Assembly (NCBI GenBank): GCA_963719515.1 | Contig: CAVRCJ010000001.1 | Span: 256,001 to 320,000 of the forward strand | Direction of reading: 5' to 3' | From: an uncultured cyanobacterium | GTDB taxonomy: Bacteria; Cyanobacteriota; Cyanobacteriia; CAKZMO01 | Length of the DNA: 64,000 nucleotides | Part shown: positions 1-64,000 of the stretch, piece after piece | How positions within the stretch are numbered: position 1 is the stretch's first letter | Layout of the letters: each line of letters begins with the position of its first letter | Program-made: the position numbers and the translations under genes | The notes under the pieces: model-generated | Told to the model about the DNA's origin: nothing | Database searches by the model: none | What the model saw: only the letters and a program-made list of their open reading frames with translations

Positions 1-165
1 CATATCTGACGGATAACACCCTACTTTCCGTGATTATTCACCGCATCTGACGTCTAACTCCGGGAATCTAGGGTGTTATCCGTCGCTCTTGTCTGATAAC
101 CATGGGTTCTAGGGTATTATCCGTCACTTTTGTCAGATAACACCCCATTTAGCGGTGTTATCCCG
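1..165. promoter_or_regulatory. Array of alternating GGATAAC / GTTATCC motifs upstream of intI remnant (unit 1)
   Basis: About 7 motifs (e.g. 11-20, 71-81, 112-122, 136-145, 154-163). Aligns along its length with 21641-21805. Confidence 0.7.
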
Positions 166-174
166 TGATTAGCC

Positions 175-307
175 ATGTCGTCATCCCAGCCTCCTCGCCT
201 GCTCGACCAAGTAAAGCAGGTGCTTCGTACAAAGCAATTGCAGCCTCACAACTGAGGAGTCCTACATCCACTACATCCACGAATTCATCCTATTGCACGG
301 CGATCGC
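175..307 (+). pseudogene. intI: Integron integrase 5' remnant (N-terminal region only), frameshifted
   Basis: MSSSQPPRLLDQVKQVLRTK, then after removing one base HCSLTTEESYIHYIHEFILLH. This matches the IntI N-terminal pattern PRLLDQVR...HYS..TE..Y..WI..FILFH. It ends at a HIP1 site; no catalytic domain. Confidence 0.8.
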
Positions 308-315
308 CCCACAGC

Positions 316-525
316 AGAACTCCAGAACAAGCCAGCAGAACTGCCGAGTCGGTCTACAGAACTCCCAAGCAGCTCAACAGAACTCCCGAGCAGCATTTTA
401 GAACTCCTGAGCAGGTCAGCAGAACTAGCGAGCAGCACTACTCAACTCATTAGCAGCTCAACAGAACTCCAAAGCAACAATTTAGAACTGCTAAGCAGGT
501 CAACAGCACTCCTGAGCCGCGATCG
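316..525 (+). repeat. Degenerate 21-bp tandem array, 10 units, bounded by HIP1 sites
   Basis: Period-21 units starting AGAACT/AGCACT/TCAACT; one frame reads as heptads such as ELPSSST. Confidence 0.85.
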
Positions 526-574
526 CCCCCCCAAAGCGATCGCCCTCCCAAAGCAGAAAACCATCCCCACCCTC

Positions 575-604
575 TTGCCAAGCCGCGCACAAATGTCCTA
601 CCTT
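575..604 (+). promoter_or_regulatory. Sigma70-like promoter of module copy 1
   Basis: TTGCCA-N18-TACCTT; both hexamers and the spacing are identical in all three copies. Confidence 0.6.
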
Positions 605-605
605 A

Positions 606-826
606 TGGAGCTATGAGCCACAACCCATGGTTCTAGTCTCCCAAAGATTCGGTCTGGGCGGAGCCGCATGTTGTATGCGCAACATGCAGCCCCTAAGCCC
701 CCACGACAGACACTGGCTGTCGGGAACGGCCTGGAGTAATGATATTACCCGGCCATCCCAAAACCAAAAACGTCGCGGATGTCCGGTCGGCGGGGGGCTC
801 CAATTAACTCAAAAACGGAGTCCCTC
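606..826 (+). ncRNA. Putative structured leader RNA, copy 1
   Basis: Stems conserved and loops variable across three copies. Compensatory pairs present; a hairpin covers the SD. Confidence 0.7.
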
Positions 827-1174
827 ATGACAACTCAATATCATTCGCTGCCTCCCAAGGCGGCACAGTTCGCAGCGCCCCAAAACCCCGCTGCGGAACC
901 CGCAGCGCTGCGGTTAGACTCCCCCATGGAAGCCGAACCCGCTATCTCCACGCTGATTGAACCCTCCCCAGCGCCGGGCTGCGAGCATTTGCGCCACATC
1001 ATCATCGGCTCCCCCGAAGGCGTGCGCCAAGCCATCAACCGGCTGCACGTGCTGCAGTACGTCGAGTGGCGGCTGTGGACCCCGCTGATTGCCATCGGCG
1101 AAAAAGGCGTCCACATCACCCCCACCCAAGGCCAAGTGCTCAGCTACCTCATCCAGCAGCGGCCTATTCAATAG
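827..1174 (+). CDS. Hypothetical 115-aa protein, copy 1
   Basis: GGAG SD before ATG 827; core HLRHIIIGSPEGVRQAINRLHVLQYVEW is conserved in three copies. Confidence 0.8.
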   Translation: MTTQYHSLPPKAAQFAAPQNPAAEPAALRLDSPMEAEPAISTLIEPSPAPGCEHLRHIIIGSPEGVRQAINRLHVLQYVEWRLWTPLIAIGEKGVHITPTQGQVLSYLIQQRPIQ

Positions 1175-1198
1175 CTAGCCCCAGTACTTCACAAAATA

Positions 1199-1266
1199 CT
1201 CTGACTGCGATTTAGGGAGGGGAGGAAAGGGGGTAGAGTCAGGCTACCTAAAATCGAACTTTAGCC
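1199..1266 (-). other. Possible degenerate attC site
   Basis: Minus strand GGCTAAA-GTTCG-ATTTTAGG...CCTAAAT-CGCA-GTCAGAG, 5 bp after the PIN stop. GGCTAAA nearly complements GTTAGCC at 2600-2606. Confidence 0.4.
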
Positions 1267-1271
1267 ATGTC

Positions 1272-1688
1272 TCAATCCCCTTCTTCAGTTAGAAATTCTT
1301 CAGGAGAAAGTGCGGAAACCAGGGACTTTGTAAAATCTGAACCATTTCGGGTGATGATCGCCGCTGCCCCGCTTGCTGTAGCGGCTGCGCTAGTGACCGC
1401 GTCCTCAAAGTCCACCATGGTACTTTTAAGGGCCGTATGAATTACCGATTCTGTGATGCTAGCCACTTCAAGAATTTGCGCGATCGCCGAGAGAAGCCGG
1501 ATAGCCTCTTCCCTGCCGACTTTACGGCGCAGGATATAGAACATATTCGTGACTGCATGGCCAGCAACCATTCCCTCGTTACCGGGTACAGTTGCCCAGG
1601 TCAAAGCCTTCGCAGATTCAACCACGAAAGGTTGACGTTCCATCAACACATCCAGCAGAACATCACTATCAAAAAGAACTCGCTTCAA
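1272..1688 (-). CDS. PIN-domain toxin (VapC-like)
   Basis: VLFDSDVLLD, DFEDA and IITRN..DF PIN motifs. Confidence 0.85.
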   Translation of the reverse strand: MKRVLFDSDVLLDVLMERQPFVVESAKALTWATVPGNEGMVAGHAVTNMFYILRRKVGREEAIRLLSAIAQILEVASITESVIHTALKSTMVDFEDAVTSAAATASGAAAIITRNGSDFTKSLVSALSPEEFLTEEGD

Positions 1689-1930
1689 CCGTATTTCTTC
1701 TCTAGATAATCAATGTATGATGCTTGAGAATCTTGATCATCAAGTGGAACAGCGCCAACTAGACTCTGTACTAAGGGATGTAGCTCAGCCTTCCACGATG
1801 AATCAGGCTCAGGAACTTCTCGCGAAATGGAGTGGGGTTTCCTGAGCGACTCAAGCAAGCGAATCGCTACCTGCAAGCGCTCTTCTTGAGATAGCTGGCT
1901 TGCCGCTGCTAAGACTTCCTGGGCCGTCAT
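1685..1930 (-). CDS. Putative antitoxin partner of the PIN toxin
   Basis: Small ORF overlapping the PIN start; C-terminal YIDYLEKKY; GGAGG SD before ATG 1930. Confidence 0.65.
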   Translation of the reverse strand: MTAQEVLAAASQLSQEERLQVAIRLLESLRKPHSISREVPEPDSSWKAELHPLVQSLVGAVPLDDQDSQASYIDYLEKKYG

Positions 1931-2595
1931 ATTTTCCTCCAAGAACGATTGGCGGCTAGCTCTCGTACGGTTATTGGCGAGTAGGTCTTAATCGGCGTGA
2001 AGAGTTCGTGTTTACCAAGCTGTGCAAAGAGCGGGCCATCTGCGCTGAAGGATGATGACTTTGTAAGGGTATCGAGGCGGAAGTCGCGCCGCTGAAATTT
2101 GCCCTTACCCAAGTAGCCCCACTCGGCAAAGGTAATTGGCTGACCAGAATGCGTGCGCATTGTCAGCGCGTCACCATGTACGAGGTTTTGCGATAGCACA
2201 TAGGACGTAGCCCAATAGAGATCGTCCTCGTCATTTAGACTCAGGTACTCGGCAAAGATCGATACCATATTGGCGCGGCACTCAGCGATATTGTCCGCCA
2301 GTAGCTCAATTCCATAGGTACACATCAGCGCGAGCAGCGCGTAGTGCCGTCGCTCAAAGTCAGACTTACCATACTTGAGCTCTACAGCGGCGAGCTTGCG
2401 CTGAACCACCTGCACCAGAAAGTTGCCGCTGCCGCACGCCGGCTCTAGAAAGCGAGAGTCAATGCGCTCTGTCTCGTCTTTTACTAGGTCCAGCATTGCT
2501 TCCACCATCCACGGTGGCGTAAACACCTCTCCGTGGTCGGCAACACGCTGCTTGGACTTGACGTAGTTCATAGGCTGACGCTCTGCTGTAGTCAT
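1927..2595 (-). CDS. N6-adenine DNA methyltransferase-like subunit (SAM-binding part)
   Basis: GEVFTP and FLEPACGSGNFL motifs; no NPPY-type catalytic motif. Confidence 0.8.
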   Translation of the reverse strand: MTTAERQPMNYVKSKQRVADHGEVFTPPWMVEAMLDLVKDETERIDSRFLEPACGSGNFLVQVVQRKLAAVELKYGKSDFERRHYALLALMCTYGIELLADNIAECRANMVSIFAEYLSLNDEDDLYWATSYVLSQNLVHGDALTMRTHSGQPITFAEWGYLGKGKFQRRDFRLDTLTKSSSFSADGPLFAQLGKHELFTPIKTYSPITVRELAANRSWRKI

Positions 2596-2599
2596 TGTG

Positions 2600-2668
2600 G
2601 GCTAACTATATAACCAACACCTATTCAATAACACTCTACTTTCCCAAATCTTATCAAGCAATTCTGCT
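2600..2668 (-). other. attI-like site (unit 2) with partial GATAAC region
   Basis: Minus GTTGGTT-ATATA-GTTAGCC, then ATG 4 nt later. Homologous to 21578-21650. Confidence 0.7.
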
Positions 2669-2749
2669 AAGTAGTACTATTATATCTTTTGCGATCGCCC
2701 CCCAAAAGCGATCGCCCCACACCACACCACAAAAAACCGCCCCACCCTC

Positions 2750-2779
2750 TTGCCAACCCGCGCACAAATGTCCTACCTT
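2750..2779 (+). promoter_or_regulatory. Promoter of module copy 2
   Basis: TTGCCA-N18-TACCTT. Confidence 0.6.
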
Positions 2780-2780
2780 A

Positions 2781-3002
2781 TGGAGCTATGAGCCACAACC
2801 CACGGTTCTAGTCTCCCAAAGATTCGGTCTGGGCGGAGCCGCATGTTGTTGATCCCAACATGCAGCCCCTAAGCCCCCACGATAGGAGTTGGCTATCGGG
2901 AACGGCCTGGAGTAATGATATTACCCGGCCATCCCAAAACCAAAAACGTCGCGGATGTCCGGTCGGCGGGGGACTCCAATTAACTCAAAAACGGAGTCCC
3001 TC
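2781..3002 (+). ncRNA. Putative structured leader RNA, copy 2
   Basis: Same stems as copy 1, with CGATAG/CTATCG replacing CGACAG/CTGTCG. Confidence 0.7.
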
Positions 3003-3350
3003 ATGACAACTCAATATCATTCGCTGCCCCCCGAGGCGGCACAGTTCGCAGCGCCCCAAAACCCCGCCGCGAACCCATCCACGCTGCGGCTAGACTCCCC
3101 CATGGAAGCCGAGCCCGCTATCCCCACCCTCATCGAGCCCTCCCCAGCGCCGGGGTGTGAGCACCTACGGCACATCATCATCGGCTCCCCCGAAGGCGTG
3201 CGCCAAGCCATCAACCGGCTGCACGTGCTGCAGTACGTCGAATGGCGGCTGTGGACCCCGCTAATTGCCATCGGCGAAAAAGGCGTCCACATCACCCCCA
3301 CCCACGGCCAAGTGCTCAGCTACCTCATCCAGCAGCGGCCCATCCGATAG
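3003..3350 (+). CDS. Hypothetical 115-aa protein, copy 2
   Basis: Near-identical to 827-1174. Confidence 0.8.
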   Translation: MTTQYHSLPPEAAQFAAPQNPAANPSTLRLDSPMEAEPAIPTLIEPSPAPGCEHLRHIIIGSPEGVRQAINRLHVLQYVEWRLWTPLIAIGEKGVHITPTHGQVLSYLIQQRPIR

Positions 3351-3434
3351 CCGTCGGAACGACCCGCGATCGCCCCCAGAGCCGCCCACCTGGCCTCTAG
3401 GCGGCGATCGCCACCCCATCTCCTGCTCTGATAT

Positions 3435-4802
3435 CTATAGGGTTGCCAATATCTGCCGCGCCTGTTCAGGGCTAGGGAGCCTGTAGCTGCTCAAAGACTT
3501 CTCTTTTTCCCACAGCCACTTTTCTCCCGCCGTCAGCACGACCTTAGCTGCAATCTGCCAATCGCTAGGTATCTCCAAGCGATTGCCCTGCTCCCAAAGC
3601 GCCCGAAACGTTGTCAACCCATTCATATCCATAATCAGCTTCAGCGCAGCGGCCCCTACCGCACCAAAGTTGTGTGTATCGAAGCCATAGAACAACCCAT
3701 CATAGTGAAGAAAGACCGCATCTTTACCCGCCCCCTGAGGCCGTCTGGCATGAACGCCCCGTTGGACGGTCAGTGGATCAGTTCCCCACAGTTTTGGCTG
3801 AGACAGATCCCACTCTGAGCGATCGCTCATCGCCGAGTAATGAATGTAGGCCGGGCCATCGGGCCAGCCCCGCACCGCATTCCCGATTGTCAGCACGGTC
3901 AGGTGCTCGCGCAAAAAGCCCTCTACCTCTGCAAGGCTCTCCCCACGCTGATTCACAGATATCTGAATATATTGCTTCAGGGCCTGGCAAAGTTCTGTAG
4001 ACGACCGACTGTAGGCTAGCCAGACTAGCGGCTGACGGGCAGACTTGCTTGCCTCCAGCAGCTGAATCGCATGCTCTCCAAAGATTGTGCGGACACGGCC
4101 ATACATCGATAAGATCGTTTCAATGCGATCGCGCTGCCGGCGATCAAACACCGCCGTGTCTTCCCGCAGCTCTGGCATGATGCCAGCCCCTTCTAGCTCC
4201 GGTCGTTTCACCTCTACAAACACCCGGGTCTCTGCCTGCAGCGGCACTACAGCTTCTCCCTGGTCCATGTCACTTCCCAAATGCATATGAGCCATCTGGA
4301 TGCCTAAAATGGGCTGATACTGCTCTTCTAGTCTCTGCAGGGCCGTCTGTTCTCCTTCCCAACCCGCTTTAACGCTATGCAGCGTATTTAGCCCTGGCGT
4401 GAAAATGACCTGCTCCCCATTGTCCTGGGTTCCAAAATTCAAGTGGTTTCTAATAAACTGCAGCGGCTGAGGCTGAGCCATCACCCGCTCAAAGAAGACT
4501 GCTGCCCCGTTCTGGTCAGGAATCGAAAAGTGCCCGCAGTACCCCTCGTCGTAGCTAGCCGTAAAAGCCATTTCCCGCAGCTCTGGCTTCTCCATATCAG
4601 CCTGCCTGACTTGAATATCCGCAGGCAGGTCCGCACCAAACAGCTTTTCTAGATTACTGAGCGTTGGTTTAAGCGCAAACAGCTGGTCTTTGGAAAGGCC
4701 CAGGTTGAGCAGAGCCGTTATCTCCTCAACCTCTGTATTGCGATCTTCCGCTGGCCGAGGCGTTGCTTGATGACGAAATTCTTTATTCATGGGCGTTTGC
4801 AA
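3435..4802 (-). CDS. Hypothetical protein, 455 aa
   Basis: Long ORF; no family recognised. Confidence 0.65.
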   Translation of the reverse strand: MQTPMNKEFRHQATPRPAEDRNTEVEEITALLNLGLSKDQLFALKPTLSNLEKLFGADLPADIQVRQADMEKPELREMAFTASYDEGYCGHFSIPDQNGAAVFFERVMAQPQPLQFIRNHLNFGTQDNGEQVIFTPGLNTLHSVKAGWEGEQTALQRLEEQYQPILGIQMAHMHLGSDMDQGEAVVPLQAETRVFVEVKRPELEGAGIMPELREDTAVFDRRQRDRIETILSMYGRVRTIFGEHAIQLLEASKSARQPLVWLAYSRSSTELCQALKQYIQISVNQRGESLAEVEGFLREHLTVLTIGNAVRGWPDGPAYIHYSAMSDRSEWDLSQPKLWGTDPLTVQRGVHARRPQGAGKDAVFLHYDGLFYGFDTHNFGAVGAAALKLIMDMNGLTTFRALWEQGNRLEIPSDWQIAAKVVLTAGEKWLWEKEKSLSSYRLPSPEQARQILATL

Positions 4803-5155
4803 GCACCGGACGTTGGGTGATATCTAGCGCTCACTACTATACTCCACAGTCCGGGTGAATTTTGCTTGTCAGGTGGCAGGGCTAGGCGATGGCAGCGGGC
4901 AGACTTCCATCGCCTGAACCACTCTCTGCTCAAGGGCAATTGGCTGGCTCTAGCGCTCAGGGCAGAAATTCAGACGGGCTGTCTGTCTGGCCGACTGCAT
5001 GGCGGGACAAAAAATACGGAAGTAACCCTGTCGCTCACGCCCTTTCGAGCAGCCAGCTAGCCATTTTTTCCATCACTCTGCTAGTGACCTCTTCTCTGTC
5101 CTGCAACAGTTGATGGCCTGTCGTGTCCTCGACCCAGAAGCCTTCCGTTAGGGGG

Positions 5156-6001
5156 GGGAGCATGTCAGGTTTGCAAGCAGGACGGAGAGGATAGAGGCAC
5201 TTAGCCCAAGGTGCCAGACGATGACTCCCGAGGCTGCTTGCGCTTGAGCGCCAACGTCTCCTACGCCCAAGCAGCAGATGACGTGGAATACCTCATAGGG
5301 GTTCGAGTTGCTGCTAAGACTCAGCAGCGCATCGTGCAACGCCAGGCGTTTTGCCCTCCTGCAAGGCAGCAGCTTAAAGAAGTTAGCGTCGACGGCGGGA
5401 AAGTGCGGCTGAGAATAGCGCTAGGAGAGCCTTGCAGATGGAAAGACTACAAAGCAGTTGACACTGATGAGGGTGTTGTCGTGGCCAGCTACCGGGACAA
5501 CGCTACCCTGACGCAGTGGGTCAGCAACCGCTCTCAGCGCCTTTGACGGCTCTAGGCAACGGGCATGACGGGGTATGAAATATCGTCAGCCAGATGAGCA
5601 CCTCAGACCAAAGGCGTGAGATTCTCGACTGGTATCACCTGGTGGAAAACCTGCACAAGGTGGGCGGCTCTGTCAGACGGCTCAACCGAGCCGAGGCCCT
5701 GCTATGGCAAGGAAAGGTAGATGAGGCTATAGCACTATTCGTTGGCCTTAAGCGCCGGGAGGCAAAGAACTTCTACAACTACTTGTGCAAGCATCGCCAC
5801 CGCATCATCAACTATCACTACTACCAGCAAGAGCAGATTTGCTCTATTGGTTCTGGGGCTGTTGAGTCAGCTATCAAGCAGGTAGGCCGCAGAGTCAAGA
5901 TCTCAGGAGCGCAATGGAACGAAGAGAACGTCCCTCAGGCGCTGGCGCATAGGCGCGCTTATCTCAACGGCCTGATTGGTTTACAAAGGTGACATGCTCC
6001 C
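5156..6001 (+). mobile_element. Defective ISKra4-like insertion sequence
   Basis: TIR GGGAGCATGTCA / TGACATGCTCCC. Fragmented transposase (VSVDGGKVRLR; REILDWYHLVENLHK; IGSGAVESAIKQ) with frameshift and 5' deletion. Confidence 0.8.
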
Positions 6002-6006
6002 AACAA

Positions 6007-6411
6007 TCAACCTGTCACTAAGCCAAATACAAAGCTGCCAAGGGCCAAGAAAAATCCAATCCCCCAAGCAAAACTTCGAAAAGGCGTTATCCCAGCCGCA
6101 TAGAGCAAAAGATGAAGCAGTCGGGTGATAAAGAAAACGACTGCAGCGGCCTGCGTCCATACGTTTGAAACACCTGCCACCGCGGCAATCAGAATCAGCG
6201 GAGCAAACAAAGACAGACCTTCAACATGATTCCGAACGGTTCGAGTCAGGCGACCATGTAAAGGTGTCGCTCCCTTAAAGTTGTGATCCTGCTCCCGGTT
6301 AGATAAAGCATACTTGGCGCCCACTGCTTTATCGAGAGCAATCTGTTGAGCAAAAATGGTCAGCCATAAAGTTGCAGCAGCACCAAGCAGGGCCCAAAGT
6401 TCAATAGTCAT
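6007..6411 (-). CDS. MAPEG-family membrane protein
   Basis: R..RNHVE.L..F and FFITRLLH motifs; hydrophobic helices. Confidence 0.8.
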   Translation of the reverse strand: MTIELWALLGAAATLWLTIFAQQIALDKAVGAKYALSNREQDHNFKGATPLHGRLTRTVRNHVEGLSLFAPLILIAAVAGVSNVWTQAAAVVFFITRLLHLLLYAAGITPFRSFAWGIGFFLALGSFVFGLVTG

Positions 6412-6550
6412 GATTTTTCCTTGAAAACGGCAGCTAGTTGTGTTGCGGAACTAGAGTTTTGATACCTTGAGACATTTCGCGGAGATACCAAAAGGATAGG
6501 GATACTTTGGAGAAGAAATACTATTCCTTTGGTTATTCAAATACGTGACT

Positions 6551-6748
6551 CTAGCCGAATATCTGACCACCCACGGCATAGCCCCCTTCAGCCGTTTCCT
6601 GAATATGAACATTGATAAACTGCTTGATATCTCCCTTACCAGACTCCTTCGCCACAGTATTCAATGCTTCAGTAAAAAGCTCAACAATTTTGGCTTTTTC
6701 TGCTTTGTTCCAAGCTTTTTGAGGAACAGTCAATCTGATCGTAGGCAT
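6551..6748 (-). CDS. 4-oxalocrotonate tautomerase-family protein
   Basis: N-terminal Pro after Met; ~65 aa; VHIQE....YAVGG. Confidence 0.75.
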   Translation of the reverse strand: MPTIRLTVPQKAWNKAEKAKIVELFTEALNTVAKESGKGDIKQFINVHIQETAEGGYAVGGQIFG

Positions 6749-6871
6749 GATTCGATTTCCTTAAGATGATTTGATGACATTGGGCAACAAGCTCTGTGAT
6801 AGATGGCCATAGCCATTAATCAACAGTTGTTGCAACAGAAGCTGTACAAGCTTCAGATGTGATTCAGCAGT

Positions 6872-7351
6872 TTAGGAAGCGATCGCTTCGACTGGAAACT
6901 GAACTTCCACCACCATTTCTCCCTTATGGCCAGGCTCCGGTGGCACAATAAAGACCTCTCGACCTGGTCCAGTTAGTCTGTATTGATGGTTTTCTGCCCA
7001 GGTACCAATGGCGCTGTAAGAGAGATGGCCATTTTCAGGGCCCCCAAATCGCATAGCCGTCACCGCCGTGGAAACGGCAGGTAATTCTCGGACCTTCATC
7101 ACGGCATCTTGGGAGATGGTAACGGTGAGATCGAGACTTTGATTGAGCGAGAAACCAAACTCCAAGTCCTAGTTAGACTCTTCATACAGCTCTCCATGGA
7201 TCACCGCCGCAAAACGCCCCAATGCTTTAGCTTCAACCTGCTCGGCCACCGCCTGTCTCATTTGGGAGATGGCAGCGAGGGCTTCAGTCAAGTCGCTGCA
7301 GGTGCGCCGCAGTGAGAGAAATGGTTGGGCAGGCAGGCTTTTCAAGACCAC
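6872..7351 (-). pseudogene. GyrI-like effector-binding domain remnant of a MerR-type regulator
   Basis: Two in-frame ORFs split by TAG at 7169; Y.L.GP.REVF...EVQFPV; 5' end missing. Confidence 0.6.
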
Positions 7352-7610
7352 ATCGTCATCTTGAAATCGATATTACGGCTCGGACTCGGTTCAGCAATTA
7401 CGAGCGGTTGGGGGTGCCGGAACTTTGGCGCTTTGACGGCACTGGCTTGGAAATCTATGTGCTGCAGGAGGGGCGCTACACTCGCTCAGGCGAGAGCGCT
7501 CAGTTCCCTGGCTTTGCCCTGCCGCAGGTGATTCCAGAGTCTGTAGCGCAGAGTAAGACGTAGGGTAGGATGGCGACGATAAAGGCGTTTCGGCAGTGGG
7601 TAAATGCGAA
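7350..7610 (+). pseudogene. Uma2-family endonuclease C-terminal fragment
   Basis: LEIDIT...YERLGVPELWRFDG; no N-terminus; internal stop. Confidence 0.7.
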
Positions 7611-7777
7611 GTGCTGACTGCCAGTTTAAAGGGGCACGGCGTGAGCGATGGTGTGCGGCTGGGGGCGAGGGACGAAGTCGTTCAGTAGTTATGGCCCTAA
7701 CACAAAAAATCTGAAGAAATCTGGGAATGGACTGGATTGAGGGTGTAGCTTTAGAGATATCGTACCCTCGTCCTCTT

Positions 7778-8197
7778 ATGTCAACCAACGACACGCCTCA
7801 GTCGAATCGCTCTGTTCAGGTTGGCGGCAGCGTCACCGGCAGCGCCATCACGACCGGAGACAACAACACAGTCTCAGTTCAGTTTCAGCCCGCCTCGCTG
7901 CCTCAACCAGAGACGGTTAATATTCAGGCAGAACTCAAGGCATTGCAGGCCATTCTAGTCAGCCTAGATGACCCGATTGCCACTGGCGTGGCTCAGAAGC
8001 TGGAAGTGGAGGCGAGCAAGCCCAAGCCGGACAAAAGCGTTGTGGAGACGACGCTAGAAACTGGGTTGACCTATGCCAAGAACCTATCGGGGTTTGCCGA
8101 GGCGATGTCTAAGCTGCAGCCCCACGTTGAGGCAACGGCGAGCTGGCTAGGAAAGCATGGCTATAAGCTGCTGCCTTTAGTTGGCCTGGCCCTTTAG
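7778..8197 (+). CDS. Small protein with N-terminal G/S/N-rich amyloid-like motif and helical C-terminal domain
   Basis: SVQVGGSVTGSAITTGDNNTV resembles the N-terminus of the downstream STAND protein. Confidence 0.75.
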   Translation: MSTNDTPQSNRSVQVGGSVTGSAITTGDNNTVSVQFQPASLPQPETVNIQAELKALQAILVSLDDPIATGVAQKLEVEASKPKPDKSVVETTLETGLTYAKNLSGFAEAMSKLQPHVEATASWLGKHGYKLLPLVGLAL

Positions 8198-8232
8198 CAG
8201 CTTGAGGTGATCCGTATTAACCGAAAATTTCC

Positions 8233-11200
8233 ATGACTGACCCGTCTGACCAGAGTATCCGCATTAACGAAAGCGCTGTGGGTAGCGCCATTGTGTCTGG
8301 CAGCGGCAACACCGTCTATGTCATCCATCAAGCGCAGGCGCGGCAGCAAGACCCGGTGCAGTCTGATGGTGGTGCTGGGCGAGCGTCTACGCAAATTGGC
8401 CCTAACCCCTACAAAGGGCTATCCGCCTTTCAAGAGCAAGACGCCGATCGCTACTTTGGCCGGGAGGCGCAGGTGGCGCGGCTCTGGCAGCGGTTTCGTG
8501 AGCTGTATGAACAAGCCAATCGAGAGGATGCGCCGCCGCGATTTTTGCCTATTTTGGGGCCTTCGGGCTGCGGGAAGTCGTCTTTGGCGCGGGCGGGGCT
8601 GATACCGGAGCTGGCCCGGCAGGCGGGGCAGATCGCTAAGGAAACCCTGCGGGTGGCGGTGCTGGTGCCGGGAGAGTCGCCGCTGAAAGCCTTGGCCGGG
8701 GTGCTGGCGAGGCTGACGCAAGATGACCAGACGCCAGAGGTGATCAAGAAGCGCAGCTACGAAAAAGACCTACGAGAGTCTGCTGCTGAGGGACGGTATG
8801 ACTTTTTGCAGGACGTTGCCGAAACGCTATCCGATATCCACGTGACGCCGCTGGTGGTGCTGGTGGACCAGTTTGAGGAAATCTACTCGCTATGTAAAGA
8901 CGCCAGCGATCGCCATACCTTTATCGAAACGCTGCTGCAGGCGGCGAGCAGCGCCACGGGCTACGTCACCGTTGTCATTACCCTGCGCAGCGATTTTTTG
9001 GCCGAAACCCAGCGCCACCCGCAGCTGAACCAAATCATTGGCTCTGACCGCAGCGTGATTGTGCCTGCGATGTCGGAGGCGGAGCTGCGGCGGGCGATCG
9101 CCCAACCGGCGATTCAGGCGGGGCATCCGCTGGATGATGCCGTGGTGGATTTGTTGGTGAAGGATACGGAGGGGCGGGAGGGGGCGCTGCCGCTGCTGCA
9201 GTTTGCCCTGACGCGGATTTGGGAGGGGCTGGGAGACGGGAAGACGGCTGCGGAGACCTACCGGGAGATGGATGGGGTGGGCGGTGCCCTGGCGGGGAAG
9301 GCGCAGGAGATTTATGACCGGCTGCCGGAGGCGGAGCAGGCGATCGCCCGACGGGTGTTTGTGGGACTGGTGCAGCTGGGGGAGGGGACGCGGGATACGC
9401 GGCGGCGGGCAGAGGTGGAAACGCTGATGACCAGTCGCGATAAGCCGGAGGCAGTGAAGCAGGTGATTGGTCAGTTTTCGTCGCCGGGGGCGCGGCTGGT
9501 GACGCTGTCGGGGGAGGAGGGCCAGGGCGTTGCTGAGGTGACCCATGAGGCGCTGTTTGACCATTGGCAATTGCTGAATGACTGGCTGGATGCTAACCGC
9601 GACGATATCCGCTTTCAGCGGCGACTGGAGGCAGCAGCGGGGTATTGGGAGAAGCAGGGAAGGCCGGATGGGCTGCTGTGGCGGCCTCCAGATTTGGATT
9701 TGCTGCGGGGTTTTGCGCAGAAGGCGCAGCTAGACATGACCCCGCTGGCGACTGACTTCTATGAGGCGGCAGATGCGGCTGAGCGGCAAGAAAAGCGGCG
9801 GCGACGGTTGAACCTCTATGGGTTGAGGGCTGGCTTAGTTGTTATGACAGTCCTCACCAGCTTTGCTGGATTCAAAGTCAACCAGGCTGGGCGCAGGCAA
9901 ATGCAATATTACGCTGAGAGGGCAGAGAATCTCGGCAGTTCTGACCCACTCCGTAGCCTTGTCAATGGCTTAGCCGCCATCCAGCTCAGTCGTTCAACCC
10001 TTCTTAAAGCCCCGTTTGTCTGGCAGTCTTCGCGTTTCACCTCAGCCATTCTAGATATACCCAACCGAACAAAGCGCTTTGGTTATGGAATGGGCCATTC
10101 ATCTCGGGTTCGTTCAGTTGCCATCAGCACCGACGGCCAGACCATCGTCAGCGGTAGCGATGATGATACGGTGCGGCTGTGGGACCGGCAGGGCAACCCC
10201 ATCGGCCAGCCCTTCAGCCATTCATCTCGGGTTAATTCAGTTGCCATCAGCACCGATGGCCAGACCATCGTCAGCGGTAGCGTTGATGGGACGGTGCGGC
10301 TGTGGGACCGGCAGGGCAACCCCATCGGCCAGCCCTTCGAGGGCCATTCATCTTGGGTTAATTCAGTTGCCATCAGCACCGATGGACAGACCATCGTCAG
10401 CGGTAGCTTTGATAATACGGTGCGGCTATGGGATCGGCAGGGCAACCCCATCGGCCAGCCATTCGAGGGCCATTCATCTGAGGTTAATTCAGTTGCCATC
10501 AGCGCCGATGGCCAGACTATCGTCAGCGGTAGCCGTGATAGAACAGTGCGGCTGTGGGACCGGCAGGGCAACCCCATCGGCCAGCCCTTCGAGGGCCATT
10601 CATCTTCGGTTAATTCAGTTGCCATCAGCACCGATGGCCAGACCATCGTCAGCGGTAGCTCTGATAATACGGTGCGGCTGTGGGACCGGCAGGGCAACCC
10701 CATCGGCCAGCCTTTCAGGCATTTAGATTCGGTTTATTCAGTTGCCATCAGCAACGACGGCCAGACCATTGTCAGCGGTGGCCTTGATAGAACAGTGCGG
10801 TTGTGGGACCGGCAGGGTAACCCCATCGGCCAGCCTTTCGAGGGACATTCATCTTTGGTTAATTCAGTTGCCATCAGCAATGACGGTCAGACCATTGTCA
10901 GTGGTAGCAGTGATGATACTGTGCGGCTGTGGAACCGGCAGGGTAACCCCATCGACCGGCCTTTTGAAGGTCATTTAGATTCGGTTTTGTCAGTTGCCAT
11001 CAGCAACGACGGTCAGACCGTCGTCAGCGGCAGCAGTGATAGAACGGTGCGGCTGTGGGACCGGCAGGGCAGCCCCATCGGTCAGCTGCTTGAGGGACAT
11101 TCAGATTCAGTTAGTTCAGTTGCCATCAGCAACGACGGCCAGACCGTCGTCAGTGGTAGTGTGAATGGAACGGTACGGCTGTGGGACCGGCAGGGCAGCC

Positions 11201-11943
11201 CCATCGGCCAGCCTTTCAGCCATTCGGATTATGTTCATTCAGTTGCCATCAGCAACGACGGTCAGACTATCGTCAGCGGTAGCACTGACAGAACGGTACG
11301 GCTATGGGACCGGCAGGGCAATCCCATTAGCCAGCCTTTTGAAGGCCATTCATCTTCGGTTTTGTCAGTCGCCATCAGCAACGACGGTCAGACTATCGTC
11401 AGCGGTAGCATTGATAATACGGTGCGGCTATGGGATCGGCAGGGTAGCCCCATCGGCCAGCCTTTCAGTCATTCAGATTCGGTTTATTCAGTTGCCATCA
11501 GCAACGACGGTCGGACCATTGTCAGCGGTAGCTTTGATAGAACGGTACGGCTGTGGGACCGGCAGGGTAACCCCATCGGCCAGCCTTTTGAAGGCCATTT
11601 ATCTCGGATTAGGTCAGTTGCCATCAGCACCGACGGCCAGACCATCGTCAGCGGTAGCATTGATAATACGGTGCGGCTGTGGGACCGGCAGGGTAACCCC
11701 ATAGGCCAGCCGCTCAAGGGTCATTCATCTTCGGTTATGTCAGTCGCCATCAGCACCGACGGCCAGACCATTGTCAGCGGTAGCTTTGACAAGACGGTGC
11801 GGCTGTGGCCTATATGGCTATCAAGTGGCTGGATTCCCTACACCTGCGATCGCCTCAAAGGATACCTGTTAGTCGTTGGCCAAACCGACGATGACGCCGC
11901 CCGCGAAGCCCTCCGAGCCTGCCGCCGCTACGCCTGGAAATAG
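8233..11943 (+). CDS. STAND NTPase (nSTAND1-like) with TM helix and 14 WD40 repeats
   Basis: NPYKGL..F, GPSGCGKSS, VLVDQFEE and ALPLLQFAL motifs; WD40 repeats. Confidence 0.92.
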   Translation: MTDPSDQSIRINESAVGSAIVSGSGNTVYVIHQAQARQQDPVQSDGGAGRASTQIGPNPYKGLSAFQEQDADRYFGREAQVARLWQRFRELYEQANREDAPPRFLPILGPSGCGKSSLARAGLIPELARQAGQIAKETLRVAVLVPGESPLKALAGVLARLTQDDQTPEVIKKRSYEKDLRESAAEGRYDFLQDVAETLSDIHVTPLVVLVDQFEEIYSLCKDASDRHTFIETLLQAASSATGYVTVVITLRSDFLAETQRHPQLNQIIGSDRSVIVPAMSEAELRRAIAQPAIQAGHPLDDAVVDLLVKDTEGREGALPLLQFALTRIWEGLGDGKTAAETYREMDGVGGALAGKAQEIYDRLPEAEQAIARRVFVGLVQLGEGTRDTRRRAEVETLMTSRDKPEAVKQVIGQFSSPGARLVTLSGEEGQGVAEVTHEALFDHWQLLNDWLDANRDDIRFQRRLEAAAGYWEKQGRPDGLLWRPPDLDLLRGFAQKAQLDMTPLATDFYEAADAAERQEKRRRRLNLYGLRAGLVVMTVLTSFAGFKVNQAGRRQMQYYAERAENLGSSDPLRSLVNGLAAIQLSRSTLLKAPFVWQSSRFTSAILDIPNRTKRFGYGMGHSSRVRSVAISTDGQTIVSGSDDDTVRLWDRQGNPIGQPFSHSSRVNSVAISTDGQTIVSGSVDGTVRLWDRQGNPIGQPFEGHSSWVNSVAISTDGQTIVSGSFDNTVRLWDRQGNPIGQPFEGHSSEVNSVAISADGQTIVSGSRDRTVRLWDRQGNPIGQPFEGHSSSVNSVAISTDGQTIVSGSSDNTVRLWDRQGNPIGQPFRHLDSVYSVAISNDGQTIVSGGLDRTVRLWDRQGNPIGQPFEGHSSLVNSVAISNDGQTIVSGSSDDTVRLWNRQGNPIDRPFEGHLDSVLSVAISNDGQTVVSGSSDRTVRLWDRQGSPIGQLLEGHSDSVSSVAISNDGQTVVSGSVNGTVRLWDRQGSPIGQPFSHSDYVHSVAISNDGQTIVSGSTDRTVRLWDRQGNPISQPFEGHSSSVLSVAISNDGQTIVSGSIDNTVRLWDRQGSPIGQPFSHSDSVYSVAISNDGRTIVSGSFDRTVRLWDRQGNPIGQPFEGHLSRIRSVAISTDGQTIVSGSIDNTVRLWDRQGNPIGQPLKGHSSSVMSVAISTDGQTIVSGSFDKTVRLWPIWLSSGWIPYTCDRLKGYLLVVGQTDDDAAREALRACRRYAWK
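10093..11810 (+). repeat. 14 highly similar WD40-coding repeats of 123-126 bp
   Basis: Near-identical DNA scaffold with variable codons at fixed positions. Confidence 0.95.
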
Positions 11944-12153
11944 CGATGCGCCGATATGGGCAAACTGGCGATCGCGGCAACTACTTAATAAGAACACAGG
12001 ACAGAATCAATCTCGCCTAACCCAAACGGTAAGCGCCTTGCGCCAAGGGCGATCGCGATCGCTAAAATCTAAAGAAAGGTAAGGCCAAGCTTGCAGGCAA
12101 AATCAGTGCATTCCAGGGTCTAGACCCCATCGCTTGGCAGCAGCAAATTAGAG

Positions 12154-12262
12154 GTGAATGGGATGACACCAGACTATCTGATTGATACCAACATCCTAAT
12201 TTTGCTGTTCAACAACCAGCTCACCGAACCAATCCCCGCCGGAGAGCTAGCCTACTCAATCA
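12154..12262 (+). pseudogene. PIN toxin N-terminal fragment
   Basis: YLIDTNILI...YSIIS, then similarity ends. Confidence 0.5.
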
Positions 12263-12277
12263 TTTCTCCCCGCTCCT

Positions 12278-12853
12278 ATGGTTGCCACCCAAAACTCTCC
12301 CCAGCTCACCCCCAACGAATACCTCGCCTGGGAACCCCAACAGTCTCAAAACTACGAATACATCGACGGCCAAGTCTACGCCATGGGCGGCGGTAGCGTT
12401 AACCACAGCCGCATCGCCGTCCGCCTCACCGCCCTCCTCGACAACCATCTAGCAACCACCGACTGCATCACCGGCAACTCAGACCTGAAAGTCAACATCG
12501 CCGAAACAGACAACTACACCTACCCCGACCTCAGCGTCACCTGCGACAAGCGAGACCAGGCCACTACGCAATACATCACCTATCCCTGCCTAATCATCGA
12601 AGTGCTCTCAGAGAGCACCGAAGCCTATGACCGAGGTGGAAAGTTCCGCCTCTACCGCAAAAATCCGGTTCTGCAAGATTATCTCTTGGTTAGCTCCACC
12701 CGCATCGAAATCGACCTTTATCATCAAAACGAAGCAGGCCAGTGGATTATCCTCAACTACCAGCCTGGCGACACTGTCGAACTCAAAAGTATCCAGCTCA
12801 GCTTCCCTATTGAGCAAATTTATCGTGATCTCGCCCTTGCCACAGATAAATGA
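12278..12853 (+). CDS. Uma2-family endonuclease
   Basis: EYIDGQVYAM, YPDLSVTCD, LIIEVLSESTEAYDRG.KF. Confidence 0.9.
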   Translation: MVATQNSPQLTPNEYLAWEPQQSQNYEYIDGQVYAMGGGSVNHSRIAVRLTALLDNHLATTDCITGNSDLKVNIAETDNYTYPDLSVTCDKRDQATTQYITYPCLIIEVLSESTEAYDRGGKFRLYRKNPVLQDYLLVSSTRIEIDLYHQNEAGQWIILNYQPGDTVELKSIQLSFPIEQIYRDLALATDK

Positions 12854-13072
12854 TACCGCTGGCGAAATATTTTGTAATCGAGTTGCACGCTTTCGAGGCC
12901 CCCTAACCCCCAATTCTGGGGGAACCGGAGCAGTGGCCATACTATTCGCGGCTATTGCCTTTAAGGAGTTCTAACCTCTCTGAAGTCCTCTCAATTGGGG
13001 GATTGAGGGGGCCTTCTCCGGGGCAGGAAATAGCCGAGATGTAACAAGACATGAAATTCGCCAGCGGTATCA
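12851..13072. mobile_element. MITE-like element with internal REP-like palindromes
   Basis: 16-bp perfect IR TGATACCGCTGGCGAA / TTCGCCAGCGGTATCA; internal CCCCCAATTCTGGGGG. Confidence 0.65.
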
Positions 13073-13192
13073 ATAAATGATAGAAGAGGCTGCTTTACAA
13101 GTCTCCCTGTAGAATAGTGAAGCTTTTCAAACGCCCTCTAAGCGAATCTTGCCGAACTGAAGCGATTTTCGCCATCTTACTGGCTGAAGCAA

Positions 13193-14467
13193 ATGCAAAA
13201 GATCGTCATTGTCGGCGCTGGCCCAGCGGGACTCTTGCTCGCCCACTATCTTCTAGCGCGGGGCCGCTACCACATCGAGCTCTACGATCGCCGCCCCGAT
13301 CCCAGGCAGGTCGACTTATCCAGCCAGCGCACCTACCCAATCTCGCTGCAGCTACGCGGCATGACGGCGATTCGCGCCATCCCTGGGCTAGAAGACCGGC
13401 TTACCGAGCGCGGCGTTTGGTCCCAGGGCTCACTGATGCACCGCAAATCCGGCGCGCCGCGAAAGATAAACCGCAAGACGCCGCTGCTGCTGATCGACCG
13501 CAACCAGCTGGTCTTGGCCTTGCTGCGATCGCTACTAGAAACTTACGACGACGGCAGCGTAGCCATTCGGTTCGACTGTCCCTGCACCGCCGTCGACCTC
13601 AAGGCCCAGAGCGTCACCTTCCAGCCAGCAGGCCCTCCCGTCACGACCCGTTTCGATCGCCTCGTCGGGGCAGATGGGGTGCGATCGCAGGTGCGCGACG
13701 CGCTGGTAGCGGCGGGCAAACTGCAGTGCGAGCAGGCGCTAATCCCCGACGCCTACCGCTCCCTGTTTGTCCGTAGGACCAGTTCTGATAAAGCTTTGGC
13801 GGAAGACCGGGTTCACGCCTGGTTCATGGGGCAGGACACCCGGACGGTGATGGCCCCTCAGCTCGACGGCTGGCTGCACGGAACCTTTGTCTTTCCCCGC
13901 GATCGCGATCCTTTGGCATCTTTCGAGACCGCAGAGGCGGTCCTTGCCTACTTTCAAGCGGCCTGCCCCAGCCTAGGACAGCTGATGACCCTTGAGGAGG
14001 CCGACGCTCTTCGGCAGCGGCCCGCGTCAACCATCACGACGGTGCGCTGCGATCGCATGCATGTGGGCGATCGCGCGCTGCTCATTGGCGACGCGGTCCA
14101 CGCCGTTTCTCCTGCCATTGGACAGGGCTGCAACGCCTCGCTACAGGACGCCATGGTGTTCGCACAGATGCTAGAGCGCTACGACGACGATTGGCGTCAG
14201 GCGCTACCGGCGTTTACCGCCCAGCGACTGCCTGATGTTCATGCGCTGCGGGAGCTGTCGGACTACAGCTTCCCTCGCTCGGCTCGCCTCAGGGTGGAGT
14301 TCATTTTGCGCCTCACGTTGGGAAAGCTGCTGCGCCGACGGCTCCCGCAGTTTGCTAAGCCGTGGCTGAAGCCGTTGCCCATGGAGCTAGTCATGGACAG
14401 CGACCTTTCTTACGCTACGGTTCTTGGGCGAACCCAGGGCTGGATTGAGCGGGTGAAGCGGGCTTAG
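13193..14467 (+). CDS. FAD-dependent monooxygenase (kynurenine 3-monooxygenase-like)
   Basis: GAGPAG, VGADG and LIGDAVH...GQG.N motifs. Confidence 0.85.
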   Translation: MQKIVIVGAGPAGLLLAHYLLARGRYHIELYDRRPDPRQVDLSSQRTYPISLQLRGMTAIRAIPGLEDRLTERGVWSQGSLMHRKSGAPRKINRKTPLLLIDRNQLVLALLRSLLETYDDGSVAIRFDCPCTAVDLKAQSVTFQPAGPPVTTRFDRLVGADGVRSQVRDALVAAGKLQCEQALIPDAYRSLFVRRTSSDKALAEDRVHAWFMGQDTRTVMAPQLDGWLHGTFVFPRDRDPLASFETAEAVLAYFQAACPSLGQLMTLEEADALRQRPASTITTVRCDRMHVGDRALLIGDAVHAVSPAIGQGCNASLQDAMVFAQMLERYDDDWRQALPAFTAQRLPDVHALRELSDYSFPRSARLRVEFILRLTLGKLLRRRLPQFAKPWLKPLPMELVMDSDLSYATVLGRTQGWIERVKRA

Positions 14468-14826
14468 GCGAGGGGGGATGTGACCGACCATGGGTTGGCT
14501 ACAGCTCGGGTCGCGTGAGCGTTACCGGGCCGCATGAAGTGATTGTGGTTTGCAGTGGCGGTCAGGTGGATTCTCTAGGCACGATGGATTTGGGATTTCC
14601 GCTGGGTTTGGATTCGGAACGCTCTGAATCTCGATGATGAATCGGTATCAACTCGTAGAATGTATTCCGCTAGGGGTGGCTTGAGGTGAGATGCCTCGGT
14701 AGCGAGCTCCTGTTCTAGCTGTGGGGGCAAATCCAAAGTGATGTTCACGGCCATGCTCTCCTGCGACAGCTCTATTCTATTACTGCGCAAATTTCTGCGG
14801 GCTGACCTATGCAGAAGGAGGCTACC

Positions 14827-14912
14827 GCACAACGGTGAAGTGCAGCGGCGGCAGGCAAGCTTGAACGCTCACCGATAACCTCTGTACCGTCCGCACCAAC
14901 GAAGTGTTAGGT
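14827..14912 (-). other. attC site
   Basis: Minus ACCTAAC-ACTTC-GTTGGTGCGGACGG...CCGCCGCTGCAC-TTCACC-GTTGTGC, just after the HEPN stop. Confidence 0.85.
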
Positions 14913-14917
14913 GGCTG

Positions 14918-16693
14918 CTATTGATCTCGGTAACTTTTCGCATAATACAGACAACCAATAAGACTACTTGCTCCTTCTGCAGCTGCTAAACACTCATAGC
15001 CTGTTTCATCCTGCGTAAAGTGTAGTTCAACTTTATTGACAAAGGTTCGCAAACCAAGCAGAGCTTCTTCAATCTTTTCTTTAGTAATACTCAATAATGG
15101 TTCTGGATGATCTTGAAAACAAGTTTTTAGATCTGTATGAGCAACCCGACGGTTCCTATGCTTTCTTGCAAAGTCGCAGCTATTCTTTATGATCTCTAGC
15201 GTTTCTACCAACTCTGCTTTCAGTTGAACCAATGATATAGCAATCCTGTTTGATTTATGGAAAGGAGCCATACCTGTGCAGTTTGGGGAAATCGAAAGTA
15301 TCCAACCTGAAGAACTGCTCAAACAGGGCTTTGAGTGCCGGAAACGATGGACACAACCCAGACATCCGCCTAAGCCAGGTCTTGCCTTGAAGCCAAGCAT
15401 CTTCAATCGGGTTCTGAGTCGGGTCATTGGGGGCAAAACGAACACAGTGAATCTTCCATTCTTCTTGCGTAAGCCCCTCGTTCACCTGGGCTAGATACTC
15501 CTTAAGCTCGCCAGAGCGATGATAGCTGGCCCCATCCCAAAGAATGAGTAACCGCTGGTGGGGAAACTGAGCTTGTAAAGACTTCAGGTAAGCAATGGTA
15601 CAAGCGGTGTTGCCCTTCTCATGCGCTTCGATAAATAACCGCTTGCTCACTAGGTCCACTGCCCCGTAGTAGGTTTGGCGCTCTCGCTCATTGACAACCG
15701 GCACTACCACCCGCTCATCAGTTCGCCCCCAAACATATCCTTGTAGGTCACCGCTCAGAAGGTGACACTCATCAAAGAACAGCACCCTCAGCTGCCCTTT
15801 GGCAATCGCCTCGCGGTAGAGCGCCAGCAGAGCGCAGATTTCGGCTTTTTTGCTGCCACCGCCTTAGCGTCCGCCTTGGGGTTGACCTTGCCGCTCTTCT
15901 TCCAGCTGATGCCAGCAGCCTCAAACAGGTCGTAGTAGCTTTGCTTCGACTCGTAGGCCACATCGTACACCTCAGCCAAGTGGTGCTCCAATTCGCTCAA
16001 CTCCCAAATCGCCTTTTGCTGTAACCAGCTCAGCACCGCTGCCTTCTGCTGGGTCTCTAGATAGCTTTTTCGGCCCTTGTGCTGGGGCTTAAAGCCAGCT
16101 ACGCCCCAGCTTTCGTAAGCTTGTTTCCAGTTGCTCACGGCTCCCATCGATACATCGAGTATCCCGACGATCGCCTCATACCTATAGCCTTGGTAGAACA
16201 GCTTCACCGCTAGTGCCTTTTTCACTTGCCTGCCATCTCGTTGTTGACGGATGAAGGCTTTGAGCTCCTCCACTGCAGCAGTTTTATTAGGTTTAGCGGG
16301 TGTCGTTAGCATTGCTCAGGGCCTCTCAGTATCAGCGCTTTAGTCTCCTCCGTAATTATACTGGCCCTACTTCACGAATCACCTCGGATTGCTATAGGTC
16401 AACACTATCTAGTATTCTCGCTAAGGTTAAATTTTCTTTGTTGCCAGCTTTTGAAGAATCAGTTAAACGGCTAATTGACAAATTGACAAGATGATGTCAT
16501 TCAAGAATACAGACTGACAAATACCAAAAAAAGTGGGGGCAGACTCATTTAGCAAATCAACTATTTCTTCATCTTCATATAATTGAGAAAACAAGAGCCA
16601 TTTTAGATGTAGTTCTCCAAGCTCTTCCGAAATAGCTTGAAGCAATTCGTCTATTTTCTGTGTCATTTTCTCAGCCTTTCGTCTTAAGATCAT
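14918..16693 (-). pseudogene. HEPN-domain (AbiU2-like) gene broken by IS630 and an 8-bp duplication
   Basis: Removing both lesions restores ...DIILSISRLTD...NLTL...VDLSLVQL...RKHRNRRVAHTD (R-x5-H). Confidence 0.8.
15238..16394 (-). mobile_element. IS630-family element, two-ORF transposase
   Basis: Ends TAGCAATCC / GGATTGCTA with TA duplication; FFDECH, ILWDGASYH, NPIE motifs; AAAAAAG slippery site at ~15845-15851. Confidence 0.92.
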
Positions 16694-17547
16694 AGACCCA
16701 TTTGTCGAATGTAATTTTGATCAGGATAAACATCTGGCTGTCCCATCCTTACAACTCTATAAAATGCTTCATGAACTATTGCTGGAGGTTTATCATCAAA
16801 GCAATCACCAAAAGGAATTGGAAATCCATCAGGGTGTATTTCAATATCTTCCATGAAGCCAATCATTTTGCCATACTGCCAACAATCAATGATACTAATT
16901 ATTGAGAGTTCAGGCTCAAAGAGAGATAGTTGTTCGGAGCTAGATGTAAGCTTTGGTGAACCAATGATAACAACTCTATCGCCAGGATATGTGATTGTGA
17001 CTTCACTGAGAGAGCCTGGAATGCAAGAATCATTTGCTAACTTAATTAAGCTTGAAGGATCATCTTCAGATCTAGTCGTAAGTAGTATATGATCTCGAGC
17101 CTTGCAACCCCAAAAATTAATAGGTTTAGGTTTATCAGCCAACCAATTTTCATATCTAAACAGGAGAATAATTCCTTTTGAATAGCAAGTCCATCGGAAT
17201 GTAGTGTTTACATCCAACCTATGAATTCCTGCATGAATTGAGGTTGCGCTTTTGTCAAATTCTTCATAGACAACTTCTTCGACAGCCGATATTGCTTCTT
17301 GCAGAGGTATCACAAAAAATTCTCGATTAGCCTTATATCGATACTTCTTTAATTTTTGATGAATTAATTTTTCAGCTAAAACACAATCAGGGACATCTCT
17401 TTCGTAACAAATGCTAAATTGTTCAGGCAATCCTGTTGTAAACAACTCTTTTACCCTTTCCCGCACATTCCGCTCTGTTCTCCCGATCTTAAGCATGTTC
17501 TCAGGTAGTACAGAATTTTGCAGAATGTAAACAGAACCCGCAGACAT
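16690..17547 (-). CDS. GIY-YIG (T5orf172-like) domain protein
   Basis: GSVYIL.N...LKIGRT...ERVKEL...AEKLIH..L..YR....REFF. Confidence 0.85.
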   Translation of the reverse strand: MSAGSVYILQNSVLPENMLKIGRTERNVRERVKELFTTGLPEQFSICYERDVPDCVLAEKLIHQKLKKYRYKANREFFVIPLQEAISAVEEVVYEEFDKSATSIHAGIHRLDVNTTFRWTCYSKGIILLFRYENWLADKPKPINFWGCKARDHILLTTRSEDDPSSLIKLANDSCIPGSLSEVTITYPGDRVVIIGSPKLTSSSEQLSLFEPELSIISIIDCWQYGKMIGFMEDIEIHPDGFPIPFGDCFDDKPPAIVHEAFYRVVRMGQPDVYPDQNYIRQMGL

Positions 17548-17700
17548 TGAATGCAGCCTCTTTTATGAACTGTGCTGGAGAACTCAGAGATACATCAATA
17601 TATTTCCCAATTGAACGGATTCAGGAACAAGTCTTCAAATTATTCAACGTTTAAAGCTTACAGACAAGTTTCAAGGATGCCCTTGCCGAGGATTGAAGCC

Positions 17701-17785
17701 ACCTAACGTTGAAGCTGAGCGGCGGCCAATATTTTTGCACCGAGCCTGGATTGTAGATTCCGTCCGCTCCTGCATGAGGTTAGGC
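17701..17785 (-). other. attC site
   Basis: Minus GCCTAAC...GCAGGAGCGGACGG...CCGCCGCTCAGC-TTCAAC-GTTAGGT. Confidence 0.85.
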
Positions 17786-17942
17786 TGCCGAATTGGATAT
17801 GTTGTCGGTGTCCGCATCAGGGACTATGTTAGGCTAAAAACACTTGCTTCAAGAACTCATAAGCATGTTGCGTTCTCAAAAATCTATCGATGCGGTAGTA
17901 AGAGCTACTGTAGGGAACGCAACCTACAAGATTGGCAGGCGC

Positions 17943-19832
17943 TTATGATCTAAGATCATTTGCACGACAACGAAGCCCTTCTACTGCATCAATAATTGTC
18001 TTTTGCACCTCACTGCTACCAACACGGATTGCTAGAGCAACAAGGTTTTGGTATTTGTCAAGCCAGCCTTCCCATTCTTTGACATATCCCTCATAAGCAT
18101 CCTCGTAGTCATGTAGAAGTTTACCTGCATGGCTTTGTTTGGCAAAATTAATATGTTGGTTGGATATATCTACAGCTGCTTTGCTACACCTATCGAGAGC
18201 CTCTAGCTTTTGCTGCGCTGCATCTTTGAGTATGGTATTACTTTGTGTAAGATTAGTTGCATTACCAGAATCAAAGTCTAATTCGACTTCTCCGAGAGGC
18301 ATTTGAATCGTAGCCTTCTCAAACATCGGTAATCCGATACTGCGATGCAGCCACTCAAAGGGGAGTACTTTCTCAAGAAAAACACGGTGCTTTTGGGGCC
18401 TGAGATAAGAAATTAAGTTGTCGTCAAACTCGTAGTCAGTCCTATTACTTGGAATTTCAGGAATTGAAACCTCATCACGAATACCGAACCGCTCTTCAAT
18501 CTCTTCAACCCTCACTTTCACTCGAGCAGCAACTGCGTCTGTCCTCTTTTCGAACACGATTCTCACACCTTCTTCGAGATTGGCCAAGTAGTTCTCTACT
18601 TTCTTATTAACAACTTGAGTCCCATACTCCTGAATATGCTGGAATAGCCGATTCATGTAGCTCGCAGGTAGTTCCGATGGATTTGGGAAGGGTAAAGCAA
18701 GGTCACGAGGTTGAATTTTGGGGTACTGAAGGGCTTTGACAACCCCTTCATATAGATGCAATTCCTTTATTTCTTTTGCATGTGCAGGGAGTTCCACTTG
18801 TGACAACTGAATGAGTCGTTCACACAACTTGAGAAGTACTTCTCGATCCTTTCTACATAGGACACCCAATGCGGAAAGAGAGTCAGCGACGCGCTCAAAT
18901 GAGCCAGCCGCAGCAAAAACTCTGCTGTTGCCTGAGATGACTACAAAATCACGAAGAATCTGAGTGAACTCGTACTTATCCTGCCACTTATTTAGAACTG
19001 AGCGGGCGGAGACTGCATATATACGAGCATCATTTGCATTTGCCCCACGATTTTGAAGCTTTTGAACAAATTTACGTTTCAGCTTCTCAAAATACTCAAG
19101 TGATGGATCTTCATCAGCCTTATTCACTATAAATATCGTAGACTTTAGGCGATTTTGAAAGCAATCCGCCAATCCATCGAGACCTCCACTGCCTCTGATT
19201 TCAACCGAGTCAGAGTTGTTAAGGAGCACCAATGCGAGATCAGCTTTCTGTGTCGAGTATCTTTCAGCGAGTAACTGCTGGCGTTTGTTGCCCAAAGTGA
19301 ATCCTGGAACATCTGCAAGATCGATACGCCGTAGGATATCTGTGGGAACACCCACAGTCACACCTTTGAGACGCTTAATATTATCACGGTTATACTCCTC
19401 ATCAAGAAGGCTACGGAGATGCCTTTTTAGTTCAGAAGGATCAAGCCCTTCCAAGTGTATGGCGTGCTGTGGAATTTCTGAGGTTACTTTGAGCTCGTGC
19501 TCTCTAGAGAAACTAACTACTGCGGGAAAAGTTGTGCATGCCTCAACAGGTCCTTCGGGAAGCAAATTGTAGCCAAGTATTGCATTGATGAAGCTAGACT
19601 TACCGCCACCTCTGCCTCCAACAATTGCGACTAAAATCCGGCCATCAGCAACACGCTGAGCAGCTTCCTTTAAATCAGAAACGATTATGTCAGCTGCTGC
19701 TAATGTTGCCTTTGGCAAGCCCTCTGGAAGAATACTGCGGAAGAGTTCCTCGATTTCGTGGGTTGCTGATTCAATTGTGCCAATAGCGCGCTCTTCTCTT
19801 TCTCTTTCTGTAAACTTTTGTGGTTGAGACAT
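17943..19832 (-). CDS. Dynamin-like GTPase
   Basis: G1 GGRGGGKSS, G2 ACTT, G3 DVPG, G4 NKAD, YAVSAR; helical C-terminus. Confidence 0.85.
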   Translation of the reverse strand: MSQPQKFTEREREERAIGTIESATHEIEELFRSILPEGLPKATLAAADIIVSDLKEAAQRVADGRILVAIVGGRGGGKSSFINAILGYNLLPEGPVEACTTFPAVVSFSREHELKVTSEIPQHAIHLEGLDPSELKRHLRSLLDEEYNRDNIKRLKGVTVGVPTDILRRIDLADVPGFTLGNKRQQLLAERYSTQKADLALVLLNNSDSVEIRGSGGLDGLADCFQNRLKSTIFIVNKADEDPSLEYFEKLKRKFVQKLQNRGANANDARIYAVSARSVLNKWQDKYEFTQILRDFVVISGNSRVFAAAGSFERVADSLSALGVLCRKDREVLLKLCERLIQLSQVELPAHAKEIKELHLYEGVVKALQYPKIQPRDLALPFPNPSELPASYMNRLFQHIQEYGTQVVNKKVENYLANLEEGVRIVFEKRTDAVAARVKVRVEEIEERFGIRDEVSIPEIPSNRTDYEFDDNLISYLRPQKHRVFLEKVLPFEWLHRSIGLPMFEKATIQMPLGEVELDFDSGNATNLTQSNTILKDAAQQKLEALDRCSKAAVDISNQHINFAKQSHAGKLLHDYEDAYEGYVKEWEGWLDKYQNLVALAIRVGSSEVQKTIIDAVEGLRCRANDLRS

Positions 19833-20193
19833 AATGAATGGATTTACTACATTCTGTAGCTAGACAGCTAATTTCTAATATGATCTAAATTTTAGGCTCA
19901 CAAAGTAACACACTGTTACCCTAAGATCGGTCTCTATTAGGTTCTCGTTGGCGAAAAAACGCTAGATCTAGATGCATCCAGTGATTTAACATAAGCAGCC
20001 TGGGGTAAATAAACCAAGGTAGAAATGGCTGGAACCCCTGTTCTGACGTCATCCCTACCTCGAATTAATTATCCGTACCTACTTACTGGAATCTTAACAT
20101 TATCGGATAGTGGTATAAACGTTCTATAAAGAACCCACGCGCAGCTTTGTTTACTCAGTCTCTGCAAATACAAAGTGGAAGGACTTTCATTCT

Positions 20194-20280
20194 GCATAAC
20201 GTTCCGGTTGAGCGGCACAGAGCGACCTAAACGATAGACGAAAAAACTCTCAACTGTCCGCTCCAACCGGGTTGTTATGC
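20194..20280 (-). other. attC site
   Basis: Minus GCATAAC-AACCC-GGTTGGAG...CTCAACC-GGAAC-GTTATGC; the upstream gene's TAA lies inside the inverse core. Confidence 0.92.
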
Positions 20281-21408
20281 ATGGTTTCTACGTCTAATTT
20301 CGTCTATCAAACTCATTTTCGCTAGTTCTTCATAACTGTCTATTGAATGCAAAAATGCAATGTTCTTGTTATTAGATTTATCTATCAAATCCATAAGAGC
20401 ATTAGCATTGTTCAACTGCCTTTCAGATAATGATTCAAAATCACCGACTATATTTTCTCTTGTATTAGTATTTATATAGCTGAAAAGCTTGCCCATTAAA
20501 CCAACAAAAACATCTGAAGCCTGAACAAACAAATTGCTTTGCGAATCAATAAAAGAATAATTTTTTATCTCTTGGTTATTATCGATGATCGTATATTTTG
20601 AAATAATTTCCGAAATACTCACCTCATTATCAAAAATGTGCCCTGAATTCTTAAATAAATATATAGGCCTTAGATAAAATTGCGAAAAATTCTCTATTAA
20701 GATATGGTCTTCTTCATCCATTATGAATGGAAGCGAGTTATTTTTCTTTGCTTCTTTAAGTATCTGACTAAGGGATTCTAATCCAAAATGAAATTCTTGC
20801 GTGTCAATGTATTCGTCAAATATTGAAGTTAGTTCTTTAATAAATTCTAAAACTGATTCCTTTTTAAGGTTAGGATAACCAGAATTGTAAAACAGTTCAG
20901 TCACCAAGCCGATTTCAAGTCTCGCAAGTTTGTACAGATCATTCTTTAGATGATTTGAGAAACCTATCCCTAACTGCATTGCTGTTTCTGAGTTTGCAAT
21001 TGCAGAATCAACTATGTCAGCAATAGACCAGTAAAGAATATTTAGGCTCGAATAGTGAATGTATAAATCATGCTCTAAGAGGCATCTCAAAAAGATATTC
21101 AGCTTTTCAGATTTTAAGCAATCGAGAAATTCACCCTTAGCAATGTGCTTGAGCTTTACTTCTACAATATTCTTTTGTAGGTTAAGCTTATCAAACAAAG
21201 GTTTAATGTCAGGTTGGTTTCCTTCATAAACCAAACCGCCTAAAACAAAATTTAAATTAAAAGAAGAATTGAAGTTTTCCCCCCTCACATAGAACTTTCT
21301 AATATTATTCGTTTCGTCATAATAAAAAATGAAAGAACCGTCAAAGTTTGCTGTCGGTGCAAGCATTTTAGCCATACTTCTAACATCGCTGACATCAAAA
21401 TCGATCAT
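20275..21408 (-). CDS. DUF3800-like (RNase H-like) protein, very low GC
   Basis: FYYDETNN...FVLGG...E.K...QASD.F.G pattern. Confidence 0.7.
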   Translation of the reverse strand: MIDFDVSDVRSMAKMLAPTANFDGSFIFYYDETNNIRKFYVRGENFNSSFNLNFVLGGLVYEGNQPDIKPLFDKLNLQKNIVEVKLKHIAKGEFLDCLKSEKLNIFLRCLLEHDLYIHYSSLNILYWSIADIVDSAIANSETAMQLGIGFSNHLKNDLYKLARLEIGLVTELFYNSGYPNLKKESVLEFIKELTSIFDEYIDTQEFHFGLESLSQILKEAKKNNSLPFIMDEEDHILIENFSQFYLRPIYLFKNSGHIFDNEVSISEIISKYTIIDNNQEIKNYSFIDSQSNLFVQASDVFVGLMGKLFSYINTNTRENIVGDFESLSERQLNNANALMDLIDKSNNKNIAFLHSIDSYEELAKMSLIDEIRRRNHA

Positions 21409-21441
21409 TTTCTATCTCTTTCCAATACCTTTCCATACGAC

Positions 21442-21527
21442 GCATAACGTCGAAGCTGAACCGGACCGCCGACTTGGCCGTCGCCGGACGGTTAAGAGGC
21501 GGTGTCTGTTCCAGCGAAGTGTTGTGT
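21442..21527 (-). other. attC site of an ORF-less first cassette
   Basis: Minus ACACAAC-ACTTC-GCTGGAAC...GTTCAGC-TTCGAC-GTTATGC. Confidence 0.85.
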
Positions 21528-21577
21528 TGGCGCTCTCGCTAACAGGGTTCCCGAGCGGCAACATATAGCCTGCGTCG

Positions 21578-21596
21578 ACACAACTATATATTCAAC
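21578..21596 (-). other. attI-like site (unit 3)
   Basis: Minus GTTGAAT-ATATA-GTTGTGT; the core complements the inverse core of the next attC. Confidence 0.75.
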
Positions 21597-21602
21597 GTCA
21601 GA

Positions 21603-21805
21603 TCTGACGGATAACACCCCACTTCCCAGATTTTATCAGGCATATCTGCTGGATAACACCCTACTTCCCGTGATTATCCGCCGCATTTGACATCTAACCT
21701 CGGAAATTCAGGGTGTTATCCGTTACTTTTGCTAGATAACCCTGGTATCTAGAGTGTTATCCATCGCTTTTGCTGGATAACACCACCATATCGGGCGTTA
21801 TCCAG
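21603..21805. promoter_or_regulatory. Array of alternating GGATAAC / GTTATCC motifs (unit 3)
   Basis: About 9 motifs between attI and the intI start. Confidence 0.7.
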
Positions 21806-21814
21806 GAGTTAATT

Positions 21815-21898
21815 ATGCCACCATCACAATCGCCCCGTCTGCTTGACCAGGTAAGACAAGTCCTTCGTACAAAGCGTTACAGCCTCAAAAAAGCCTGA
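21815..21898 (+). pseudogene. intI: Integron integrase 5' remnant
   Basis: AGGAG SD, then MPPSQSPRLLDQVRQVLRTKRYSLKKA*. Confidence 0.75.
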
Positions 21899-21980
21899 GT
21901 CTTCGTAATTGCTGGCCAAAGGCCAATTCCTATTCATCTGCACAAGTTTGCTTCATTACGTGCAGCGATCGCCCCACAGC

Positions 21981-22190
21981 AGAACTCTCAAGCAATTCAG
22001 CAGAACTGCCGAGTCGGTTTACAGAACTGCTGAGCAGCATTTTAGAACTGCCGAGCAAGATCCCAGAACTGCTGAGCAAATTAGCAGCACTAGCCAGCAG
22101 CCCTGTTCAACTCAGCAGCAGCTCAACAGAACTCCAAAGCAGCAATTTAGAACTGTTGAGCAAGTTAGCAGCACTCCCGAGCCGCGATCG
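21981..22190 (+). repeat. Degenerate 21-bp tandem array, 10 units, bounded by HIP1 sites
   Basis: Similar unit for unit to 316-525. Confidence 0.85.
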
Positions 22191-22220
22191 CCCCCCTGGG
22201 CAAAAACCACCCCTACCCTC

Positions 22221-22250
22221 TTGCCAACCTGCGCACAAATGTCCTACCTT
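22221..22250 (+). promoter_or_regulatory. Promoter of module copy 3
   Basis: TTGCCA-N18-TACCTT. Confidence 0.6.
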
Positions 22251-22251
22251 A

Positions 22252-22468
22252 TGGAGCTAAGAGCCGTCCACGGTTCTAGTCTCCCAAAGATTCGGTCTGG
22301 GCGGAGCCGCATGTTGTGACACCAACATGCAGCCCCTAAGCCCCCACGACAGGCATGGGCTGTCGGGACGCCTGGAGTACATGTTACCCGGTCATCCCAC
22401 CTCCCAAAAACGTCGCGGATGTCCGGTCGGCGGGGGACTCCAACACAATTCACAAAATGGAGTCCCTC
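22252..22468 (+). ncRNA. Putative structured leader RNA, copy 3
   Basis: Most diverged copy; stems kept, loops changed. Confidence 0.7.
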
Positions 22469-22843
22469 ATGACAACTCAATATCTTTCGCTGCCCTGCGG
22501 GTCGGCACAGTTTGCAGCGGCCCAAAACCCCGCTGCGGACCAGTCAGCGCTGCGGCTAGACTCGCCCCTAGAAGCTGAACCTGCTATCCCCACGCTAGTC
22601 GAGCCTTCCCCAGCTCCGGGGTGCGTTGGCCCTTCAGGGCCAGTCGAAGACTCACACCTAAGGCACATCATCGTTGGCTCCCCCGAAGGCGTTCGCCACG
22701 CCATCAACCGGCTGCATGTGCTGCAGTACGTTGAGTGGCGTCTGTGGACACCCCTAATCGCCATCGGTGAGCAGGGCCTCCATATCACCCCCGCCCAAGG
22801 GCAAGTGCTCAGCTACCTCGTGCAGCAGCGCCCCATCCGATAG
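22469..22843 (+). CDS. Hypothetical 124-aa protein, copy 3
   Basis: Homologous to copies 1 and 2, with a 9-codon insertion. Confidence 0.8.
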   Translation: MTTQYLSLPCGSAQFAAAQNPAADQSALRLDSPLEAEPAIPTLVEPSPAPGCVGPSGPVEDSHLRHIIVGSPEGVRHAINRLHVLQYVEWRLWTPLIAIGEQGLHITPAQGQVLSYLVQQRPIR

Positions 22844-22970
22844 TCGCCCCTAAAGCGATCGCCCCCCAGGTGCTGACCATGAGGGGCGATCGCCTATTTC
22901 AACAAGCTGTGCCGCGAGCTAGTCTGGCACGCCAAACGTAGCTTTTGCCATCGCGACAGAGAAGAGTGGG

Positions 22971-25900
22971 TTACTCCACCCCCTCAATCCGGTTCTCCAC
23001 CTCCTCATACAGCTCCTGCAGCCGCGCCAGGTTCTCATCACTGGTCTCCCAGTAGCCCCGGCCATTGGCCTCCAGCAGCGTCGTCACCATGCGGCGGAAC
23101 GAGTTGGGGTTGAGGTCCATCAGCCGCTTCTGCATCGCCTCATCCTTAATAAAGGTGTCGTTGGCGTCCTCATAGACGAAGTTGTCCACCGCGTCCGCCG
23201 TCGCCGACCAGCCCATGGTGTTCACCATCCGCTTCGACAGCTCCCGCACGCCTTCGTAGCCGTGGTTGAGCATGCCCTCATACCACTTGGGGTTGAGCAG
23301 CTTGGTGCGGGCGTCTAGGCGCACCGTCTCCGACAGGGTGCGCACCTGGGCGTTGGCGGTGGTGGTGTCGGCAATGTAGGCGGCGGGCTTTTTGCCGTCT
23401 GCCCGCAGGCTAGCCACCACCTTGGTGGGGTCGGAGTCAAAGTAGTGGGAGACGTCGGTGAGGGAGATTTCCGAGGAGTCCAGGTTTTGGAAGGTGGCGT
23501 CCACGGTTTTGAGGGCCGTCTCCAGCACGCCGCGAGACTCGTCCATCACGCCGGGGTTGTCGGAGTTGAAGGCGAAGGATTTGCGCTTTAGGTACATTTC
23601 CTGCAGCTCCTGCTCCTCTTCCCAGGTGCTGTTTTCCACCGCCAGGCTGATGTTAGCGGAGTAAGAGCCCGAGGCATTGGAGAAAACGCGGGTCGCGGCC
23701 TGACGCAGGTTGACCCCCATATCTTCCGCCTGCTTCAGTGCATGCTTGCGGACAAAGTTCATCTCTAGGGGCTCCACGGCTTCTGCCGCCATCTTCACGC
23801 CCTTGTCCAGCAGCGCCATTTGGTTAATGAACAGGTCTCGGAACACCCCGGAGCAGTTGACCACCACGTCCACGCGGGGGCGACCCAGCTCCTCTAGGGG
23901 AATCAGCTCTAGCTTGTTCACCCGGCCCAGGGAGTCGGGCACGGGGCGCACGCCCACCAGCATCATCACCTGGGCCAAAGATTCGCCGTAGGTCTTGATG
24001 TTGTCGGTGCCCCAAAGGACGAAGGCAATGGTCTCGGGGTATTTGCCGTCGTTCTCTTGCTTTTGTCGCTCCAGCAGCCGCTCTACTACGACTTTGGCCG
24101 ACTGTACCGCCGCCGTGGTGGGAATGGACTGCGGGTCTAGGGCGTGGATATTTTTGCCCGTAGGCAGCACCGCCGGGTTGCGGATGGGGTCGCCGCCGGG
24201 GCCGGGGAGCACGTAGCGCCCCTCTAAACCTTGCAGCAGAGCGCCCAGCTCGTTGTCGGCCACCACCTGCTTCAGGCAGAACTCCAGGAACTCCAGCAGC
24301 GGCTTCAGGTCGTCGGCGCTGACGTTGGGGTAGCCCGACTGGTGCAGAGACTCCATCCAAGGCGCTTTACGGCCCATATTAAGGAAGTTGAGCTTCGTCA
24401 CCTTGGAGACCCGGCCCTCGGCGTCGGTCTGCTCTTTCACCATGGCGGCGATCGCCTTGCGCACCGCTTCGCTGACGTCGTTGAGCAGCTGCACGTCGTC
24501 CAGCGCGCCGCGATCGCTGTTGAGGTAGATCTCTTCGATATCTCGGCCTAGACTCTCGGCGATGATGCGGGGCATGCTCTTCATGCCTTCCTCCTGGCGG
24601 TCCAGCCCGGCGATGTTTACCAGGGTGGCGATCGCCTCTGTGGCGGTGGGGGGCTCGCCGATCACATGTAGGCCGCAGGGCAGCAGCCGCGACTCGATTT
24701 CCATCAGCTTGATGTACACCTTGCCCACCAGGGTGTCACGGTCTTCGCTAGAGAGCGTCTTGACGTCCTCCGGCAGCGTGATGTCCTTATCCAGGTTCAC
24801 CAACCGGCTCTTTTCGACGATGGCGGCGGCGATCGCCTCTCCCCGTCCGGTGTCCTTGAGGGTTTGGTAGGAGCCGATGAGGTCGCTCAGCTCTTTGAGC
24901 CCCTTGTACAGGCCCGCGTTCTCCGCCGGGGGGGTCAGGTAGCTGATGGTCTCCGCATAGGAGCGCCGCTTGGCGATGGTGGCCTCGGAAGGGTTGTTGG
25001 CCGCGTAGTAGTAGAGGTTAGGGGTGCTGCCGATCAGGCTGTCGGGGTAGCAGTCCCCAGACATGCCCATCTGCTTACCGGGCATGAACTCCAGGGAGCC
25101 GTGGGTGCCAAAGTGCAGTACCGCGTCCGCCTTCCAGATTTTTTCTAGATAGGTGTAGTAGGCGGCGAAGCCGTGGTGAGGGCTGGCGGAGCGGGAGAAC
25201 AGCAGCCGCATGGGGTCACCCTCGTAGCCGAAGGTGGGCTGCACGCCGATGAACAGGTTGCCGAAATGCTTGCCGTAGACAAGCAGGTTTTGGCCATCGC
25301 TATTCAGGTTGCCGGGGGCCGGTCCCCAGTTCTCCTCTAGCTTTTTGGAGTAGGGCGTCAGCCGCTCATACTCGGGCACCGACATCCGGTAGGCCACGTT
25401 GAGCTCGGGGCTGTTGTACTGAGCCTGGGCGTCGTGAATGACCTCCAGCATCAGCGCTTCGGCAGACTCGGGCAGTTCGGGAACGTCGTAGCCGTTGTTC
25501 TTCAGGGCTTCCATCACCCGGTAGATGGAGCCGAATACGTCTAGGTAGGCGGCGGTGCCTACGTTGCCTTTGTCCGGCGGGAAGCTAAAGACCGTAATGG
25601 CTACCTTCTTTTGCAGCTTGGACAACCGCCGCAGGTTGGCCCACTTTAGGGCCCGCTGCGAAATCGCCTCCACGCGGTCCTGGAGGGCGATCGCCTTGCC
25701 GGTGCTGCCGTCGCGGCCCGACAGGATAATCGGCTCAATAGCGCCGTCTAGCTCGGGGATGGCGATCTGCAGCGCCACCTGAATAGGGTGCAGGCCGAGT
25801 TCGCTGCCCTCCCACTCTTCGGTAGTTTGAAACACCAGGGGCAGGGCCACCATGTAGGGGCAGTCCAGCCGCTTCAGGGTGTCGATGGCTTTGGGGTGGT

Positions 25901-26951
25901 CCTGGCGGGCGGGGCCGCCCACGAGGGCGAAGCCGGTCAGGGAGACTACCGTGTCGACGATGGCCCGGTCTTTGAGGAGGGGATCGAAGAAGAAGGCCTC
26001 TACCGGCTTAGAGAAATCTAGGCCACCCGAGAACACGGGAATTACCTTGGCTCCCATGCACTCCAGCTCCTGCACCATGGCCACGTAGTGGGCATCGTCG
26101 CCGGTGACCAGGTGGGTGCGCTGCAGCACCAGGCCCACGCAGGGCGCTAGCGGGTCCTTGAGGTCATCGCCAATGTCGGGGCGAGACTGATGCCAGTTGA
26201 GGTACTCCTTGACGTCCTCAAACATGGTGGGGGCCAGGGGGTGCCAGATGCCGATGTCGGGGTAGGTGACGGGGTCTTGGTAGCCGATGGCGGAGCCGTC
26301 GGGGGCCTGGACATTGCCGTAGCGGTCCACCAGCATCAGCAAAAAGTTTTCTAGGTTCTCCGAGGAGCCCCCCAGCCAGTACTGGAAGCTGAGCATGAAG
26401 TTGCGGGCGTCCTGGGCCTTCTCCACAGGCAGGTACTTGAGCACCTTGGGCAGGGTGCGCAGCAGTTTGAGCATCGCGTCCTGGAAGCTGCTGCCCGAAT
26501 TCTCCTTGCGCTTCTTCATAAAGGAGGCGATCGCGCTCTTAGACTGGCCCAGCTGCGCCATGGAGAAGCTGCCCAGCTTGTTGAGGCGCATCACCTGGGG
26601 CATGGAGGGAAAGACGATGGCGGCGTCGAGGCGATCGCGGTGGGGCTGCACGGCTTCGACCACCTTTTCGGCCAGATCTTCAATGAAAATCAGCGAGGCG
26701 ATGAAGATATTGGCCTTGGCGACATCGTTCTGAAAGGCCTCGTAGTTCTCGGGGCTGCGCAGCTCTTCGAGGAGGTAGCCGCTGATCTCGATGGCGACGT
26801 TGGGATTGTTGAGGTTAATGGAGCGGACGGCTGCCGACAGGGCACTTTGGTACTGCGGTTCCAGCACGACATAGACCACATTGATCAGAGCACGTCCCTT
26901 GAGATCATCTGGTGCGATATGTCTGACAGTGGGCTTGACGTGGGTAAACAT
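22971..26951 (-). CDS. chlH: Magnesium chelatase subunit H
   Basis: MFTHVK start, [27 protein letters not shown]; 1326 aa. Confidence 0.98.
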
Positions 26952-27399
26952 TCAGAAAGTCTCCTCATTACAGGTGCGTAGAATGCGATCGGCGTGAGCC
27001 GCTGACGGTTCGCTGAGAGGATGTCGATCACTCTGCTGCTGCTGCGCTAGCCGAAGCGTCAGCTCGGGCATTCACTTGTTGTTTGTATCAAAAATTCGAT
27101 GTCAGAATCTCACACCTCGGTTCATCTGACACAATTTGATATAAAAAACGAGACACTTTTTCAGAAAAATTAGCCTAATGCAATACAGGCGCTCACGAAA
27201 TGTATCGTTCTGTGAAGCCCCTTGACGCCGTACCATAGCAAATATCCTGATGCATTAGGACATTTATGCGTTTTGCCTACACAACGTCTGTTTACACAAC
27301 GTCAGGCCTTCAGCCGATTCTGGTGCCCTGAGCAACTGAACCAATGCAATACATCAGCAAGCAACCTCTTTCCACTGGTCCCCAACGCCTAAGCCCGCC

Positions 27400-28740
27400 A
27401 TGACTGCCGAAAACACCGCCCCTAGCCGCGATGCTTTTATTCCCTGCCGTCGCCAGGACCTGATTGACCTATGCCTAAAATCCGGCGAGCTAGACGATAG
27501 CGCATCTCAGCAGTTTCGAGAATTCTGCGCTCTGCTGTCGGCCCTCTACCACTTTCGGTTCCACCGAGTCAGCGAAGAGATCAAGCGGGTCTACGCGCCC
27601 TTTGACCCCAATGTTGACGTTGACCCGTCGGTATTGGCCCAAGGCGCGGTCAAAGACTTCGCAGCGATGAGCGCGACCCTGATTGAGCAGGTGCGCCACT
27701 TATTGGAGAAGGCTAACTACAACGAGCTGTCTCAGGGTAGCCTGAGGCGATCGCTCCAGGCCAAGTCTCTCATAGACCTGCGCACCGAAGTCAACTTTGA
27801 CGACTTTGCCCAACTGCTCTGCTACTACCGAGGCGACTCATCTACAACGGTGACGACGGGGCGCTGGTTTTGGAAGCGGGAGCAGGTTGTTGAGCTGTTT
27901 GAGCGGGTTGTGCTTTTAATTCACTTCAAGGATGCAGCCTATTTTGAAGCGGGCGAGTCCGATAAAGATGCGGCCCTAAGGCGCTTTACCCCTGGCAAAG
28001 CCTACGTCTATTTCTACAAACGCATCCCCAAGCACGATATCGAGCTGCTGTTTCCCAACGTTCAGACCAAGATGACCTGGAAAGATATCGCCATGCTGAG
28101 CGTTCCGGCGCTGGGAGCGGCGGTTTCTATTCTCATTAAAGTGCTGCCGCAGCTTTTGATCGTCGTCAGCGCCATCATGCTGGCGGTGGGGCTCCCGGAA
28201 GCGCTGAACTACCTCAACACCAACGAGCGCGAGGTCTACAACCTCATGCCGGTTCTGATTGCCGTCGGGTCTCTGTGCGCTGCCCTCGGTGGGTTTGCCT
28301 ACAAGCAGTACAGCTCTTATAAAACCAAAAAGCTCACGTTTCAAAAGACTGTGACCGACACCCTTTTCTTCCGCAATCTGGCCAATAACGCAGCGGTATT
28401 TCAATTGCTAATTGACCTGGCGGAAGAGGAAGAGTGCAAAGAAGTCATTTTGGTCTACTACCATTTGCTGACCAGCAGCTCGGCGCTGACAGCCGCTGAA
28501 TTGGACCAGCGAATTGAGGCCTGGATGGCGGAAAACTTGAACGCTGACGTCAATTTTGACGTGGCGGATGCGACTCAAAAGTTGACAGACCTGCGGCCTA
28601 TTCCCGGCGAAGACCTGGAGAGCAGCGAGGTAGCGCTACTGCGATATGACGAACAGAGCCGGTGTCATCTACTGCCGCTAGACCAAGCGCTGAGGGTGCT
28701 TGACAAACTTTGGGACGACGCCTTTCGCTATGCAATCTAA
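27400..28740 (+). CDS. DUF3754/TMEM143-like membrane protein
   Basis: IP..DIELLFP, two TM segments, LFFRNLANN...AEEEECKE. Confidence 0.75.
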   Translation: MTAENTAPSRDAFIPCRRQDLIDLCLKSGELDDSASQQFREFCALLSALYHFRFHRVSEEIKRVYAPFDPNVDVDPSVLAQGAVKDFAAMSATLIEQVRHLLEKANYNELSQGSLRRSLQAKSLIDLRTEVNFDDFAQLLCYYRGDSSTTVTTGRWFWKREQVVELFERVVLLIHFKDAAYFEAGESDKDAALRRFTPGKAYVYFYKRIPKHDIELLFPNVQTKMTWKDIAMLSVPALGAAVSILIKVLPQLLIVVSAIMLAVGLPEALNYLNTNEREVYNLMPVLIAVGSLCAALGGFAYKQYSSYKTKKLTFQKTVTDTLFFRNLANNAAVFQLLIDLAEEEECKEVILVYYHLLTSSSALTAAELDQRIEAWMAENLNADVNFDVADATQKLTDLRPIPGEDLESSEVALLRYDEQSRCHLLPLDQALRVLDKLWDDAFRYAI

Positions 28741-28786
28741 ACGATAAAGCTTAGATCTAGAGCCATGCCGCGAGCCGCCGCTGTCT

Positions 28787-28981
28787 TATGAGGTCGTAAG
28801 TGGCTAGCCATAAGTAAACGGTGTTGGGGTTCGCCCCCCACTGACCGTCGTTTACTTATGGACTCCTACTTGCAGCATTTTTCATGCTGGTGGAGTACGG
28901 GTGGTAGTGGCGCACCGCGCCACTACCACCCAAATCCGTACCTCACGCGACTGGAAATCGCTTTATTCGTATGAGGTCGTA
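28787..28981. repeat. Two adjacent palindromic small elements inside a 12-bp direct repeat
   Basis: CCATAAGTAAAC/GTTTACTTATGG and GGGTGGTAGTGGCGC/GCGCCACTACCACCC; TATGAGGTCGTA on both sides. Confidence 0.6.
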
Positions 28982-28996
28982 TAAAGCTGTCTGAAT

Positions 28997-29044
28997 AAAC
29001 ACAGCGCCGCAGAAAATGTTTAGTCTTCTGCGGCGCTGTGTTTT
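28997..29044. terminator. Bidirectional intrinsic terminator
   Basis: AAACACAGCGCCGCAGAA / TTCTGCGGCGCTGTGTTT between convergent genes. Confidence 0.8.
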
Positions 29045-29073
29045 AGAGGTGTGAAGAAGCTGCAGTGAGCTAA

Positions 29074-29406
29074 CTACGGAAGGACGTTCTCAAGAACTTC
29101 CTTAACGGATTTCTCGACCGACTGCGCTCCCCGTGAATTCTCAGGCGTATTGGTTTCGCCCTTAGCACCCTGCTGAGCAACGTTTAGGTCGCTAGCGCCA
29201 ACGCTCTTCTGATCGCTACCATCGGGCAGTGGCTCGCTCTTCAGCGCATCTTTTGCCTTGTTGTAAACGCCGTCTAGCTGCGCCTCGCCTTCAGTAGGGC
29301 TGCTTCCGGAGCTAGCGGTAAGCGCAGCTGCGGGAGCAGCGCTGGAAAACAGCAGAACTCCGCAGGTAAAGACAGCAATAACAAAACGAATAAATTTCAT
29401 CGCCAT
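29074..29406 (-). CDS. Small exported hypothetical protein
   Basis: Signal-peptide-like N-terminus; S.PT.GE.QL motif. Confidence 0.7.
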   Translation of the reverse strand: MAMKFIRFVIAVFTCGVLLFSSAAPAAALTASSGSSPTEGEAQLDGVYNKAKDALKSEPLPDGSDQKSVGASDLNVAQQGAKGETNTPENSRGAQSVEKSVKEVLENVLP

Positions 29407-29701
29407 TTCCTCTATTTATGCTCAAAAAACTTTGTAGAGTTGTTGTCAAAAATGATTGATGGTCTAGATAGACTACCGACGTTTAAAGCACGATAAAAAT
29501 TTTCTAAAACAACCAATTCAATTTGAGGACAGTAGAAGTCTACAAAGGAATGCCCATCAGCGAATTAGATTTCGCTAACATCCAAATTTATATCGCATTT
29601 TAGTCACCTAGTATCGGTCTTACGAATGAATTTCAGAATATTAATTGATGTAAATTCTGAGCGTTTTAGCACCGATCTCGTCTATGTGTTGGGCTTAAGC
29701 G

Positions 29702-31123
29702 CTAACTCTCGACAGTCCGTTGCTCTAACCGCTTCCGAAGGCCGTCGACGATGATTTCTAGGCCCACGGCGCGGGATGCCTTAAACAAAATGCGATCGCC
29801 CGGCTGCACTATTGCCCCCAAGCGGTTGGTCAAATCGGCGTGGTTATCGAACGCCTCCGATGGAACAGCGCCAGCCCCAGCCGCTAAGGCCTGCTGCTCC
29901 GGCTCATCTGCCAAGATCAAGAGCCGGTCGATACCCAAGGCCCTAACCGTCTCCCCCACCCGCTTGTGCAGCGCCACGGAATAGTCGCCTAGCTCTTTCA
30001 TGGTCCCCAAGACGGCGATGCGCCGGGCACCGGGGGTTTCTGAGAGTACGGTCAGAGCGGCGATCATCGATTCCGCCCCAGCGTTGTAGGTTTCGTCCAG
30101 CAGCAGCACGTCGTTGGGCAACTCGTAGCGCTGGGCGCGACCGGCGGGCAGCGCCACCGACAGCCCTGATTCTAAAGGTGCCCAGCTTAGGCCCAGAACC
30201 TGAGTCACCGCCAGCGCCGCTAGATAGTTGAGGGCGTTGTGGCGACCGGGCAGCGGCAGGGGCAGCCGTTTGTCCCCAACCTGAATGTGCTCACCGTTGA
30301 GAAACCCTCGCATATCTCCCTGCTCTAATCCGTAGGTCACCGTCTTCCCGGACCAAACCGCTGTCGCCGTTTTCATCAGCCGCTCGTTGTCTGCGTTGAG
30401 CACCGCTACGCTATTGGGCGGCATCTCTGCCAACAGCTCACACTTTGCCTGGGCGATCGCCTCTTCAGAGCCCAGCCGCTCGATGTGCGCCGTCCCCACG
30501 TTGGTGATCACCGCCACGTCGGGCTGGGCCACTTGGCTGAGCAGCGCAATTTCCCCCCGGCCGCGCATCCCCATCTCCACTACGGCGTAGTCATGCTCGG
30601 GGGTCAATTCGAGCAAGGTCTTGGGGACGCCAATTTCGTTGTTGTAGTTGGCCCGGGTTTTGAGCACCTTACCCTGGGCTGCAAGCGCCGCCGCAATGAT
30701 CTCCTTGGTGGTGGTTTTGCCCACCGACCCCGTCACCGCAATGATTTTCGCAGGACACTGCTGTCGCCACCAGCGGGCGATCGCTTGATACGCGGTCAGG
30801 GTATTGGGCACGACGATTTGGGGCAGGTCGCTATCCACCCTTCGGGACACGATGGCGGCGATCGCTCCCTTTTCCCGAGCGGTTTCAATGAAGCGGTGCC
30901 CGTCGAAGGTCTCTCCCGTCAGGGCAATAAAGACCTCTCCTGGCGCGCCGGTGCGGCTGTCGGTGGAGAGGCCGATCGCCTGGGACTGTCCTATGGCGCT
31001 GGGATGTGCGATGCCGGGGTCTGTGGTGCTGAGATCTGTGGCGCTGGAAGCTAAAAAGCGATCGCCGTCGGGGAATGCAGCAGCAAGCACGTCGAGAAGT
31101 TGGGAGAGGCTAGCGGTGACCAT
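29702..31123 (-). CDS. murF: UDP-N-acetylmuramoyl-tripeptide--D-alanyl-D-alanine ligase
   Basis: STDSR, VTGSVGKTTTKE, NYNNEIGVP, DETYNA, KASR. Confidence 0.96.
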   Translation of the reverse strand: MVTASLSQLLDVLAAAFPDGDRFLASSATDLSTTDPGIAHPSAIGQSQAIGLSTDSRTGAPGEVFIALTGETFDGHRFIETAREKGAIAAIVSRRVDSDLPQIVVPNTLTAYQAIARWWRQQCPAKIIAVTGSVGKTTTKEIIAAALAAQGKVLKTRANYNNEIGVPKTLLELTPEHDYAVVEMGMRGRGEIALLSQVAQPDVAVITNVGTAHIERLGSEEAIAQAKCELLAEMPPNSVAVLNADNERLMKTATAVWSGKTVTYGLEQGDMRGFLNGEHIQVGDKRLPLPLPGRHNALNYLAALAVTQVLGLSWAPLESGLSVALPAGRAQRYELPNDVLLLDETYNAGAESMIAALTVLSETPGARRIAVLGTMKELGDYSVALHKRVGETVRALGIDRLLILADEPEQQALAAGAGAVPSEAFDNHADLTNRLGAIVQPGDRILFKASRAVGLEIIVDGLRKRLEQRTVES

Positions 31124-31200
31124 AGACCTGAACCAATACGGGCAGAGGCGAGTTTACCATATCCAAGGAAACGGTTCAGGGTTGAGTCTAGGTCTCGCGG

Positions 31201-33063
31201 CTACTCTTTGAGTAAATCTTCTCCAAGCTGCAGCTCTAGGGTTTGGTTGGGCTCTACCGCTAGCCGCCGCCGGTTGAGATCTACCGCGCTGATGCCGCTC
31301 AGCGGGCGATTGCCGTCGACGGAGACTACGGCCTGTGCGACAAAGCGACCCTCGCCAGCTTCTGACTCGAACCGCCCGATAATTTGTGTTCCTGCCGGCA
31401 ACACGATCTCGCCTCGCTGGTCTTGAACCACCTGCGTCGTCAGGAGAATCTCTTGGCGAGACTCTCCCGCTGCAAGCTCTAATGCCGATGAGCGCGGATA
31501 GCGCAGCCGCAGGACTGTCCCGGCGGGAATCAAAATTGAGGAAGGAGTATCAACGCGCAGGGCGATTTCGCTGTCGAGGCGGCTCTCTAAAGGGGCGGGG
31601 GGCTGGCGTGATATTGGCTCTGTAACGGGGTCAGACTGGGGTCCGTCTACGGGCTCGATTCGAGAGACTTCCACAGCCCCAGCGGCAGGTTCGGCAGGTT
31701 CGCTTTGTGATGCTTCGAGGCCGACTTCGGCGGGTTCAGAGCCGACAAGCTCGACCTGCGGCGTCTCGATAGGTTCGCTCCCTATAGGTTCGGCCTCTAC
31801 GGATTCGCTCTCTACGGGTTCGACCTGTATGGGTTCAGCTTCGGCGGCCTCGGCGACAGGCTCGGCTTCTGGCACGACCGGGCGTATTGGAGACGGGGCG
31901 ATCGCTTCAGTAGGGAACGCTTCAGCCTCTACCTGGGGAGCATCGCGTCGAGCACTGACACTGCGGCCGGGCTCAGTCGGTAAGGCTGAAGGCTGCTCTG
32001 GGGGGACAACTGAGTTCAGAATATCCAAACTGGCAGCTTCCAGGTTTGGACTGCCCAGACTAGCGGCCCCCAGACTAGCGGCCTCCAGGCTAGACGGCTC
32101 TTCCCCGAGGGGCTCTTCATTCCCAGACTCGACTGATGCGACCTCTTCTGCCGGTACACTGCTCAACGGGGTGGGCTCTGAAGGCGCTACTGACAGGCCA
32201 TTAGGCTCTATGACATCTTCACTACCCTCAACTGCCCGCTCATTATTTTCAGCAGTAGGTCTTTCATCTTCCGGGGCAGCGGCTTCCGCTGGAATGACTT
32301 CTAAGTCAACTGCAATTTCCAACGCTCCTGGCTCCAAAGAGGGGAACGACTCGGGCGCTGTCGCGATATCGCCGCCGGTCGATCTTGGCTCGCTGGCTGG
32401 CTCACTTAAACCGGGCTCTAAATTACCTGGGCTATCTTCATCCTCCGGGACATTCTGCCCTAAAGCAGCGCCTGACTGCAGGTCTTGAACCTCCGTTTGC
32501 GCGATCGCTACATTGGCCCCATCGTTGGCCCAGCCTCCCACTGTCGCCGTCTGCTGAGCTAGCGCGGGCATATCCCCCTCCAGGAGGGGGCGAATGGCCC
32601 AGCGCCCGTTTTGAGGGTCTAGCGATCGCAGCTCTACCTGCTGAGCCGCTAGCTCTACATTTGGCTCTAGCTCAATCACCAGGCGGGTTAGCGTCGGCTG
32701 AAACTGATTGACGCGAATCTGACGCACGCTGCCTGAGTAGGTCTGCTCAGCGAGCACCGAGCCCACCGTTGTATCCGGCAAATCCACGACGATTCGGGGC
32801 GGCTGGGCCAGAATGAAATAGTTGGGCTGCGTGCCTCCTGGCGTGACGATTTCGAGCTGCCGGGTTTGCGGGTCGAACCGCCACCGTACGAGCTGAGCGC
32901 TGTAGGCGGGAAGGGGGCTCACCATAGCAGCGATCGCCGTCAGGCTCGCCGCTGTGGTCATCACTTTAGCCATTGAGCTAAGGCTCCAGGCGATCGCCAA
33001 ATGAGAAAAGAGCTGTTTCATGGCACACCGATACCTTAATTCAGGGCGGGAAAGCAGATTCAC
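31201..33063 (-). CDS. AMIN-domain protein with acidic linker
   Basis: P.RIVVDLP.T...IRV.QFQP..TRLVIEL; true start probably downstream. Confidence 0.75.
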   Translation of the reverse strand: MNLLSRPELRYRCAMKQLFSHLAIAWSLSSMAKVMTTAASLTAIAAMVSPLPAYSAQLVRWRFDPQTRQLEIVTPGGTQPNYFILAQPPRIVVDLPDTTVGSVLAEQTYSGSVRQIRVNQFQPTLTRLVIELEPNVELAAQQVELRSLDPQNGRWAIRPLLEGDMPALAQQTATVGGWANDGANVAIAQTEVQDLQSGAALGQNVPEDEDSPGNLEPGLSEPASEPRSTGGDIATAPESFPSLEPGALEIAVDLEVIPAEAAAPEDERPTAENNERAVEGSEDVIEPNGLSVAPSEPTPLSSVPAEEVASVESGNEEPLGEEPSSLEAASLGAASLGSPNLEAASLDILNSVVPPEQPSALPTEPGRSVSARRDAPQVEAEAFPTEAIAPSPIRPVVPEAEPVAEAAEAEPIQVEPVESESVEAEPIGSEPIETPQVELVGSEPAEVGLEASQSEPAEPAAGAVEVSRIEPVDGPQSDPVTEPISRQPPAPLESRLDSEIALRVDTPSSILIPAGTVLRLRYPRSSALELAAGESRQEILLTTQVVQDQRGEIVLPAGTQIIGRFESEAGEGRFVAQAVVSVDGNRPLSGISAVDLNRRRLAVEPNQTLELQLGEDLLKE

Positions 33064-33159
33064 AGGGTCGATCTGAGCTACTTCTAGAGCGAGAAGCCGT
33101 TTCGACCTAACGATGAGTCTGATTCTTTATACGCAGTGCATTAGGGATGCGTCAAGCAC

Positions 33160-34164
33160 TTACAGCTTCCGGCCCAGGGTCAAAAATCGGTCGAGGTCAG
33201 CGAACGTGCCCGCGTAAGCCTTAGTAGGCAAATCGTACCCTTTGAGGTTGAGGCTGTGGGCCTTGAACAGCTCTGACGTTTCGATAGAGATGGAGAGATC
33301 GTCTCTCAAGTATTGATAGGCCGTTTCACCGAAGGCGATATCCACGCCAATTTGCTTCGTAGAAGACTCTAAGCGAAACGCTGCATTTACGGTATCTCCC
33401 AGTGCCGTATAGTCTGGGTGATCCCCAGTACCTGTATTGCCCACCATGGCATAGCCCGTGTTCAGCCCGGCCCCAACGCGCACCGGCGCGTTCAGCGGAT
33501 AGAGCAGATGCAGCTCGCTAGTCATCTTGTGCAGGTCGTTGATGGCTTTGGCGATTTCCATCATCTCCTCATGACTGACCGTCTCCGCCCCGTGGATCCA
33601 GACCGCCATAATGGCATCGCCAATGTATTTATCCACCCAGCTTCCATAGTCGCGGATGATGTCCCCAGCTCGGCGGAACCAGGTGCCGATGGTTTCTGAG
33701 AGCACCGTCTCCTCAAGCTCGCGGGTCATGCCGGTGAAGTTGCGAATGTCCATCACCAGAACAGAGATCATCCGACGCACGTGCAGCATGGCCGTAGCGG
33801 TGTGCTCTTGAGAGTCGCTGTCACCTAAGCTGCCGTCGTCGGGGCCAAACCGGGCTTTAGGGCTGTAAAAGTCGAGATGGGTTTGGCCAAAGGTCAGGCG
33901 ATCGCCGCTTTTCAGCGTTACCGGGACGGTGACGCGCCTCCCGCCCACAAAGGAGCCGTTGCGGCTACCCAAGTCGATCAGGTAAAACTCGCCGGTTTCC
34001 ATCCGCTGCAGCATGGCGTGGTTGCGCGAAATCCAGCGATCGGGCAGCACAAAATTGTTGTCGTCACCGCGACCGATGGTCCAGCAATTGTTACCCGCCA
34101 GAGAAATATAGCGTTTCCCTGACTCAGTATGGAGGATTAAATGGGGAAGAGATTGTGAATTCAC
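33160..34164 (-). CDS. FHA-domain class III adenylate/guanylate cyclase
   Basis: IGRG..SRNHA..GSRNG (FHA); DIRNFT, DKYIGDA, GDTVNAAFRLES. Confidence 0.92.
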   Translation of the reverse strand: MNSQSLPHLILHTESGKRYISLAGNNCWTIGRGDDNNFVLPDRWISRNHAMLQRMETGEFYLIDLGSRNGSFVGGRRVTVPVTLKSGDRLTFGQTHLDFYSPKARFGPDDGSLGDSDSQEHTATAMLHVRRMISVLVMDIRNFTGMTRELEETVLSETIGTWFRRAGDIIRDYGSWVDKYIGDAIMAVWIHGAETVSHEEMMEIAKAINDLHKMTSELHLLYPLNAPVRVGAGLNTGYAMVGNTGTGDHPDYTALGDTVNAAFRLESSTKQIGVDIAFGETAYQYLRDDLSISIETSELFKAHSLNLKGYDLPTKAYAGTFADLDRFLTLGRKL

Positions 34165-34385
34165 CGCAGATGTAGGCCGCTGTTACGTCTCCGTTTCCCG
34201 CTTTTGATAGAGATACATCCTGATGGGCACACTGCGACTTTGTTCAGTCACAGAGAGCCCTGGCGCTTGTGAGCTTCTATCCACAGGGTAAAAACTCTAA
34301 GCTAGCCCGATTCCAAAAGCTGAGATCGGGCAACACACGCTGATTATAACCAAGCTGCGGAAGCTTACGTCACATCATCGCATTT

Positions 34386-35258
34386 TTATGCAGCAGCAGT
34401 GGCGGCAATCCAGAACAGCCCGTCCACCAACAACGTACTTAATACGGCACCACTAAAGGCCCATCGGGACAGCTGAGACGATCTCAGCGGCGGCCAACCC
34501 GCCGCTAAAAGCAGAGCAATTAAAGCAAAGGCACAGCCTGCGCCCCAAGGCGTTTGAACCTTCAAAACCGCCGTGCTGAGAATAGAGGGCGCGAAGGAGG
34601 GATCGACTGCGACGAGGGCTCGCCAGTCGGGGATTAAGTTGACTAGATAGAAATAGGCGTCGGTCAGCGCCGTGCCGAGCAAAGACCCCAGGTAAAACCA
34701 ATGGCCAATATGCCCCCCGCGTCGTCGAATGGCCATGACCGTAAACGGCAGGCCAATGGCTTCCACAGGAAGATGCAAAAGCGGTTCCCACCTGAGCCAT
34801 CCCCAGTAGATCGTGCCGGCTAGCCACGTCCAAGCAAATCCCATCAGGAGGTCTCCCCAAGGTGCCAAAGCCGGACGCGATCGCATCAACAGTGCTAATC
34901 CCCACCAGACCAACAGAAGATCAAGGCTGAGAAACGGCGCAACGCGGACTAATGGAGCCTGGAAAAAGACAGGGACAGAGACGAGGAAGATGGCTGCAGC
35001 AAAAATTAGCCACGGCTGCTGCAGCTGGCGCGAAGTTGGAAGCGTCTCAAGGGAAATCGGGGAATGCTGAGTCAGAGTTGTGTAAGCCAAGGGGGAAGAT
35101 GAAATGGGGTTCACTTTTCTTAATATACTACAAACGCTCACAACAGGGGTTTCGGCAGAATGCCCCTGGGGGGTATACAGGCAGTGTAGTGCGAATTTCC
35201 TCAGAAAACATGTCCTTGTAGAGGGAGTAGCCCTTAGAAGCGGTTCTTTGGGGGGCAA
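34386..35258 (-). CDS. DUF3120-family membrane protein
   Basis: FLVSVPVFFQAPLVR, YWGWLRWEP..HLPVEAIGLP; true start probably near 35100. Confidence 0.8.
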   Translation of the reverse strand: MPPKEPLLRATPSTRTCFLRKFALHCLYTPQGHSAETPVVSVCSILRKVNPISSSPLAYTTLTQHSPISLETLPTSRQLQQPWLIFAAAIFLVSVPVFFQAPLVRVAPFLSLDLLLVWWGLALLMRSRPALAPWGDLLMGFAWTWLAGTIYWGWLRWEPLLHLPVEAIGLPFTVMAIRRRGGHIGHWFYLGSLLGTALTDAYFYLVNLIPDWRALVAVDPSFAPSILSTAVLKVQTPWGAGCAFALIALLLAAGWPPLRSSQLSRWAFSGAVLSTLLVDGLFWIAATAAA

Positions 35259-35433
35259 CGGCAGAAATGTGAAATTTTTCTGAAATTTTGACGCTCTGCT
35301 TGCTGTGGCTATGTCCTGCTCATAAGCTGGAGCAACTGAAAGGGCTAATGAAGCGCAAGCCGCCTTGAAGGCTCAGTAAGCGACTCGATTTAGTTAGATA
35401 GGCTTTACCCCAACCGCCGATTAACTTGCATAT

Positions 35434-36357
35434 ATGTTTTCTTTATTGTTATTCGATCTGTTTAGCGCTTATATTTTGGGTCAAAGTCCCGCAGAAACAG
35501 CAAGCAGCGGCGTTGCCGAGCTCGGTGTGTTCAAGTCCATCGTCTTAGGAATCGTACAGGGACTGACAGAGTTTTTGCCCATCAGTAGCACGGCCCACAT
35601 GAAGGCGGTTCCGGTCGCTTTGGGCTGGGGCGATCCCGGCGTTGCCTTCACCGCCATCATTCAGCTAGGCAGCATTGTTGCCATCCTCTGGTACTTTTGG
35701 GATGACCTCACCCAGGTGGTTGCCGGCACAGTCCGCGCGATCGCCAAGTCTGACTACCAGTCCCAGGATTTTCGCATCGGGCTGGGTATCTTTTTGGGCA
35801 CGTTTCCCATCGTGATTTGCGGTCTGTTGATGAAGGCCCTGATCCCCGACCTGGATAACTCTCCCATTCGCAGCATGGGGGCGATCGCCATTGCCTCGAT
35901 TGTGATGGCCCTGCTGCTGGCGCTAGCGGAGCAGATGGGCAAGCGGGAGCGCAACCTGGAAAAGCTAGGCACCCGGGATGGCATCCTCATGGGCTGCGCC
36001 CAGACCCTGGCCCTCATTCCGGGGGTGTCTCGCTCGGGGTCTACCCTTACTGCGGGTTTGTTTATGGGGCTAGAGCGGGCGACGGCGGCTCGCTTTTCCT
36101 TTTTGCTGGGCATCCCCGCCATTACCCTGGCAGGGCTAGTCGAGCTAGCGGGCCTGTTTGAGACCAACTTCGGCGGCATTGGCGTTGTGCCGCTAGTGGC
36201 GGGCCTGATTGCCTCTGCGGCCTCATCCTACGCGGCGATCGCCTGGCTGATTAAGTATCTGCAAAACCACAACACCTGGGTATTTGTCTGGTATCGGCTG
36301 GGGTTTGGGGTGGCTATTTTAGCGGCGCTTGCCCTGGGGCTAGTTGAGAACAGCTGA
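35434..36357 (+). CDS. uppP: Undecaprenyl-diphosphate phosphatase
   Basis: QGLTEFLPISSTAH, IPGVSRSGST, AARFSFLL. Confidence 0.95.
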   Translation: MFSLLLFDLFSAYILGQSPAETASSGVAELGVFKSIVLGIVQGLTEFLPISSTAHMKAVPVALGWGDPGVAFTAIIQLGSIVAILWYFWDDLTQVVAGTVRAIAKSDYQSQDFRIGLGIFLGTFPIVICGLLMKALIPDLDNSPIRSMGAIAIASIVMALLLALAEQMGKRERNLEKLGTRDGILMGCAQTLALIPGVSRSGSTLTAGLFMGLERATAARFSFLLGIPAITLAGLVELAGLFETNFGGIGVVPLVAGLIASAASSYAAIAWLIKYLQNHNTWVFVWYRLGFGVAILAALALGLVENS

Positions 36358-36385
36358 TTCGAAGGGGCTATTGTAAAATCGGGGT

Positions 36386-37738
36386 ATGTCTACCCCCCAG
36401 CCCGCCCTCGTCACCCGCGTCCTCCCCGACTCCATTGCCGAAGACCTCGGCTTTGAGCCCGGCGATCGCCTGGTGAGCATTAACGGCGAGCGGCCCCGCG
36501 ACCTAATTGACTACCGGTTCCTCTGCGCCGACGAGGTGCTCACCCTGCAGGTCTTAGATAGCGAGAACGAGCTGCACGAGGTGGAGCTGGAAAAAGACCT
36601 AGACGACGACCTGGGCTTAGAGTTCGAAACTGCCCTATTCGACGGGCTCATACAGTGCAACAACCGCTGTCCTTTTTGCTTTATTGACCAGCAGCCCCCC
36701 GGTAAGCGCCAAACCCTCTACCTCAAAGACGACGACTACCGGCTGAGCTTCTTGTACGGCAGCTACCTGACGCTGACCAATCTCACCCCGCCCGAGTGGG
36801 ACCGCATTGCTCAGATGCGGCTCTCGCCTCTCTATGTCTCGGTCCACGCCACGGACCCTGAAGTGCGATCGCGGCTGCTGAAAAACCCCCGGGCGGGCCA
36901 GATTCTAGAGCAGCTGCAGTGGTTTCGTCAGCACCGCCTGCAAATTCACGCCCAGGTGGTGGTCTGCCCCGGCATCAACGACGGCGAGCAGCTGACGCGC
37001 ACTCTGCTCGATTTGGCTCAGTTTCACGATTTTGAAGATCCTACTGTCCTGTCGGCTGCCGTGGTGCCCGTGGGGCTGACCCGGTTTCGCCCCAACCTGG
37101 AAGAGCTCGCCCCCGTCGACCCACCCACGGCCCGCGAGGTGATTGCCCAGGTTCAAGGCCTGCAGGAGAAATTCCTGCAGCAGTATGGCTCTCGGTTTGT
37201 CTGGCTGGCGGACGAGTGGTTTTTGATTGGCCGCGTAGACCTGCCGCCCGCAGCCCAGTACGAGGACTATCCCCAAATTGGCAACGGCGTCGGTTCGATT
37301 CACCAGTTTTTAGACCAGTTTTACCAAGCGGCTGAAGCGCTGCCTAAGGCGCTGCCCGCTGGCGATCGCCGTCTCACCTGGGTGGTGGGCAACGCGGTGG
37401 AATACGCCTTTGCACCCCTGGTGCAGCGCCTCAACCAGGTGGCAGGGCTGACGGTGACGCTGGCCCCCCTGCGCAGCGTCTACTGGGGCCAGGAGATTAC
37501 GGTGACGGGGCTGCTGACCGGGCAAGATTTGCTGGCTCTGAAGGGGCAAGACCTGGGGGAGGGTATTCTGCTGCCTTCCCTGATGCTCAAGCACGACGAG
37601 GCGCGGTTTCTAGACGATATGACGGTGGATGAGGTCGCAGAGGCGCTGCAGACGCCGATTCACGTGGTCAGCGGGGTTGAGGCGCTGATTCAGGTCTGTG
37701 CTCAGGTAGACCCCTTAGGGGCCATTAGCCTGGTTTAG
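36386..37738 (+). CDS. PDZ + radical-SAM-like protein (TIGR03279/DUF512 type)
   Basis: CNNRCPFCFIDQ, LYLKDDDYRLSFLYG. Confidence 0.88.
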   Translation: MSTPQPALVTRVLPDSIAEDLGFEPGDRLVSINGERPRDLIDYRFLCADEVLTLQVLDSENELHEVELEKDLDDDLGLEFETALFDGLIQCNNRCPFCFIDQQPPGKRQTLYLKDDDYRLSFLYGSYLTLTNLTPPEWDRIAQMRLSPLYVSVHATDPEVRSRLLKNPRAGQILEQLQWFRQHRLQIHAQVVVCPGINDGEQLTRTLLDLAQFHDFEDPTVLSAAVVPVGLTRFRPNLEELAPVDPPTAREVIAQVQGLQEKFLQQYGSRFVWLADEWFLIGRVDLPPAAQYEDYPQIGNGVGSIHQFLDQFYQAAEALPKALPAGDRRLTWVVGNAVEYAFAPLVQRLNQVAGLTVTLAPLRSVYWGQEITVTGLLTGQDLLALKGQDLGEGILLPSLMLKHDEARFLDDMTVDEVAEALQTPIHVVSGVEALIQVCAQVDPLGAISLV

Positions 37739-37740
37739 CC

Positions 37741-38541
37741 ATGCCGCCCATCACCCTCATCACAGACTTTGGTACCCAGGATGCCTACGTCGGCATCATG
37801 AAGGGGGTGATTGCGGCGATCGCCCCCCAAGTGCCCTGCATTGACCTCACCCACGCCGTGCCGCCCCAGAGTATTCAGGCGGCTCACTTTCATCTGCTGA
37901 CGGCGTATCCCTACTTTCCCCTGGACACCGTCTATCTCGTCGTGGTGGACCCCGGAGTTGGCGGCGATCGCCGCGCCGTGGCGGTGCAGTTCCCCCAAGG
38001 CACCGTCGTCTGCCCCGACAACGGCCTGCTCACCGGGCTCCTCCACCGTCACCCGCAGGATTCCATAGAAGCGGTGGAGCTGAGCGACCCGGACTGCTGG
38101 CGATCGCCCCAGCCCAGCGCCACCTTCCACGGGCGAGATATCTTTGCCCCTGTAGCCGCCCGTCTCGCGGCGGGAATGCCCCTCGCTCAGGTCGGGCACC
38201 CCATCTCGCCGACATCTCTAGTGCAGCGGCGTGGACTCCTGCCGGAGCGGGGCCCCCAGGGGGTTATTCAGCATATCGACCGATTTGGAAATCTAATCTC
38301 GACGCTTCCTGCCGCTATTGTCGAAGCGGGGGCGGTTGGGCCGGGGGCAGTCCTGCAGATCGGCGATCGCCGCATTCCCTTCGGCGCAACCTACAGCAGC
38401 GCCTTACCGGGCCAGCTGATTGCGATCGTTGGCAGTCACGGCTGGGTTGAGGTGGCGGCAAATGGGGCGCGGGCCAGCGACATTTTACGGGCTGAAGTGG
38501 GCCAAGCCGTGGCTATTGAGCCCCAGCCGCCAAAGCTGTAG
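37741..38541 (+). CDS. SAM hydroxide/halide adenosyltransferase family (DUF62)
   Basis: ITLITDFG, VVDPGVG, TFHGRDIFAP, IDRFGN. Confidence 0.92.
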   Translation: MPPITLITDFGTQDAYVGIMKGVIAAIAPQVPCIDLTHAVPPQSIQAAHFHLLTAYPYFPLDTVYLVVVDPGVGGDRRAVAVQFPQGTVVCPDNGLLTGLLHRHPQDSIEAVELSDPDCWRSPQPSATFHGRDIFAPVAARLAAGMPLAQVGHPISPTSLVQRRGLLPERGPQGVIQHIDRFGNLISTLPAAIVEAGAVGPGAVLQIGDRRIPFGATYSSALPGQLIAIVGSHGWVEVAANGARASDILRAEVGQAVAIEPQPPKL

Positions 38542-38751
38542 GGTCTGATGTAGATATTGGGCGTGAATATTGGGGATATTAACCCTAATCCCCGGCTTTA
38601 AGGGGGCTGATACCCCTCAGGCAGATCCTCTGATTCGGGCTAATTTAGAGACGCTGCTCAACGTTAAGTAAATCTAAAGGCAGCGCTGGCGGCTACTCTA
38701 ATTTTCGTAGCGCGCCTCATGCTGCATCGCTGAGACCCTCTACCGACTGCT

Positions 38752-39168
38752 ATGAAGCTTTCCTTTCGAGGCACCGTATACGAAAGTCCATTTCTCTCTG
38801 ACGATGTTCACTACATTGCTGACCTACCGTCGCAGTATGGAGCACTCTCCAGCCGGATGAATCAGATCCCTGGCCTACATATGCCAGAAGCTTACCTCCA
38901 GTCGGCGTCCCAAGCGATCGCCATGCCGCTGCTGCTATCGCCAATCGCCTCAATTTTGGTCGTCATTTGGGAACCAGCTCCCCTGAACGAGGCCCGCATC
39001 AGGCCATTCCACTTTGTCGGCAAGTATCTGCTCTCTTCACAGCAGGCCGTATTCGATATACTCAAGCAGTACCATGAGGCTTATCTCGATCAGCCCTGCC
39101 AGCCCTCGCCCAGCTTTTTTATCGGCGTGCGCGGTTCGCTGGTTAGAGTGGCAGCGTCCCTGCGCTGA
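38752..39168 (+). CDS. Hypothetical protein
   Basis: ORF beginning MKLSFRGTVYE, a common cyanobacterial small-protein start. Confidence 0.45.
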   Translation: MKLSFRGTVYESPFLSDDVHYIADLPSQYGALSSRMNQIPGLHMPEAYLQSASQAIAMPLLLSPIASILVVIWEPAPLNEARIRPFHFVGKYLLSSQQAVFDILKQYHEAYLDQPCQPSPSFFIGVRGSLVRVAASLR

Positions 39169-39189
39169 TAAATCAAAACAAAGGCAACT

Positions 39190-40014
39190 ATGGGATATTC
39201 CATCGACGTCACGACGCAAACCTTTGAGGACGCAGTCATCCAGGCATCTCACCAGCAGCCGATTTTGGTCGATTTTTTCGCGCAGTGGTGTGGGCCTTGC
39301 CAGCTGCTAAAGCCCGTGCTGGAGAAGCTGTCTCAGGAATATGGGGTTGGCTTGGCCAAGGTGGATATCGACCACAGCCCAGAGCTAGCCAATGCCTACG
39401 GGGTAGAGGGAGTGCCCGACGTGCGCATCGCTGTCGCAGGCCAAATCCAGCCCGGCTTCGTTGGCGTCCTGCCTGAGCCGCAGCTGCGATCGCTCTTGGC
39501 TGGCTTGGGCGCCACCTCGACCGTGGAGGAGGTGCTCCAGAGCGCCACCGCCGCCATAGAGGCTGGGGACAGTGAGAGTGCGTCACACCAGCTCGACGCC
39601 CTGGTGGAAGAGCACCCTGGCGACGAACGGGTAGTAACGGTAGCGGTACCGTTTTGGGTTGCCCAGGGGCAAGTCAGTCGCGCTCAGACGGCCTTCGAAG
39701 CCGCGATGGCGGTCGTGCCCAATCCTAATGGGGCCCTGATGCGATCGCTGCGGGGTCAGCTTTACCTCGCTCAGCTGTGTCACCAGGCCGTCGGTGGGGC
39801 GGGTGACGGCGGCGATGACCTACAGCAGCTGGCCTGCCGCGCCGTCAAAGGCGGCGACCCTGAAGCTGCTCTGGCTGGCTTTCTAGATTTGCTAGAGCAG
39901 CGACGCCATCAAGACGCGGCGCGAAAAGCAATGATCGCTGTTTTCGATCGCCTTGGGGACGACCACGCCCTCACGAAGGCATACCGCAAGAAAATGATGA
40001 TGGCGCTGTTCTAG
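39190..40014 (+). CDS. Thioredoxin-TPR chaperedoxin (YbbN/CnoX-like)
   Basis: WCGPC; C-terminal ARKAMIAVF...YRKK. Confidence 0.88.
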   Translation: MGYSIDVTTQTFEDAVIQASHQQPILVDFFAQWCGPCQLLKPVLEKLSQEYGVGLAKVDIDHSPELANAYGVEGVPDVRIAVAGQIQPGFVGVLPEPQLRSLLAGLGATSTVEEVLQSATAAIEAGDSESASHQLDALVEEHPGDERVVTVAVPFWVAQGQVSRAQTAFEAAMAVVPNPNGALMRSLRGQLYLAQLCHQAVGGAGDGGDDLQQLACRAVKGGDPEAALAGFLDLLEQRRHQDAARKAMIAVFDRLGDDHALTKAYRKKMMMALF

Positions 40015-40023
40015 AGTTAGCAA

Positions 40024-40551
40024 TCAAACGATCGCCGCAGCGGTCTCTGAGGGTGTTGACGGCGCTATGTGAGCGGTTGAAGAATGCACAATCAGCACAG
40101 AGGTTGGGGCGTGGTGATTCACATACTGACTGACGCTGCCCAACAAAATTTCTCGAATGTTGGAGCGTCCCCGACTGCCGACCATCACTAGGTCAGCGTT
40201 CCACACCTTGGCTTGGCGGCAGATCGAAGGGCCGGCGTGGCCTTTAATCAAGGCAACAGACGCCGCAATTCCCTCGGCGATCGCCCGGTCGGCCCGAGCC
40301 CGCAGTCGTTTGAGCTGCTGCTGTTCGTAGTCACGCTGCTGCTGCCAATACAGCTCCATGGCCTCCCGGTAGACCTCAGGTGAATACTCCATGCCAATGC
40401 TGCTGGGCCAGTAGGGATCGGCATCGTGAAAATCGAGAACATGCAGCAGCAGCAGCTCTGCCCCTAATCCCTGCGCTAGCTCTTGGCCTTTCTCATAGAC
40501 GTCGGCATCGTGTCCTGAGTGGTCTAATGCCGCTAAAATACGGTGAAACAT
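40024..40551 (-). CDS. Universal stress protein
   Basis: RILAALD.S; ADLVMVGSRGRS...LLGSVS. Confidence 0.92.
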   Translation of the reverse strand: MFHRILAALDHSGHDADVYEKGQELAQGLGAELLLLHVLDFHDADPYWPSSIGMEYSPEVYREAMELYWQQQRDYEQQQLKRLRARADRAIAEGIAASVALIKGHAGPSICRQAKVWNADLVMVGSRGRSNIREILLGSVSQYVNHHAPTSVLIVHSSTAHIAPSTPSETAAAIV

Positions 40552-40695
40552 ACCTGTTTCCTCCAGTGACGCTGAGCCGGTCGCCCTACGCTTGCTTCTG
40601 CTGGGCGCAGTACCTTCGGCTCTTATCCTCTAAAGACTAGCGGCAAACTCTGAGGATTTCATGACGTCGAGCCGAACTCGCCCGAATCGGTAGGC

Positions 40696-41841
40696 TCAAT
40701 AAAGCTCGTAGCGCAGCAAACGGCAGTCAATACCGCCGTTTGAGACCGGGATGCGCCGCGAGGGCCGCAGGCCAATTTTCTTCGCCAGCGCCAGGTTGCC
40801 GCACAGCACATAGGCCGTCCAGCCCTGACAGCGCTGCTTCAGTACGTCCCCCAGCTGCTTATAAAATGGCTCTAGAGCCTCGGCCTCCCCAATTCGCTCC
40901 CCATAGGGGGGATTGCAGATGATAATGCCGTGGTCGGCGGGCGGGGTGAGATCTGATAGGGCCTGCTGCCGTAGGGTGATGCAGTCCTCGACCTCGGCCC
41001 GCTCGGCATTGCCCTGAGCCTGCTGAATCACCTCGTCGTCGCCATCGCTGCCCACGATGGGAGCCTCCAGGGAATTCCGGCGCTGCTGCTGGGCCTGCTC
41101 GCGCTGCTGCTGCCACAGCTCGGCGTCGAAGTCAGGCCAGCGCTCAAAGGCAAAGTTCCGGTCTAGCCCTGGCGCAATGCACAGGGCCTGCCGGGCCGCC
41201 TCAATGGGCAGCGTCCCCGAGCCACACAGCGGGTCGAGAAACGGCTGATCCGGGGTCCAGGCCGCCAGCTGCAATAGAGCGGCGGCTAGGGTTTCCTTGA
41301 GGGGAGCTTGACCCATAGCGGGCCGGTAGCCCCGGCGGTGCAGGCTTTCTCCCGTGCTGTCGAGGCTGATGGTAGCGCGACTGGCTCGGCCTGGGCCGTC
41401 GCCGCTGATGTGGACGTTGATGCGCACGTCGGGGTCTTCGGTGTCGATGCTAGAGCGTTCTCCAAACTGCTGCCGCTGCTGGTCGACGATGGCGTTCTTC
41501 ACCTGCAGAGCCGTAAAGTGGGAATGGTTGAGCTGGCGGCTTTTGCCGGTGGCCCGCACGGCAAAGGTTTGCTCCGGGGCCAAATAGCTCGCCCAGTCAA
41601 CGGTCTGCACCGCCCCATAAAGCTGCTGGGCGTCTCGGCAGCCTCGCTCTGCTAGGTTCAGCAGCACCCGAAAGGGAATTCGCCCCCAGAGGTTGACTCG
41701 GTACAGCAGGGCGCGATCGCCTGCGAACCTCACCCCTGCAAACCCCGGCTCCACGGCTTCGGCCCCCAGCTGCTGCAATTCCTGGGCAACGAGCGGCTCT
41801 AGTCCTCGGGCGGTGGTGGCAAAATAGCGGTGGGTTGTCAT
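40696..41841 (-). CDS. THUMP-domain rRNA methyltransferase (RlmL-like)
   Basis: SLHRRGYR, APLKETLAA, DPLCGSGT, NPPYGER. Confidence 0.9.
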   Translation of the reverse strand: MTTHRYFATTARGLEPLVAQELQQLGAEAVEPGFAGVRFAGDRALLYRVNLWGRIPFRVLLNLAERGCRDAQQLYGAVQTVDWASYLAPEQTFAVRATGKSRQLNHSHFTALQVKNAIVDQQRQQFGERSSIDTEDPDVRINVHISGDGPGRASRATISLDSTGESLHRRGYRPAMGQAPLKETLAAALLQLAAWTPDQPFLDPLCGSGTLPIEAARQALCIAPGLDRNFAFERWPDFDAELWQQQREQAQQQRRNSLEAPIVGSDGDDEVIQQAQGNAERAEVEDCITLRQQALSDLTPPADHGIIICNPPYGERIGEAEALEPFYKQLGDVLKQRCQGWTAYVLCGNLALAKKIGLRPSRRIPVSNGGIDCRLLRYELY

Positions 41842-41909
41842 TACGTCAGATTAAAGCCATGATCAAATACTTGCCTAAGCAATAGCGCCTTTAAGGGACA
41901 ATTCTGCCC

Positions 41910-42848
41910 ATGCCGACCCCCGCCTCTACCTCAGCCACCATTCCGCCGTCGCCGCCGGGGTTCCGTTCGGGCTTTGTGGGCATTGTCGGTCGCCCCAATG
42001 TGGGTAAGTCTACCTTAATGAACCGGCTGGTGGGGCAAAAGGTCGCCATCACCTCCCCCGTGGCCCAAACCACCCGCAACCGGCTGCAGGGTATTTTGAC
42101 CCTGCCGGAGGCGCAGATTATCTTTGTCGACACCCCCGGCATCCACAAGCCTCACCACCAGTTGGGTAAGGTGCTGGTGCAAAACGCCCGCACCGCTATT
42201 AATGCCGTAGACCTGGTGGTGCTGACGGTGGACAGCTCAGTTCCCGCCGGACGGGGCGATCGCTTCATTGTGGATCTATTGGCCCAAACGTCGCAGCAGG
42301 TGGTGCTGGGGCTCAACAAGCTCGACCAGCGCAGCGACGAGGGGACAGAGATTAAGGCAACCTATGAGGCGATCGCCAGCGAGCAGGGCTGGCCCCTCAT
42401 CGAGTTTTCTGCCCTCACGGGAAACCAAGTCGACACCCTGCTGAGCCAGCTTGTCGAGCGTCTCGACCCCGGCCCCTATTACTACCCCCCCGATCTGGTC
42501 ACCGACCAGCCGGAGCGCTTCATCATGGGAGAGCTGATTCGCGAGCAGATCTTGCTGCAGACGCGGGAGGAGATCCCCCATTCGGTGGCGATTTCCATTG
42601 ACCGGGTCGACGAGGAGCCCGAGATTACCCGCATTTTGGCGACCATTCACGTGGAGCGGATGTCGCAAAAGGGCATTCTCATCGGCAAGGGCGGCAGCAA
42701 AGCCAAGCAGATTGGCACCGCTGCTCGCGAGCAGATTCAAAAGCTGGTGATGGGCAAGGTCTATTTAGAGCTGTTTGTGCGGGTGCAGGCAAAGTGGCGA
42801 CAGTCTCGCAGTCAGCTGGCGGAGTTCGGCTACCGGACCGAGGAGTAA
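41910..42848 (+). CDS. era: GTPase Era
   Basis: GRPNVGKST, QTTR, DTPG, NKLD; KH-domain IGKGG. Confidence 0.97.
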   Translation: MPTPASTSATIPPSPPGFRSGFVGIVGRPNVGKSTLMNRLVGQKVAITSPVAQTTRNRLQGILTLPEAQIIFVDTPGIHKPHHQLGKVLVQNARTAINAVDLVVLTVDSSVPAGRGDRFIVDLLAQTSQQVVLGLNKLDQRSDEGTEIKATYEAIASEQGWPLIEFSALTGNQVDTLLSQLVERLDPGPYYYPPDLVTDQPERFIMGELIREQILLQTREEIPHSVAISIDRVDEEPEITRILATIHVERMSQKGILIGKGGSKAKQIGTAAREQIQKLVMGKVYLELFVRVQAKWRQSRSQLAEFGYRTEE

Positions 42849-42907
42849 GCGTCGCTGGCCGTTTGGTTAGGCTCTATTCGTTACTTGAAGATTGTGGCAG
42901 GCTCGAC

Positions 42908-42939
42908 TTGACTCTCCAGTCGGCTGGAGCTTTTATGGT
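42908..42939 (+). promoter_or_regulatory. MerR-type promoter/operator
   Basis: TTGACT-N20-TATGGT with the dyad CTCCAG-tcgg-CTGGAG in the spacer. Confidence 0.75.
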
Positions 42940-42999
42940 AGAACTACGCAAATTCGACACATTATTTGCAGGGAGCTGCCTTAAATCGAGGGAAGTATT

Positions 43000-43794
43000 A
43001 TGACACCATCAGTTCAAGCGCCGGTGAAGCTCTACCGAATGTCCCTACCTAACGGGGAATGCCCCTGGGGACGCCGAGCCGTTGACCTATTGAACGAGCA
43101 GAATATTGCTTTTGAAGATCACCTGCTGCGATCGCGGGAGGACGCGGAAGCGTTCAAGGCCAAGCACGAGGTAAGCACCACGCCGCAGGTCTTTTGGGGA
43201 GAGGAGCGTATCGGAGGCTATACCGAGCTAGCGGACCATTTAGGATTCGCTGACCCAGAAGCTGGAGATGAGAAGTCCTACGCCCCGGTGGTGGCTCTTT
43301 TCTCGACCGCAGCGCTGGTGTCCCTGGCCGCTTCCTTGGGAGTCTCTGGCTTCATGGGGGTGGCGCTGTCCATGCTGGCGTCTCTCAAGCTCATGGATCT
43401 CGATGCCTTTGCCCGGAGCTTTGAAAACTACGACTTGATTACCCAGCGCGTCAAGCCCTACGGCAAGCTCTATCCCTTTGCAGAACTGGCCATTGGGCTA
43501 GGCTTTTTGTCCGGCGCTGCGCCCTTGCTGACAGGGGCCGCATCCCTCGCCATCGGGCTGAGCGGCAGTCTCTCGGTCTTCAAGGCGGTCTATCTCGATA
43601 AAAAAGACCTCAACTGCGCCTGCATCGGCGGCAATTCTAAAACGCCGCTGGGGGTGGTAAGCTTCGCCGAAAATGCCATCATGGCCGTAATGGGGGCAAT
43701 CCTGCTGCTGTCGGCGGTGGGGGGAGTAGAGGTCAGCGGCAGGGCAATCGAGGCGACTCCGGGGGTGGCGATCGCCGGTGAGTACAGCCCCTAG
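43000..43794 (+). CDS. Glutaredoxin + MauE/DoxX-like membrane protein
   Basis: CPWG, TTPQVF..IGGY; F..YD, YPFAE, CACIGG. Confidence 0.85.
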   Translation: MTPSVQAPVKLYRMSLPNGECPWGRRAVDLLNEQNIAFEDHLLRSREDAEAFKAKHEVSTTPQVFWGEERIGGYTELADHLGFADPEAGDEKSYAPVVALFSTAALVSLAASLGVSGFMGVALSMLASLKLMDLDAFARSFENYDLITQRVKPYGKLYPFAELAIGLGFLSGAAPLLTGAASLAIGLSGSLSVFKAVYLDKKDLNCACIGGNSKTPLGVVSFAENAIMAVMGAILLLSAVGGVEVSGRAIEATPGVAIAGEYSP

Positions 43795-43907
43795 ATCATT
43801 TCCATAGCTCGCAGCCTATAGCTCGCAGCCTATAGCTCGCACATATCGCCGCGTTGCCCCAAACGCTAACTCGGGAATTCTTGTACTGCCCCGCTTGCCC
43901 TTCTCCT

Positions 43908-45299
43908 ATGACCCAAGACACCGCCCCAGCCCGAGTTCGCCAGACCCGCGCCCAGTTCGTCAACCCAGAAGACTACCTCTCCTATGAGCTGGGCAAAGCC
44001 GTCCGTCAGCTGCCGCCCCTCTATACCCGGCTGCTCGCCGCCAGCATCAGCCTGACCGTCTTTAGCGCGATCGCCTGGGCGCAGTTCAGCAAAATCGATG
44101 AGGTGGCGGTGGCGACGGGGGAGCTGATACCCTCGGCCCAGGTGCGGCCCGTGCGATCGCTAGAAGGTGGGGTGATTGCCGAAATCCTGGTAAAGGAGGG
44201 AGAGATAGTCGCCGCAGGCGACCCCCTCGTGATTCAAGACCAGGCCCTAGCTCAGTCTGACGTGGCGCGGCTGCAAGAGTCTGCAGACGTCGTGCAGCAG
44301 GATATTGACCGCCTGCAGGCGGAGCTGGCGGGAGAGGCTACGGCGGGCAGCCCTTTGCAGGATGAGCTGCTGGCGGCGCGGCTGCAGGCATTTACCGAGC
44401 AGCAGGCGGCCTTAGACAGCGACGTGGCGCGGCTAGCGGCTGCCGTGAGGGAGACAGAAGCCCGGCTGACGCGGCTGCAGCAAAGCTTGCCCAACGCCCA
44501 AAAGCTGCTGCAAAACGCCCGCGATCGCGCCGATAGCCTGGAGGAACTTAGCGCCACGGGAGCCGTTGCCCGGTTTGACTACATCGAGGCTAAAGATCGG
44601 CTCACTGAAGCTGAAGACCGCGCCAGCACCCTGCAGCAGGATATCGCCGCTCAGCAGCAGGCGGTGCAGCAGGCCCAGCAGGCGGTGCAGCAGGCCCAGC
44701 AAGAGCGACTCCGCCTTGTTTCAGAGCGGCGCAGCGACATTCTGACGGAGCTAAACCGCCGCATGGAGGAGATGACTAGTTTTGAAGGGCAGCTTAACCA
44801 GGCGGAGCTGCGGGCAGAGGCCCAGGTGATTACTGCCCCCATTGCCGGCCGGGTCTACAACATCCAGACCACGATGGCGGAGCGCACCACTGAGCCGGGA
44901 GAAGAGCTGCTGTCAATTTTGCCGCAGGAGCAAGAGCTGATCTTAGAAGCAAAGCTGCTCAACCGCGACATTGGCTTTGTGCGGGAGGGCATGCCCGTCA
45001 AGGTGAAGATTGACACCTTTCCATTTCAGGAATTCGGTACGGTGGGCGGCACGGTGCTGCAGGTGAGCCCCAACGCCACTTTAGACCAGCAGCTTGGCCC
45101 CGTGTTTCCTATTCGAATTCGCCTCGATAAGACGGCGATAGTCTTGAGCGATGACTCTTCGACCAGCGCCGCTCAAGCGGTAGAGCTGATTCCCGGCATG
45201 AGCGCCACGGGGGAGGTGGTAACCCGGCGCAAGTCGGTGCTGACGTTTATGCTGGAGCCGATTACCCGCCGCTTTGGCAGCGCCTTTTCGGTGCGGTGA
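43908..45299 (+). CDS. HlyD-family periplasmic adaptor
   Basis: TM helix, coiled coil, DIGFV..G..VKVKID.FPFQ.FG, PGMSAT. Confidence 0.9.
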   Translation: MTQDTAPARVRQTRAQFVNPEDYLSYELGKAVRQLPPLYTRLLAASISLTVFSAIAWAQFSKIDEVAVATGELIPSAQVRPVRSLEGGVIAEILVKEGEIVAAGDPLVIQDQALAQSDVARLQESADVVQQDIDRLQAELAGEATAGSPLQDELLAARLQAFTEQQAALDSDVARLAAAVRETEARLTRLQQSLPNAQKLLQNARDRADSLEELSATGAVARFDYIEAKDRLTEAEDRASTLQQDIAAQQQAVQQAQQAVQQAQQERLRLVSERRSDILTELNRRMEEMTSFEGQLNQAELRAEAQVITAPIAGRVYNIQTTMAERTTEPGEELLSILPQEQELILEAKLLNRDIGFVREGMPVKVKIDTFPFQEFGTVGGTVLQVSPNATLDQQLGPVFPIRIRLDKTAIVLSDDSSTSAAQAVELIPGMSATGEVVTRRKSVLTFMLEPITRRFGSAFSVR

Positions 45300-45334
45300 G
45301 GGTTCCCAAAGGAACCTTCACGGCTTGCGAGGTG

Positions 45335-47491
45335 CTAGGGAATCGCTATCGCCGGAACGCCCTGCGGCGCTGCAGCGGGCCGTCCCTGCTCGACGGCTCC
45401 GCGCGGCGCGTGGACGACCACCATTGAGGTTCCCCAACAGCGGTGAGCAATGGCTTCCGGCAGCCGGCTACTGCTCAGATTGCCACCATAGCGGCGGTAC
45501 TGATCGGGCAATACCAGTAGATCTTGGTTGCTCAGGAGTTCAGAGATACGCCCCGCGGGAGATCCTTCGGCAATTGACCAATCGACGCCTTCGGGAAGAG
45601 CGTCCACCCAAGCGGGGCGCTGACGAGCGCGGGGGCCACTGCGAACTAAGACAACCTTGAGCGGAGCCTTGAGCTGCTCCGAGAGCTGCTGGGCTAGCTC
45701 TATGGAGAGCTGGGCGGCGGCAGAGAGCCGGCGGTCCATAGGCATGGCTAAGACAATCTGCTCTATCGTCTCGAGGGGCTGCGGAAAGCGAGTCACCAGT
45801 ACAGGAATAGACGCCTGCTGAAGAACCCGATCAATCACGCTGCCAAAGGTGCGATTGGCCTTCGACCACCCTTCAGAACCGCGGTGGTTAGATTGCCTCC
45901 AGCCACAGACAATTAGGCTGGCCCGATGCTCAATTCCAGCGCGCACAATGCCCTTGCTGGTGCTGTGGTCAACTCGGGAAATAGTTTGCACATCTACCAC
46001 AGCGCTGTGGGCTAAATCTTCGGCCTCGTCCAGCATACGCTGTTGGGCCATGTGCTGCTGGGGGGAAACAGGACCACGGCGATCGCTAAGGACATTGAGT
46101 GGTAGCAGCGTCCCGGCGGCTTGCTTGGAGAGCAGTATAGCCAGGTTCAGCAAATTGGCCTCGGTTTCCGCGTTAGCTACGGGCACCAAAATACGCTTGC
46201 CCCAGTCTTGGACTGTGGAATCGCTCGCGGCGACAGGCTCCATACGGCTGCCCCAGCGCTGAGTAATCCAGGGAGAGGCAATACAGCTCACCAGAATCAT
46301 GGCGATGACGCCATTCACCGTAGCTTCGTCCACAATTTTGAGGTTATAGGCGACGGTGATGGCCGCTAGGGTAGAGGCGGCTTGGGCTACAGACAAACCA
46401 AATACGGTCATCGAGCTGGCGGGAGACCAGCCGAAGAGCTTTCCAGAGACCCAAGCGGCGATGTACTTACTGAGCAGCTCTGCAGCCACAATAACGCCCG
46501 CTATCAGCAGCGACTTAGGCTCTTTCAAGAGCACCAGCGGGTTTACCAGCATGCCCACCGAGATCAAGAAGAAGGGAACAAACAGGGTATTCCCAATGAA
46601 CTGAATGCGGTTCATCAGCGGGCTGTGGTCGGGAATTTGCTGCGTGATGGCGACACCCACCAGAAAAGCGCCCACAATAGGTTCGATTTCAATCAGACCC
46701 GCAATATAAGACACCACAAACAGCGCCACCAAAACAAAGACGAACTCAGCGCCTTCATCATGGCCAAATTTGACAAAGAACCAGCGCCCTAGGCGAGGCA
46801 GTCCCCACAGGGTCATGACGGTGAATACGATCAGCGAGGGAATGATGAAGAGCCAGAATCCTAGGGTTAACTCGCCAGACTGAGCTTTAACCACGACCGC
46901 CAAAACAAGCAGCGCTAGCACATTCGTAATCAGCGTCCCGCCTAGGGTTGCCGTGACGGGGCGGGCCTTGGTAATCCCCAGCTGACTGAGCAGCGGTAAG
47001 GCGACTAAAGTGTGGGAGGCTAAGCAGGAGGCCACCAGCACCGCCGCGAGCCAGCTATAGCCCGCTAGCAGCATCGCTCCCGTTCCCAAAGCCATGGGAA
47101 CTAGAAAGGTCAACAGGCCAAAGCCAATGGCGGGCTTAGCATTTTGCTTGAGGTCATCCAGGCTCGTTTCCAGGCCACCCAAAAACATAAGAAATAGCAG
47201 CCCTACAGTCCCGAGCAGCACGATGGTTTCATCCCGAGCCAGTAGATTAGCTCCGTAGGGACCAACGGCCATTCCCGCCAGAATCAGGCCGACGATGCCC
47301 GGTAGCCCTAGCCGCTCAAACAGTAGCGGGGCGACCAGCATCATACCTACAATCACTAGGAAAATAGTGACCGGATCGTCGATGGGCAGGCGATCCAAGA
47401 CATCAAACGGCAGGCTGAACGCCGCGGTTGGAGAAGCGCTCAAGCCGCTACAGCGCACCAGAAAAGCAGACATCCATATCAAAGAAGACAT
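45335..47491 (-). CDS. Cation:proton antiporter with C-terminal USP-like domains
   Basis: LPGIVGLILAG, FLGGLE, IVGAFLVG; RILVPVAN. Confidence 0.9.
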   Translation of the reverse strand: MSSLIWMSAFLVRCSGLSASPTAAFSLPFDVLDRLPIDDPVTIFLVIVGMMLVAPLLFERLGLPGIVGLILAGMAVGPYGANLLARDETIVLLGTVGLLFLMFLGGLETSLDDLKQNAKPAIGFGLLTFLVPMALGTGAMLLAGYSWLAAVLVASCLASHTLVALPLLSQLGITKARPVTATLGGTLITNVLALLVLAVVVKAQSGELTLGFWLFIIPSLIVFTVMTLWGLPRLGRWFFVKFGHDEGAEFVFVLVALFVVSYIAGLIEIEPIVGAFLVGVAITQQIPDHSPLMNRIQFIGNTLFVPFFLISVGMLVNPLVLLKEPKSLLIAGVIVAAELLSKYIAAWVSGKLFGWSPASSMTVFGLSVAQAASTLAAITVAYNLKIVDEATVNGVIAMILVSCIASPWITQRWGSRMEPVAASDSTVQDWGKRILVPVANAETEANLLNLAILLSKQAAGTLLPLNVLSDRRGPVSPQQHMAQQRMLDEAEDLAHSAVVDVQTISRVDHSTSKGIVRAGIEHRASLIVCGWRQSNHRGSEGWSKANRTFGSVIDRVLQQASIPVLVTRFPQPLETIEQIVLAMPMDRRLSAAAQLSIELAQQLSEQLKAPLKVVLVRSGPRARQRPAWVDALPEGVDWSIAEGSPAGRISELLSNQDLLVLPDQYRRYGGNLSSSRLPEAIAHRCWGTSMVVVHAPRGAVEQGRPAAAPQGVPAIAIP

Positions 47492-47845
47492 CTCTGCTCA
47501 ATCCTTTGGCGATGGGCCAAGAAGTTGTTTAAAAAATCAGGCAGCCACTGGGTTCGAGCTTCCTCCCTAGAGAAGCAGTGGACCCTATCAATTTGAGTAA
47601 AGCTCTGCAGTAGCCCTATTCAGAACGGAGGTCCATTCGAGCAAGGTGGTCGCCATTATTACGCTATTTTCCGGCAGCTGCCTTGGGGAAGCTATCTCTC
47701 TAATGGCAGAATCGCGCCGTATTTGATAGCCGTGAAGCCTCTGCGGTGCGACAGTTGGCGACAATCGGCCCCTCCAACACGACTAAGCCGCATCCTCTAG
47801 TGACGTCCTCCCGACGCTGATGCTACGCATACAGCGCGGGCTTCC

Positions 47846-49055
47846 TCAGTGACTCCCAGCTACTGCTGAGACATTTCCTGAGAGATTAAGGGCTTGATGT
47901 CCCACAGCCCTATTCAATAGGTTGATAGCCGCGTTGTGGTCGCGACAGATCGTTAAGCCGCATGACGGGCAACTATGGACCCGATCGGCCAGCGTCTTTG
48001 GTACCCGCTCACCACAACCCGAGCAATCAATGCTGGTTCCGCGTGGGTTCTCAGCGATGGTCATCTTTCCAGCTTTCGCGGCTTTGAAAGAGCCTATCTC
48101 CAAGAATGTACCCCATGCGGCATCAGCGATTGACTTTGCCAGTCTGGTTCGAGCAAGTCCTTTGATGTTGAGCTTTTCATGAGCGACAACATCGTACTTT
48201 GAGAACAGCCAATCCCACACCTTAGAAAAGAAATCACGACGCTGACGCGATATCTTTAGGTGTAGTTTGGCGATGCGATTCACCTGCTTACGCCAGCGGT
48301 TAGAGCCCTTCTTCTGTCTCGATAGCTGCCGCTGCAGCTTGGATAGCTGCCGCTCTGAGCGTCGAAAGAACTGAGGGATAGGAACGCTCTCACCGTCACT
48401 GGTAACCAAGAAATCCTTCAGCCCAACGTCAACACCGACAGACTTAGCCCTATCGACATCCGGAGTAAGCATCGGAACGGCATTGTTTTCCAGTAACAGG
48501 CTCACATACCAACCATCTGCTTTGCGAGTCACCTTGGCCGTTTTGACAGTAAACCCATCAGGTATCGGGCGATGAAGGATTAGCTTCACCTGGCCAATCT
48601 TAGGCAGGGTAATACGACTTCCATCGATGCAGTCAGGTTTTATCTGCGGGAACGTGAACGTCCTGTAGCGCCCCGCGCCTTTGAACCGAGGCTTGCCGCT
48701 ACGCTTACCGTTTTTATCACCTTTGATGAAACGCTCGAACGTCTGCTTTACCTGCTTCGTCACCTCCTGAAGCGCTTGTGAGTGCAAATCTTTGTACCAG
48801 GGCCGCTCTCGCTTGAGAGGGTACTAGGCTAGCCTTCTGGCTGTAGTAATTAGGATTATCTTTGAGTGGCGCAAGGCTACAGGTGAGTGGGCAGGCGTTG
48901 ACCGAACAGCGGTTCATCTCCCACCAGTCGAAGCGCTCAGCCAGCAACCAGTTGTACTGTGCCCGAAGCATGTCTAGCCATCGGGTCATAGTAACCGTTT
49001 GCTCAGCCGTTGGGCGTAACCTGTACTGATGGGTGATTTTCACTACTGCATCCAA
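47846..49055 (-). pseudogene. tnpB: TnpB RNA-guided nuclease with frameshift near 48820
   Basis: YRLRP, VGVDVG, HEKL, Zn finger, RDHNAA; one extra base splits the ORF. Confidence 0.88.
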
Positions 49056-49096
49056 GTCAGTGATATCATAATAGCATACGCTGATTTCGATGCACC

Positions 49097-49576
49097 ATGA
49101 AAAATGACTTTGTTTCTAACGGTCGCTCAATTTCAGACCTTAAGGCCCATCTGGTTTTGACGACGAAATACTGCCGTAAGGTTTTTACCGAAGAAATGAT
49201 ACGGCGACTTCTAGAGATTGTCGGAGATCTGTGCGAGAAGTGGGACTGCAAGATGATTGAGTTCAACGGAGAGGCCGACCACGTTCATCTGCTGTTTCAG
49301 TATTATCCGCAGATGGAGCTACCCAAGTTCGTCAGTAATTTGAAGTCTGTTTCCAGCCGCAGGCTGAGGTCGGAGTTCGCAGAGCGAGTAGACCAGTTCT
49401 ACTGGCAGTCTGTTCTCTGGAACGAATCGTACTTTATCGCCAGTTGTGGCGGGGTCACTGTCTCTGTGCTGAAACGGTACATTGAGCAGCAGGACGCCCC
49501 GGAGATGGGTGCTTCTGGGGCATTGAACCCCGTCAGCACCCGCGACTCTCATCCCGACGCTCACCCTAGCGGGTAG
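49097..49576 (+). CDS. tnpA: Y1 HUH transposase
   Basis: HLVLTTKY, DHVHLL, LW..SYF, YIEQQ. Confidence 0.95.
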   Translation: MKNDFVSNGRSISDLKAHLVLTTKYCRKVFTEEMIRRLLEIVGDLCEKWDCKMIEFNGEADHVHLLFQYYPQMELPKFVSNLKSVSSRRLRSEFAERVDQFYWQSVLWNESYFIASCGGVTVSVLKRYIEQQDAPEMGASGALNPVSTRDSHPDAHPSG

Positions 49577-50177
49577 ATCGCGGGGCTTCCCGTCTAGCAG
49601 CTAAATGTCCAGCCGCGATCGCCTTCTCAACCATCTCCAGCACCCAAGGCCACAGGGCCGGCGTCCCCACTTCCACCGCCGCCATCCGTCCCATCACCTG
49701 CGCCCGCGTAATCGACTGCCCCCGCCAGGTGCCCCCCGCCGTGTACTGGTTGTGCAAAAACGGCTGAATTCGGTCCAGCGCTGCCGCGAACTGGGCCTCT
49801 GGCGTGCCTTGAGCCTCAAACTCGTCCCACGCTGTCCGAAAAGACTGCGCTAGGTCTGTGGGCAGTAGACCGAACAGCCGGTCCGCGGCCTTCGCCTCCC
49901 GCTCTGCTTTGCCGACGTTGCCCGCTTCGTCGTAGCAAAAGACGTCCCCTGCGTCAATCTCTACGACGTCGTGCAGCAGCAGCATGGTCATGACCCGCTG
50001 TAAATCCACAGGGGTAGGGGCGTATTCTGCCAGTACGAGCGCCATCACCGCGATCTGCCAGGAGTGCTCAGCGCTGTTTTCCCGCCGAGAATCGTCGATC
50101 AGGCGCGTTTGACGTAGGACAGTCTTTAGCTTGTCGAGTTCGGCGATGAACTGGAGCTGCTGGGCGAATCGACTCAT
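49566..50177 (-). CDS. HD-domain phosphohydrolase
   Basis: ENSAEHSW, LLHDVVEIDAGD, ALDR.QP. Confidence 0.9.
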   Translation of the reverse strand: MSRFAQQLQFIAELDKLKTVLRQTRLIDDSRRENSAEHSWQIAVMALVLAEYAPTPVDLQRVMTMLLLHDVVEIDAGDVFCYDEAGNVGKAEREAKAADRLFGLLPTDLAQSFRTAWDEFEAQGTPEAQFAAALDRIQPFLHNQYTAGGTWRGQSITRAQVMGRMAAVEVGTPALWPWVLEMVEKAIAAGHLAARREAPRSTR

Positions 50178-50275
50178 GGGATGGACCCTGTTGGCGTTTT
50201 GGGTACTGTACTACGCTGGAGGCGCTGCAGGCTGGCGTTAAGGTCACGCATGACGTGAGTGGACCCGGCGAAACG

Positions 50276-51196
50276 CTAACCCTTGCACCACTGCTCCACC
50301 TGCTCTAAGAACGCAAACACCGCCGGAGCGTGCATTACCTCCGACAGCGTGGCCGCCGCCAGCGTTCGGGTCAGCGGCTGAGGCAGGTGGCGAACCCTCA
50401 CCGTCTCAGGAATGGGCAGGGCAGCGTAGCGCGGCAAAACGGCCATTCCCAGGCCTTGGGCCACCAGGCTAACAATCATGGCGTCTTCGTTGATTTCGTA
50501 AGCCACCGTCAGAGGCACCTCTGCCTGTTGAAGATACTGCCGCAGCGCCGCGTAGCCGCCATCGTTGGCCGCTGGCATAATCAGGTCATATTGACCCATC
50601 TCCTGCCAGGAAATGGGCTTCTCGTAGCCCAAAGGGGACGGCGGTTCGTTGGAAATACCGGGCGGCAGCAGAGCCACGTAGTCGTCCTCGCAAATGGCGC
50701 AGACCGTCAGCCCCTCGGTGTCATAGATATCCATCAGGCCCACGTCCGCAGTGCGATCGCGGAGGGCTTGGTGAACGCCGTGGTAATCAAAGCACTTAGA
50801 GACCGTGACGTTGAGCTGGGGATGCTGCTGGTGAAATGCCGCTAGCACCGGAGGAAGCCAGTGGGTGGCGAGGCTGCGGATAGAAACGATGCGCACCTGA
50901 CCGGCATCTAGACCCCGCGCCTGGTGGGCGGTTTTTACCACCGCATCGAGGCGCTCTAGAATCGAGTGAATGTCCTGCAGGACAGCTTCCCCCGTGGTGG
51001 TGAGAGTAGCGCCTAGACGCCCGCGAAACAGCAGCTCTACTCCCAAAATTTCTTCTAAGGAGGCGATCGCGTGGCTGACAGACGATTGAGTCACGCCTAG
51101 CTCTAGCGCGGCTCTACCAAAGCTACCGCACTGGGCCACGGCGACAAGGGCTCGAAGCTGAGATAACTTAAGCTTGGAGCTATCAATTTGATTCAT
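50276..51196 (-). CDS. LysR-family regulator
   Basis: GSFGRAALELGVTQSSVSHAI..LE..LG..LL.R. Confidence 0.93.
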   Translation of the reverse strand: MNQIDSSKLKLSQLRALVAVAQCGSFGRAALELGVTQSSVSHAIASLEEILGVELLFRGRLGATLTTTGEAVLQDIHSILERLDAVVKTAHQARGLDAGQVRIVSIRSLATHWLPPVLAAFHQQHPQLNVTVSKCFDYHGVHQALRDRTADVGLMDIYDTEGLTVCAICEDDYVALLPPGISNEPPSPLGYEKPISWQEMGQYDLIMPAANDGGYAALRQYLQQAEVPLTVAYEINEDAMIVSLVAQGLGMAVLPRYAALPIPETVRVRHLPQPLTRTLAAATLSEVMHAPAVFAFLEQVEQWCKG

Positions 51197-51349
51197 GGGG
51201 CCTATCGATGGCGTGGGTTGATGCACCGCGGAAACATCTAATATGGTGTCTCACAATAGCTGTACATCGGGGCCTGCAGGCTCATCGTGCTTACCGAGCT
51301 GCCAGGCCAGTTACCCTCAAACCATCTGTAGCGATATTCTATCCTTGAA

Positions 51350-52715
51350 CAGAATCGCGGCAGTCCCTAATCTCAGCGAAGCGGATTAGGGAAGGATAGC
51401 GCGTGAGCGTAGCGAACATAGTACGATTGTCTCAGTGCATACATCGAGTTATGGCAACACGCCGTGTAACGTATAGGCTCTACCCGACGACCCAGCAAGG
51501 GGCGATGCTGTTCGAGTGGCGGCGTCTTCATGCCTACCTGTACAACGCCTGCATAGAGCACCGCCGCACCAGCTACAAACAGCACGGGCAGTCTGTGGGC
51601 TACATCGACCAGCAAAACCTGCTACCTGCATTCAAGGAGTGCTGGCCAGAGTACAAAGCTTTGGGCAGTCATGCTTTGCAGGCTACGGTCAAGCGAGTAG
51701 ACTTTGCGTTTCAGCGGTTCTTCAAAGGGCTAGGGAAGTATCCCAAGTTCAAGTCGATACGGCTGTTCTCTGGCTGGACCTATCCGTGCGGTTCTGGCTG
51801 GAAGGCGCTAAGCGATGGCATCAATGGTTGCCTGCAGCTATCAAACTTGGGCAAGATTCGGATGCGAGGACAAGCTCGTACCTGGGGGAGACCGACAACC
51901 TGCACGATTGTCTACCGGCCAAGTGAAGGGAAGTGGTACGCCTCCATCACCGTGGCGTGCAGCCCAGAGCGCCAAACCGCTGGCGGTGCTGTCGGGATAG
52001 ACTTAGGCTGCACTAATGCGGTGTCGTTCTCAGACGGCACCAAAGAGGAAAAGCCTGAGTTCATCAAAGCGGGCGATGTCGCGGTTAAGCAGGCCTGCAA
52101 GGTGCTGCGCCGCAAACGCAGGCCCAACCGCAAGCAGGGCGTCAAAGCCTCTAACCGCTGGCGCAAAGCCAGACGCAAAGTTTCCAAGATTCAACGCAAG
52201 GTAGCCAACCAGCGAGCGGATTGGTTGCACAAGCTCACCAGCAACATAGTTAGCCGTAATAGCCTAGTCGCCGGAGAGCAGCTTAACGTCAAGGGCATGA
52301 CCCGCAAGGCCCGCAAAGGCAAGCGGAAACGTCAAAAGGCCGGTCTCAATCGCTCAATCCTGTCGGTGGGGTTTGCAAGGGTTAGACCGCTGCTGTCCTA
52401 CAAGGAAGCTGAGGCGGGCGGATTCTATCTGGAGTCTCCTACCCGGCAGCTCAAGCCGTCCCAGCGCTGCGCTCAGTGCTGGGAGCTGACGCCCAAGACG
52501 TTGAGCGACCGTATCCACCGATGCCAACACTGCGGCCATACCGAAGACCGCGATACCAATGCTGCTCAGGTCAATCTGATCTGGGCACGGGGGCAGGAAT
52601 CTTCCCTCGCAAGCGCTGAGCCGCCTAGCTCTACCAACTGCGGAAGCATGAGGCAACTAGGGGCAATGAAGCGCACGAAACACCTAGCTCAGCGTAGCGG
52701 TTAGGTGTAGTTCAT
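51350..52715 (+). mobile_element. IS1341-like tnpB-only element
   Basis: Paired end hairpins CCCTAATC-TCAGCGAAGCG-GATTAGGG and CACCTAGC-TCAGCGTAGCG-GTTAGGTG; right end TTCAT. Confidence 0.8.
51451..52704 (+). CDS. tnpB: TnpB, RuvC residues intact
   Basis: YRLYP, GIDLG, GEQL, CAQC/CQHC, DRDTNAA. Confidence 0.93.
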   Translation: MATRRVTYRLYPTTQQGAMLFEWRRLHAYLYNACIEHRRTSYKQHGQSVGYIDQQNLLPAFKECWPEYKALGSHALQATVKRVDFAFQRFFKGLGKYPKFKSIRLFSGWTYPCGSGWKALSDGINGCLQLSNLGKIRMRGQARTWGRPTTCTIVYRPSEGKWYASITVACSPERQTAGGAVGIDLGCTNAVSFSDGTKEEKPEFIKAGDVAVKQACKVLRRKRRPNRKQGVKASNRWRKARRKVSKIQRKVANQRADWLHKLTSNIVSRNSLVAGEQLNVKGMTRKARKGKRKRQKAGLNRSILSVGFARVRPLLSYKEAEAGGFYLESPTRQLKPSQRCAQCWELTPKTLSDRIHRCQHCGHTEDRDTNAAQVNLIWARGQESSLASAEPPSSTNCGSMRQLGAMKRTKHLAQRSG

Positions 52716-52810
52716 ACCCTATGTTGCCTATCAAATGTTGCCTACCAAATTAGATCAAAGACCAGCTACGCAGAGCGATCGCACCGTAGCCGCCCCGAAG
52801 CGAATCTAGC

Positions 52811-53716
52811 ATGACCAACGCCAAAGCCGCTCCTCCCGCCGCCAGTCCCTTGCTCTATGCCAAGCTGTCGGCCATGACCGTAATTTGGGGCGGTACCTTT
52901 ATCGCTGGTCGGGTCGTCACCCAAACCCTCGGCCCCTTTTCCGCTGCCTTTTGCCGCTACGCGATCGCTACCCTACTGCTGCTACTTCTTACCCGCCGCG
53001 TCGAAGGCCGCTTGCCCCCTCTAAAACAGGCTCAGCTTTTACCCCTGGTCATCTTAGGGCTAACGGGGGTATTTGCCTACAACGCCCTGTTTTTTCTAGG
53101 GCTAGAGCGCATCCCGGCCGGACGTGCCTCCCTCATTGTCACAACCAATCCGACAATGATTGCGTTGGGAGCTGCGATCTTTTTTCGCCATCCTCTGACG
53201 CCGCTGCGGATTTTGGGCATTGCCTTGGGGCTGATGGGGGCAGTGACGGTGATTACTGACGGTGCCCCCTGGGCGATTTTGCACTCAGGCGTCAGCTTGG
53301 GAGATCTGTACCTGGTGGGCTGCGTGTTTTCCTGGGCGGCATACTCCCTAGTAGGCAAAGCCGTGATGGACACCCTGTCGCCCTTTGCCGCCATTACCTA
53401 CGCCTGCCTTGTGGGAACGCCGCTGCTGCTGGGGCCTGCCCTGAGGGAAGGACTGATTGGGGATGTCGTTACCGCCTCGCCCGCGCTCTGGCTCAATGTC
53501 CTGTATCTGGCCGTGCTGGGGACGGTGGTGGCCTTCTACTGGTACTATCAGGGGCTAAAGATTCTGGGACCGGCCCGCGCCTCGATTTTCATTAACTTTG
53601 TGCCGGTGGTGGCAGTGCTGCTGGCGGCGGTGCTGCTGGGGGAGCCGCTATCGGTGTCGCTGCTGGTGGGAGGAGCCTTAGTGGTAATGGGAGTGTTTTT
53701 GACGAACCGATACTGA
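52811..53716 (+). CDS. EamA/DMT transporter
   Basis: IWGGTF; ten TM helices; duplicated EamA pattern. Confidence 0.92.
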   Translation: MTNAKAAPPAASPLLYAKLSAMTVIWGGTFIAGRVVTQTLGPFSAAFCRYAIATLLLLLLTRRVEGRLPPLKQAQLLPLVILGLTGVFAYNALFFLGLERIPAGRASLIVTTNPTMIALGAAIFFRHPLTPLRILGIALGLMGAVTVITDGAPWAILHSGVSLGDLYLVGCVFSWAAYSLVGKAVMDTLSPFAAITYACLVGTPLLLGPALREGLIGDVVTASPALWLNVLYLAVLGTVVAFYWYYQGLKILGPARASIFINFVPVVAVLLAAVLLGEPLSVSLLVGGALVVMGVFLTNRY

Positions 53717-53971
53717 AACGGAGAGCAGGAGAGCTGCCCAAAACGATTTCCGGTCATAAGGGAGCCAATGAATAGCCCCATATCAGTCCCTACCCCATAG
53801 GCTTAGCGATAAAGGAGTTGAACATTGAGGGGACCACGAGCGGGTTTTACGCAACGCGCAATTCTAATTCTTGCGGAGCAGGATGCCCAGCGCTAGGGGG
53901 TATTCTACTAAGGCCTCAATCCATTGACGTCGGCCTTGCGCAACGCGCTAATAGTGAGCCAATATCATCAA

Positions 53972-56900
53972 CTACGAAGTCAAAGATTGCGCTAGCTCAA
54001 CGATGAATTCAGTGCCCTCGCCAGGGTTAGAGTGACAGTAGAGCCTTCCCTGATGGTTACCCGTGACAATTTGGTAGCTGATGGAGAGCCCCATCCCTGT
54101 GCCAACGCCAGTGGGTTTAGTAGTAAAGAAGGGGTTGAAAATGCTGGACTGGGTCGCTGTGTCCATCCCGATGCCGTTATCTTTCACCGAGATAGAAATC
54201 TTGCTTTCAGAAAGGACTGAGGTCTCAATCGTTAGCTTTCCCCCATAGCCTGAGTCCTCGCTGGCCTGTCGCTCTTCAATGGCATCGACAGCATTTACCA
54301 ATAGATTTAAAAACACTTGGTCAAGCAAACTGCCATAGCACTCAATGCGGGGCAGTTTGCCATATTGTTTGACTACGTCAATTCTTGGGTTGCCCGCTCG
54401 ACCGTTAAGACGGTTTTGTAAAATGATGAGGGAATTGTCGATATACTCGTGAACGTCGATCGCCGAGTAATTGGCCTGATTTAGATGGGAGAACGTCCGC
54501 AAAGACTGAACAATATTCTGAATGCGCGTCGCTCCATTTTCCATAGACGCCAATAGCTTGGGAAAATCGCTGAGGATGTAGTCTGCGTCGATTTGGCTGA
54601 TGAGCTTATCGATCGCGCTAGGAGGCTCTGGATAATGTTGTTGATAGAGCTGAATCAACGCCGCTAAACTGTTGGCATAGTCAGACGCTGCGGCTAAGTT
54701 CCCGTAGATAAAGCCCACAGGATTGTTGATCTCATGGGCGATGCCTGCAACAAGCTGCCCCAAACTCGACATCTTTTCAGCTTGGACAAGATGAATCTGG
54801 GCATCTTGTAGCTCTTGATAAGAGCGCTGCAGCTGCTCAGTTTTAGCCTGAGACTCTTTGTAAATCTGGGCCTGAGAGATGGCAATCGCCACCTGATTGG
54901 CAATACTTTGAAACAGCTCCACTTCTTCGTCTTTCCAGGGCTGATCGCTAGTCGCCCGGCCAATATGCAAGCTGCCGATTTCAACGCCAGCAGTATGGAT
55001 AGGTAAGCACAAGAGAGCAGAAATGCCAGACGATTTGAGCTTATCGATTAGGGTTTCATTGTGTGGCTCTGTCAAGCTGTCGATGCGGTAGATTTGATTG
55101 TTAATAATGCTCTCAAAGAGTTGAGGAAAATTTTCAGAACGATAGGTTCCGACACAGCTGCGCAGCCCGCTCACTTTCCTCTCTTCTACCACCTCTATCT
55201 GCCCTGAGGGCAGACCTGAGCTGTCGCTATCTTTGGTGTACCAAGCAAAAACGCAGCTATCCACCGGAAACTCCACAACAATGCCAGTGACGAGATTGCG
55301 TAGAATAATGTTGAGATCGAGGGAGTCGCGAATTTCTGAACCGATGCGGTTGAGGAGCTGCGCTCGGCTAAGCAAGTGGTGGACCTGCGCTTCAGCTTGC
55401 CGGCGATCGGTTACATCTTGTATAGTGACCACCACCCCAAAAACGCTCCCGTTTAGATCTTTTAGAGGCGCTTTGTTGGTCACAAGCCAGCGCTGTTCAC
55501 CACCGGGTACCGTCAAGGGCTCCTCAATTCCAAGCGTTGGTTTACCCGACTCCATCACCTCTCTATCGTCAGCGCGAAAGTGCTCAGCTTCGCTTTGGTC
55601 TACGACAATTTCGAAATCGGTCTTGCCGACAATTTCAGCTGAGGATTTAAATCCAAGAATTGTGGCGAGCTGCTGATTACAGCCTAAATAGACAGAATTA
55701 CGATCTTTCCAATTGACCGGTATTGGCAGCGTGTCTAGCACCGTCTGCAAGAACTGCTCTCGCTCTCGCAGGGCAGCTGTACGTTCCTCAACCTTAATCT
55801 CTAGCTGTTGGTTGAGCTGCTCCGACAAAACTAATGCCCGCTGGCGCTCTAGCTCCGCTGCTGCGCGAGCAGCAAAGACGTGCAGAATTCGGATTGTCTG
55901 CTGTGGCGCTTGAAGAGCCTGCTTGTGCATGACAAACAGGGTACCGATAGCATTTCCTGCACCATCGCGCAGGGCGACACCGAGATAGGCCCGCAGATCG
56001 CCCCAGGGGTGATCTGCGGCCTCCGCAAAGGTATCTTTGATGGGGCCTTCCAAGTAAAACGAGCCGTCTTGTAAGGTACGCCCGCAGGGAAGGGTGGTGG
56101 CATCAAAGGGGGGCAAGTCTTGAAGCTTGCCATCAGCCCAAGATGCCAAGACATGAAGCTTGTTGTCAATCCATTCAGTGATACCGGCGTGGGAAACGTT
56201 GAGGCCCTGTGAGATATGCCTGGCCAATGCAGGAAAAAAGTCCTGCCCGGTGGTCGCTGCTGTGCCCTCAAATAGGTTTTGCAGCTGTGCTTCAGCTTGC
56301 TTACGCTCGGTAATATCTCGAACGACAACCAAAACCTCTTGCGCGTTGAGAGGAGCAATGCGAACTTCTTCGTGGCGCAAGTCTCCGTCGAAATCGAAGA
56401 TCTGCTCGTAAACCTGTAGGCTCTCGCTTTCAATGGCCTGGTTAGCGTAATGGAGGCGCTGCTGTGCTAGCTCAGGGGGCAGCGCCGCATAGACGTCTCG
56501 GTTATCAAGCAATTGGGGAGGATGTTTGATGTGAACGGCGCTTCCCCCAGCGATGCGGCTGTAGCGCCCGTGCCGATCCATCTGAATCAGCAGGTCAGGC
56601 ATCGTGTTGATGATGGCGCGGTTGGTCAATTCACTCTGCCGCAAAGCCGCCTCGGCCCGCTTCCGCTCGCTGATGTCCCGAATCATCAGCAAGACTTCAT
56701 CGTCACCGCTCTTGATCAGGCGCACCTCCTCGTCCTGAAAGCGATCGCCCACCTGCACCCGCTGCTCGTAGATCTGCAGCTCTCCGGTGCGTAAAGCCTG
56801 CTCTATATAGTAGCGCTGTTTAACCGCAATTTTCTCTGGAAGCACATCTGCCATCGCCAGCCCAGTCGGATCGACAGATTCAGGAATGATGACGAGTCCG

Positions 56901-57964
56901 CGCCGGTCCGTTACAGCTTCCCGATAAACGCCATCAGCACCGATGCGCAGCATGTAGTCCGGAATGACGGCCAAAAGCGCTCGGCTTTCAGCCTCTCGCT
57001 GCTGCAGCGCTATCTCGGCCTGCTTGCGATCGCTAATGTCAATAAGGATACCGACATAGCCAACAATTTTCCCGCAGCCATCGTGCTCTGCCATAGCCTG
57101 ACAGTAGGCCCAAACGACCGTCCCATCAGGTCGAAGGAAACGGCACTCAAGCCGAATTTCGCGCTGCTCTTGAACCGATTGCTCCCAAGCTCCGACGACA
57201 GGGCTGTGGTCCTCGGGATGGATGGACTGCTGCCAGCCGGCTCTGAGAGAGGACTCTAAGGTCGCGCCCGTGATTTTACAGTAGCGATCGTTGACATAGG
57301 TGCAGCTGCCTAACGCATCGGTGCGGAAAATGCCGACAGGGACCACAGCGGCTAGAGACGCATAACGACGCTCGCTTTCAAGCAAAAGCGCTTCGATTCG
57401 CCGGCGTTCGTTCAGCTCTTGGTCTAATGCGAGCTGGAGGCTTTCACAGGTGACTAAACCGATGGGGTAGTCCTGTTCATTCAAGATGGGCAGCTGCCGA
57501 CCGCAATGCTGCTGAATTAGGGCGATCGCCGCAGACACATCGACCAGCTCAGCCTCCCTGAGGCTAAGGGTAGCCGGCGTCATGACTTGTCCAACAGTGT
57601 CGGAGGGCGATCGCTGTTGGGCGCTCAGGCGCACGACGTCCGCCTCGGTCAACATCCCGGCGTATCGTCCATTGTCTACAACGAGCACGCAGCTTGACCG
57701 TATCCGCTGATGGAGCGGCAAGTTGCTCCCCCTATGCTGGAAGGAGGGCGACCCGGAGGCCTTTGGTAGGGAGGCACCGCCTCGGACGCGACGCCCCTGT
57801 ACATTGCTTACCGCGACGCCGCTCCTCTGAACCTCGTTGGTCTGGGCAATCTCCCCCTGGGCCTTACTCATCAGAACAATCGCGTCTACTGCTGCCGTAT
57901 CCGGCGAAACAATGAGCGGGTTCCGTATGATAAACGGTCCAAGGTCTGCAAGATTTGAGGGCAT
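53972..57964 (-). CDS. CBS-PAS-GAF sensor histidine kinase
   Basis: CBS pair, several PAS/PAC, two GAF-like regions, AHEINNP, NLLVNAVDA, GTGMGLS. Confidence 0.92.
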   Translation of the reverse strand: MPSNLADLGPFIIRNPLIVSPDTAAVDAIVLMSKAQGEIAQTNEVQRSGVAVSNVQGRRVRGGASLPKASGSPSFQHRGSNLPLHQRIRSSCVLVVDNGRYAGMLTEADVVRLSAQQRSPSDTVGQVMTPATLSLREAELVDVSAAIALIQQHCGRQLPILNEQDYPIGLVTCESLQLALDQELNERRRIEALLLESERRYASLAAVVPVGIFRTDALGSCTYVNDRYCKITGATLESSLRAGWQQSIHPEDHSPVVGAWEQSVQEQREIRLECRFLRPDGTVVWAYCQAMAEHDGCGKIVGYVGILIDISDRKQAEIALQQREAESRALLAVIPDYMLRIGADGVYREAVTDRRGLVIIPESVDPTGLAMADVLPEKIAVKQRYYIEQALRTGELQIYEQRVQVGDRFQDEEVRLIKSGDDEVLLMIRDISERKRAEAALRQSELTNRAIINTMPDLLIQMDRHGRYSRIAGGSAVHIKHPPQLLDNRDVYAALPPELAQQRLHYANQAIESESLQVYEQIFDFDGDLRHEEVRIAPLNAQEVLVVVRDITERKQAEAQLQNLFEGTAATTGQDFFPALARHISQGLNVSHAGITEWIDNKLHVLASWADGKLQDLPPFDATTLPCGRTLQDGSFYLEGPIKDTFAEAADHPWGDLRAYLGVALRDGAGNAIGTLFVMHKQALQAPQQTIRILHVFAARAAAELERQRALVLSEQLNQQLEIKVEERTAALREREQFLQTVLDTLPIPVNWKDRNSVYLGCNQQLATILGFKSSAEIVGKTDFEIVVDQSEAEHFRADDREVMESGKPTLGIEEPLTVPGGEQRWLVTNKAPLKDLNGSVFGVVVTIQDVTDRRQAEAQVHHLLSRAQLLNRIGSEIRDSLDLNIILRNLVTGIVVEFPVDSCVFAWYTKDSDSSGLPSGQIEVVEERKVSGLRSCVGTYRSENFPQLFESIINNQIYRIDSLTEPHNETLIDKLKSSGISALLCLPIHTAGVEIGSLHIGRATSDQPWKDEEVELFQSIANQVAIAISQAQIYKESQAKTEQLQRSYQELQDAQIHLVQAEKMSSLGQLVAGIAHEINNPVGFIYGNLAAASDYANSLAALIQLYQQHYPEPPSAIDKLISQIDADYILSDFPKLLASMENGATRIQNIVQSLRTFSHLNQANYSAIDVHEYIDNSLIILQNRLNGRAGNPRIDVVKQYGKLPRIECYGSLLDQVFLNLLVNAVDAIEERQASEDSGYGGKLTIETSVLSESKISISVKDNGIGMDTATQSSIFNPFFTTKPTGVGTGMGLSISYQIVTGNHQGRLYCHSNPGEGTEFIVELAQSLTS

Positions 57965-58254
57965 AGGGCTGTGGGCTTATTCCTTCTTCCGGCGGCAGCA
58001 CCTCTCTAAATACTTAGAGGCAAAGATTCACCTTGCGATCGCTGTCTCGTGCATAGGATTGAGAGATCTATTATTTAGACTGAACTTCGCGGGCGATCGC
58101 TGTCTTGACATGGGTTTCCCGCACCCTAGATAGATTATAGTCGAAGGCTTCCCTACAGCAATTTCTCTAAAAACTATTCCTTATTGCCAAAACTGCTGCG
58201 GTTTGATCTTTAAACCAGCAGGCCCAGCGCCGCAAATCTCCGCTGCCGCCCGTC

Positions 58255-59772
58255 TCAACGCTGCCATTCTAGCCACTTCGCCGCAAGCTTCTTAATCAAC
58301 GGCGTGAACTGCTGCAGGCTATACGCTTCTGCGGCTTTGCGGATCACCTCCGCCTGGGTGGGGTAGGGGTGAATGACGTCAGCGATCGCCCCGAGCCCTA
58401 GTCCCTTGGTCATCGCCAGGGTGATTTCGTTGATTATTTCCCCCGCGTGGGCCGCCACCACCGTCGCCCCCAAGATGCGGTCTTTGCTTGGGGCTAGGTA
58501 AATCTTGGCAAACCCCTCGGTCTCCCCATCGGCGATCGCCCGATCGACGTCGCCCAAAGGCACGTGAAAGACGCGACAGCCCGCCTGTGACGCCTCGCTC
58601 GCCGAGAGACCCACCTGTGCGAGCTCAGGGTCGGTATAAACGCAGGACGGCATCGTGAGATCGTTCAGCTCACGACACCCGATGCCAAAGGGGGCAAACA
58701 GAGCATTTTGAACAACAATGCGGGCCGCTGCATCCGCCGCGTGGGTAAACTTCCAGGCCATGCAGCAGTCCCCTACGGCGTAGATGGTAGGGCTGGAGGT
58801 TTGTAGACGCTCGTTGATGAGGATGCCTTTCTTTTTGTCGGCTTTGACGCCCCCCTGCTCTAGCCCCAAGCTGCTGATGTTGGGGGCACGGCCGACGCTC
58901 ACCAGCACGGCGTCCACCTCCACCGAGCGGGCGGCCCCGTTGCTCTCGTAATGCACGACCTTTGCGCTACCCTGCTGCGCTACCCGCGTCACGTCGGCGT
59001 TGAGCAGCAGGGTTACCCCCTCATGGGCAAACCGGCGCTGCAGGAGCTCCGACACTTCAGGCTCACCAGCGCTGAGAATGCGATCGCCTCGCTGCAGCAG
59101 CGTTACCGCCGTTCCCAGGCGCTGAAACGCCTGGGCCAGCTCGCAGCCGATATAGCCGCCGCCAATCACCGCCAGTCGTTGAGGACGCTCGGTGAGGTTG
59201 AAGATATTCTCGTTGGTGAGGTGCTCTACGGTGTCTAGTCCCTCAATGGGCGGCAGCACCGGACTAGAGCCGGTAGCAATGACGGCTTTCTTGAACCGCA
59301 GAATTTGGGTGCCGACGGCGATCGCATCTTTGCTGATAAATTTGGCTTCGCCGAAGAAAAGGTCAATGCCATATGTCTTGACCATATGCTCGGCGGAGTC
59401 GTTCTCGCTGATTTCGGCCCGCACCTGGCGCACCCGTTCCATTACTTCAGAAAAATTGACTGCGACGCCTTCAGGGACATTGACGCCAAAGCGATGAGCC
59501 TGCCGCACCTCATGGGCGGCGCGGGCGGCGCGAATCAAGGTTTTGGAGGGGATGCAGCCGACGTTGGTGCAGTCGCCCCCTAGCAAATGCTTTTCGATTA
59601 GAGCGACTTTACCGCCCAATAGACCGGCCCCGCCCGCGGTGACTAGGCCAGCAGTGCCGCCGCCAATGACAACCAGGTTATAGCGCTCGGCGGGGGTGGG
59701 ATTTTGCCAGTTTGGAGGGTGAACGTGGGAGAGAAGGGTGCGGTTGTGGTGGTCGAGGGGAGAAAGGGTCAT
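58255..59772 (-). CDS. Pyridine nucleotide-disulfide oxidoreductase (MerA/Lpd-like)
   Basis: GGGTAG, GGDCTNVGCIPSK, HPYPT.AE; no C-terminal Cys pair. Confidence 0.88.
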   Translation of the reverse strand: MTLSPLDHHNRTLLSHVHPPNWQNPTPAERYNLVVIGGGTAGLVTAGGAGLLGGKVALIEKHLLGGDCTNVGCIPSKTLIRAARAAHEVRQAHRFGVNVPEGVAVNFSEVMERVRQVRAEISENDSAEHMVKTYGIDLFFGEAKFISKDAIAVGTQILRFKKAVIATGSSPVLPPIEGLDTVEHLTNENIFNLTERPQRLAVIGGGYIGCELAQAFQRLGTAVTLLQRGDRILSAGEPEVSELLQRRFAHEGVTLLLNADVTRVAQQGSAKVVHYESNGAARSVEVDAVLVSVGRAPNISSLGLEQGGVKADKKKGILINERLQTSSPTIYAVGDCCMAWKFTHAADAAARIVVQNALFAPFGIGCRELNDLTMPSCVYTDPELAQVGLSASEASQAGCRVFHVPLGDVDRAIADGETEGFAKIYLAPSKDRILGATVVAAHAGEIINEITLAMTKGLGLGAIADVIHPYPTQAEVIRKAAEAYSLQQFTPLIKKLAAKWLEWQR

Positions 59773-59892
59773 GGCGATCGCCCAATGTTTAGCGCTGTCA
59801 GCGGCTATTGCTTTTGCAGGCTGCACCGGCAGTCGTAAGAAAGAATCATATACTGAAAAAACGTGGCGCAGTAGTTATCTGGAAGCTGTCAT

Positions 59893-60384
59893 ATGAATCG
59901 CCGGCTGTTCTCTAAGCTCTCGCTCGCTTTTGCGGCAGGGGGCATTGCCTTATCAGGCTGCTCAGGGGCCAGAAGCAGTGCCGCAGGTCGGCAAACGTCC
60001 CTCTCAGCGGTGAACAAGCTGATGGTATTCCGCAGCCCAACCTGCGGCTGCTGCGAACAGTGGGTCGACCACATGACGGCAGCAGGCTTTCAGGTGCAGG
60101 ATAAGGTTACCGATGAGATGGTGATGGTGAAGCAGCGCTATGGGGTGCCGCCGCAGCTAGAGTCTTGCCACACCGCCCTGGTCAATGGCTACGTTATCGA
60201 AGGTCATGTCCCAGCGGCGGATGTGCAGCGGCTGCTCGCGGAGCGTCCCGACGTGGCGGGAATTGCGGCACCGGGGATGCCTGCCGGCTCTCCTGGTATG
60301 GAGCAGGGCGATCGCATCGATCCCTACAGGGTAGTTTCCTTCACGGCAGGCGGGGCAACAGCTATTTTCGCAGAGCATTTATAA
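59893..60384 (+). CDS. DUF411 metal-binding exported protein
   Basis: Twin-arginine-like signal, CGCC, SCHT, EGHVP, PGMP.GSPGM. Confidence 0.9.
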   Translation: MNRRLFSKLSLAFAAGGIALSGCSGARSSAAGRQTSLSAVNKLMVFRSPTCGCCEQWVDHMTAAGFQVQDKVTDEMVMVKQRYGVPPQLESCHTALVNGYVIEGHVPAADVQRLLAERPDVAGIAAPGMPAGSPGMEQGDRIDPYRVVSFTAGGATAIFAEHL

Positions 60385-60627
60385 CCACTGATCGCTTTCT
60401 AGCAGACGCTTCGACTGGGCGGGCATCTCTTGGTGGCAAGAGCCACATCGCCAATACACTTCGCCGGAACGAACGTGACGCAGCAGTACGTCGGAACAAC
60501 AGAGGCAGGTTCGTCGACCTCGGGGAGCTGAGCATTTCTTCGAATCGGTCAACGGATGAAGGACTTCTTTGAAAGGAACAACGTGATGTAGAGACGATGC
60601 GTTGGTATTCAGCAGTGCTTTCATGGT
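60379..60627 (-). CDS. Small zinc-ribbon protein
   Basis: CLCCSDVLLRHVR....YWRC.SCHQEMP. Confidence 0.7.
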   Translation of the reverse strand, partial: TMKALLNTNASSLHHVVPFKEVLHPLTDSKKCSAPRGRRTCLCCSDVLLRHVRSGEVYWRCGSCHQEMPAQSKRLLESDQWL

Positions 60628-61151
60628 AATCACCGTTAAATTTAAAGTGGTTTTGTTAAAGCGAAGTTAGTTTTTAAAGGATTTAGCCGCGACAGTTAAA
60701 CTATCGGTTTAAATTGGGGTCGTTAAATTGGTGAAAGAAACGATCACAGCATGCTATGAGAGACTTGATTTATTAGGTAAGTGTCAACTTATCTAAATCC
60801 GACATGCGTTTCTTCTACACAAAGGCGTAAATCGAGGTTTGAAGGCGTAGGTCTATAAGCGGACTAGCAGTACTTTAGAGCAATCTATTGGCCTCGAATT
60901 TAGTCTATGCTACGGTGCCCAGCCTGTGCTAGGACTACCAAACGTTTTGTTAACTTGTATCAAGCCAGGTAAACTTTAGAAAGTATCTTATATCGCTTAA
61001 GGAAGAAGAAAAGAGCCTAGCAGAGCTTTTGCAGCTGCCTCCTCTTATGGGTTTGGGTATGAGGGCGTGGCAAACGCTTTCCCTCTGGATAACCGCAAAG
61101 AAAATCAACAGTTATACACATTAATTGTGTAGCGATAACTAAACGTAGCTA

Positions 61152-62372
61152 TCAGGAGGAGATCGAATCGTCCCCGCGAACTGCATCGAGAATAGCCGCA
61201 AAAATACTGTCTACATCCGCCAGTGGATTGGCGGCAACAGAGCGCAGCCAATGTCGGTTATCCAGCACGCAGGTTGACAGCATCCCGTCCGGTAAGCGGC
61301 GGCGGGCTTCTTCCGTTGAGCAGGTTAGAGGGCGAAATACCGTGACCCCGGTTTTGGGCATCGCCCACAGCTCAATATCCGATTCAGCGCTGAGTCGCTC
61401 GGCCAAGCGGGTCGCGATCGCCATCGACCGGTCAATCCGCTCGGCAACGCCGGCCCGGCCCCAAGCCAGCAGCGTGGCCAGCAGCGGGACTGCCGCAGCA
61501 CCACGAGACCCTTGAACACCTATATTCGGGTCGGTGAGATAGCTGCCGCTAAAGCTGATGGCCTTGTGGGCGTCGGGCTCCCGAAACAAAATTAAGGCTG
61601 ATTCTTTGGGCTGAAAGAGCCATTTATGGGCCGATAGGGTCACCGAGTCTGCTGCCTCAACGCCCGCTAGCAAATGTCCGTGAACGGCACTGAGCCGCAG
61701 CGGTCCGCCCCAGGCGGCATCGACGTGGGTCCATTGCGCCTGGCCTATAAGATGAAGTGGGTCAATCGCTCCTGTCGTAGTGGTTCCAGCAATGAGCACG
61801 AGTGCAGCATCAGCCAGGTCGCCCAAACGACTGGCATCGAGCCGACCTCGAGCATCGAGAGGCACCTGCTCATAGGGGAGCCCCAGGATACGGGCGGCTT
61901 TCTCAACACTAACGTGAGCGGCCTGTGAAGCAACCACTCTTTTGACGCCTTTTCCATCCCGCGCGGCCCACAGGGCTGTCAGGTTGGCCAGCGTCGAACC
62001 GGAACAGAGGTGACCACTCGCCATCCCAAAAAAAGGCGTCAGCCAATCTATGACGAGCCGTTCGGCCTCGGTGGCGAAGGGGGCAGTGGAGCGGTGGAGC
62101 AGGTTTTGATTGAGACGGGCATTCCAAAGCGCCATGGCCCAGGTAATCCATGGGGTGGGCGGATCCATATGGGCAAGAACATGGCGATCGCCAAGGGCAG
62201 CTGCACCGCCCAGAACATGGGGCGCAAGGCGCTCTAAGGTCTCTAGCTCTCCTAAACCCTGCTCGGGGCATGAGGCGGGTAGATCAGCCGCATTGAAGGG
62301 GGCCTGGCGCAGTAGCTCAACCGCGCGCTCTAGTCCGGCATTAGGTGAAAAACTGCTATCAAAATGACTCAT
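61152..62372 (-). CDS. Group II PLP-dependent decarboxylase
   Basis: AGTT.TGAIDP, HVDAAWGG, SAHKW. Confidence 0.9.
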   Translation of the reverse strand: MSHFDSSFSPNAGLERAVELLRQAPFNAADLPASCPEQGLGELETLERLAPHVLGGAAALGDRHVLAHMDPPTPWITWAMALWNARLNQNLLHRSTAPFATEAERLVIDWLTPFFGMASGHLCSGSTLANLTALWAARDGKGVKRVVASQAAHVSVEKAARILGLPYEQVPLDARGRLDASRLGDLADAALVLIAGTTTTGAIDPLHLIGQAQWTHVDAAWGGPLRLSAVHGHLLAGVEAADSVTLSAHKWLFQPKESALILFREPDAHKAISFSGSYLTDPNIGVQGSRGAAAVPLLATLLAWGRAGVAERIDRSMAIATRLAERLSAESDIELWAMPKTGVTVFRPLTCSTEEARRRLPDGMLSTCVLDNRHWLRSVAANPLADVDSIFAAILDAVRGDDSISS

Positions 62373-62557
62373 GCGATTCTGCCGTTACCCTCCATCCAAC
62401 TCGCTCTTAAAGCTAATATCTATAAAAATCTTTGCAGACTAGCGCCATGCGCCCCCAAAGCGAAGAACCAGAACGGCGACGGTGCCCCCCCGCAAAACCT
62501 CTCGATTGTATACTCGAATTCTAAGGGAACGAGCGTTTATGGGATTTTGCGACCACT

Positions 62558-63337
62558 ATGCTACCGAAGGACGACTTGCTCAAGGCGGTTGAGAATCGAG
62601 AAACCGCGACTCGTGTGATCGACCAGGCGGAGCAGGCGCTGCGCACCTGGGAGATTGTTCAGACGGGGTTCCTATCGCCGCCGGAGCTGATGGATGCTGA
62701 GGCTATGTTTCAGCAGCTTACAGAGCTGACTAGCCTTGCGGGCGGGGGCTATCCTCAGGCTGAGCGCCAGCGCCTCGCGATCGCCCGCTCTGAGCTACCC
62801 CTAGACCCCTCTCAGATTGAGCTTACCGCCATTAGCATCGCCGGAAATTTCCTCTTTGACACGGCGACCCACCGCGACTTTATGGGGGCGCTGCTAGGGA
62901 CAGGTATCGTGCGCGATAAGGTGGGAGACATCGTCGTGCTGGGCGATCGCGGGGCGCAGGCGGTGGTGGTGCCGGAACTGGTAGAGTTTTTGCAGATGAG
63001 CTTGACCCAGGTGCGTACGGTGCCGGTGAAGGTGGAGCCCATCGATCTAGGTGAGCTGAAGGTGCGCGAACCCCGCCGCAAGGAGATGACTACGGTGGAG
63101 GCGTCGCTGCGGTTAGACGCGATCGCCTCGGCGGGCTTTGGTATGTCCCGCAGCAAGATGGTGGACCTGATCAGCGGCGGCAGCGTGCGGGTGAACTGGC
63201 GGGATGTGACCCAATCTAGCCACCAGCTTGCTGCGGGGGATCTAGTGGCGATTCGCGGTAAGGGGCGGCTGGAAATTGGGGAGGTCAGCGTGACGAAGAA
63301 GGACCGTTATCGAGTGAATCTGACGCGGCTGGTGTAA
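62558..63337 (+). CDS. S4-domain protein (YlmH/Sll1252 family)
   Basis: GGYPQAERQR, HRDF.GA, SLRLDA, RGKGRL. Confidence 0.92.
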   Translation: MLPKDDLLKAVENRETATRVIDQAEQALRTWEIVQTGFLSPPELMDAEAMFQQLTELTSLAGGGYPQAERQRLAIARSELPLDPSQIELTAISIAGNFLFDTATHRDFMGALLGTGIVRDKVGDIVVLGDRGAQAVVVPELVEFLQMSLTQVRTVPVKVEPIDLGELKVREPRRKEMTTVEASLRLDAIASAGFGMSRSKMVDLISGGSVRVNWRDVTQSSHQLAAGDLVAIRGKGRLEIGEVSVTKKDRYRVNLTRLV

Positions 63338-63410
63338 GTGCTATGCGTCTTGGCTGATGCTGTGTTATCTTGGTTATCCGCGTGGGTGTTACTTACCTGC
63401 TGTGGATTCC

Positions 63411-63484
63411 GGACGTATAGCTCAGTTGGTTAGAGCACCACGTTGACATCGTGGGGGTCACTGGTTCGAGTCCAGTTACGTCCA
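63411..63484 (+). tRNA. trnV: tRNA-Val(GAC)
   Basis: Cloverleaf GGACGTA...TACGTCCA; anticodon arm CCACG-TTGACAT-CGTGG; GGTTCGAGTCC T-arm. Confidence 0.97.
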
Positions 63485-63600
63485 TCTCCTAAAGCATAGT
63501 GCTCGGTACAAATACGGTACGGTGCTATTTTCTAGCCCCCGTAATCGTTTCGGGGTCTAGAAAGTGCCCTATCCTGACCTTTGCGACCTGGCGCGACGAT

Positions 63601-63999
63601 CTAACGCTCTACGACTTCAATAACTGTCGAGAAAACAGCAATCGCATCCGTGCTGATAGGCGTTTGGTCTTCAGCCATTGGCACCAAATCGAGACTTGCA
63701 GCGCTGCGGGAAACATCGCCCACATCGCCGAGTAAGCTATCCAAAATATCCAGCTCCTCCCCACGTAGCCCAACTGCCCCTCGCTTCTGGCCGCCCCGCT
63801 CAGCGATCGCCTTCAGCCCCCGTAAGGCGCGATTGAGCGGCTGACGGCTGACCAAGGTAAGCAATTCAACAAAGCCGCTGCCGCTCAATCGCAGCTCAAC
63901 CTCATCCTCTTGGCGCGGAACGACTAGCTCCTCGCCTGGGGCGATTAGGGCCGCTTCTGCCGGTGCGTCCCAATTGGCAGGATGAAGAACGACAATGTC
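63601..63999 (-). CDS. C-terminal part of a larger protein (possibly DUF4384-like), starting outside the window
   Basis: Frame is open from the window end to the stop at 63601. Confidence 0.55.
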   Translation of the reverse strand, partial: DIVVLHPANWDAPAEAALIAPGEELVVPRQEDEVELRLSGSGFVELLTLVSRQPLNRALRGLKAIAERGGQKRGAVGLRGEELDILDSLLGDVGDVSRSAASLDLVPMAEDQTPISTDAIAVFSTVIEVVER

Positions 64000-64000
64000 G

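Follow-up and report, generated by a model that had tools for sequence, protein, structure and literature searches.

Integrons are usually described as intI, attI and cassettes. What, then, is the same small gene, preceded by the same structured RNA, doing beside three decayed integron platforms in a single stretch of cyanobacterial DNA? The stretch (hereafter the window, 64,000 nucleotides) comes from an uncultured cyanobacterium (CAKZMO01; GCA_963719515.1, contig CAVRCJ010000001.1, positions 256,001-320,000, forward strand). A first-pass annotation had seen in it non-autonomous platforms, which an integrase encoded elsewhere would serve in trans, and had taken the module of promoter-like region, leader RNA and small ORF to be a fixed part of them. 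We set out the anatomy of the three units, then the module and its relatives, and finally weigh the explanations against each other.

Anatomy of the three units

The features of the window, from left to right, are the following.

1-174, plus strand: multi-repeat array of unit 1, filling the space from attI to the start of intI with GACGGATAACACCC-type motifs in both orientations, direct and inverted; it extends a further 57 bp upstream of the window, to the attI-like junction
175-299, plus strand: unit 1 intI stub, covering roughly codons 1 to 40-45 of an integron integrase gene and interrupted by a stop and a frameshift
300-531, no strand: unit 1 21-bp repeat array (CAGAACTCCCGAGCAGCTCAA-type), ~11 units
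575-604, plus strand: unit 1 promoter-like pair, TTGCCA (575-580), 18 nt, TACCTT (599-604)
612-826, plus strand: unit 1 structured leader RNA, helices P1-P7, with the 3' arm of P7 carrying GGAG and abutting the ATG
827-1174, plus strand: unit 1 small ORF, 115 aa
1272-2595, minus strand: genes for a PIN toxin, an antitoxin and a truncated N6-methyltransferase, in a cassette-like position left of the unit 2 junction
2602-2690, plus strand: unit 2 attI-like junction (CTAAC/TATATAACCAAC) and the first part of the array only (alignment)
2750-3350, plus strand: unit 2 promoter-like region, leader and 115-aa ORF (ORF 3003-3350)
17701-17785, minus strand: attC site, R'' ACCTAAC ... R' GTTAGGC as read on the plus strand
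17943-19832, minus strand: dynamin-family GTPase cassette gene, weak LeoA match
20194-20280, minus strand: attC site with 7/7 R-box pairs, unpaired spacers and a bulged L box (folding z -5.4 and -4.3)
20275-21408, minus strand: DUF3800 / PADLOC PDC-S51 candidate defence gene in a cassette (E 1.8e-136)
21442-21527, minus strand: attC site of the tiny first cassette (z -1.9 and -3.0)
21580-21814, plus strand: unit 3 attI-like junction (ACAAC/TATATATTCAACG) and multi-repeat array, crossover near 21584/21585
21815-21899, plus strand: unit 3 intI stub, ~25 codons (alignment)
21965-22196, no strand: unit 3 21-bp repeat array (repeat finder, TRF)
22221-22843, plus strand: unit 3 promoter-like region, leader and 124-aa ORF (TTGCCA 22221-22226; ORF 22469-22843)

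The module (promoter-like region, ~215-nt leader and 115-124-aa ORF) does lie at the three positions first reported, with integron parts to the left of each. A repeat finder run on the window returns three-copy families at 557-1177, 2732-3353 and 22203-22846, and two-copy families at 1-235/21641-21875 (75%) and 300-531/21965-22196 (83%). Unit 2 was also read correctly, passing from an attI-like junction and ~90 nt of array straight to the module (alignment).

The first-pass annotation had further predicted the motif GTT-N4-ATATA-GTTRRRY upstream of position 1. The junction was found 57 bp outside the window, where the contig reads ...GGCATAAC/TATATATTCAACGTCAGATCTGACGGATAAC... in a sequence identical to window positions 21582-21600; on the minus strand it gives GTT-N4-ATATA-GTTATGC, with one departure from GTTRRRY. 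From AAC/TATATATTCAACG onward five to six platform copies have their sequence in common, and the DNA to the left is unrelated (alignment). That the copies differ in their DNA precisely at the putative attI crossover requires site-specific recombination there at some time. Near-identical junctions are also present upstream of intI remnants in another cyanobacterial family. As for the array that follows, GATAAC/GTTATC occurs seven times in the 256 nt before the unit 3 stub and five times in window 1-176, versus 0.22 per kb genome-wide, and relatives with a full-length intI have comparable inverted-repeat arrays upstream of that gene. The multi-repeat array is likely to consist of IntI-binding sites.

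The intI stubs that had been described are present, with their start ATGs corrected to 175 and 21815. The stub of unit 1 matches PF13495 at positions 12-44 (E 0.11) and the IntI of a relative in tblastn (E 4.8e-4), and a less eroded copy, on contig C18, aligns with TIGR02249 over positions 2-39 and 295-314. With the IntI stub, the attI-like junction and the attC cassettes, the reading of the locus as integron remains is supported. In each unit intI has been lost and the module is intact, as had been noted. The deletions in units 1, 2 and 3 and on C18 are four different ones, all ending upstream of the promoter-like region (alignment). Those of units 1 and 3 overlap without being nested, so that separate losses, each from an intact copy, would explain them just as well; the idea that the stubs are nested products of one ancestral deletion was dropped as unproven.

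Left of unit 3, three attC sites with the R''-spacer-L''...L'-spacer-R' layout give the density by which an integron or CALIN is recognized (at least two attC within 4 kb). They come from a pattern scan made for this analysis, not from IntegronFinder's model, and only motif-anchored sites were kept. A longer variant of the first site (17701-17834) has a folding z of about -1, and the first bases of the tiny first cassette (TTGTGTCGACGC) match its own R'' region. The strict pattern yields five sites genome-wide, four of them beside platforms. A generic attC scan is not enriched genome-wide (86 matches versus 147 on the reversed sequence) and is uninformative alone; a relaxed scan was noisy. The cassette genes match PDC-S51, PDC-S57 and LeoA. 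The genes at 1272-2595 have a cassette-like place, and no attC was recognized there.

The leader RNA and its small protein

The promoter-like pair is conserved in position among paralogs. It was not picked up by a strict sigma-70 consensus scan, and a terminator scan found none between leader and ORF. The leader is predicted to fold into a P1 hairpin, a long-range helix P2 closing a P3-P6 junction and a terminal hairpin P7 covering the start codon. Across 31 leaders from several families, the pairing holds in 84.8% of cells versus 30-45% when the partners are slid, and 35 of the 47 pairs change on both sides, a result reached by none of 500 shuffles. Rfam has no match for the leader: the window at gathering score gives one tRNA only, and positions 1-3500 at E up to 10 give nothing relevant. 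Of the 50 leader matches in the genome, ~47 immediately precede an ORF of the family or what remains of one, and nearly all of the ~50 modules carry the leader. From its predicted fold, we infer that the leader gates translation of the small ORF.

All three ORFs of the window are stop-free (115, 115 and 124 aa). The family protein measures 92-125 aa, with a disordered N-terminus and a conserved C-terminal domain of ~65 aa. In this genome 54 protein matches merge into 50 loci. Of 301 Cyanobacteriia genomes sampled, 92 have the ORF, in as many as ~50 copies per genome. Window proteins and 16-17 diverse relatives match no family in Pfam, NCBIfam or PADLOC, a PDB sequence search with a profile returned nothing for the small protein, and the ESM Atlas holds only unnamed cyanobacterial clusters. 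Structure comparison likewise gave no clear match, be it Foldseek with a first whole-protein model (best E 0.27) or VIA-align wide with a model of the C-terminal domain (pLDDT 87; best Z 2.7).

The claim that the module is under selection stands: dN/dS among the seven closest ORF copies is 0.07-0.25, that is, purifying selection, while intI is gone. The claim that it is a fixed or specific integron part does not, as most of the ~50 copies in the genome have unrelated flanks with no integron parts nearby, and two copies of the attI-like junction and array, on contigs C11 and C14, come without the module. The 21-bp array, too, had been counted among the integron parts and turns out to accompany modules rather than integrons. 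An open frame runs through this array; it was rejected as coding evidence, the consensus TRF unit being stop-free in every plus frame (hand translation).

Synteny with intI and the explanations for it

A further expectation, that homologous modules are enriched beside intI, was supported in other genomes. In the family of relatives, the ORF lies within ~1 kb of the intI 3' end at 12 of the 22 intI-bearing loci fetched, with intI full-length or decayed, and these include two of the three full-length intI genes having flank sequence; in a second cyanobacterial family it adjoins intI at four of six loci (one with a full-length intI), many adjacency cases being within-genome duplicates and hence non-independent. 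With at most ~57 copies per ~6 Mb, the chance per 1-kb window is below 1%. The ORF is missing at the other 10 and two loci, among them a full-length intI in genome G003 and every one of the four intI loci fetched from one genus (G014, G015 and G016). The link between module and intI is real.

We consider it probable, with moderate confidence, that the module is a small gene standing on its own, gated at the level of translation and syntenic with intI since ancient times, which has outlived intI and now stands beside frozen integron platforms. This explanation builds on the observed anatomy, covariation, purifying selection, distribution and enrichment beside intI; translation gating and a functional tie to IntI would come on top of these. 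The platforms would be chromosomal integrons frozen in place, each with an attI-like junction and array and with intI cut to a stub by deletions whose end points differ per copy. Their cassettes would lie on the minus strand to the left, those of unit 3 bounded by three attC and carrying candidate anti-phage genes, and with the integrase gone from the genome these arrays would be static now. The small gene would be autonomous through its own promoter-like region and ~215-nt leader, with the 3' arm of P7 holding the ribosome-binding purines up to the start codon. Its position just downstream of intI would be an arrangement of long standing that recurs in two or more cyanobacterial families. Probably, we infer, intI and the small gene work or are regulated together somehow, and a module that does not need IntI would survive every deletion that removes intI. 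Several observations speak against this reading: the ORF family is distributed much more broadly than ties to integrons would call for, most copies stand apart from integron parts, some intI loci lack the ORF, its orientation relative to intI varies, and the intI-linked ORFs do not form one clade, at least seven label changes being forced.

Of the alternatives, pure hitch-hiking deserves the most attention, unlikely as we hold it to be. The small gene would then be unrelated to integrons, and one chance pair of neighbours would have been spread by local duplication and horizontal transfer. Some adjacency is indeed expected at up to 50 copies per genome, and a family much wider than the adjacency, with unrelated flanks at most copies, fits as well. 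Core genes follow beyond the module: chlH in this genome, and in relatives the genes for tocopherol cyclase and rlmN-like ones. The module may thus be no more than a marker of where the island ends on the chromosomal side, and other bacteria are known to have integrons with a single constant neighbour gene. A single chance pair is nonetheless hard to reconcile with an adjacency that recurs across five genera, two families and two orientations (convergent in one genus, co-directional elsewhere) and involves both the main ORF subfamily and a short one, 'MFQ', or with intI deletions that spare the module every time.

It is also doubtful that the module is an accessory integron component, in which an RNA-gated small protein downstream of intI would control integrase expression or attI use and the dispersed paralogs would have radiated into other roles. 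The protein might in that case bind, for example, the phased 21-bp or GGATAAC-type repeats.

Service in trans by an integrase elsewhere, with the module as a maintenance, addiction or regulatory part, we regard as improbable. It would account for the DNA that changes from one platform copy to another precisely at the putative attI crossover, for a module that is intact at six platform-linked copies and for its place beside intI in other genomes. However, there is no candidate enzyme today. Full-length intI is absent from this genome, which is 100% complete, and from the four other genomes of the genus: here TIGR02249 gives stub matches only (28 and 20 bits versus a cut-off of 265), tblastn with a relative's IntI finds stubs only, and the integrase with IntI-specific domain that marks a complete integron was not found. 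Moreover, dS between units is 0.15-0.66, which makes the copies old; only three recognizable attC accompany unit 3, on its left, and neither the DNA left of unit 2 nor contig C18 yielded any; and most family members lie far from any integron part.

Finally, the dispersed modules could act as portable homology through which recombination between copies moves or multiplies the adjoining platform, a very improbable account which would explain the two clusters of three direct-oriented units in the genome (the window and C18), the 77-95% identity of the seven closest ORFs (six with at least part of a platform or 21-bp array upstream) and the exchange suggested by a 9-aa insert, VGPSGPVED, distributed patchily among copies, but not the left border of each unit, which is the attI crossover and points to site-specific rather than homologous recombination.

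Likeness to known systems and significance

How do these platforms and their small gene compare with systems already described? Cury et al. (2016; PMC4889954) record cyanobacterial integrons and count 279 CALIN, 15 of them with intI pseudogenes nearby. To the extent that the available part of that paper describes sedentary chromosomal integrons and CALIN, the platforms resemble them in an attI-like junction beside an intI remnant, the attC-bounded, mostly single-gene cassettes on one strand, the loss of the integrase, and the toxin-antitoxin and defence-type cargo. They differ in that one genome holds several decayed platforms arranged in tandem, that a long multi-repeat array separates attI from intI, and that the intI side carries a conserved gene which is not a cassette and has a structured leader. 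A search of the literature, not an exhaustive one, found no mention of such a module, including in the available parts of PMC4889954 and PMC2426708.

The leader itself is reminiscent of cis-regulatory leaders of the riboswitch type that mask the ribosome-binding site, since a conserved multi-helix junction is followed by a hairpin over SD-like purines abutting the start, with covariation supporting the helices. What is unusual for riboswitches is that all ~50 leader copies of a genome precede members of one small-protein family; there is also no Rfam match. Multi-copy type I toxin-antitoxin mRNAs (hok/sok-like) share the many chromosomal copies and the long folded 5' region that hides the translation start. 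In contrast to type I toxins, however, the protein here is not a short hydrophobic peptide (by eye it is not hydrophobic), and both its dN/dS and its wide distribution are in keeping with an ordinary family of cellular proteins.

New to the libraries searched are thus a ~215-nt structured RNA with strong covariation and a family of small proteins found in roughly one in three of the sampled cyanobacterial genomes, both directly testable in cultured strains. Integrase control is best known via LexA in Proteobacteria. In cyanobacteria, a conserved neighbour of intI would be a concrete candidate for integron control or for the persistence of platforms after loss of the enzyme.

Platforms and attC sites

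Within the window, the repeat finder recovered a ~600-bp unit in three copies (557-1177, 2732-3353 and 22203-22846), together with two-copy similarities of 1-235 to 21641-21875 and of 300-531 to 21965-22196. Each unit carries a module, consisting of a promoter-like region, a ~215-nt leader and a small "family ORF". All three ORFs are open, and the three module copies proposed by the first-pass annotation are confirmed.

827-1174, unit-1 ORF, open frame, 115 aa
3003-3350, unit-2 ORF, open frame, 115 aa
22469-22843, unit-3 ORF, open frame, 124 aa
17701-17785, minus strand, site of attC anatomy left of unit 3; weaker fold, longer variant z about -1
20194-20280, minus strand, site of attC anatomy left of unit 3; fold far more stable than shuffles, z -5.4 and -4.3
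21442-21527, minus strand, site of attC anatomy left of unit 3; weaker fold, z -1.9/-3.0

The window corresponds to C1:256001-320000 of the source genome (G000; 5.28 Mb, 21 contigs, rated 100% complete), which has close protein relatives bearing Elainellaceae names. When all platform copies (attI-like junction, GGATAAC-type array, intI stub) were aligned, the full array was found in five: units 1 and 3 and the copies on contigs C18 (~29.4 kb), C11 (~445.5 kb) and C14 (~59.5 kb). Unit 2 is a truncated copy, and that at C18 ~21.9 kb is degenerate. The copies are alike exactly from AAC/TATATA (slash, border) rightward and unrelated to the left, an abrupt border that would be the expected trace of attI x attC exchange. 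The junction predicted before position 1 is indeed present: GGCATAAC followed by TATATATTCAACGTCAGATCTGACGGATAAC, 57 bp left of the window, matches window 21582-21600. Also just left of the window, C1:255020-255110 has a tRNA T-arm-like GGGGAATCGAACCCC motif beside the unit-1 attC and may be a tRNA gene fragment.

The evidence supports reading these platforms as integron remains. Single genes between the unit-3 attC sites encode a PDC-S51 match (E 1.8e-136) and a dynamin-like GTPase, both matching candidate defence families, and a PDC-S57 gene lies just past the attC-bounded genes. The unit-1 and C11 junctions also have sites of this attC type on their left, and a strict attC pattern gives five sites genome-wide, four of them beside platforms. 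A generic attC scan showed no enrichment (86 matches vs 147 on reversed sequence), so only motif-anchored sites were counted. As no attC was recognised within 3351-17700 (nor left of unit 2 or on C18), the 18-kb interval that separates units 2 and 3 has no support as a cassette array over most of its length. This interval encodes a 1236-aa STAND NTPase (nSTAND1; 8233-11943) with 14 WD40 repeats, in whose DNA the repeat finder marks 12 copies of a 123-126-bp repeat. It also holds an IS630-type transposase split into HTH and DDE_3 ORFs (15255-16312), adjoined by a HEPN/AbiU2-like gene (14918-15445).

In four integron loci from relatives (L104, L105, L107 and L025), at least three tandem copies of a ~40-nt unit lie between attI and intI, each bearing an inverted pair of type TAAnnnCCC...GGGTnATTAGG. 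These repeats correspond to the GGATAAC array of the window, and their motifs are lineage-specific.

The module and its gene family

The leader is a structured RNA. For 34 paralogous leaders, RNAalifold predicted 36 pairs, 22 with compensatory changes. A model of seven helices (P1; P2 enclosing a junction of P3, P4, P5 and P6; P7) was set on 31 aligned leaders, taken from G000, from a sister genus and from several further families. Under it 84.8% of cells pair, vs 30-45% with partners slid 1-3 columns, both sides change in 35 of 47 pairs, and none of 500 shuffles attains the observed values; the structure was derived from one aligned sequence, which favours the model somewhat. P7 keeps its pairing while its sequence varies (GGACTCC/GGAGTCC, GTTTTCT/AGAAAAC, GATTCCT/GGAATCC), and the 3' arm of this hairpin reaches to the start codon, from which we infer that the leader controls translation initiation. 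All leaders share a near-invariant single-stranded stretch, CCCAAA(A/G)A(T/A)TT(C/T)GGTC (window 641-655); CCAAAAATTTGG within it is self-complementary in most copies, and its 3' end is the 5' strand of P2. No Rfam family matches the leader, which was detected before 13 of the 20 family ORFs fetched from other families. The putative module promoter is a conserved pair, TTGCC(A) and TAnnnT separated by 17-18 nt, which a strict promoter scan did not report.

The N-terminal half of the family protein varies and is probably disordered, and ~65 C-terminal residues are conserved (RH-I-IGSP-GV...LH...Y-E...W...GQV-SYL). Searched against 1.84 billion representatives, its profile retrieves 286 clusters at E up to 0.001, every one a small protein, and Pfam, NCBIfam, PADLOC and PDB sequences give no match. 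The C-terminal domain model is confident (pLDDT 87) and gave no clear match to a solved structure (best Z 2.7); Foldseek with an earlier whole-protein model reached E 0.27 at best. The module is undescribed in the full-text literature searched, Rfam, Pfam and NCBIfam, which is no proof that it is unpublished. A 9-residue insert, VGPSGPVED (window 22622-22648), directly precedes the conserved domain; it occurs in some paralogs of differing subgroups and is missing from their nearest relatives, and this patchiness suggests exchange between module copies.

Within its own genome, the 54 matches to the 115-aa protein collapse to 50 loci, of which ~42 look intact and the others are truncated. The leader profile likewise finds 50 places, ~47 immediately before a family ORF or remnant. 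Among 301 sampled Cyanobacteriia genomes, 92 (57 of 149 genera) match the ORF profile, many copies being common. The first-pass annotation had regarded the module as a fixed integron part, which does not hold: most copies have flanks unrelated to one another, and in the 5 kb retrieved for each, the C11 and C14 attI/array copies lack both stub and module. Platform parts accompany only the seven closest module copies (77-95% identical), of which six have part or more of a platform or 21-bp array upstream and C10:679140 has neither. Their dN/dS of 0.07-0.25 at dS 0.15-0.66 bears out the proposed selection on the module, and they are old duplicates under purifying selection.

The 21-bp array between stub and module had also been counted among the integron parts. 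Period-21 arrays of other sequence flank modules without such parts (13.8 units directly upstream of C3:657583, others close to C11:189839, C10:120594 and C8:130330), so the array goes with the module; we would guess at phased protein-binding sites. Several module copies are followed at 0.2-2 kb by a ~400-bp element, 99% identical (C11:33598-33995, C3, C6, C19 and others), and another repeat of ~125 bp turns up repeatedly upstream of other copies; the two resemble miniature mobile elements.

The module beside intI in relatives

Family ORFs were expected near intI in other genomes, and this proved correct. In the same bacterial family, 12 of the 22 fetched intI-match loci have one no more than ~1 kb from the stub or the intI 3' end. 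In genus g4 module and intI are convergent: at 3/3 loci of genome G008 (two with full-length intI; 8 family matches in 6 Mb) and 4/5 of G007. It is co-directional, as in the window, in G003 (3/4 loci), G001 and G011. The fetched intI loci of G005, G006, G009, G014, G015, G016 and G002 have no family ORF, nor does the full-length intI of G003 have one beside it. A second cyanobacterial family has it at 4 of 6 intI loci, including ~200 bp downstream of a full-length intI (G225) and at three remnants in G249. There, a TTGACG-N17-TAAACT pair starts right after the intI stop, followed by a divergent leader. In G003, G001, G225 and G249, the ORFs linked to intI are of a shorter subfamily, "MFQ". Past the module come core genes, chlH in this genome and, in relatives, tocopherol cyclase and an rlmN-like gene.

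Pure hitch-hiking of the module beside the integron is the strongest rival, though we think it rather unlikely. Many adjacency cases are duplicates within one genome, and in the tree copies cluster by genome, the intI-linked ORFs forming not one clade (at least seven changes forced). Adjacency nevertheless occurs in five genera and two families, in two orientations and with two ORF subfamilies, which chance, at below 1% for a family ORF per 1-kb window, can hardly account for.

Decay of the integrase gene

The best-preserved stub, on C18, matches the integron-integrase model TIGR02249 at positions 2-39 (E 3.9e-6) and 295-314, reading ...FILFHDKRH fused to MIYTHVLNRGGRGVRSPLD. Remnants in five genomes join the first 37-68 codons (106 in L031) to the last 18-40:

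L112 (G000:C18), segments kept 1-37 and 295-313
L030 (G011), segments kept 1-45 and 274-313
L064 (G008:C339), segments kept 1-44 and 297-314
L107 (G249:C71), segments kept 1-68 and 296-313
L031 (G005:C14), segments kept 1-106 and 284-313

These recurrent internal deletions leave both gene ends in place, possibly because the upstream region of the module that follows overlaps the 3' end of intI. Deletion end points differ between the unit-1, unit-3 and C18 stubs (the unit-1 and unit-3 deletions overlap and are not nested), so one early deletion may have been followed by more, or intact copies may have decayed separately. Every intI deletion, the large one of unit 2 included, ends short of the promoter-like region of the module. 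The picture of decayed intI beside an intact module stands.

Integrons, intI pseudogenes and integrase-less arrays are covered for bacteria, including Cyanobacteria, in published work (PMC4889954, PMC2426708). Across the wider family, intI matches occur in 15 of 17 genomes and exceed the cut-off in just 5, so intI decay is common there. Platforms served in trans by an integrase encoded elsewhere, as first proposed, seem improbable: exchange at attI must once have occurred, but no enzyme serves them today, as nothing in the genome exceeds the TIGR02249 cut-off, its one tyrosine recombinase is unrelated, and four other genomes of the genus have no full-length intI. Spread of the platforms by recombination between modules is the least probable account.

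We consider it reasonably probable that the integron platforms are frozen and adjoin an autonomous small gene, gated at translation, whose synteny with intI is old. That gene would then outlast intI by being independent of it.

Follow-up and report, generated by a model that had tools for sequence, protein, structure and literature searches.

The window is the whole stretch of DNA that was analysed, 64,000 nucleotides of a cyanobacterial genome, and all coordinates below refer to it. Positions 606-826 hold a leader, with a promoter-like block on its 5′ side and a 115-codon ORF (827-1174) on its 3′ side. The same unit, made of a promoter, a leader of ~220 nt and an ORF of 91-131 codons, occurs in three copies in the window. 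Three structured-leader copies had been reported in the preliminary description, and they were borne out both by exact or near-exact motif matches at 607, 2782 and 22253 and by matches to a covariance model (R2, see below) at 600-835, 2775-3011 and 22246-22477; the family proved to be larger than had been noted. The promoter-like element and ORF of copy 1, and the two other copies, are located as follows.

575..604, plus strand: promoter-like element of copy 1, with TTGCCA at 575-580, an 18-nt spacer containing a conserved CAAATG, and TACCTT at 599-604
827..1174, plus strand: ORF of copy 1, 115 aa, a member of an orphan cyanobacterial family
2775..3350, plus strand: copy 2, with leader at 2775-3011 and ORF at 3003-3350 (115 aa)
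22246..22843, plus strand: copy 3, with leader at 22246-22477 and ORF at 22469-22843 (124 aa)

The three window copies can be aligned from ~15 nt 5′ of the TTGCCA box through the stop codon, with a mean column identity of 85%. Variation among them clusters in hairpin loops, the lengths of which differ by 1-5 nt. The leader of copy 1 contains a 67-codon ORF (627-830), but this frame is disrupted in copy 2; together with the variable loop lengths, this indicated that the leader is not coding. On folding, copy 1 reached a minimum free energy (MFE) of -93.8 kcal/mol, compared with -72.2 ± 4.8 kcal/mol for 200 dinucleotide shuffles (z = -4.5), none of which was as good (0/200).

Upstream of the leader, a CTTGCC...AAATG..CTAnnnT block is conserved 5′ of the 37 full-length units of the window's own genome, with TAnnnT in the aligned place in 27 of the 37. 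A strict sigma-70 scan was negative for copy 1. The conserved TTGCC-N17/18-TAnnnT block suggests that transcription would start at about 607-612. A look for RNA runs of the organism itself returned none. RNA-library contigs of relatives (≥80% likeness; four metatranscriptome runs from four studies) cover leader and ORF unbroken, with the reservation that such contigs show neither strand, start nor level and that DNA is possibly present in such libraries. These contigs end at or within ~22 nt of window position 607, except for one that extends 255 nt upstream; since contigs of a multicopy family break where the paralogs diverge, their ends say nothing about the start. No terminator was found between leader and ORF.

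BLAST with the leader returned 21 matches in the window's own genome. A covariance model built from 30 copies of the window's genus (R1) gave 37 full-size and 2 short matches in that genome, and 11 further R1 matches were to P2 on the minus strand, P2 being palindromic. Using a six-frame profile search, we found the linked protein family in the same genome as 78 ORF pieces at about 76 loci, 38 of which had no R1 match. When these 38 were searched with the broader model R2, filters off, a leader of at least 200 nt at E ≤ 0.005 was found in 24, and none at the remaining 14. The 37 leaders found by R1 and the 24 more found by R2 therefore amount to at least 61 units in a genome of 5.28 Mb.

Across the order, BLAST with the leader found matches in the window's genus only (5 of 17 genomes); the wider family came into view only with covariance models. 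Among 151 cyanobacterial genomes sampled from the class, R1 found the leader in 12 and R2 in 32, the latter spread over 24 of 80 genera and mostly with several copies each; as at most 14 candidates were scored per genome in the R2 survey, a ceiling that several genomes reached, copy numbers per genome there are to be read as "at least". Broken down by family and with the window's own genome excluded, the R2 counts were 6/9 in f1, 6/9 in f9, 5/9 in f14, 8/8 in f16, 4/4 in f17, 1/1 in f27 and 1/1 in f28. A degenerate DNA pattern retrieved 103 stretches from the genome collection. Eighty were examined and 73 matched R2, at 108-181 bits, all 73 from cyanobacteria. Among the carriers confirmed in this way are Nodosilinea nodulosa PCC 7104, Phormidium tenue FACHB-1052, Leptolyngbya spp., Halomicronema, Sphaerothrix, Almyronema and Elainellaceae MAGs. 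An R2 match was lacking at 7 of the 80 pattern loci, which lay in Desulfobacterales or Deltaproteobacteria MAGs (6) and a Sericytochromatia MAG (1). Nor was there an R2 match near distant members of the protein family on Nostocales plasmids (Trichormus variabilis ATCC 29413 plasmid D, Nostoc sp. TCL26-01) or near the gene at the Kovacikia minuta locus of the protein family.

A search of the whole window against Rfam 15 (4227 models) at gathering score yielded only a tRNA at 63411-63484. At E ≤ 10, window positions 400-1300 gave seven weak unrelated matches (best E 0.16), and eight diverged copies searched at E ≤ 0.1 gave two unrelated matches, both outside the element. A comparison with Rfam had been suggested in the preliminary description, and its outcome is that the leader matches no described Rfam family. 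Full-text literature searches found no description of the leader RNA or of its protein family, and a term search found no mention of cyanobacteria in the main text of PMC5737381. In PMC12873609 (NAR 2026), which lists 409 novel structures, 202 cyanobacterial genomes were analysed by a search anchored on 931 KEGG orthologous groups; an unannotated family such as this one would presumably not have been covered by that screen. This exposes a gap, in that screens anchored on annotated orthologous genes would miss the leaders of unannotated multicopy families.

To describe the fold, we counted pairs in 91 leader copies from 17 genomes, aligned to R2, with 61 annotated pairs. The leader is made of a 5′ hairpin, P1; a stem, P0, enclosing hairpins P2 to P5 in a five-way junction; and a terminal hairpin, P6, which holds the Shine-Dalgarno sequence (SD). 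In copy 1, its elements lie as follows.

610..637, plus strand: P1, 5′-terminal hairpin, GCUA-U-GAGCCA / UGGUUC-UAGU
636..647, plus strand: S1, near-invariant strand GUCUCCCAAAGA, which pairs with S2 (786-798) and lengthens P0
648..654, plus strand: P0 5′ strand, UUCGGUC, long-range stem with 781-786
656..700, plus strand: P2, long interrupted hairpin (helices 4-5)
692-703, plus strand: C-rich conserved joint CCUAAGCCCCCA, directly before P3
704..722, plus strand: P3, hairpin CGACAG/CUGUCG (helix 6)
728..754, plus strand: P4, hairpin GGCC-U-GG-A-GUAAU / AUUAC-CC-GGCC (helices 7-8)
754..781, plus strand: P5, hairpin CAUCC/GGAUG with a conserved loop ..ACGUC.. (helix 9)
781..786, plus strand: P0 3′ strand, partner of 648-654
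786..798, plus strand: S2, made up of the linker and the beginning of the P6 5′ arm (GUCGGCGGGGGGC); pairs with S1
792..826, plus strand: P6, SD-sequestering hairpin, with 5′ arm at 792-801, loop at 802-816 and 3′ arm at 817-826
817-820, plus strand: SD, GGAG, within the P6 3′ arm

Over the 91 copies and 61 pairs, 88.7% of the cells were paired, compared with 33-44% in six controls in which the 3′ partners had been slid by 1-3 columns, it being understood that an alignment fitted to the model favours structure and that this bias is only partly common to the slid controls. Building a covariance model from homologs had also been proposed in the preliminary description, and covariation is indeed present: two-sided changes were observed in 47 of the 61 pairs (753 cells). 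The covariation score was 0.394, against 0.05-0.09 in the slid controls, and none of 500 shuffles reached any of the measures. An R1-based alignment gave comparable values, with 87.4% paired and two-sided changes in 49/61 pairs, and pairing figures were also comparable in the set fetched with the DNA pattern.

Most of the helices initially proposed from the window copies were kept in this larger set of 91. P2 was 88.2% paired, with two-sided changes in 10 of its 11 core pairs. P3 was 89.7% paired; the C-G to U-A change in window copy 2 (CGAUAG/CUAUCG) is real, and nine copies have GACUG/CAGUC. P4 stood as a hairpin, its outer three pairs being 91% paired (at the outer pair 160:212, in alignment columns: GC 46, AU 17, GU 13) and its inner part, which aligned less well, 74%. 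The final SD hairpin, P6 (helices 10-11), was 97.1% paired with two-sided changes in 8/8 core pairs, its variants including GGGGGACUCC/GGAGUCCC, GGGAUUCCU/AGGAAUCCC, GGGUUUCU/AGGAACCC and GGUUUUUU/GGAAAACC; the SD paired in it sits 4-8 nt 5′ of the start codon. P1 was retained in part. Its inner helix (helix 2) was 92.6% paired with two-sided changes in 5/7 pairs (variants GAGCC/GGUUC, UAGCUG/CAGCUU and UGACUG/CAGUCU), but the outer GGAG/CUCC pairing had to be given up, being complete in 18 of 91 copies and uncompensated for changes on its 5′ side. Three elements had been missing altogether: stem P0, hairpin P5, and a pairing between S1 and S2 that competes with the SD hairpin. P0 (helix 3) was 86% paired, with two-sided changes in 3/7 pairs and variants such as UUUGGUC/GGCCAAA, ACUUGGUC/GGCCAAGU, AUUUAGUC/GGCUAAAU and ACUUAGCC/GGCGAGGU. 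P5 was 93.4% paired and all five of its pairs had changed two-sidedly.

The joints between the junction helices are invariant across copies. Within the junction, P4-outer, extended P5 and P0 have G/C triplets in common, and the alternatives had similar counts (middle pair paired/not: 78/4, 65/24 and 69/19); for these reasons, P4-outer plus P0 could not be distinguished from extended P5. We noticed that RNAalifold, run on the three window copies alone, proposed 74 pairs and none with a two-sided change, because an alternative pairing was chosen around P3.

Among 33 paralogs, identity was 0.61 in the leader and 0.55 at third codon positions, and it was 74% at positions 1+2 of the conserved domain. 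What is conserved in the leader is its fold, not its sequence. Collectively, these data establish the leader as a real, widespread and uncatalogued structured RNA.

How might such an RNA act? The preliminary description had proposed a riboswitch-like translational switch, in which a strand in P4 and another just before P3 (J2/3) would free the SD by pairing with the arm that hides it. Neither strand is conserved in this capacity, at least six contiguous pairs with the P6 5′ arm being available in 17/89 copies for the first and in 2/89 for the second. The switch layout itself did hold up, with other actors: an extension of the closing stem set against the covarying SD hairpin. S1 (CUCCCAArrA), the most conserved unpaired stretch of the leader, adjoins P0 on its 5′ side. 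S2 (yyyUUGGG(GGAC)), which adjoins P0 on its 3′ side, consists of a linker and the start of the P6 5′ arm (3-7 bases). The two can form at least six contiguous pairs in 84 of 88 scorable copies (6-12 pairs), and in 88 of 89 in a second count, and together with P0 they would make a stem of 13-19 pairs. Because S1:S2 lengthens P0 and uses the G-run of P6, it excludes the full P6. This competing pairing is new here.

Covariation was also seen in the linker part of S1:S2. Offset 3 is AU in 54 copies, GC in 16 and GU in 7; offset 4 is AU in 53 and GC in 20; and offset 1 is G-C in one copy. With their own partners, 4.36 of 5 positions were paired, compared with 3.93 ± 0.04 when partners were exchanged (0/2000 as good), and the 24 distinct S1:S2 combinations behaved in the same way (3.71 own versus 3.24 ± 0.12 exchanged; 0/2000). 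The covarying positions all lie in the linker, outside P6. In all copies S1 keeps its CCC, S2 its GGG and the 3′ arm of P6 its CCC, and with such an invariant core the competition itself is not provable by covariation.

We then compared the two states by enforcing each helix in turn. The difference E(ON) - E(OFF), ON being the S1:S2 state and OFF the P6 state, had a median of +1.5 kcal/mol (n = 88), on totals of -66 to -105 kcal/mol. In the unconstrained MFE structures of the 88 copies, P6 predominated in 62 and S1:S2 in 22. One subfamily (7/88), which includes the three window copies, has an unpaired linker, and in it OFF is favoured by 6-7.5 kcal/mol; the window copies have only seven contiguous S1:S2 pairs (GUCUCCC/GGGGGGC), against 8-12 in most other copies.

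We see roughly even chances that the leader, as the 5′ part of a monocistronic mRNA, is a cis-acting translational switch. With P0 and S1:S2 formed, P6 would be left without its G-C base and, in the closest subfamily, without most of its 5′ arm; the ribosome binding site would be open and translation would be ON. Otherwise P6 would form and translation would be OFF, which would be the slightly favoured default. An effector that stabilizes the junction domain, be it a small molecule, the encoded small protein (in the manner of autoregulatory ribosomal-protein leaders) or some other shared factor, would shift the balance. As the same junction and the same switch nucleotides are present in all copies, 60 or more paralogs per genome would respond together.

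A possibility to be weighed against such a switch is that the leader adopts one static fold, in which P1 is stabilizing, P0 is extended by the linker and a shortened P6 is stacked on it, the whole setting mRNA stability and a low, constant translation. As a matter of fact, in 13/88 copies the MFE structure contains 7-11 S1:S2 pairs alongside a P6 of seven pairs in which the SD remains covered, the covarying positions of the S1:S2 linker are compatible with a shortened P6, and no ligand-related gene is linked to the leader. Yet occlusion alone would not need ~220 nt, five covarying helices and a junction that is invariant across several families; the G-run required by P6 is, in most copies, a partner of S1 as well; and only about 1.5 kcal/mol separates the two full states. 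We regard a static leader as unlikely, though it deserves to be kept in mind.

Where downstream DNA is present, the gene that follows the leader is of the same family. A family ORF follows all 37 full-length leaders of the window's own genome, intact in 33 cases and broken in 4. In other genera, the same holds for 19 of 21 diverged leaders, the other 2 ending at a contig edge, and in the named genomes the count is 66 of 73, with 6 ending at a contig edge and 1 without a detected ORF. The ORFs encode 91-131 aa and display the signature …LRHIIIGSPEGV…LH.L.YVE..LWTP…GQVLSYL.QQRP. Neither the two window ORFs tested nor 22 diverse relatives matched Pfam, and the same two window ORFs had no match in NCBIfam. 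A protein profile search retrieved 155 public representatives of clusters at 50% identity at E ≤ 0.001, 48 at 1e-10 and 4 at 1e-30. A word-indexed search returned 36 relatives, of which the few named ones are "hypothetical protein" entries of Elainellaceae MAGs, and "hypothetical protein" clusters were likewise all that the ESM Atlas gave. In a tblastn of the window's protein against plasmids, nothing appeared at E ≤ 1e-6. In the AlphaFold model (mean pLDDT 71.8), the N-terminal half is disordered and a strand-helix-strand (β-α-β) core at residues 52-113 is confident; in fold searches, Foldseek found nothing in the PDB at E ≤ 0.001, and VIA-align (wide) reached a best Z of 4.1, weak and non-specific. 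As modelled, the protein looks soluble.

The genes flanking 28 units (56 ORFs) had nothing in common. Some neighbours are of the housekeeping kind (psbA-type, twice; ChlH, chorismate synthase, PriA and photolyase), and others are of defence or mobile type (PIN, three DNA methylases, Mrr, HSDR_N, Uma2, HEPN, XisH, NYN, DUF559 and TIR-STAND). Homology between copies is confined to a stretch running from ~15 nt upstream of the -35 box through the stop codon, a pattern from which leader and gene are judged to have been duplicated together as one unit. At the unit borders we found no terminal inverted or direct repeats, target duplications or recombinase. HIP1 sites flank many units.

These features bear on another proposal of the preliminary description, namely that the leader keeps a toxic product off, as in type I toxin mRNAs. 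In such mRNAs (hok/sok, tisB/istR, aapA1/isoA1), the SD is hidden intramolecularly and alternative folds decide translatability. The leader resembles them in being multicopy, long and structured, with its SD hidden by pairing and with alternative folds available to it. An mRNA that is inert until cleaved, or held off by an antisense RNA, as for hok, tisB or aapA1, would be in keeping with an SD buried in a conserved hairpin, with long-range 5′-3′ pairing within the leader, with a multicopy family of which several members sit beside PIN, HEPN, restriction-modification and other defence-type genes, and with the 4 broken ORFs among 37. The product, however, argues otherwise. Type I toxins are small hydrophobic peptides, usually of <60 aa, whereas the ORFs here encode 91-131 aa with a disordered N-terminus and a β-α-β core, and no hydrophobic helix is apparent from the sequence. 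Nothing pointed to processing or to toxicity of the protein. We saw no conserved antisense promoter or second RNA, the minus-strand model matches being those of the palindromic P2 only, and no Rfam family of toxin-antitoxin RNAs matched. Moreover, unlike in type I toxin mRNAs, the strand that opens P6, S1, is situated towards the leader's 5′ end; 5′ processing would delete it and so lock the mRNA off, the opposite of activation. Toxin-like control of this kind therefore appears improbable. The phage P1 C4 / P4 CI systems, invoked in the same proposal, were not supported either: Rfam includes a phage C4 antisense RNA family, the leader matches no Rfam model, and the neighbours are not phage immunity genes.

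Alternatively, the unit might be part of a mobile or selfish element, or the RNA might act in trans and merely lie upstream of the gene, for instance as a scaffold or guide for the encoded protein. At least 61 units scattered over a genome, frequently with variable or defence-type surroundings, a patchy distribution among cyanobacterial families, and the fact that RNA and protein always travel together are compatible with this. But homology between copies ends at ~15 nt before the -35 box and at the stop codon, with none of the repeats, duplications or recombinase mentioned above; the fold closes, on its 3′ side, with the SD hairpin itself, which abuts the start codon with no terminator before the ORF; and leader and ORF are joined in RNA-library contigs. 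We consider either variant quite improbable. As for an RNA thermometer or other physical sensor, in which temperature would shift P6 versus S1:S2 without a bound effector, the nearly isoenergetic states and the conserved SD hairpin would suit it, but known RNA thermometers are short SD hairpins, melting needs no five-way junction with invariant joints, and P6 has 8-10 mostly G-C pairs in many copies, which makes this reading very improbable.

Returning to the cis-acting translational switch, we compared the leader with known riboswitches. It has a conserved, covarying sensor domain in a 5′ leader and, computationally, mutually exclusive pairings that control the SD (S1:S2 versus P6), as riboswitches do. 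A parallel in layout is the add adenine riboswitch of Vibrio vulnificus, a translational ON switch whose closing stem, P1, has a 3′ strand that can instead sequester the SD. Similarly, the closing stem of the leader's sensor (P0 + S1:S2) competes for the 5′ arm of the SD hairpin. The sensor domain of the leader is, however, much larger (~140 nt, four hairpins) and without an Rfam match, and the leader occurs in at least 61 copies per genome, always before one orphan gene family. In size and shape it resembles the lysine riboswitch (L-box), which has a five-way junction in ~180 nt and is included in Rfam: both are cis-acting and have a closing stem and four helices around one junction. In contrast to the L-box, the leader has no Rfam 15 match at gathering score or at relaxed E values, and the linked genes are unrelated. 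The cyanobacterial glutamine riboswitches (glnA RNA and Downstream-peptide motif) are ~60-nt motifs that precede small ORFs, mostly without an assigned function. The leader is likewise cyanobacterial, multicopy and followed by small ORFs, but it has six helices over ~220 nt and neither Rfam model matches it.

The number of copies calls for a comparison with c-di-GMP-I (GEMM-I) riboswitches, which in Geobacter occur in dozens of copies per genome before many different gene families. Here as there, a sensor RNA present many times in a genome would co-regulate a set of genes; but unlike GEMM-I, every copy of the leader precedes a paralog of one family. Riboswitches usually precede varied gene families tied to their ligand, and the fact that the leader precedes dozens of paralogs of one orphan gene, instead of several ligand-related families, counts against the switch reading. 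The boldest form of this reading is a new riboswitch class: a five-way-junction aptamer for a metabolite or signal, switching on 60+ paralogous orphan proteins per genome, in a regulon built purely by duplication of sensor and gene together, in several families of filamentous cyanobacteria. We put this forward tentatively, and consider it unlikely.

Should the switch reading hold, the leader would be among the most abundant uncatalogued structured RNAs of cyanobacteria, given its presence in 32 of 151 genomes and in at least 61 copies here. It provides a handle on a large orphan protein family, with about 76 loci in this genome and 155 public representatives. A common leader would mean a common signal, and the identity of the effector would reveal when, and hence why, these genes are used. 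Because the leader occurs in culturable strains, for example Nodosilinea nodulosa PCC 7104, the switch model is directly testable.

The 21-nt tandem repeats found upstream of the leaders occur at four genomic places only. Each array holds 6-9 tandem units with the consensus CAGAACTCCCGAGCAGCTCAA, and all four lie on the same strand as, and 77-107 nt 5' of, a leader that belongs to the closest subfamily. Two arrays fall within the window:

315-517, 21-nt tandem repeat array, consensus CAGAACTCCCGAGCAGCTCAA
21980-22169, 21-nt tandem repeat array, consensus CAGAACTCCCGAGCAGCTCAA

The arrays could represent a binding array, or could merely be part of the duplicated segment. Near the start of the window, 41-nt repeats containing GGGTGTTATCCG-type motifs were also seen (66-163), followed on their 3' side by a short frame-shifted stretch (~190-310) that may resemble the SAM-like domain at the N-terminus of tyrosine recombinases of the integron type.

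Within the leader, attention was drawn to the loop of P6, the terminal hairpin that sequesters the SD:

802-816, P6 loop of copy 1

Outside the subfamily of the window's copies, this loop starts in most cases with a conserved (U/A)ACCC(A/U) (leader alignments A7 and A9). This brings in a third CCC, for which the GGG in the 5' arm of P6 could serve as partner, giving a small alternative hairpin.

In other genomes, the degenerate DNA pattern matched, with the same 101-nt span, at six loci from Desulfobacterales and Deltaproteobacteria MAGs (L181, L195, L196, L229, L239, and L241), and the covariance model of the leader gave no match at these six; they may have some other conserved sequence in common. 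No leader was detected at two Nostocales plasmid loci, L134 and L135 (Trichormus variabilis ATCC 29413 plasmid D and a Nostoc sp. TCL26-01 plasmid), where distant members of the protein family adjoin partition, replication or integrase genes.

Among the orphan-family ORFs of the window (827-1174, 3003-3350 and 22469-22843) and their paralogs, a 9-residue insertion is variably present in members of different subfamilies (GC-VGPSGPVED-SHLRH versus GC-EHLRH), and this distribution suggests exchange between copies.

Between leader-ORF copies 1 and 2, three genes or gene fragments were identified:

1272-1688, minus strand, PIN-domain gene
1685-1942, minus strand, putative antitoxin
1927-2595, minus strand, N6-methyltransferase-like fragment (222 aa)
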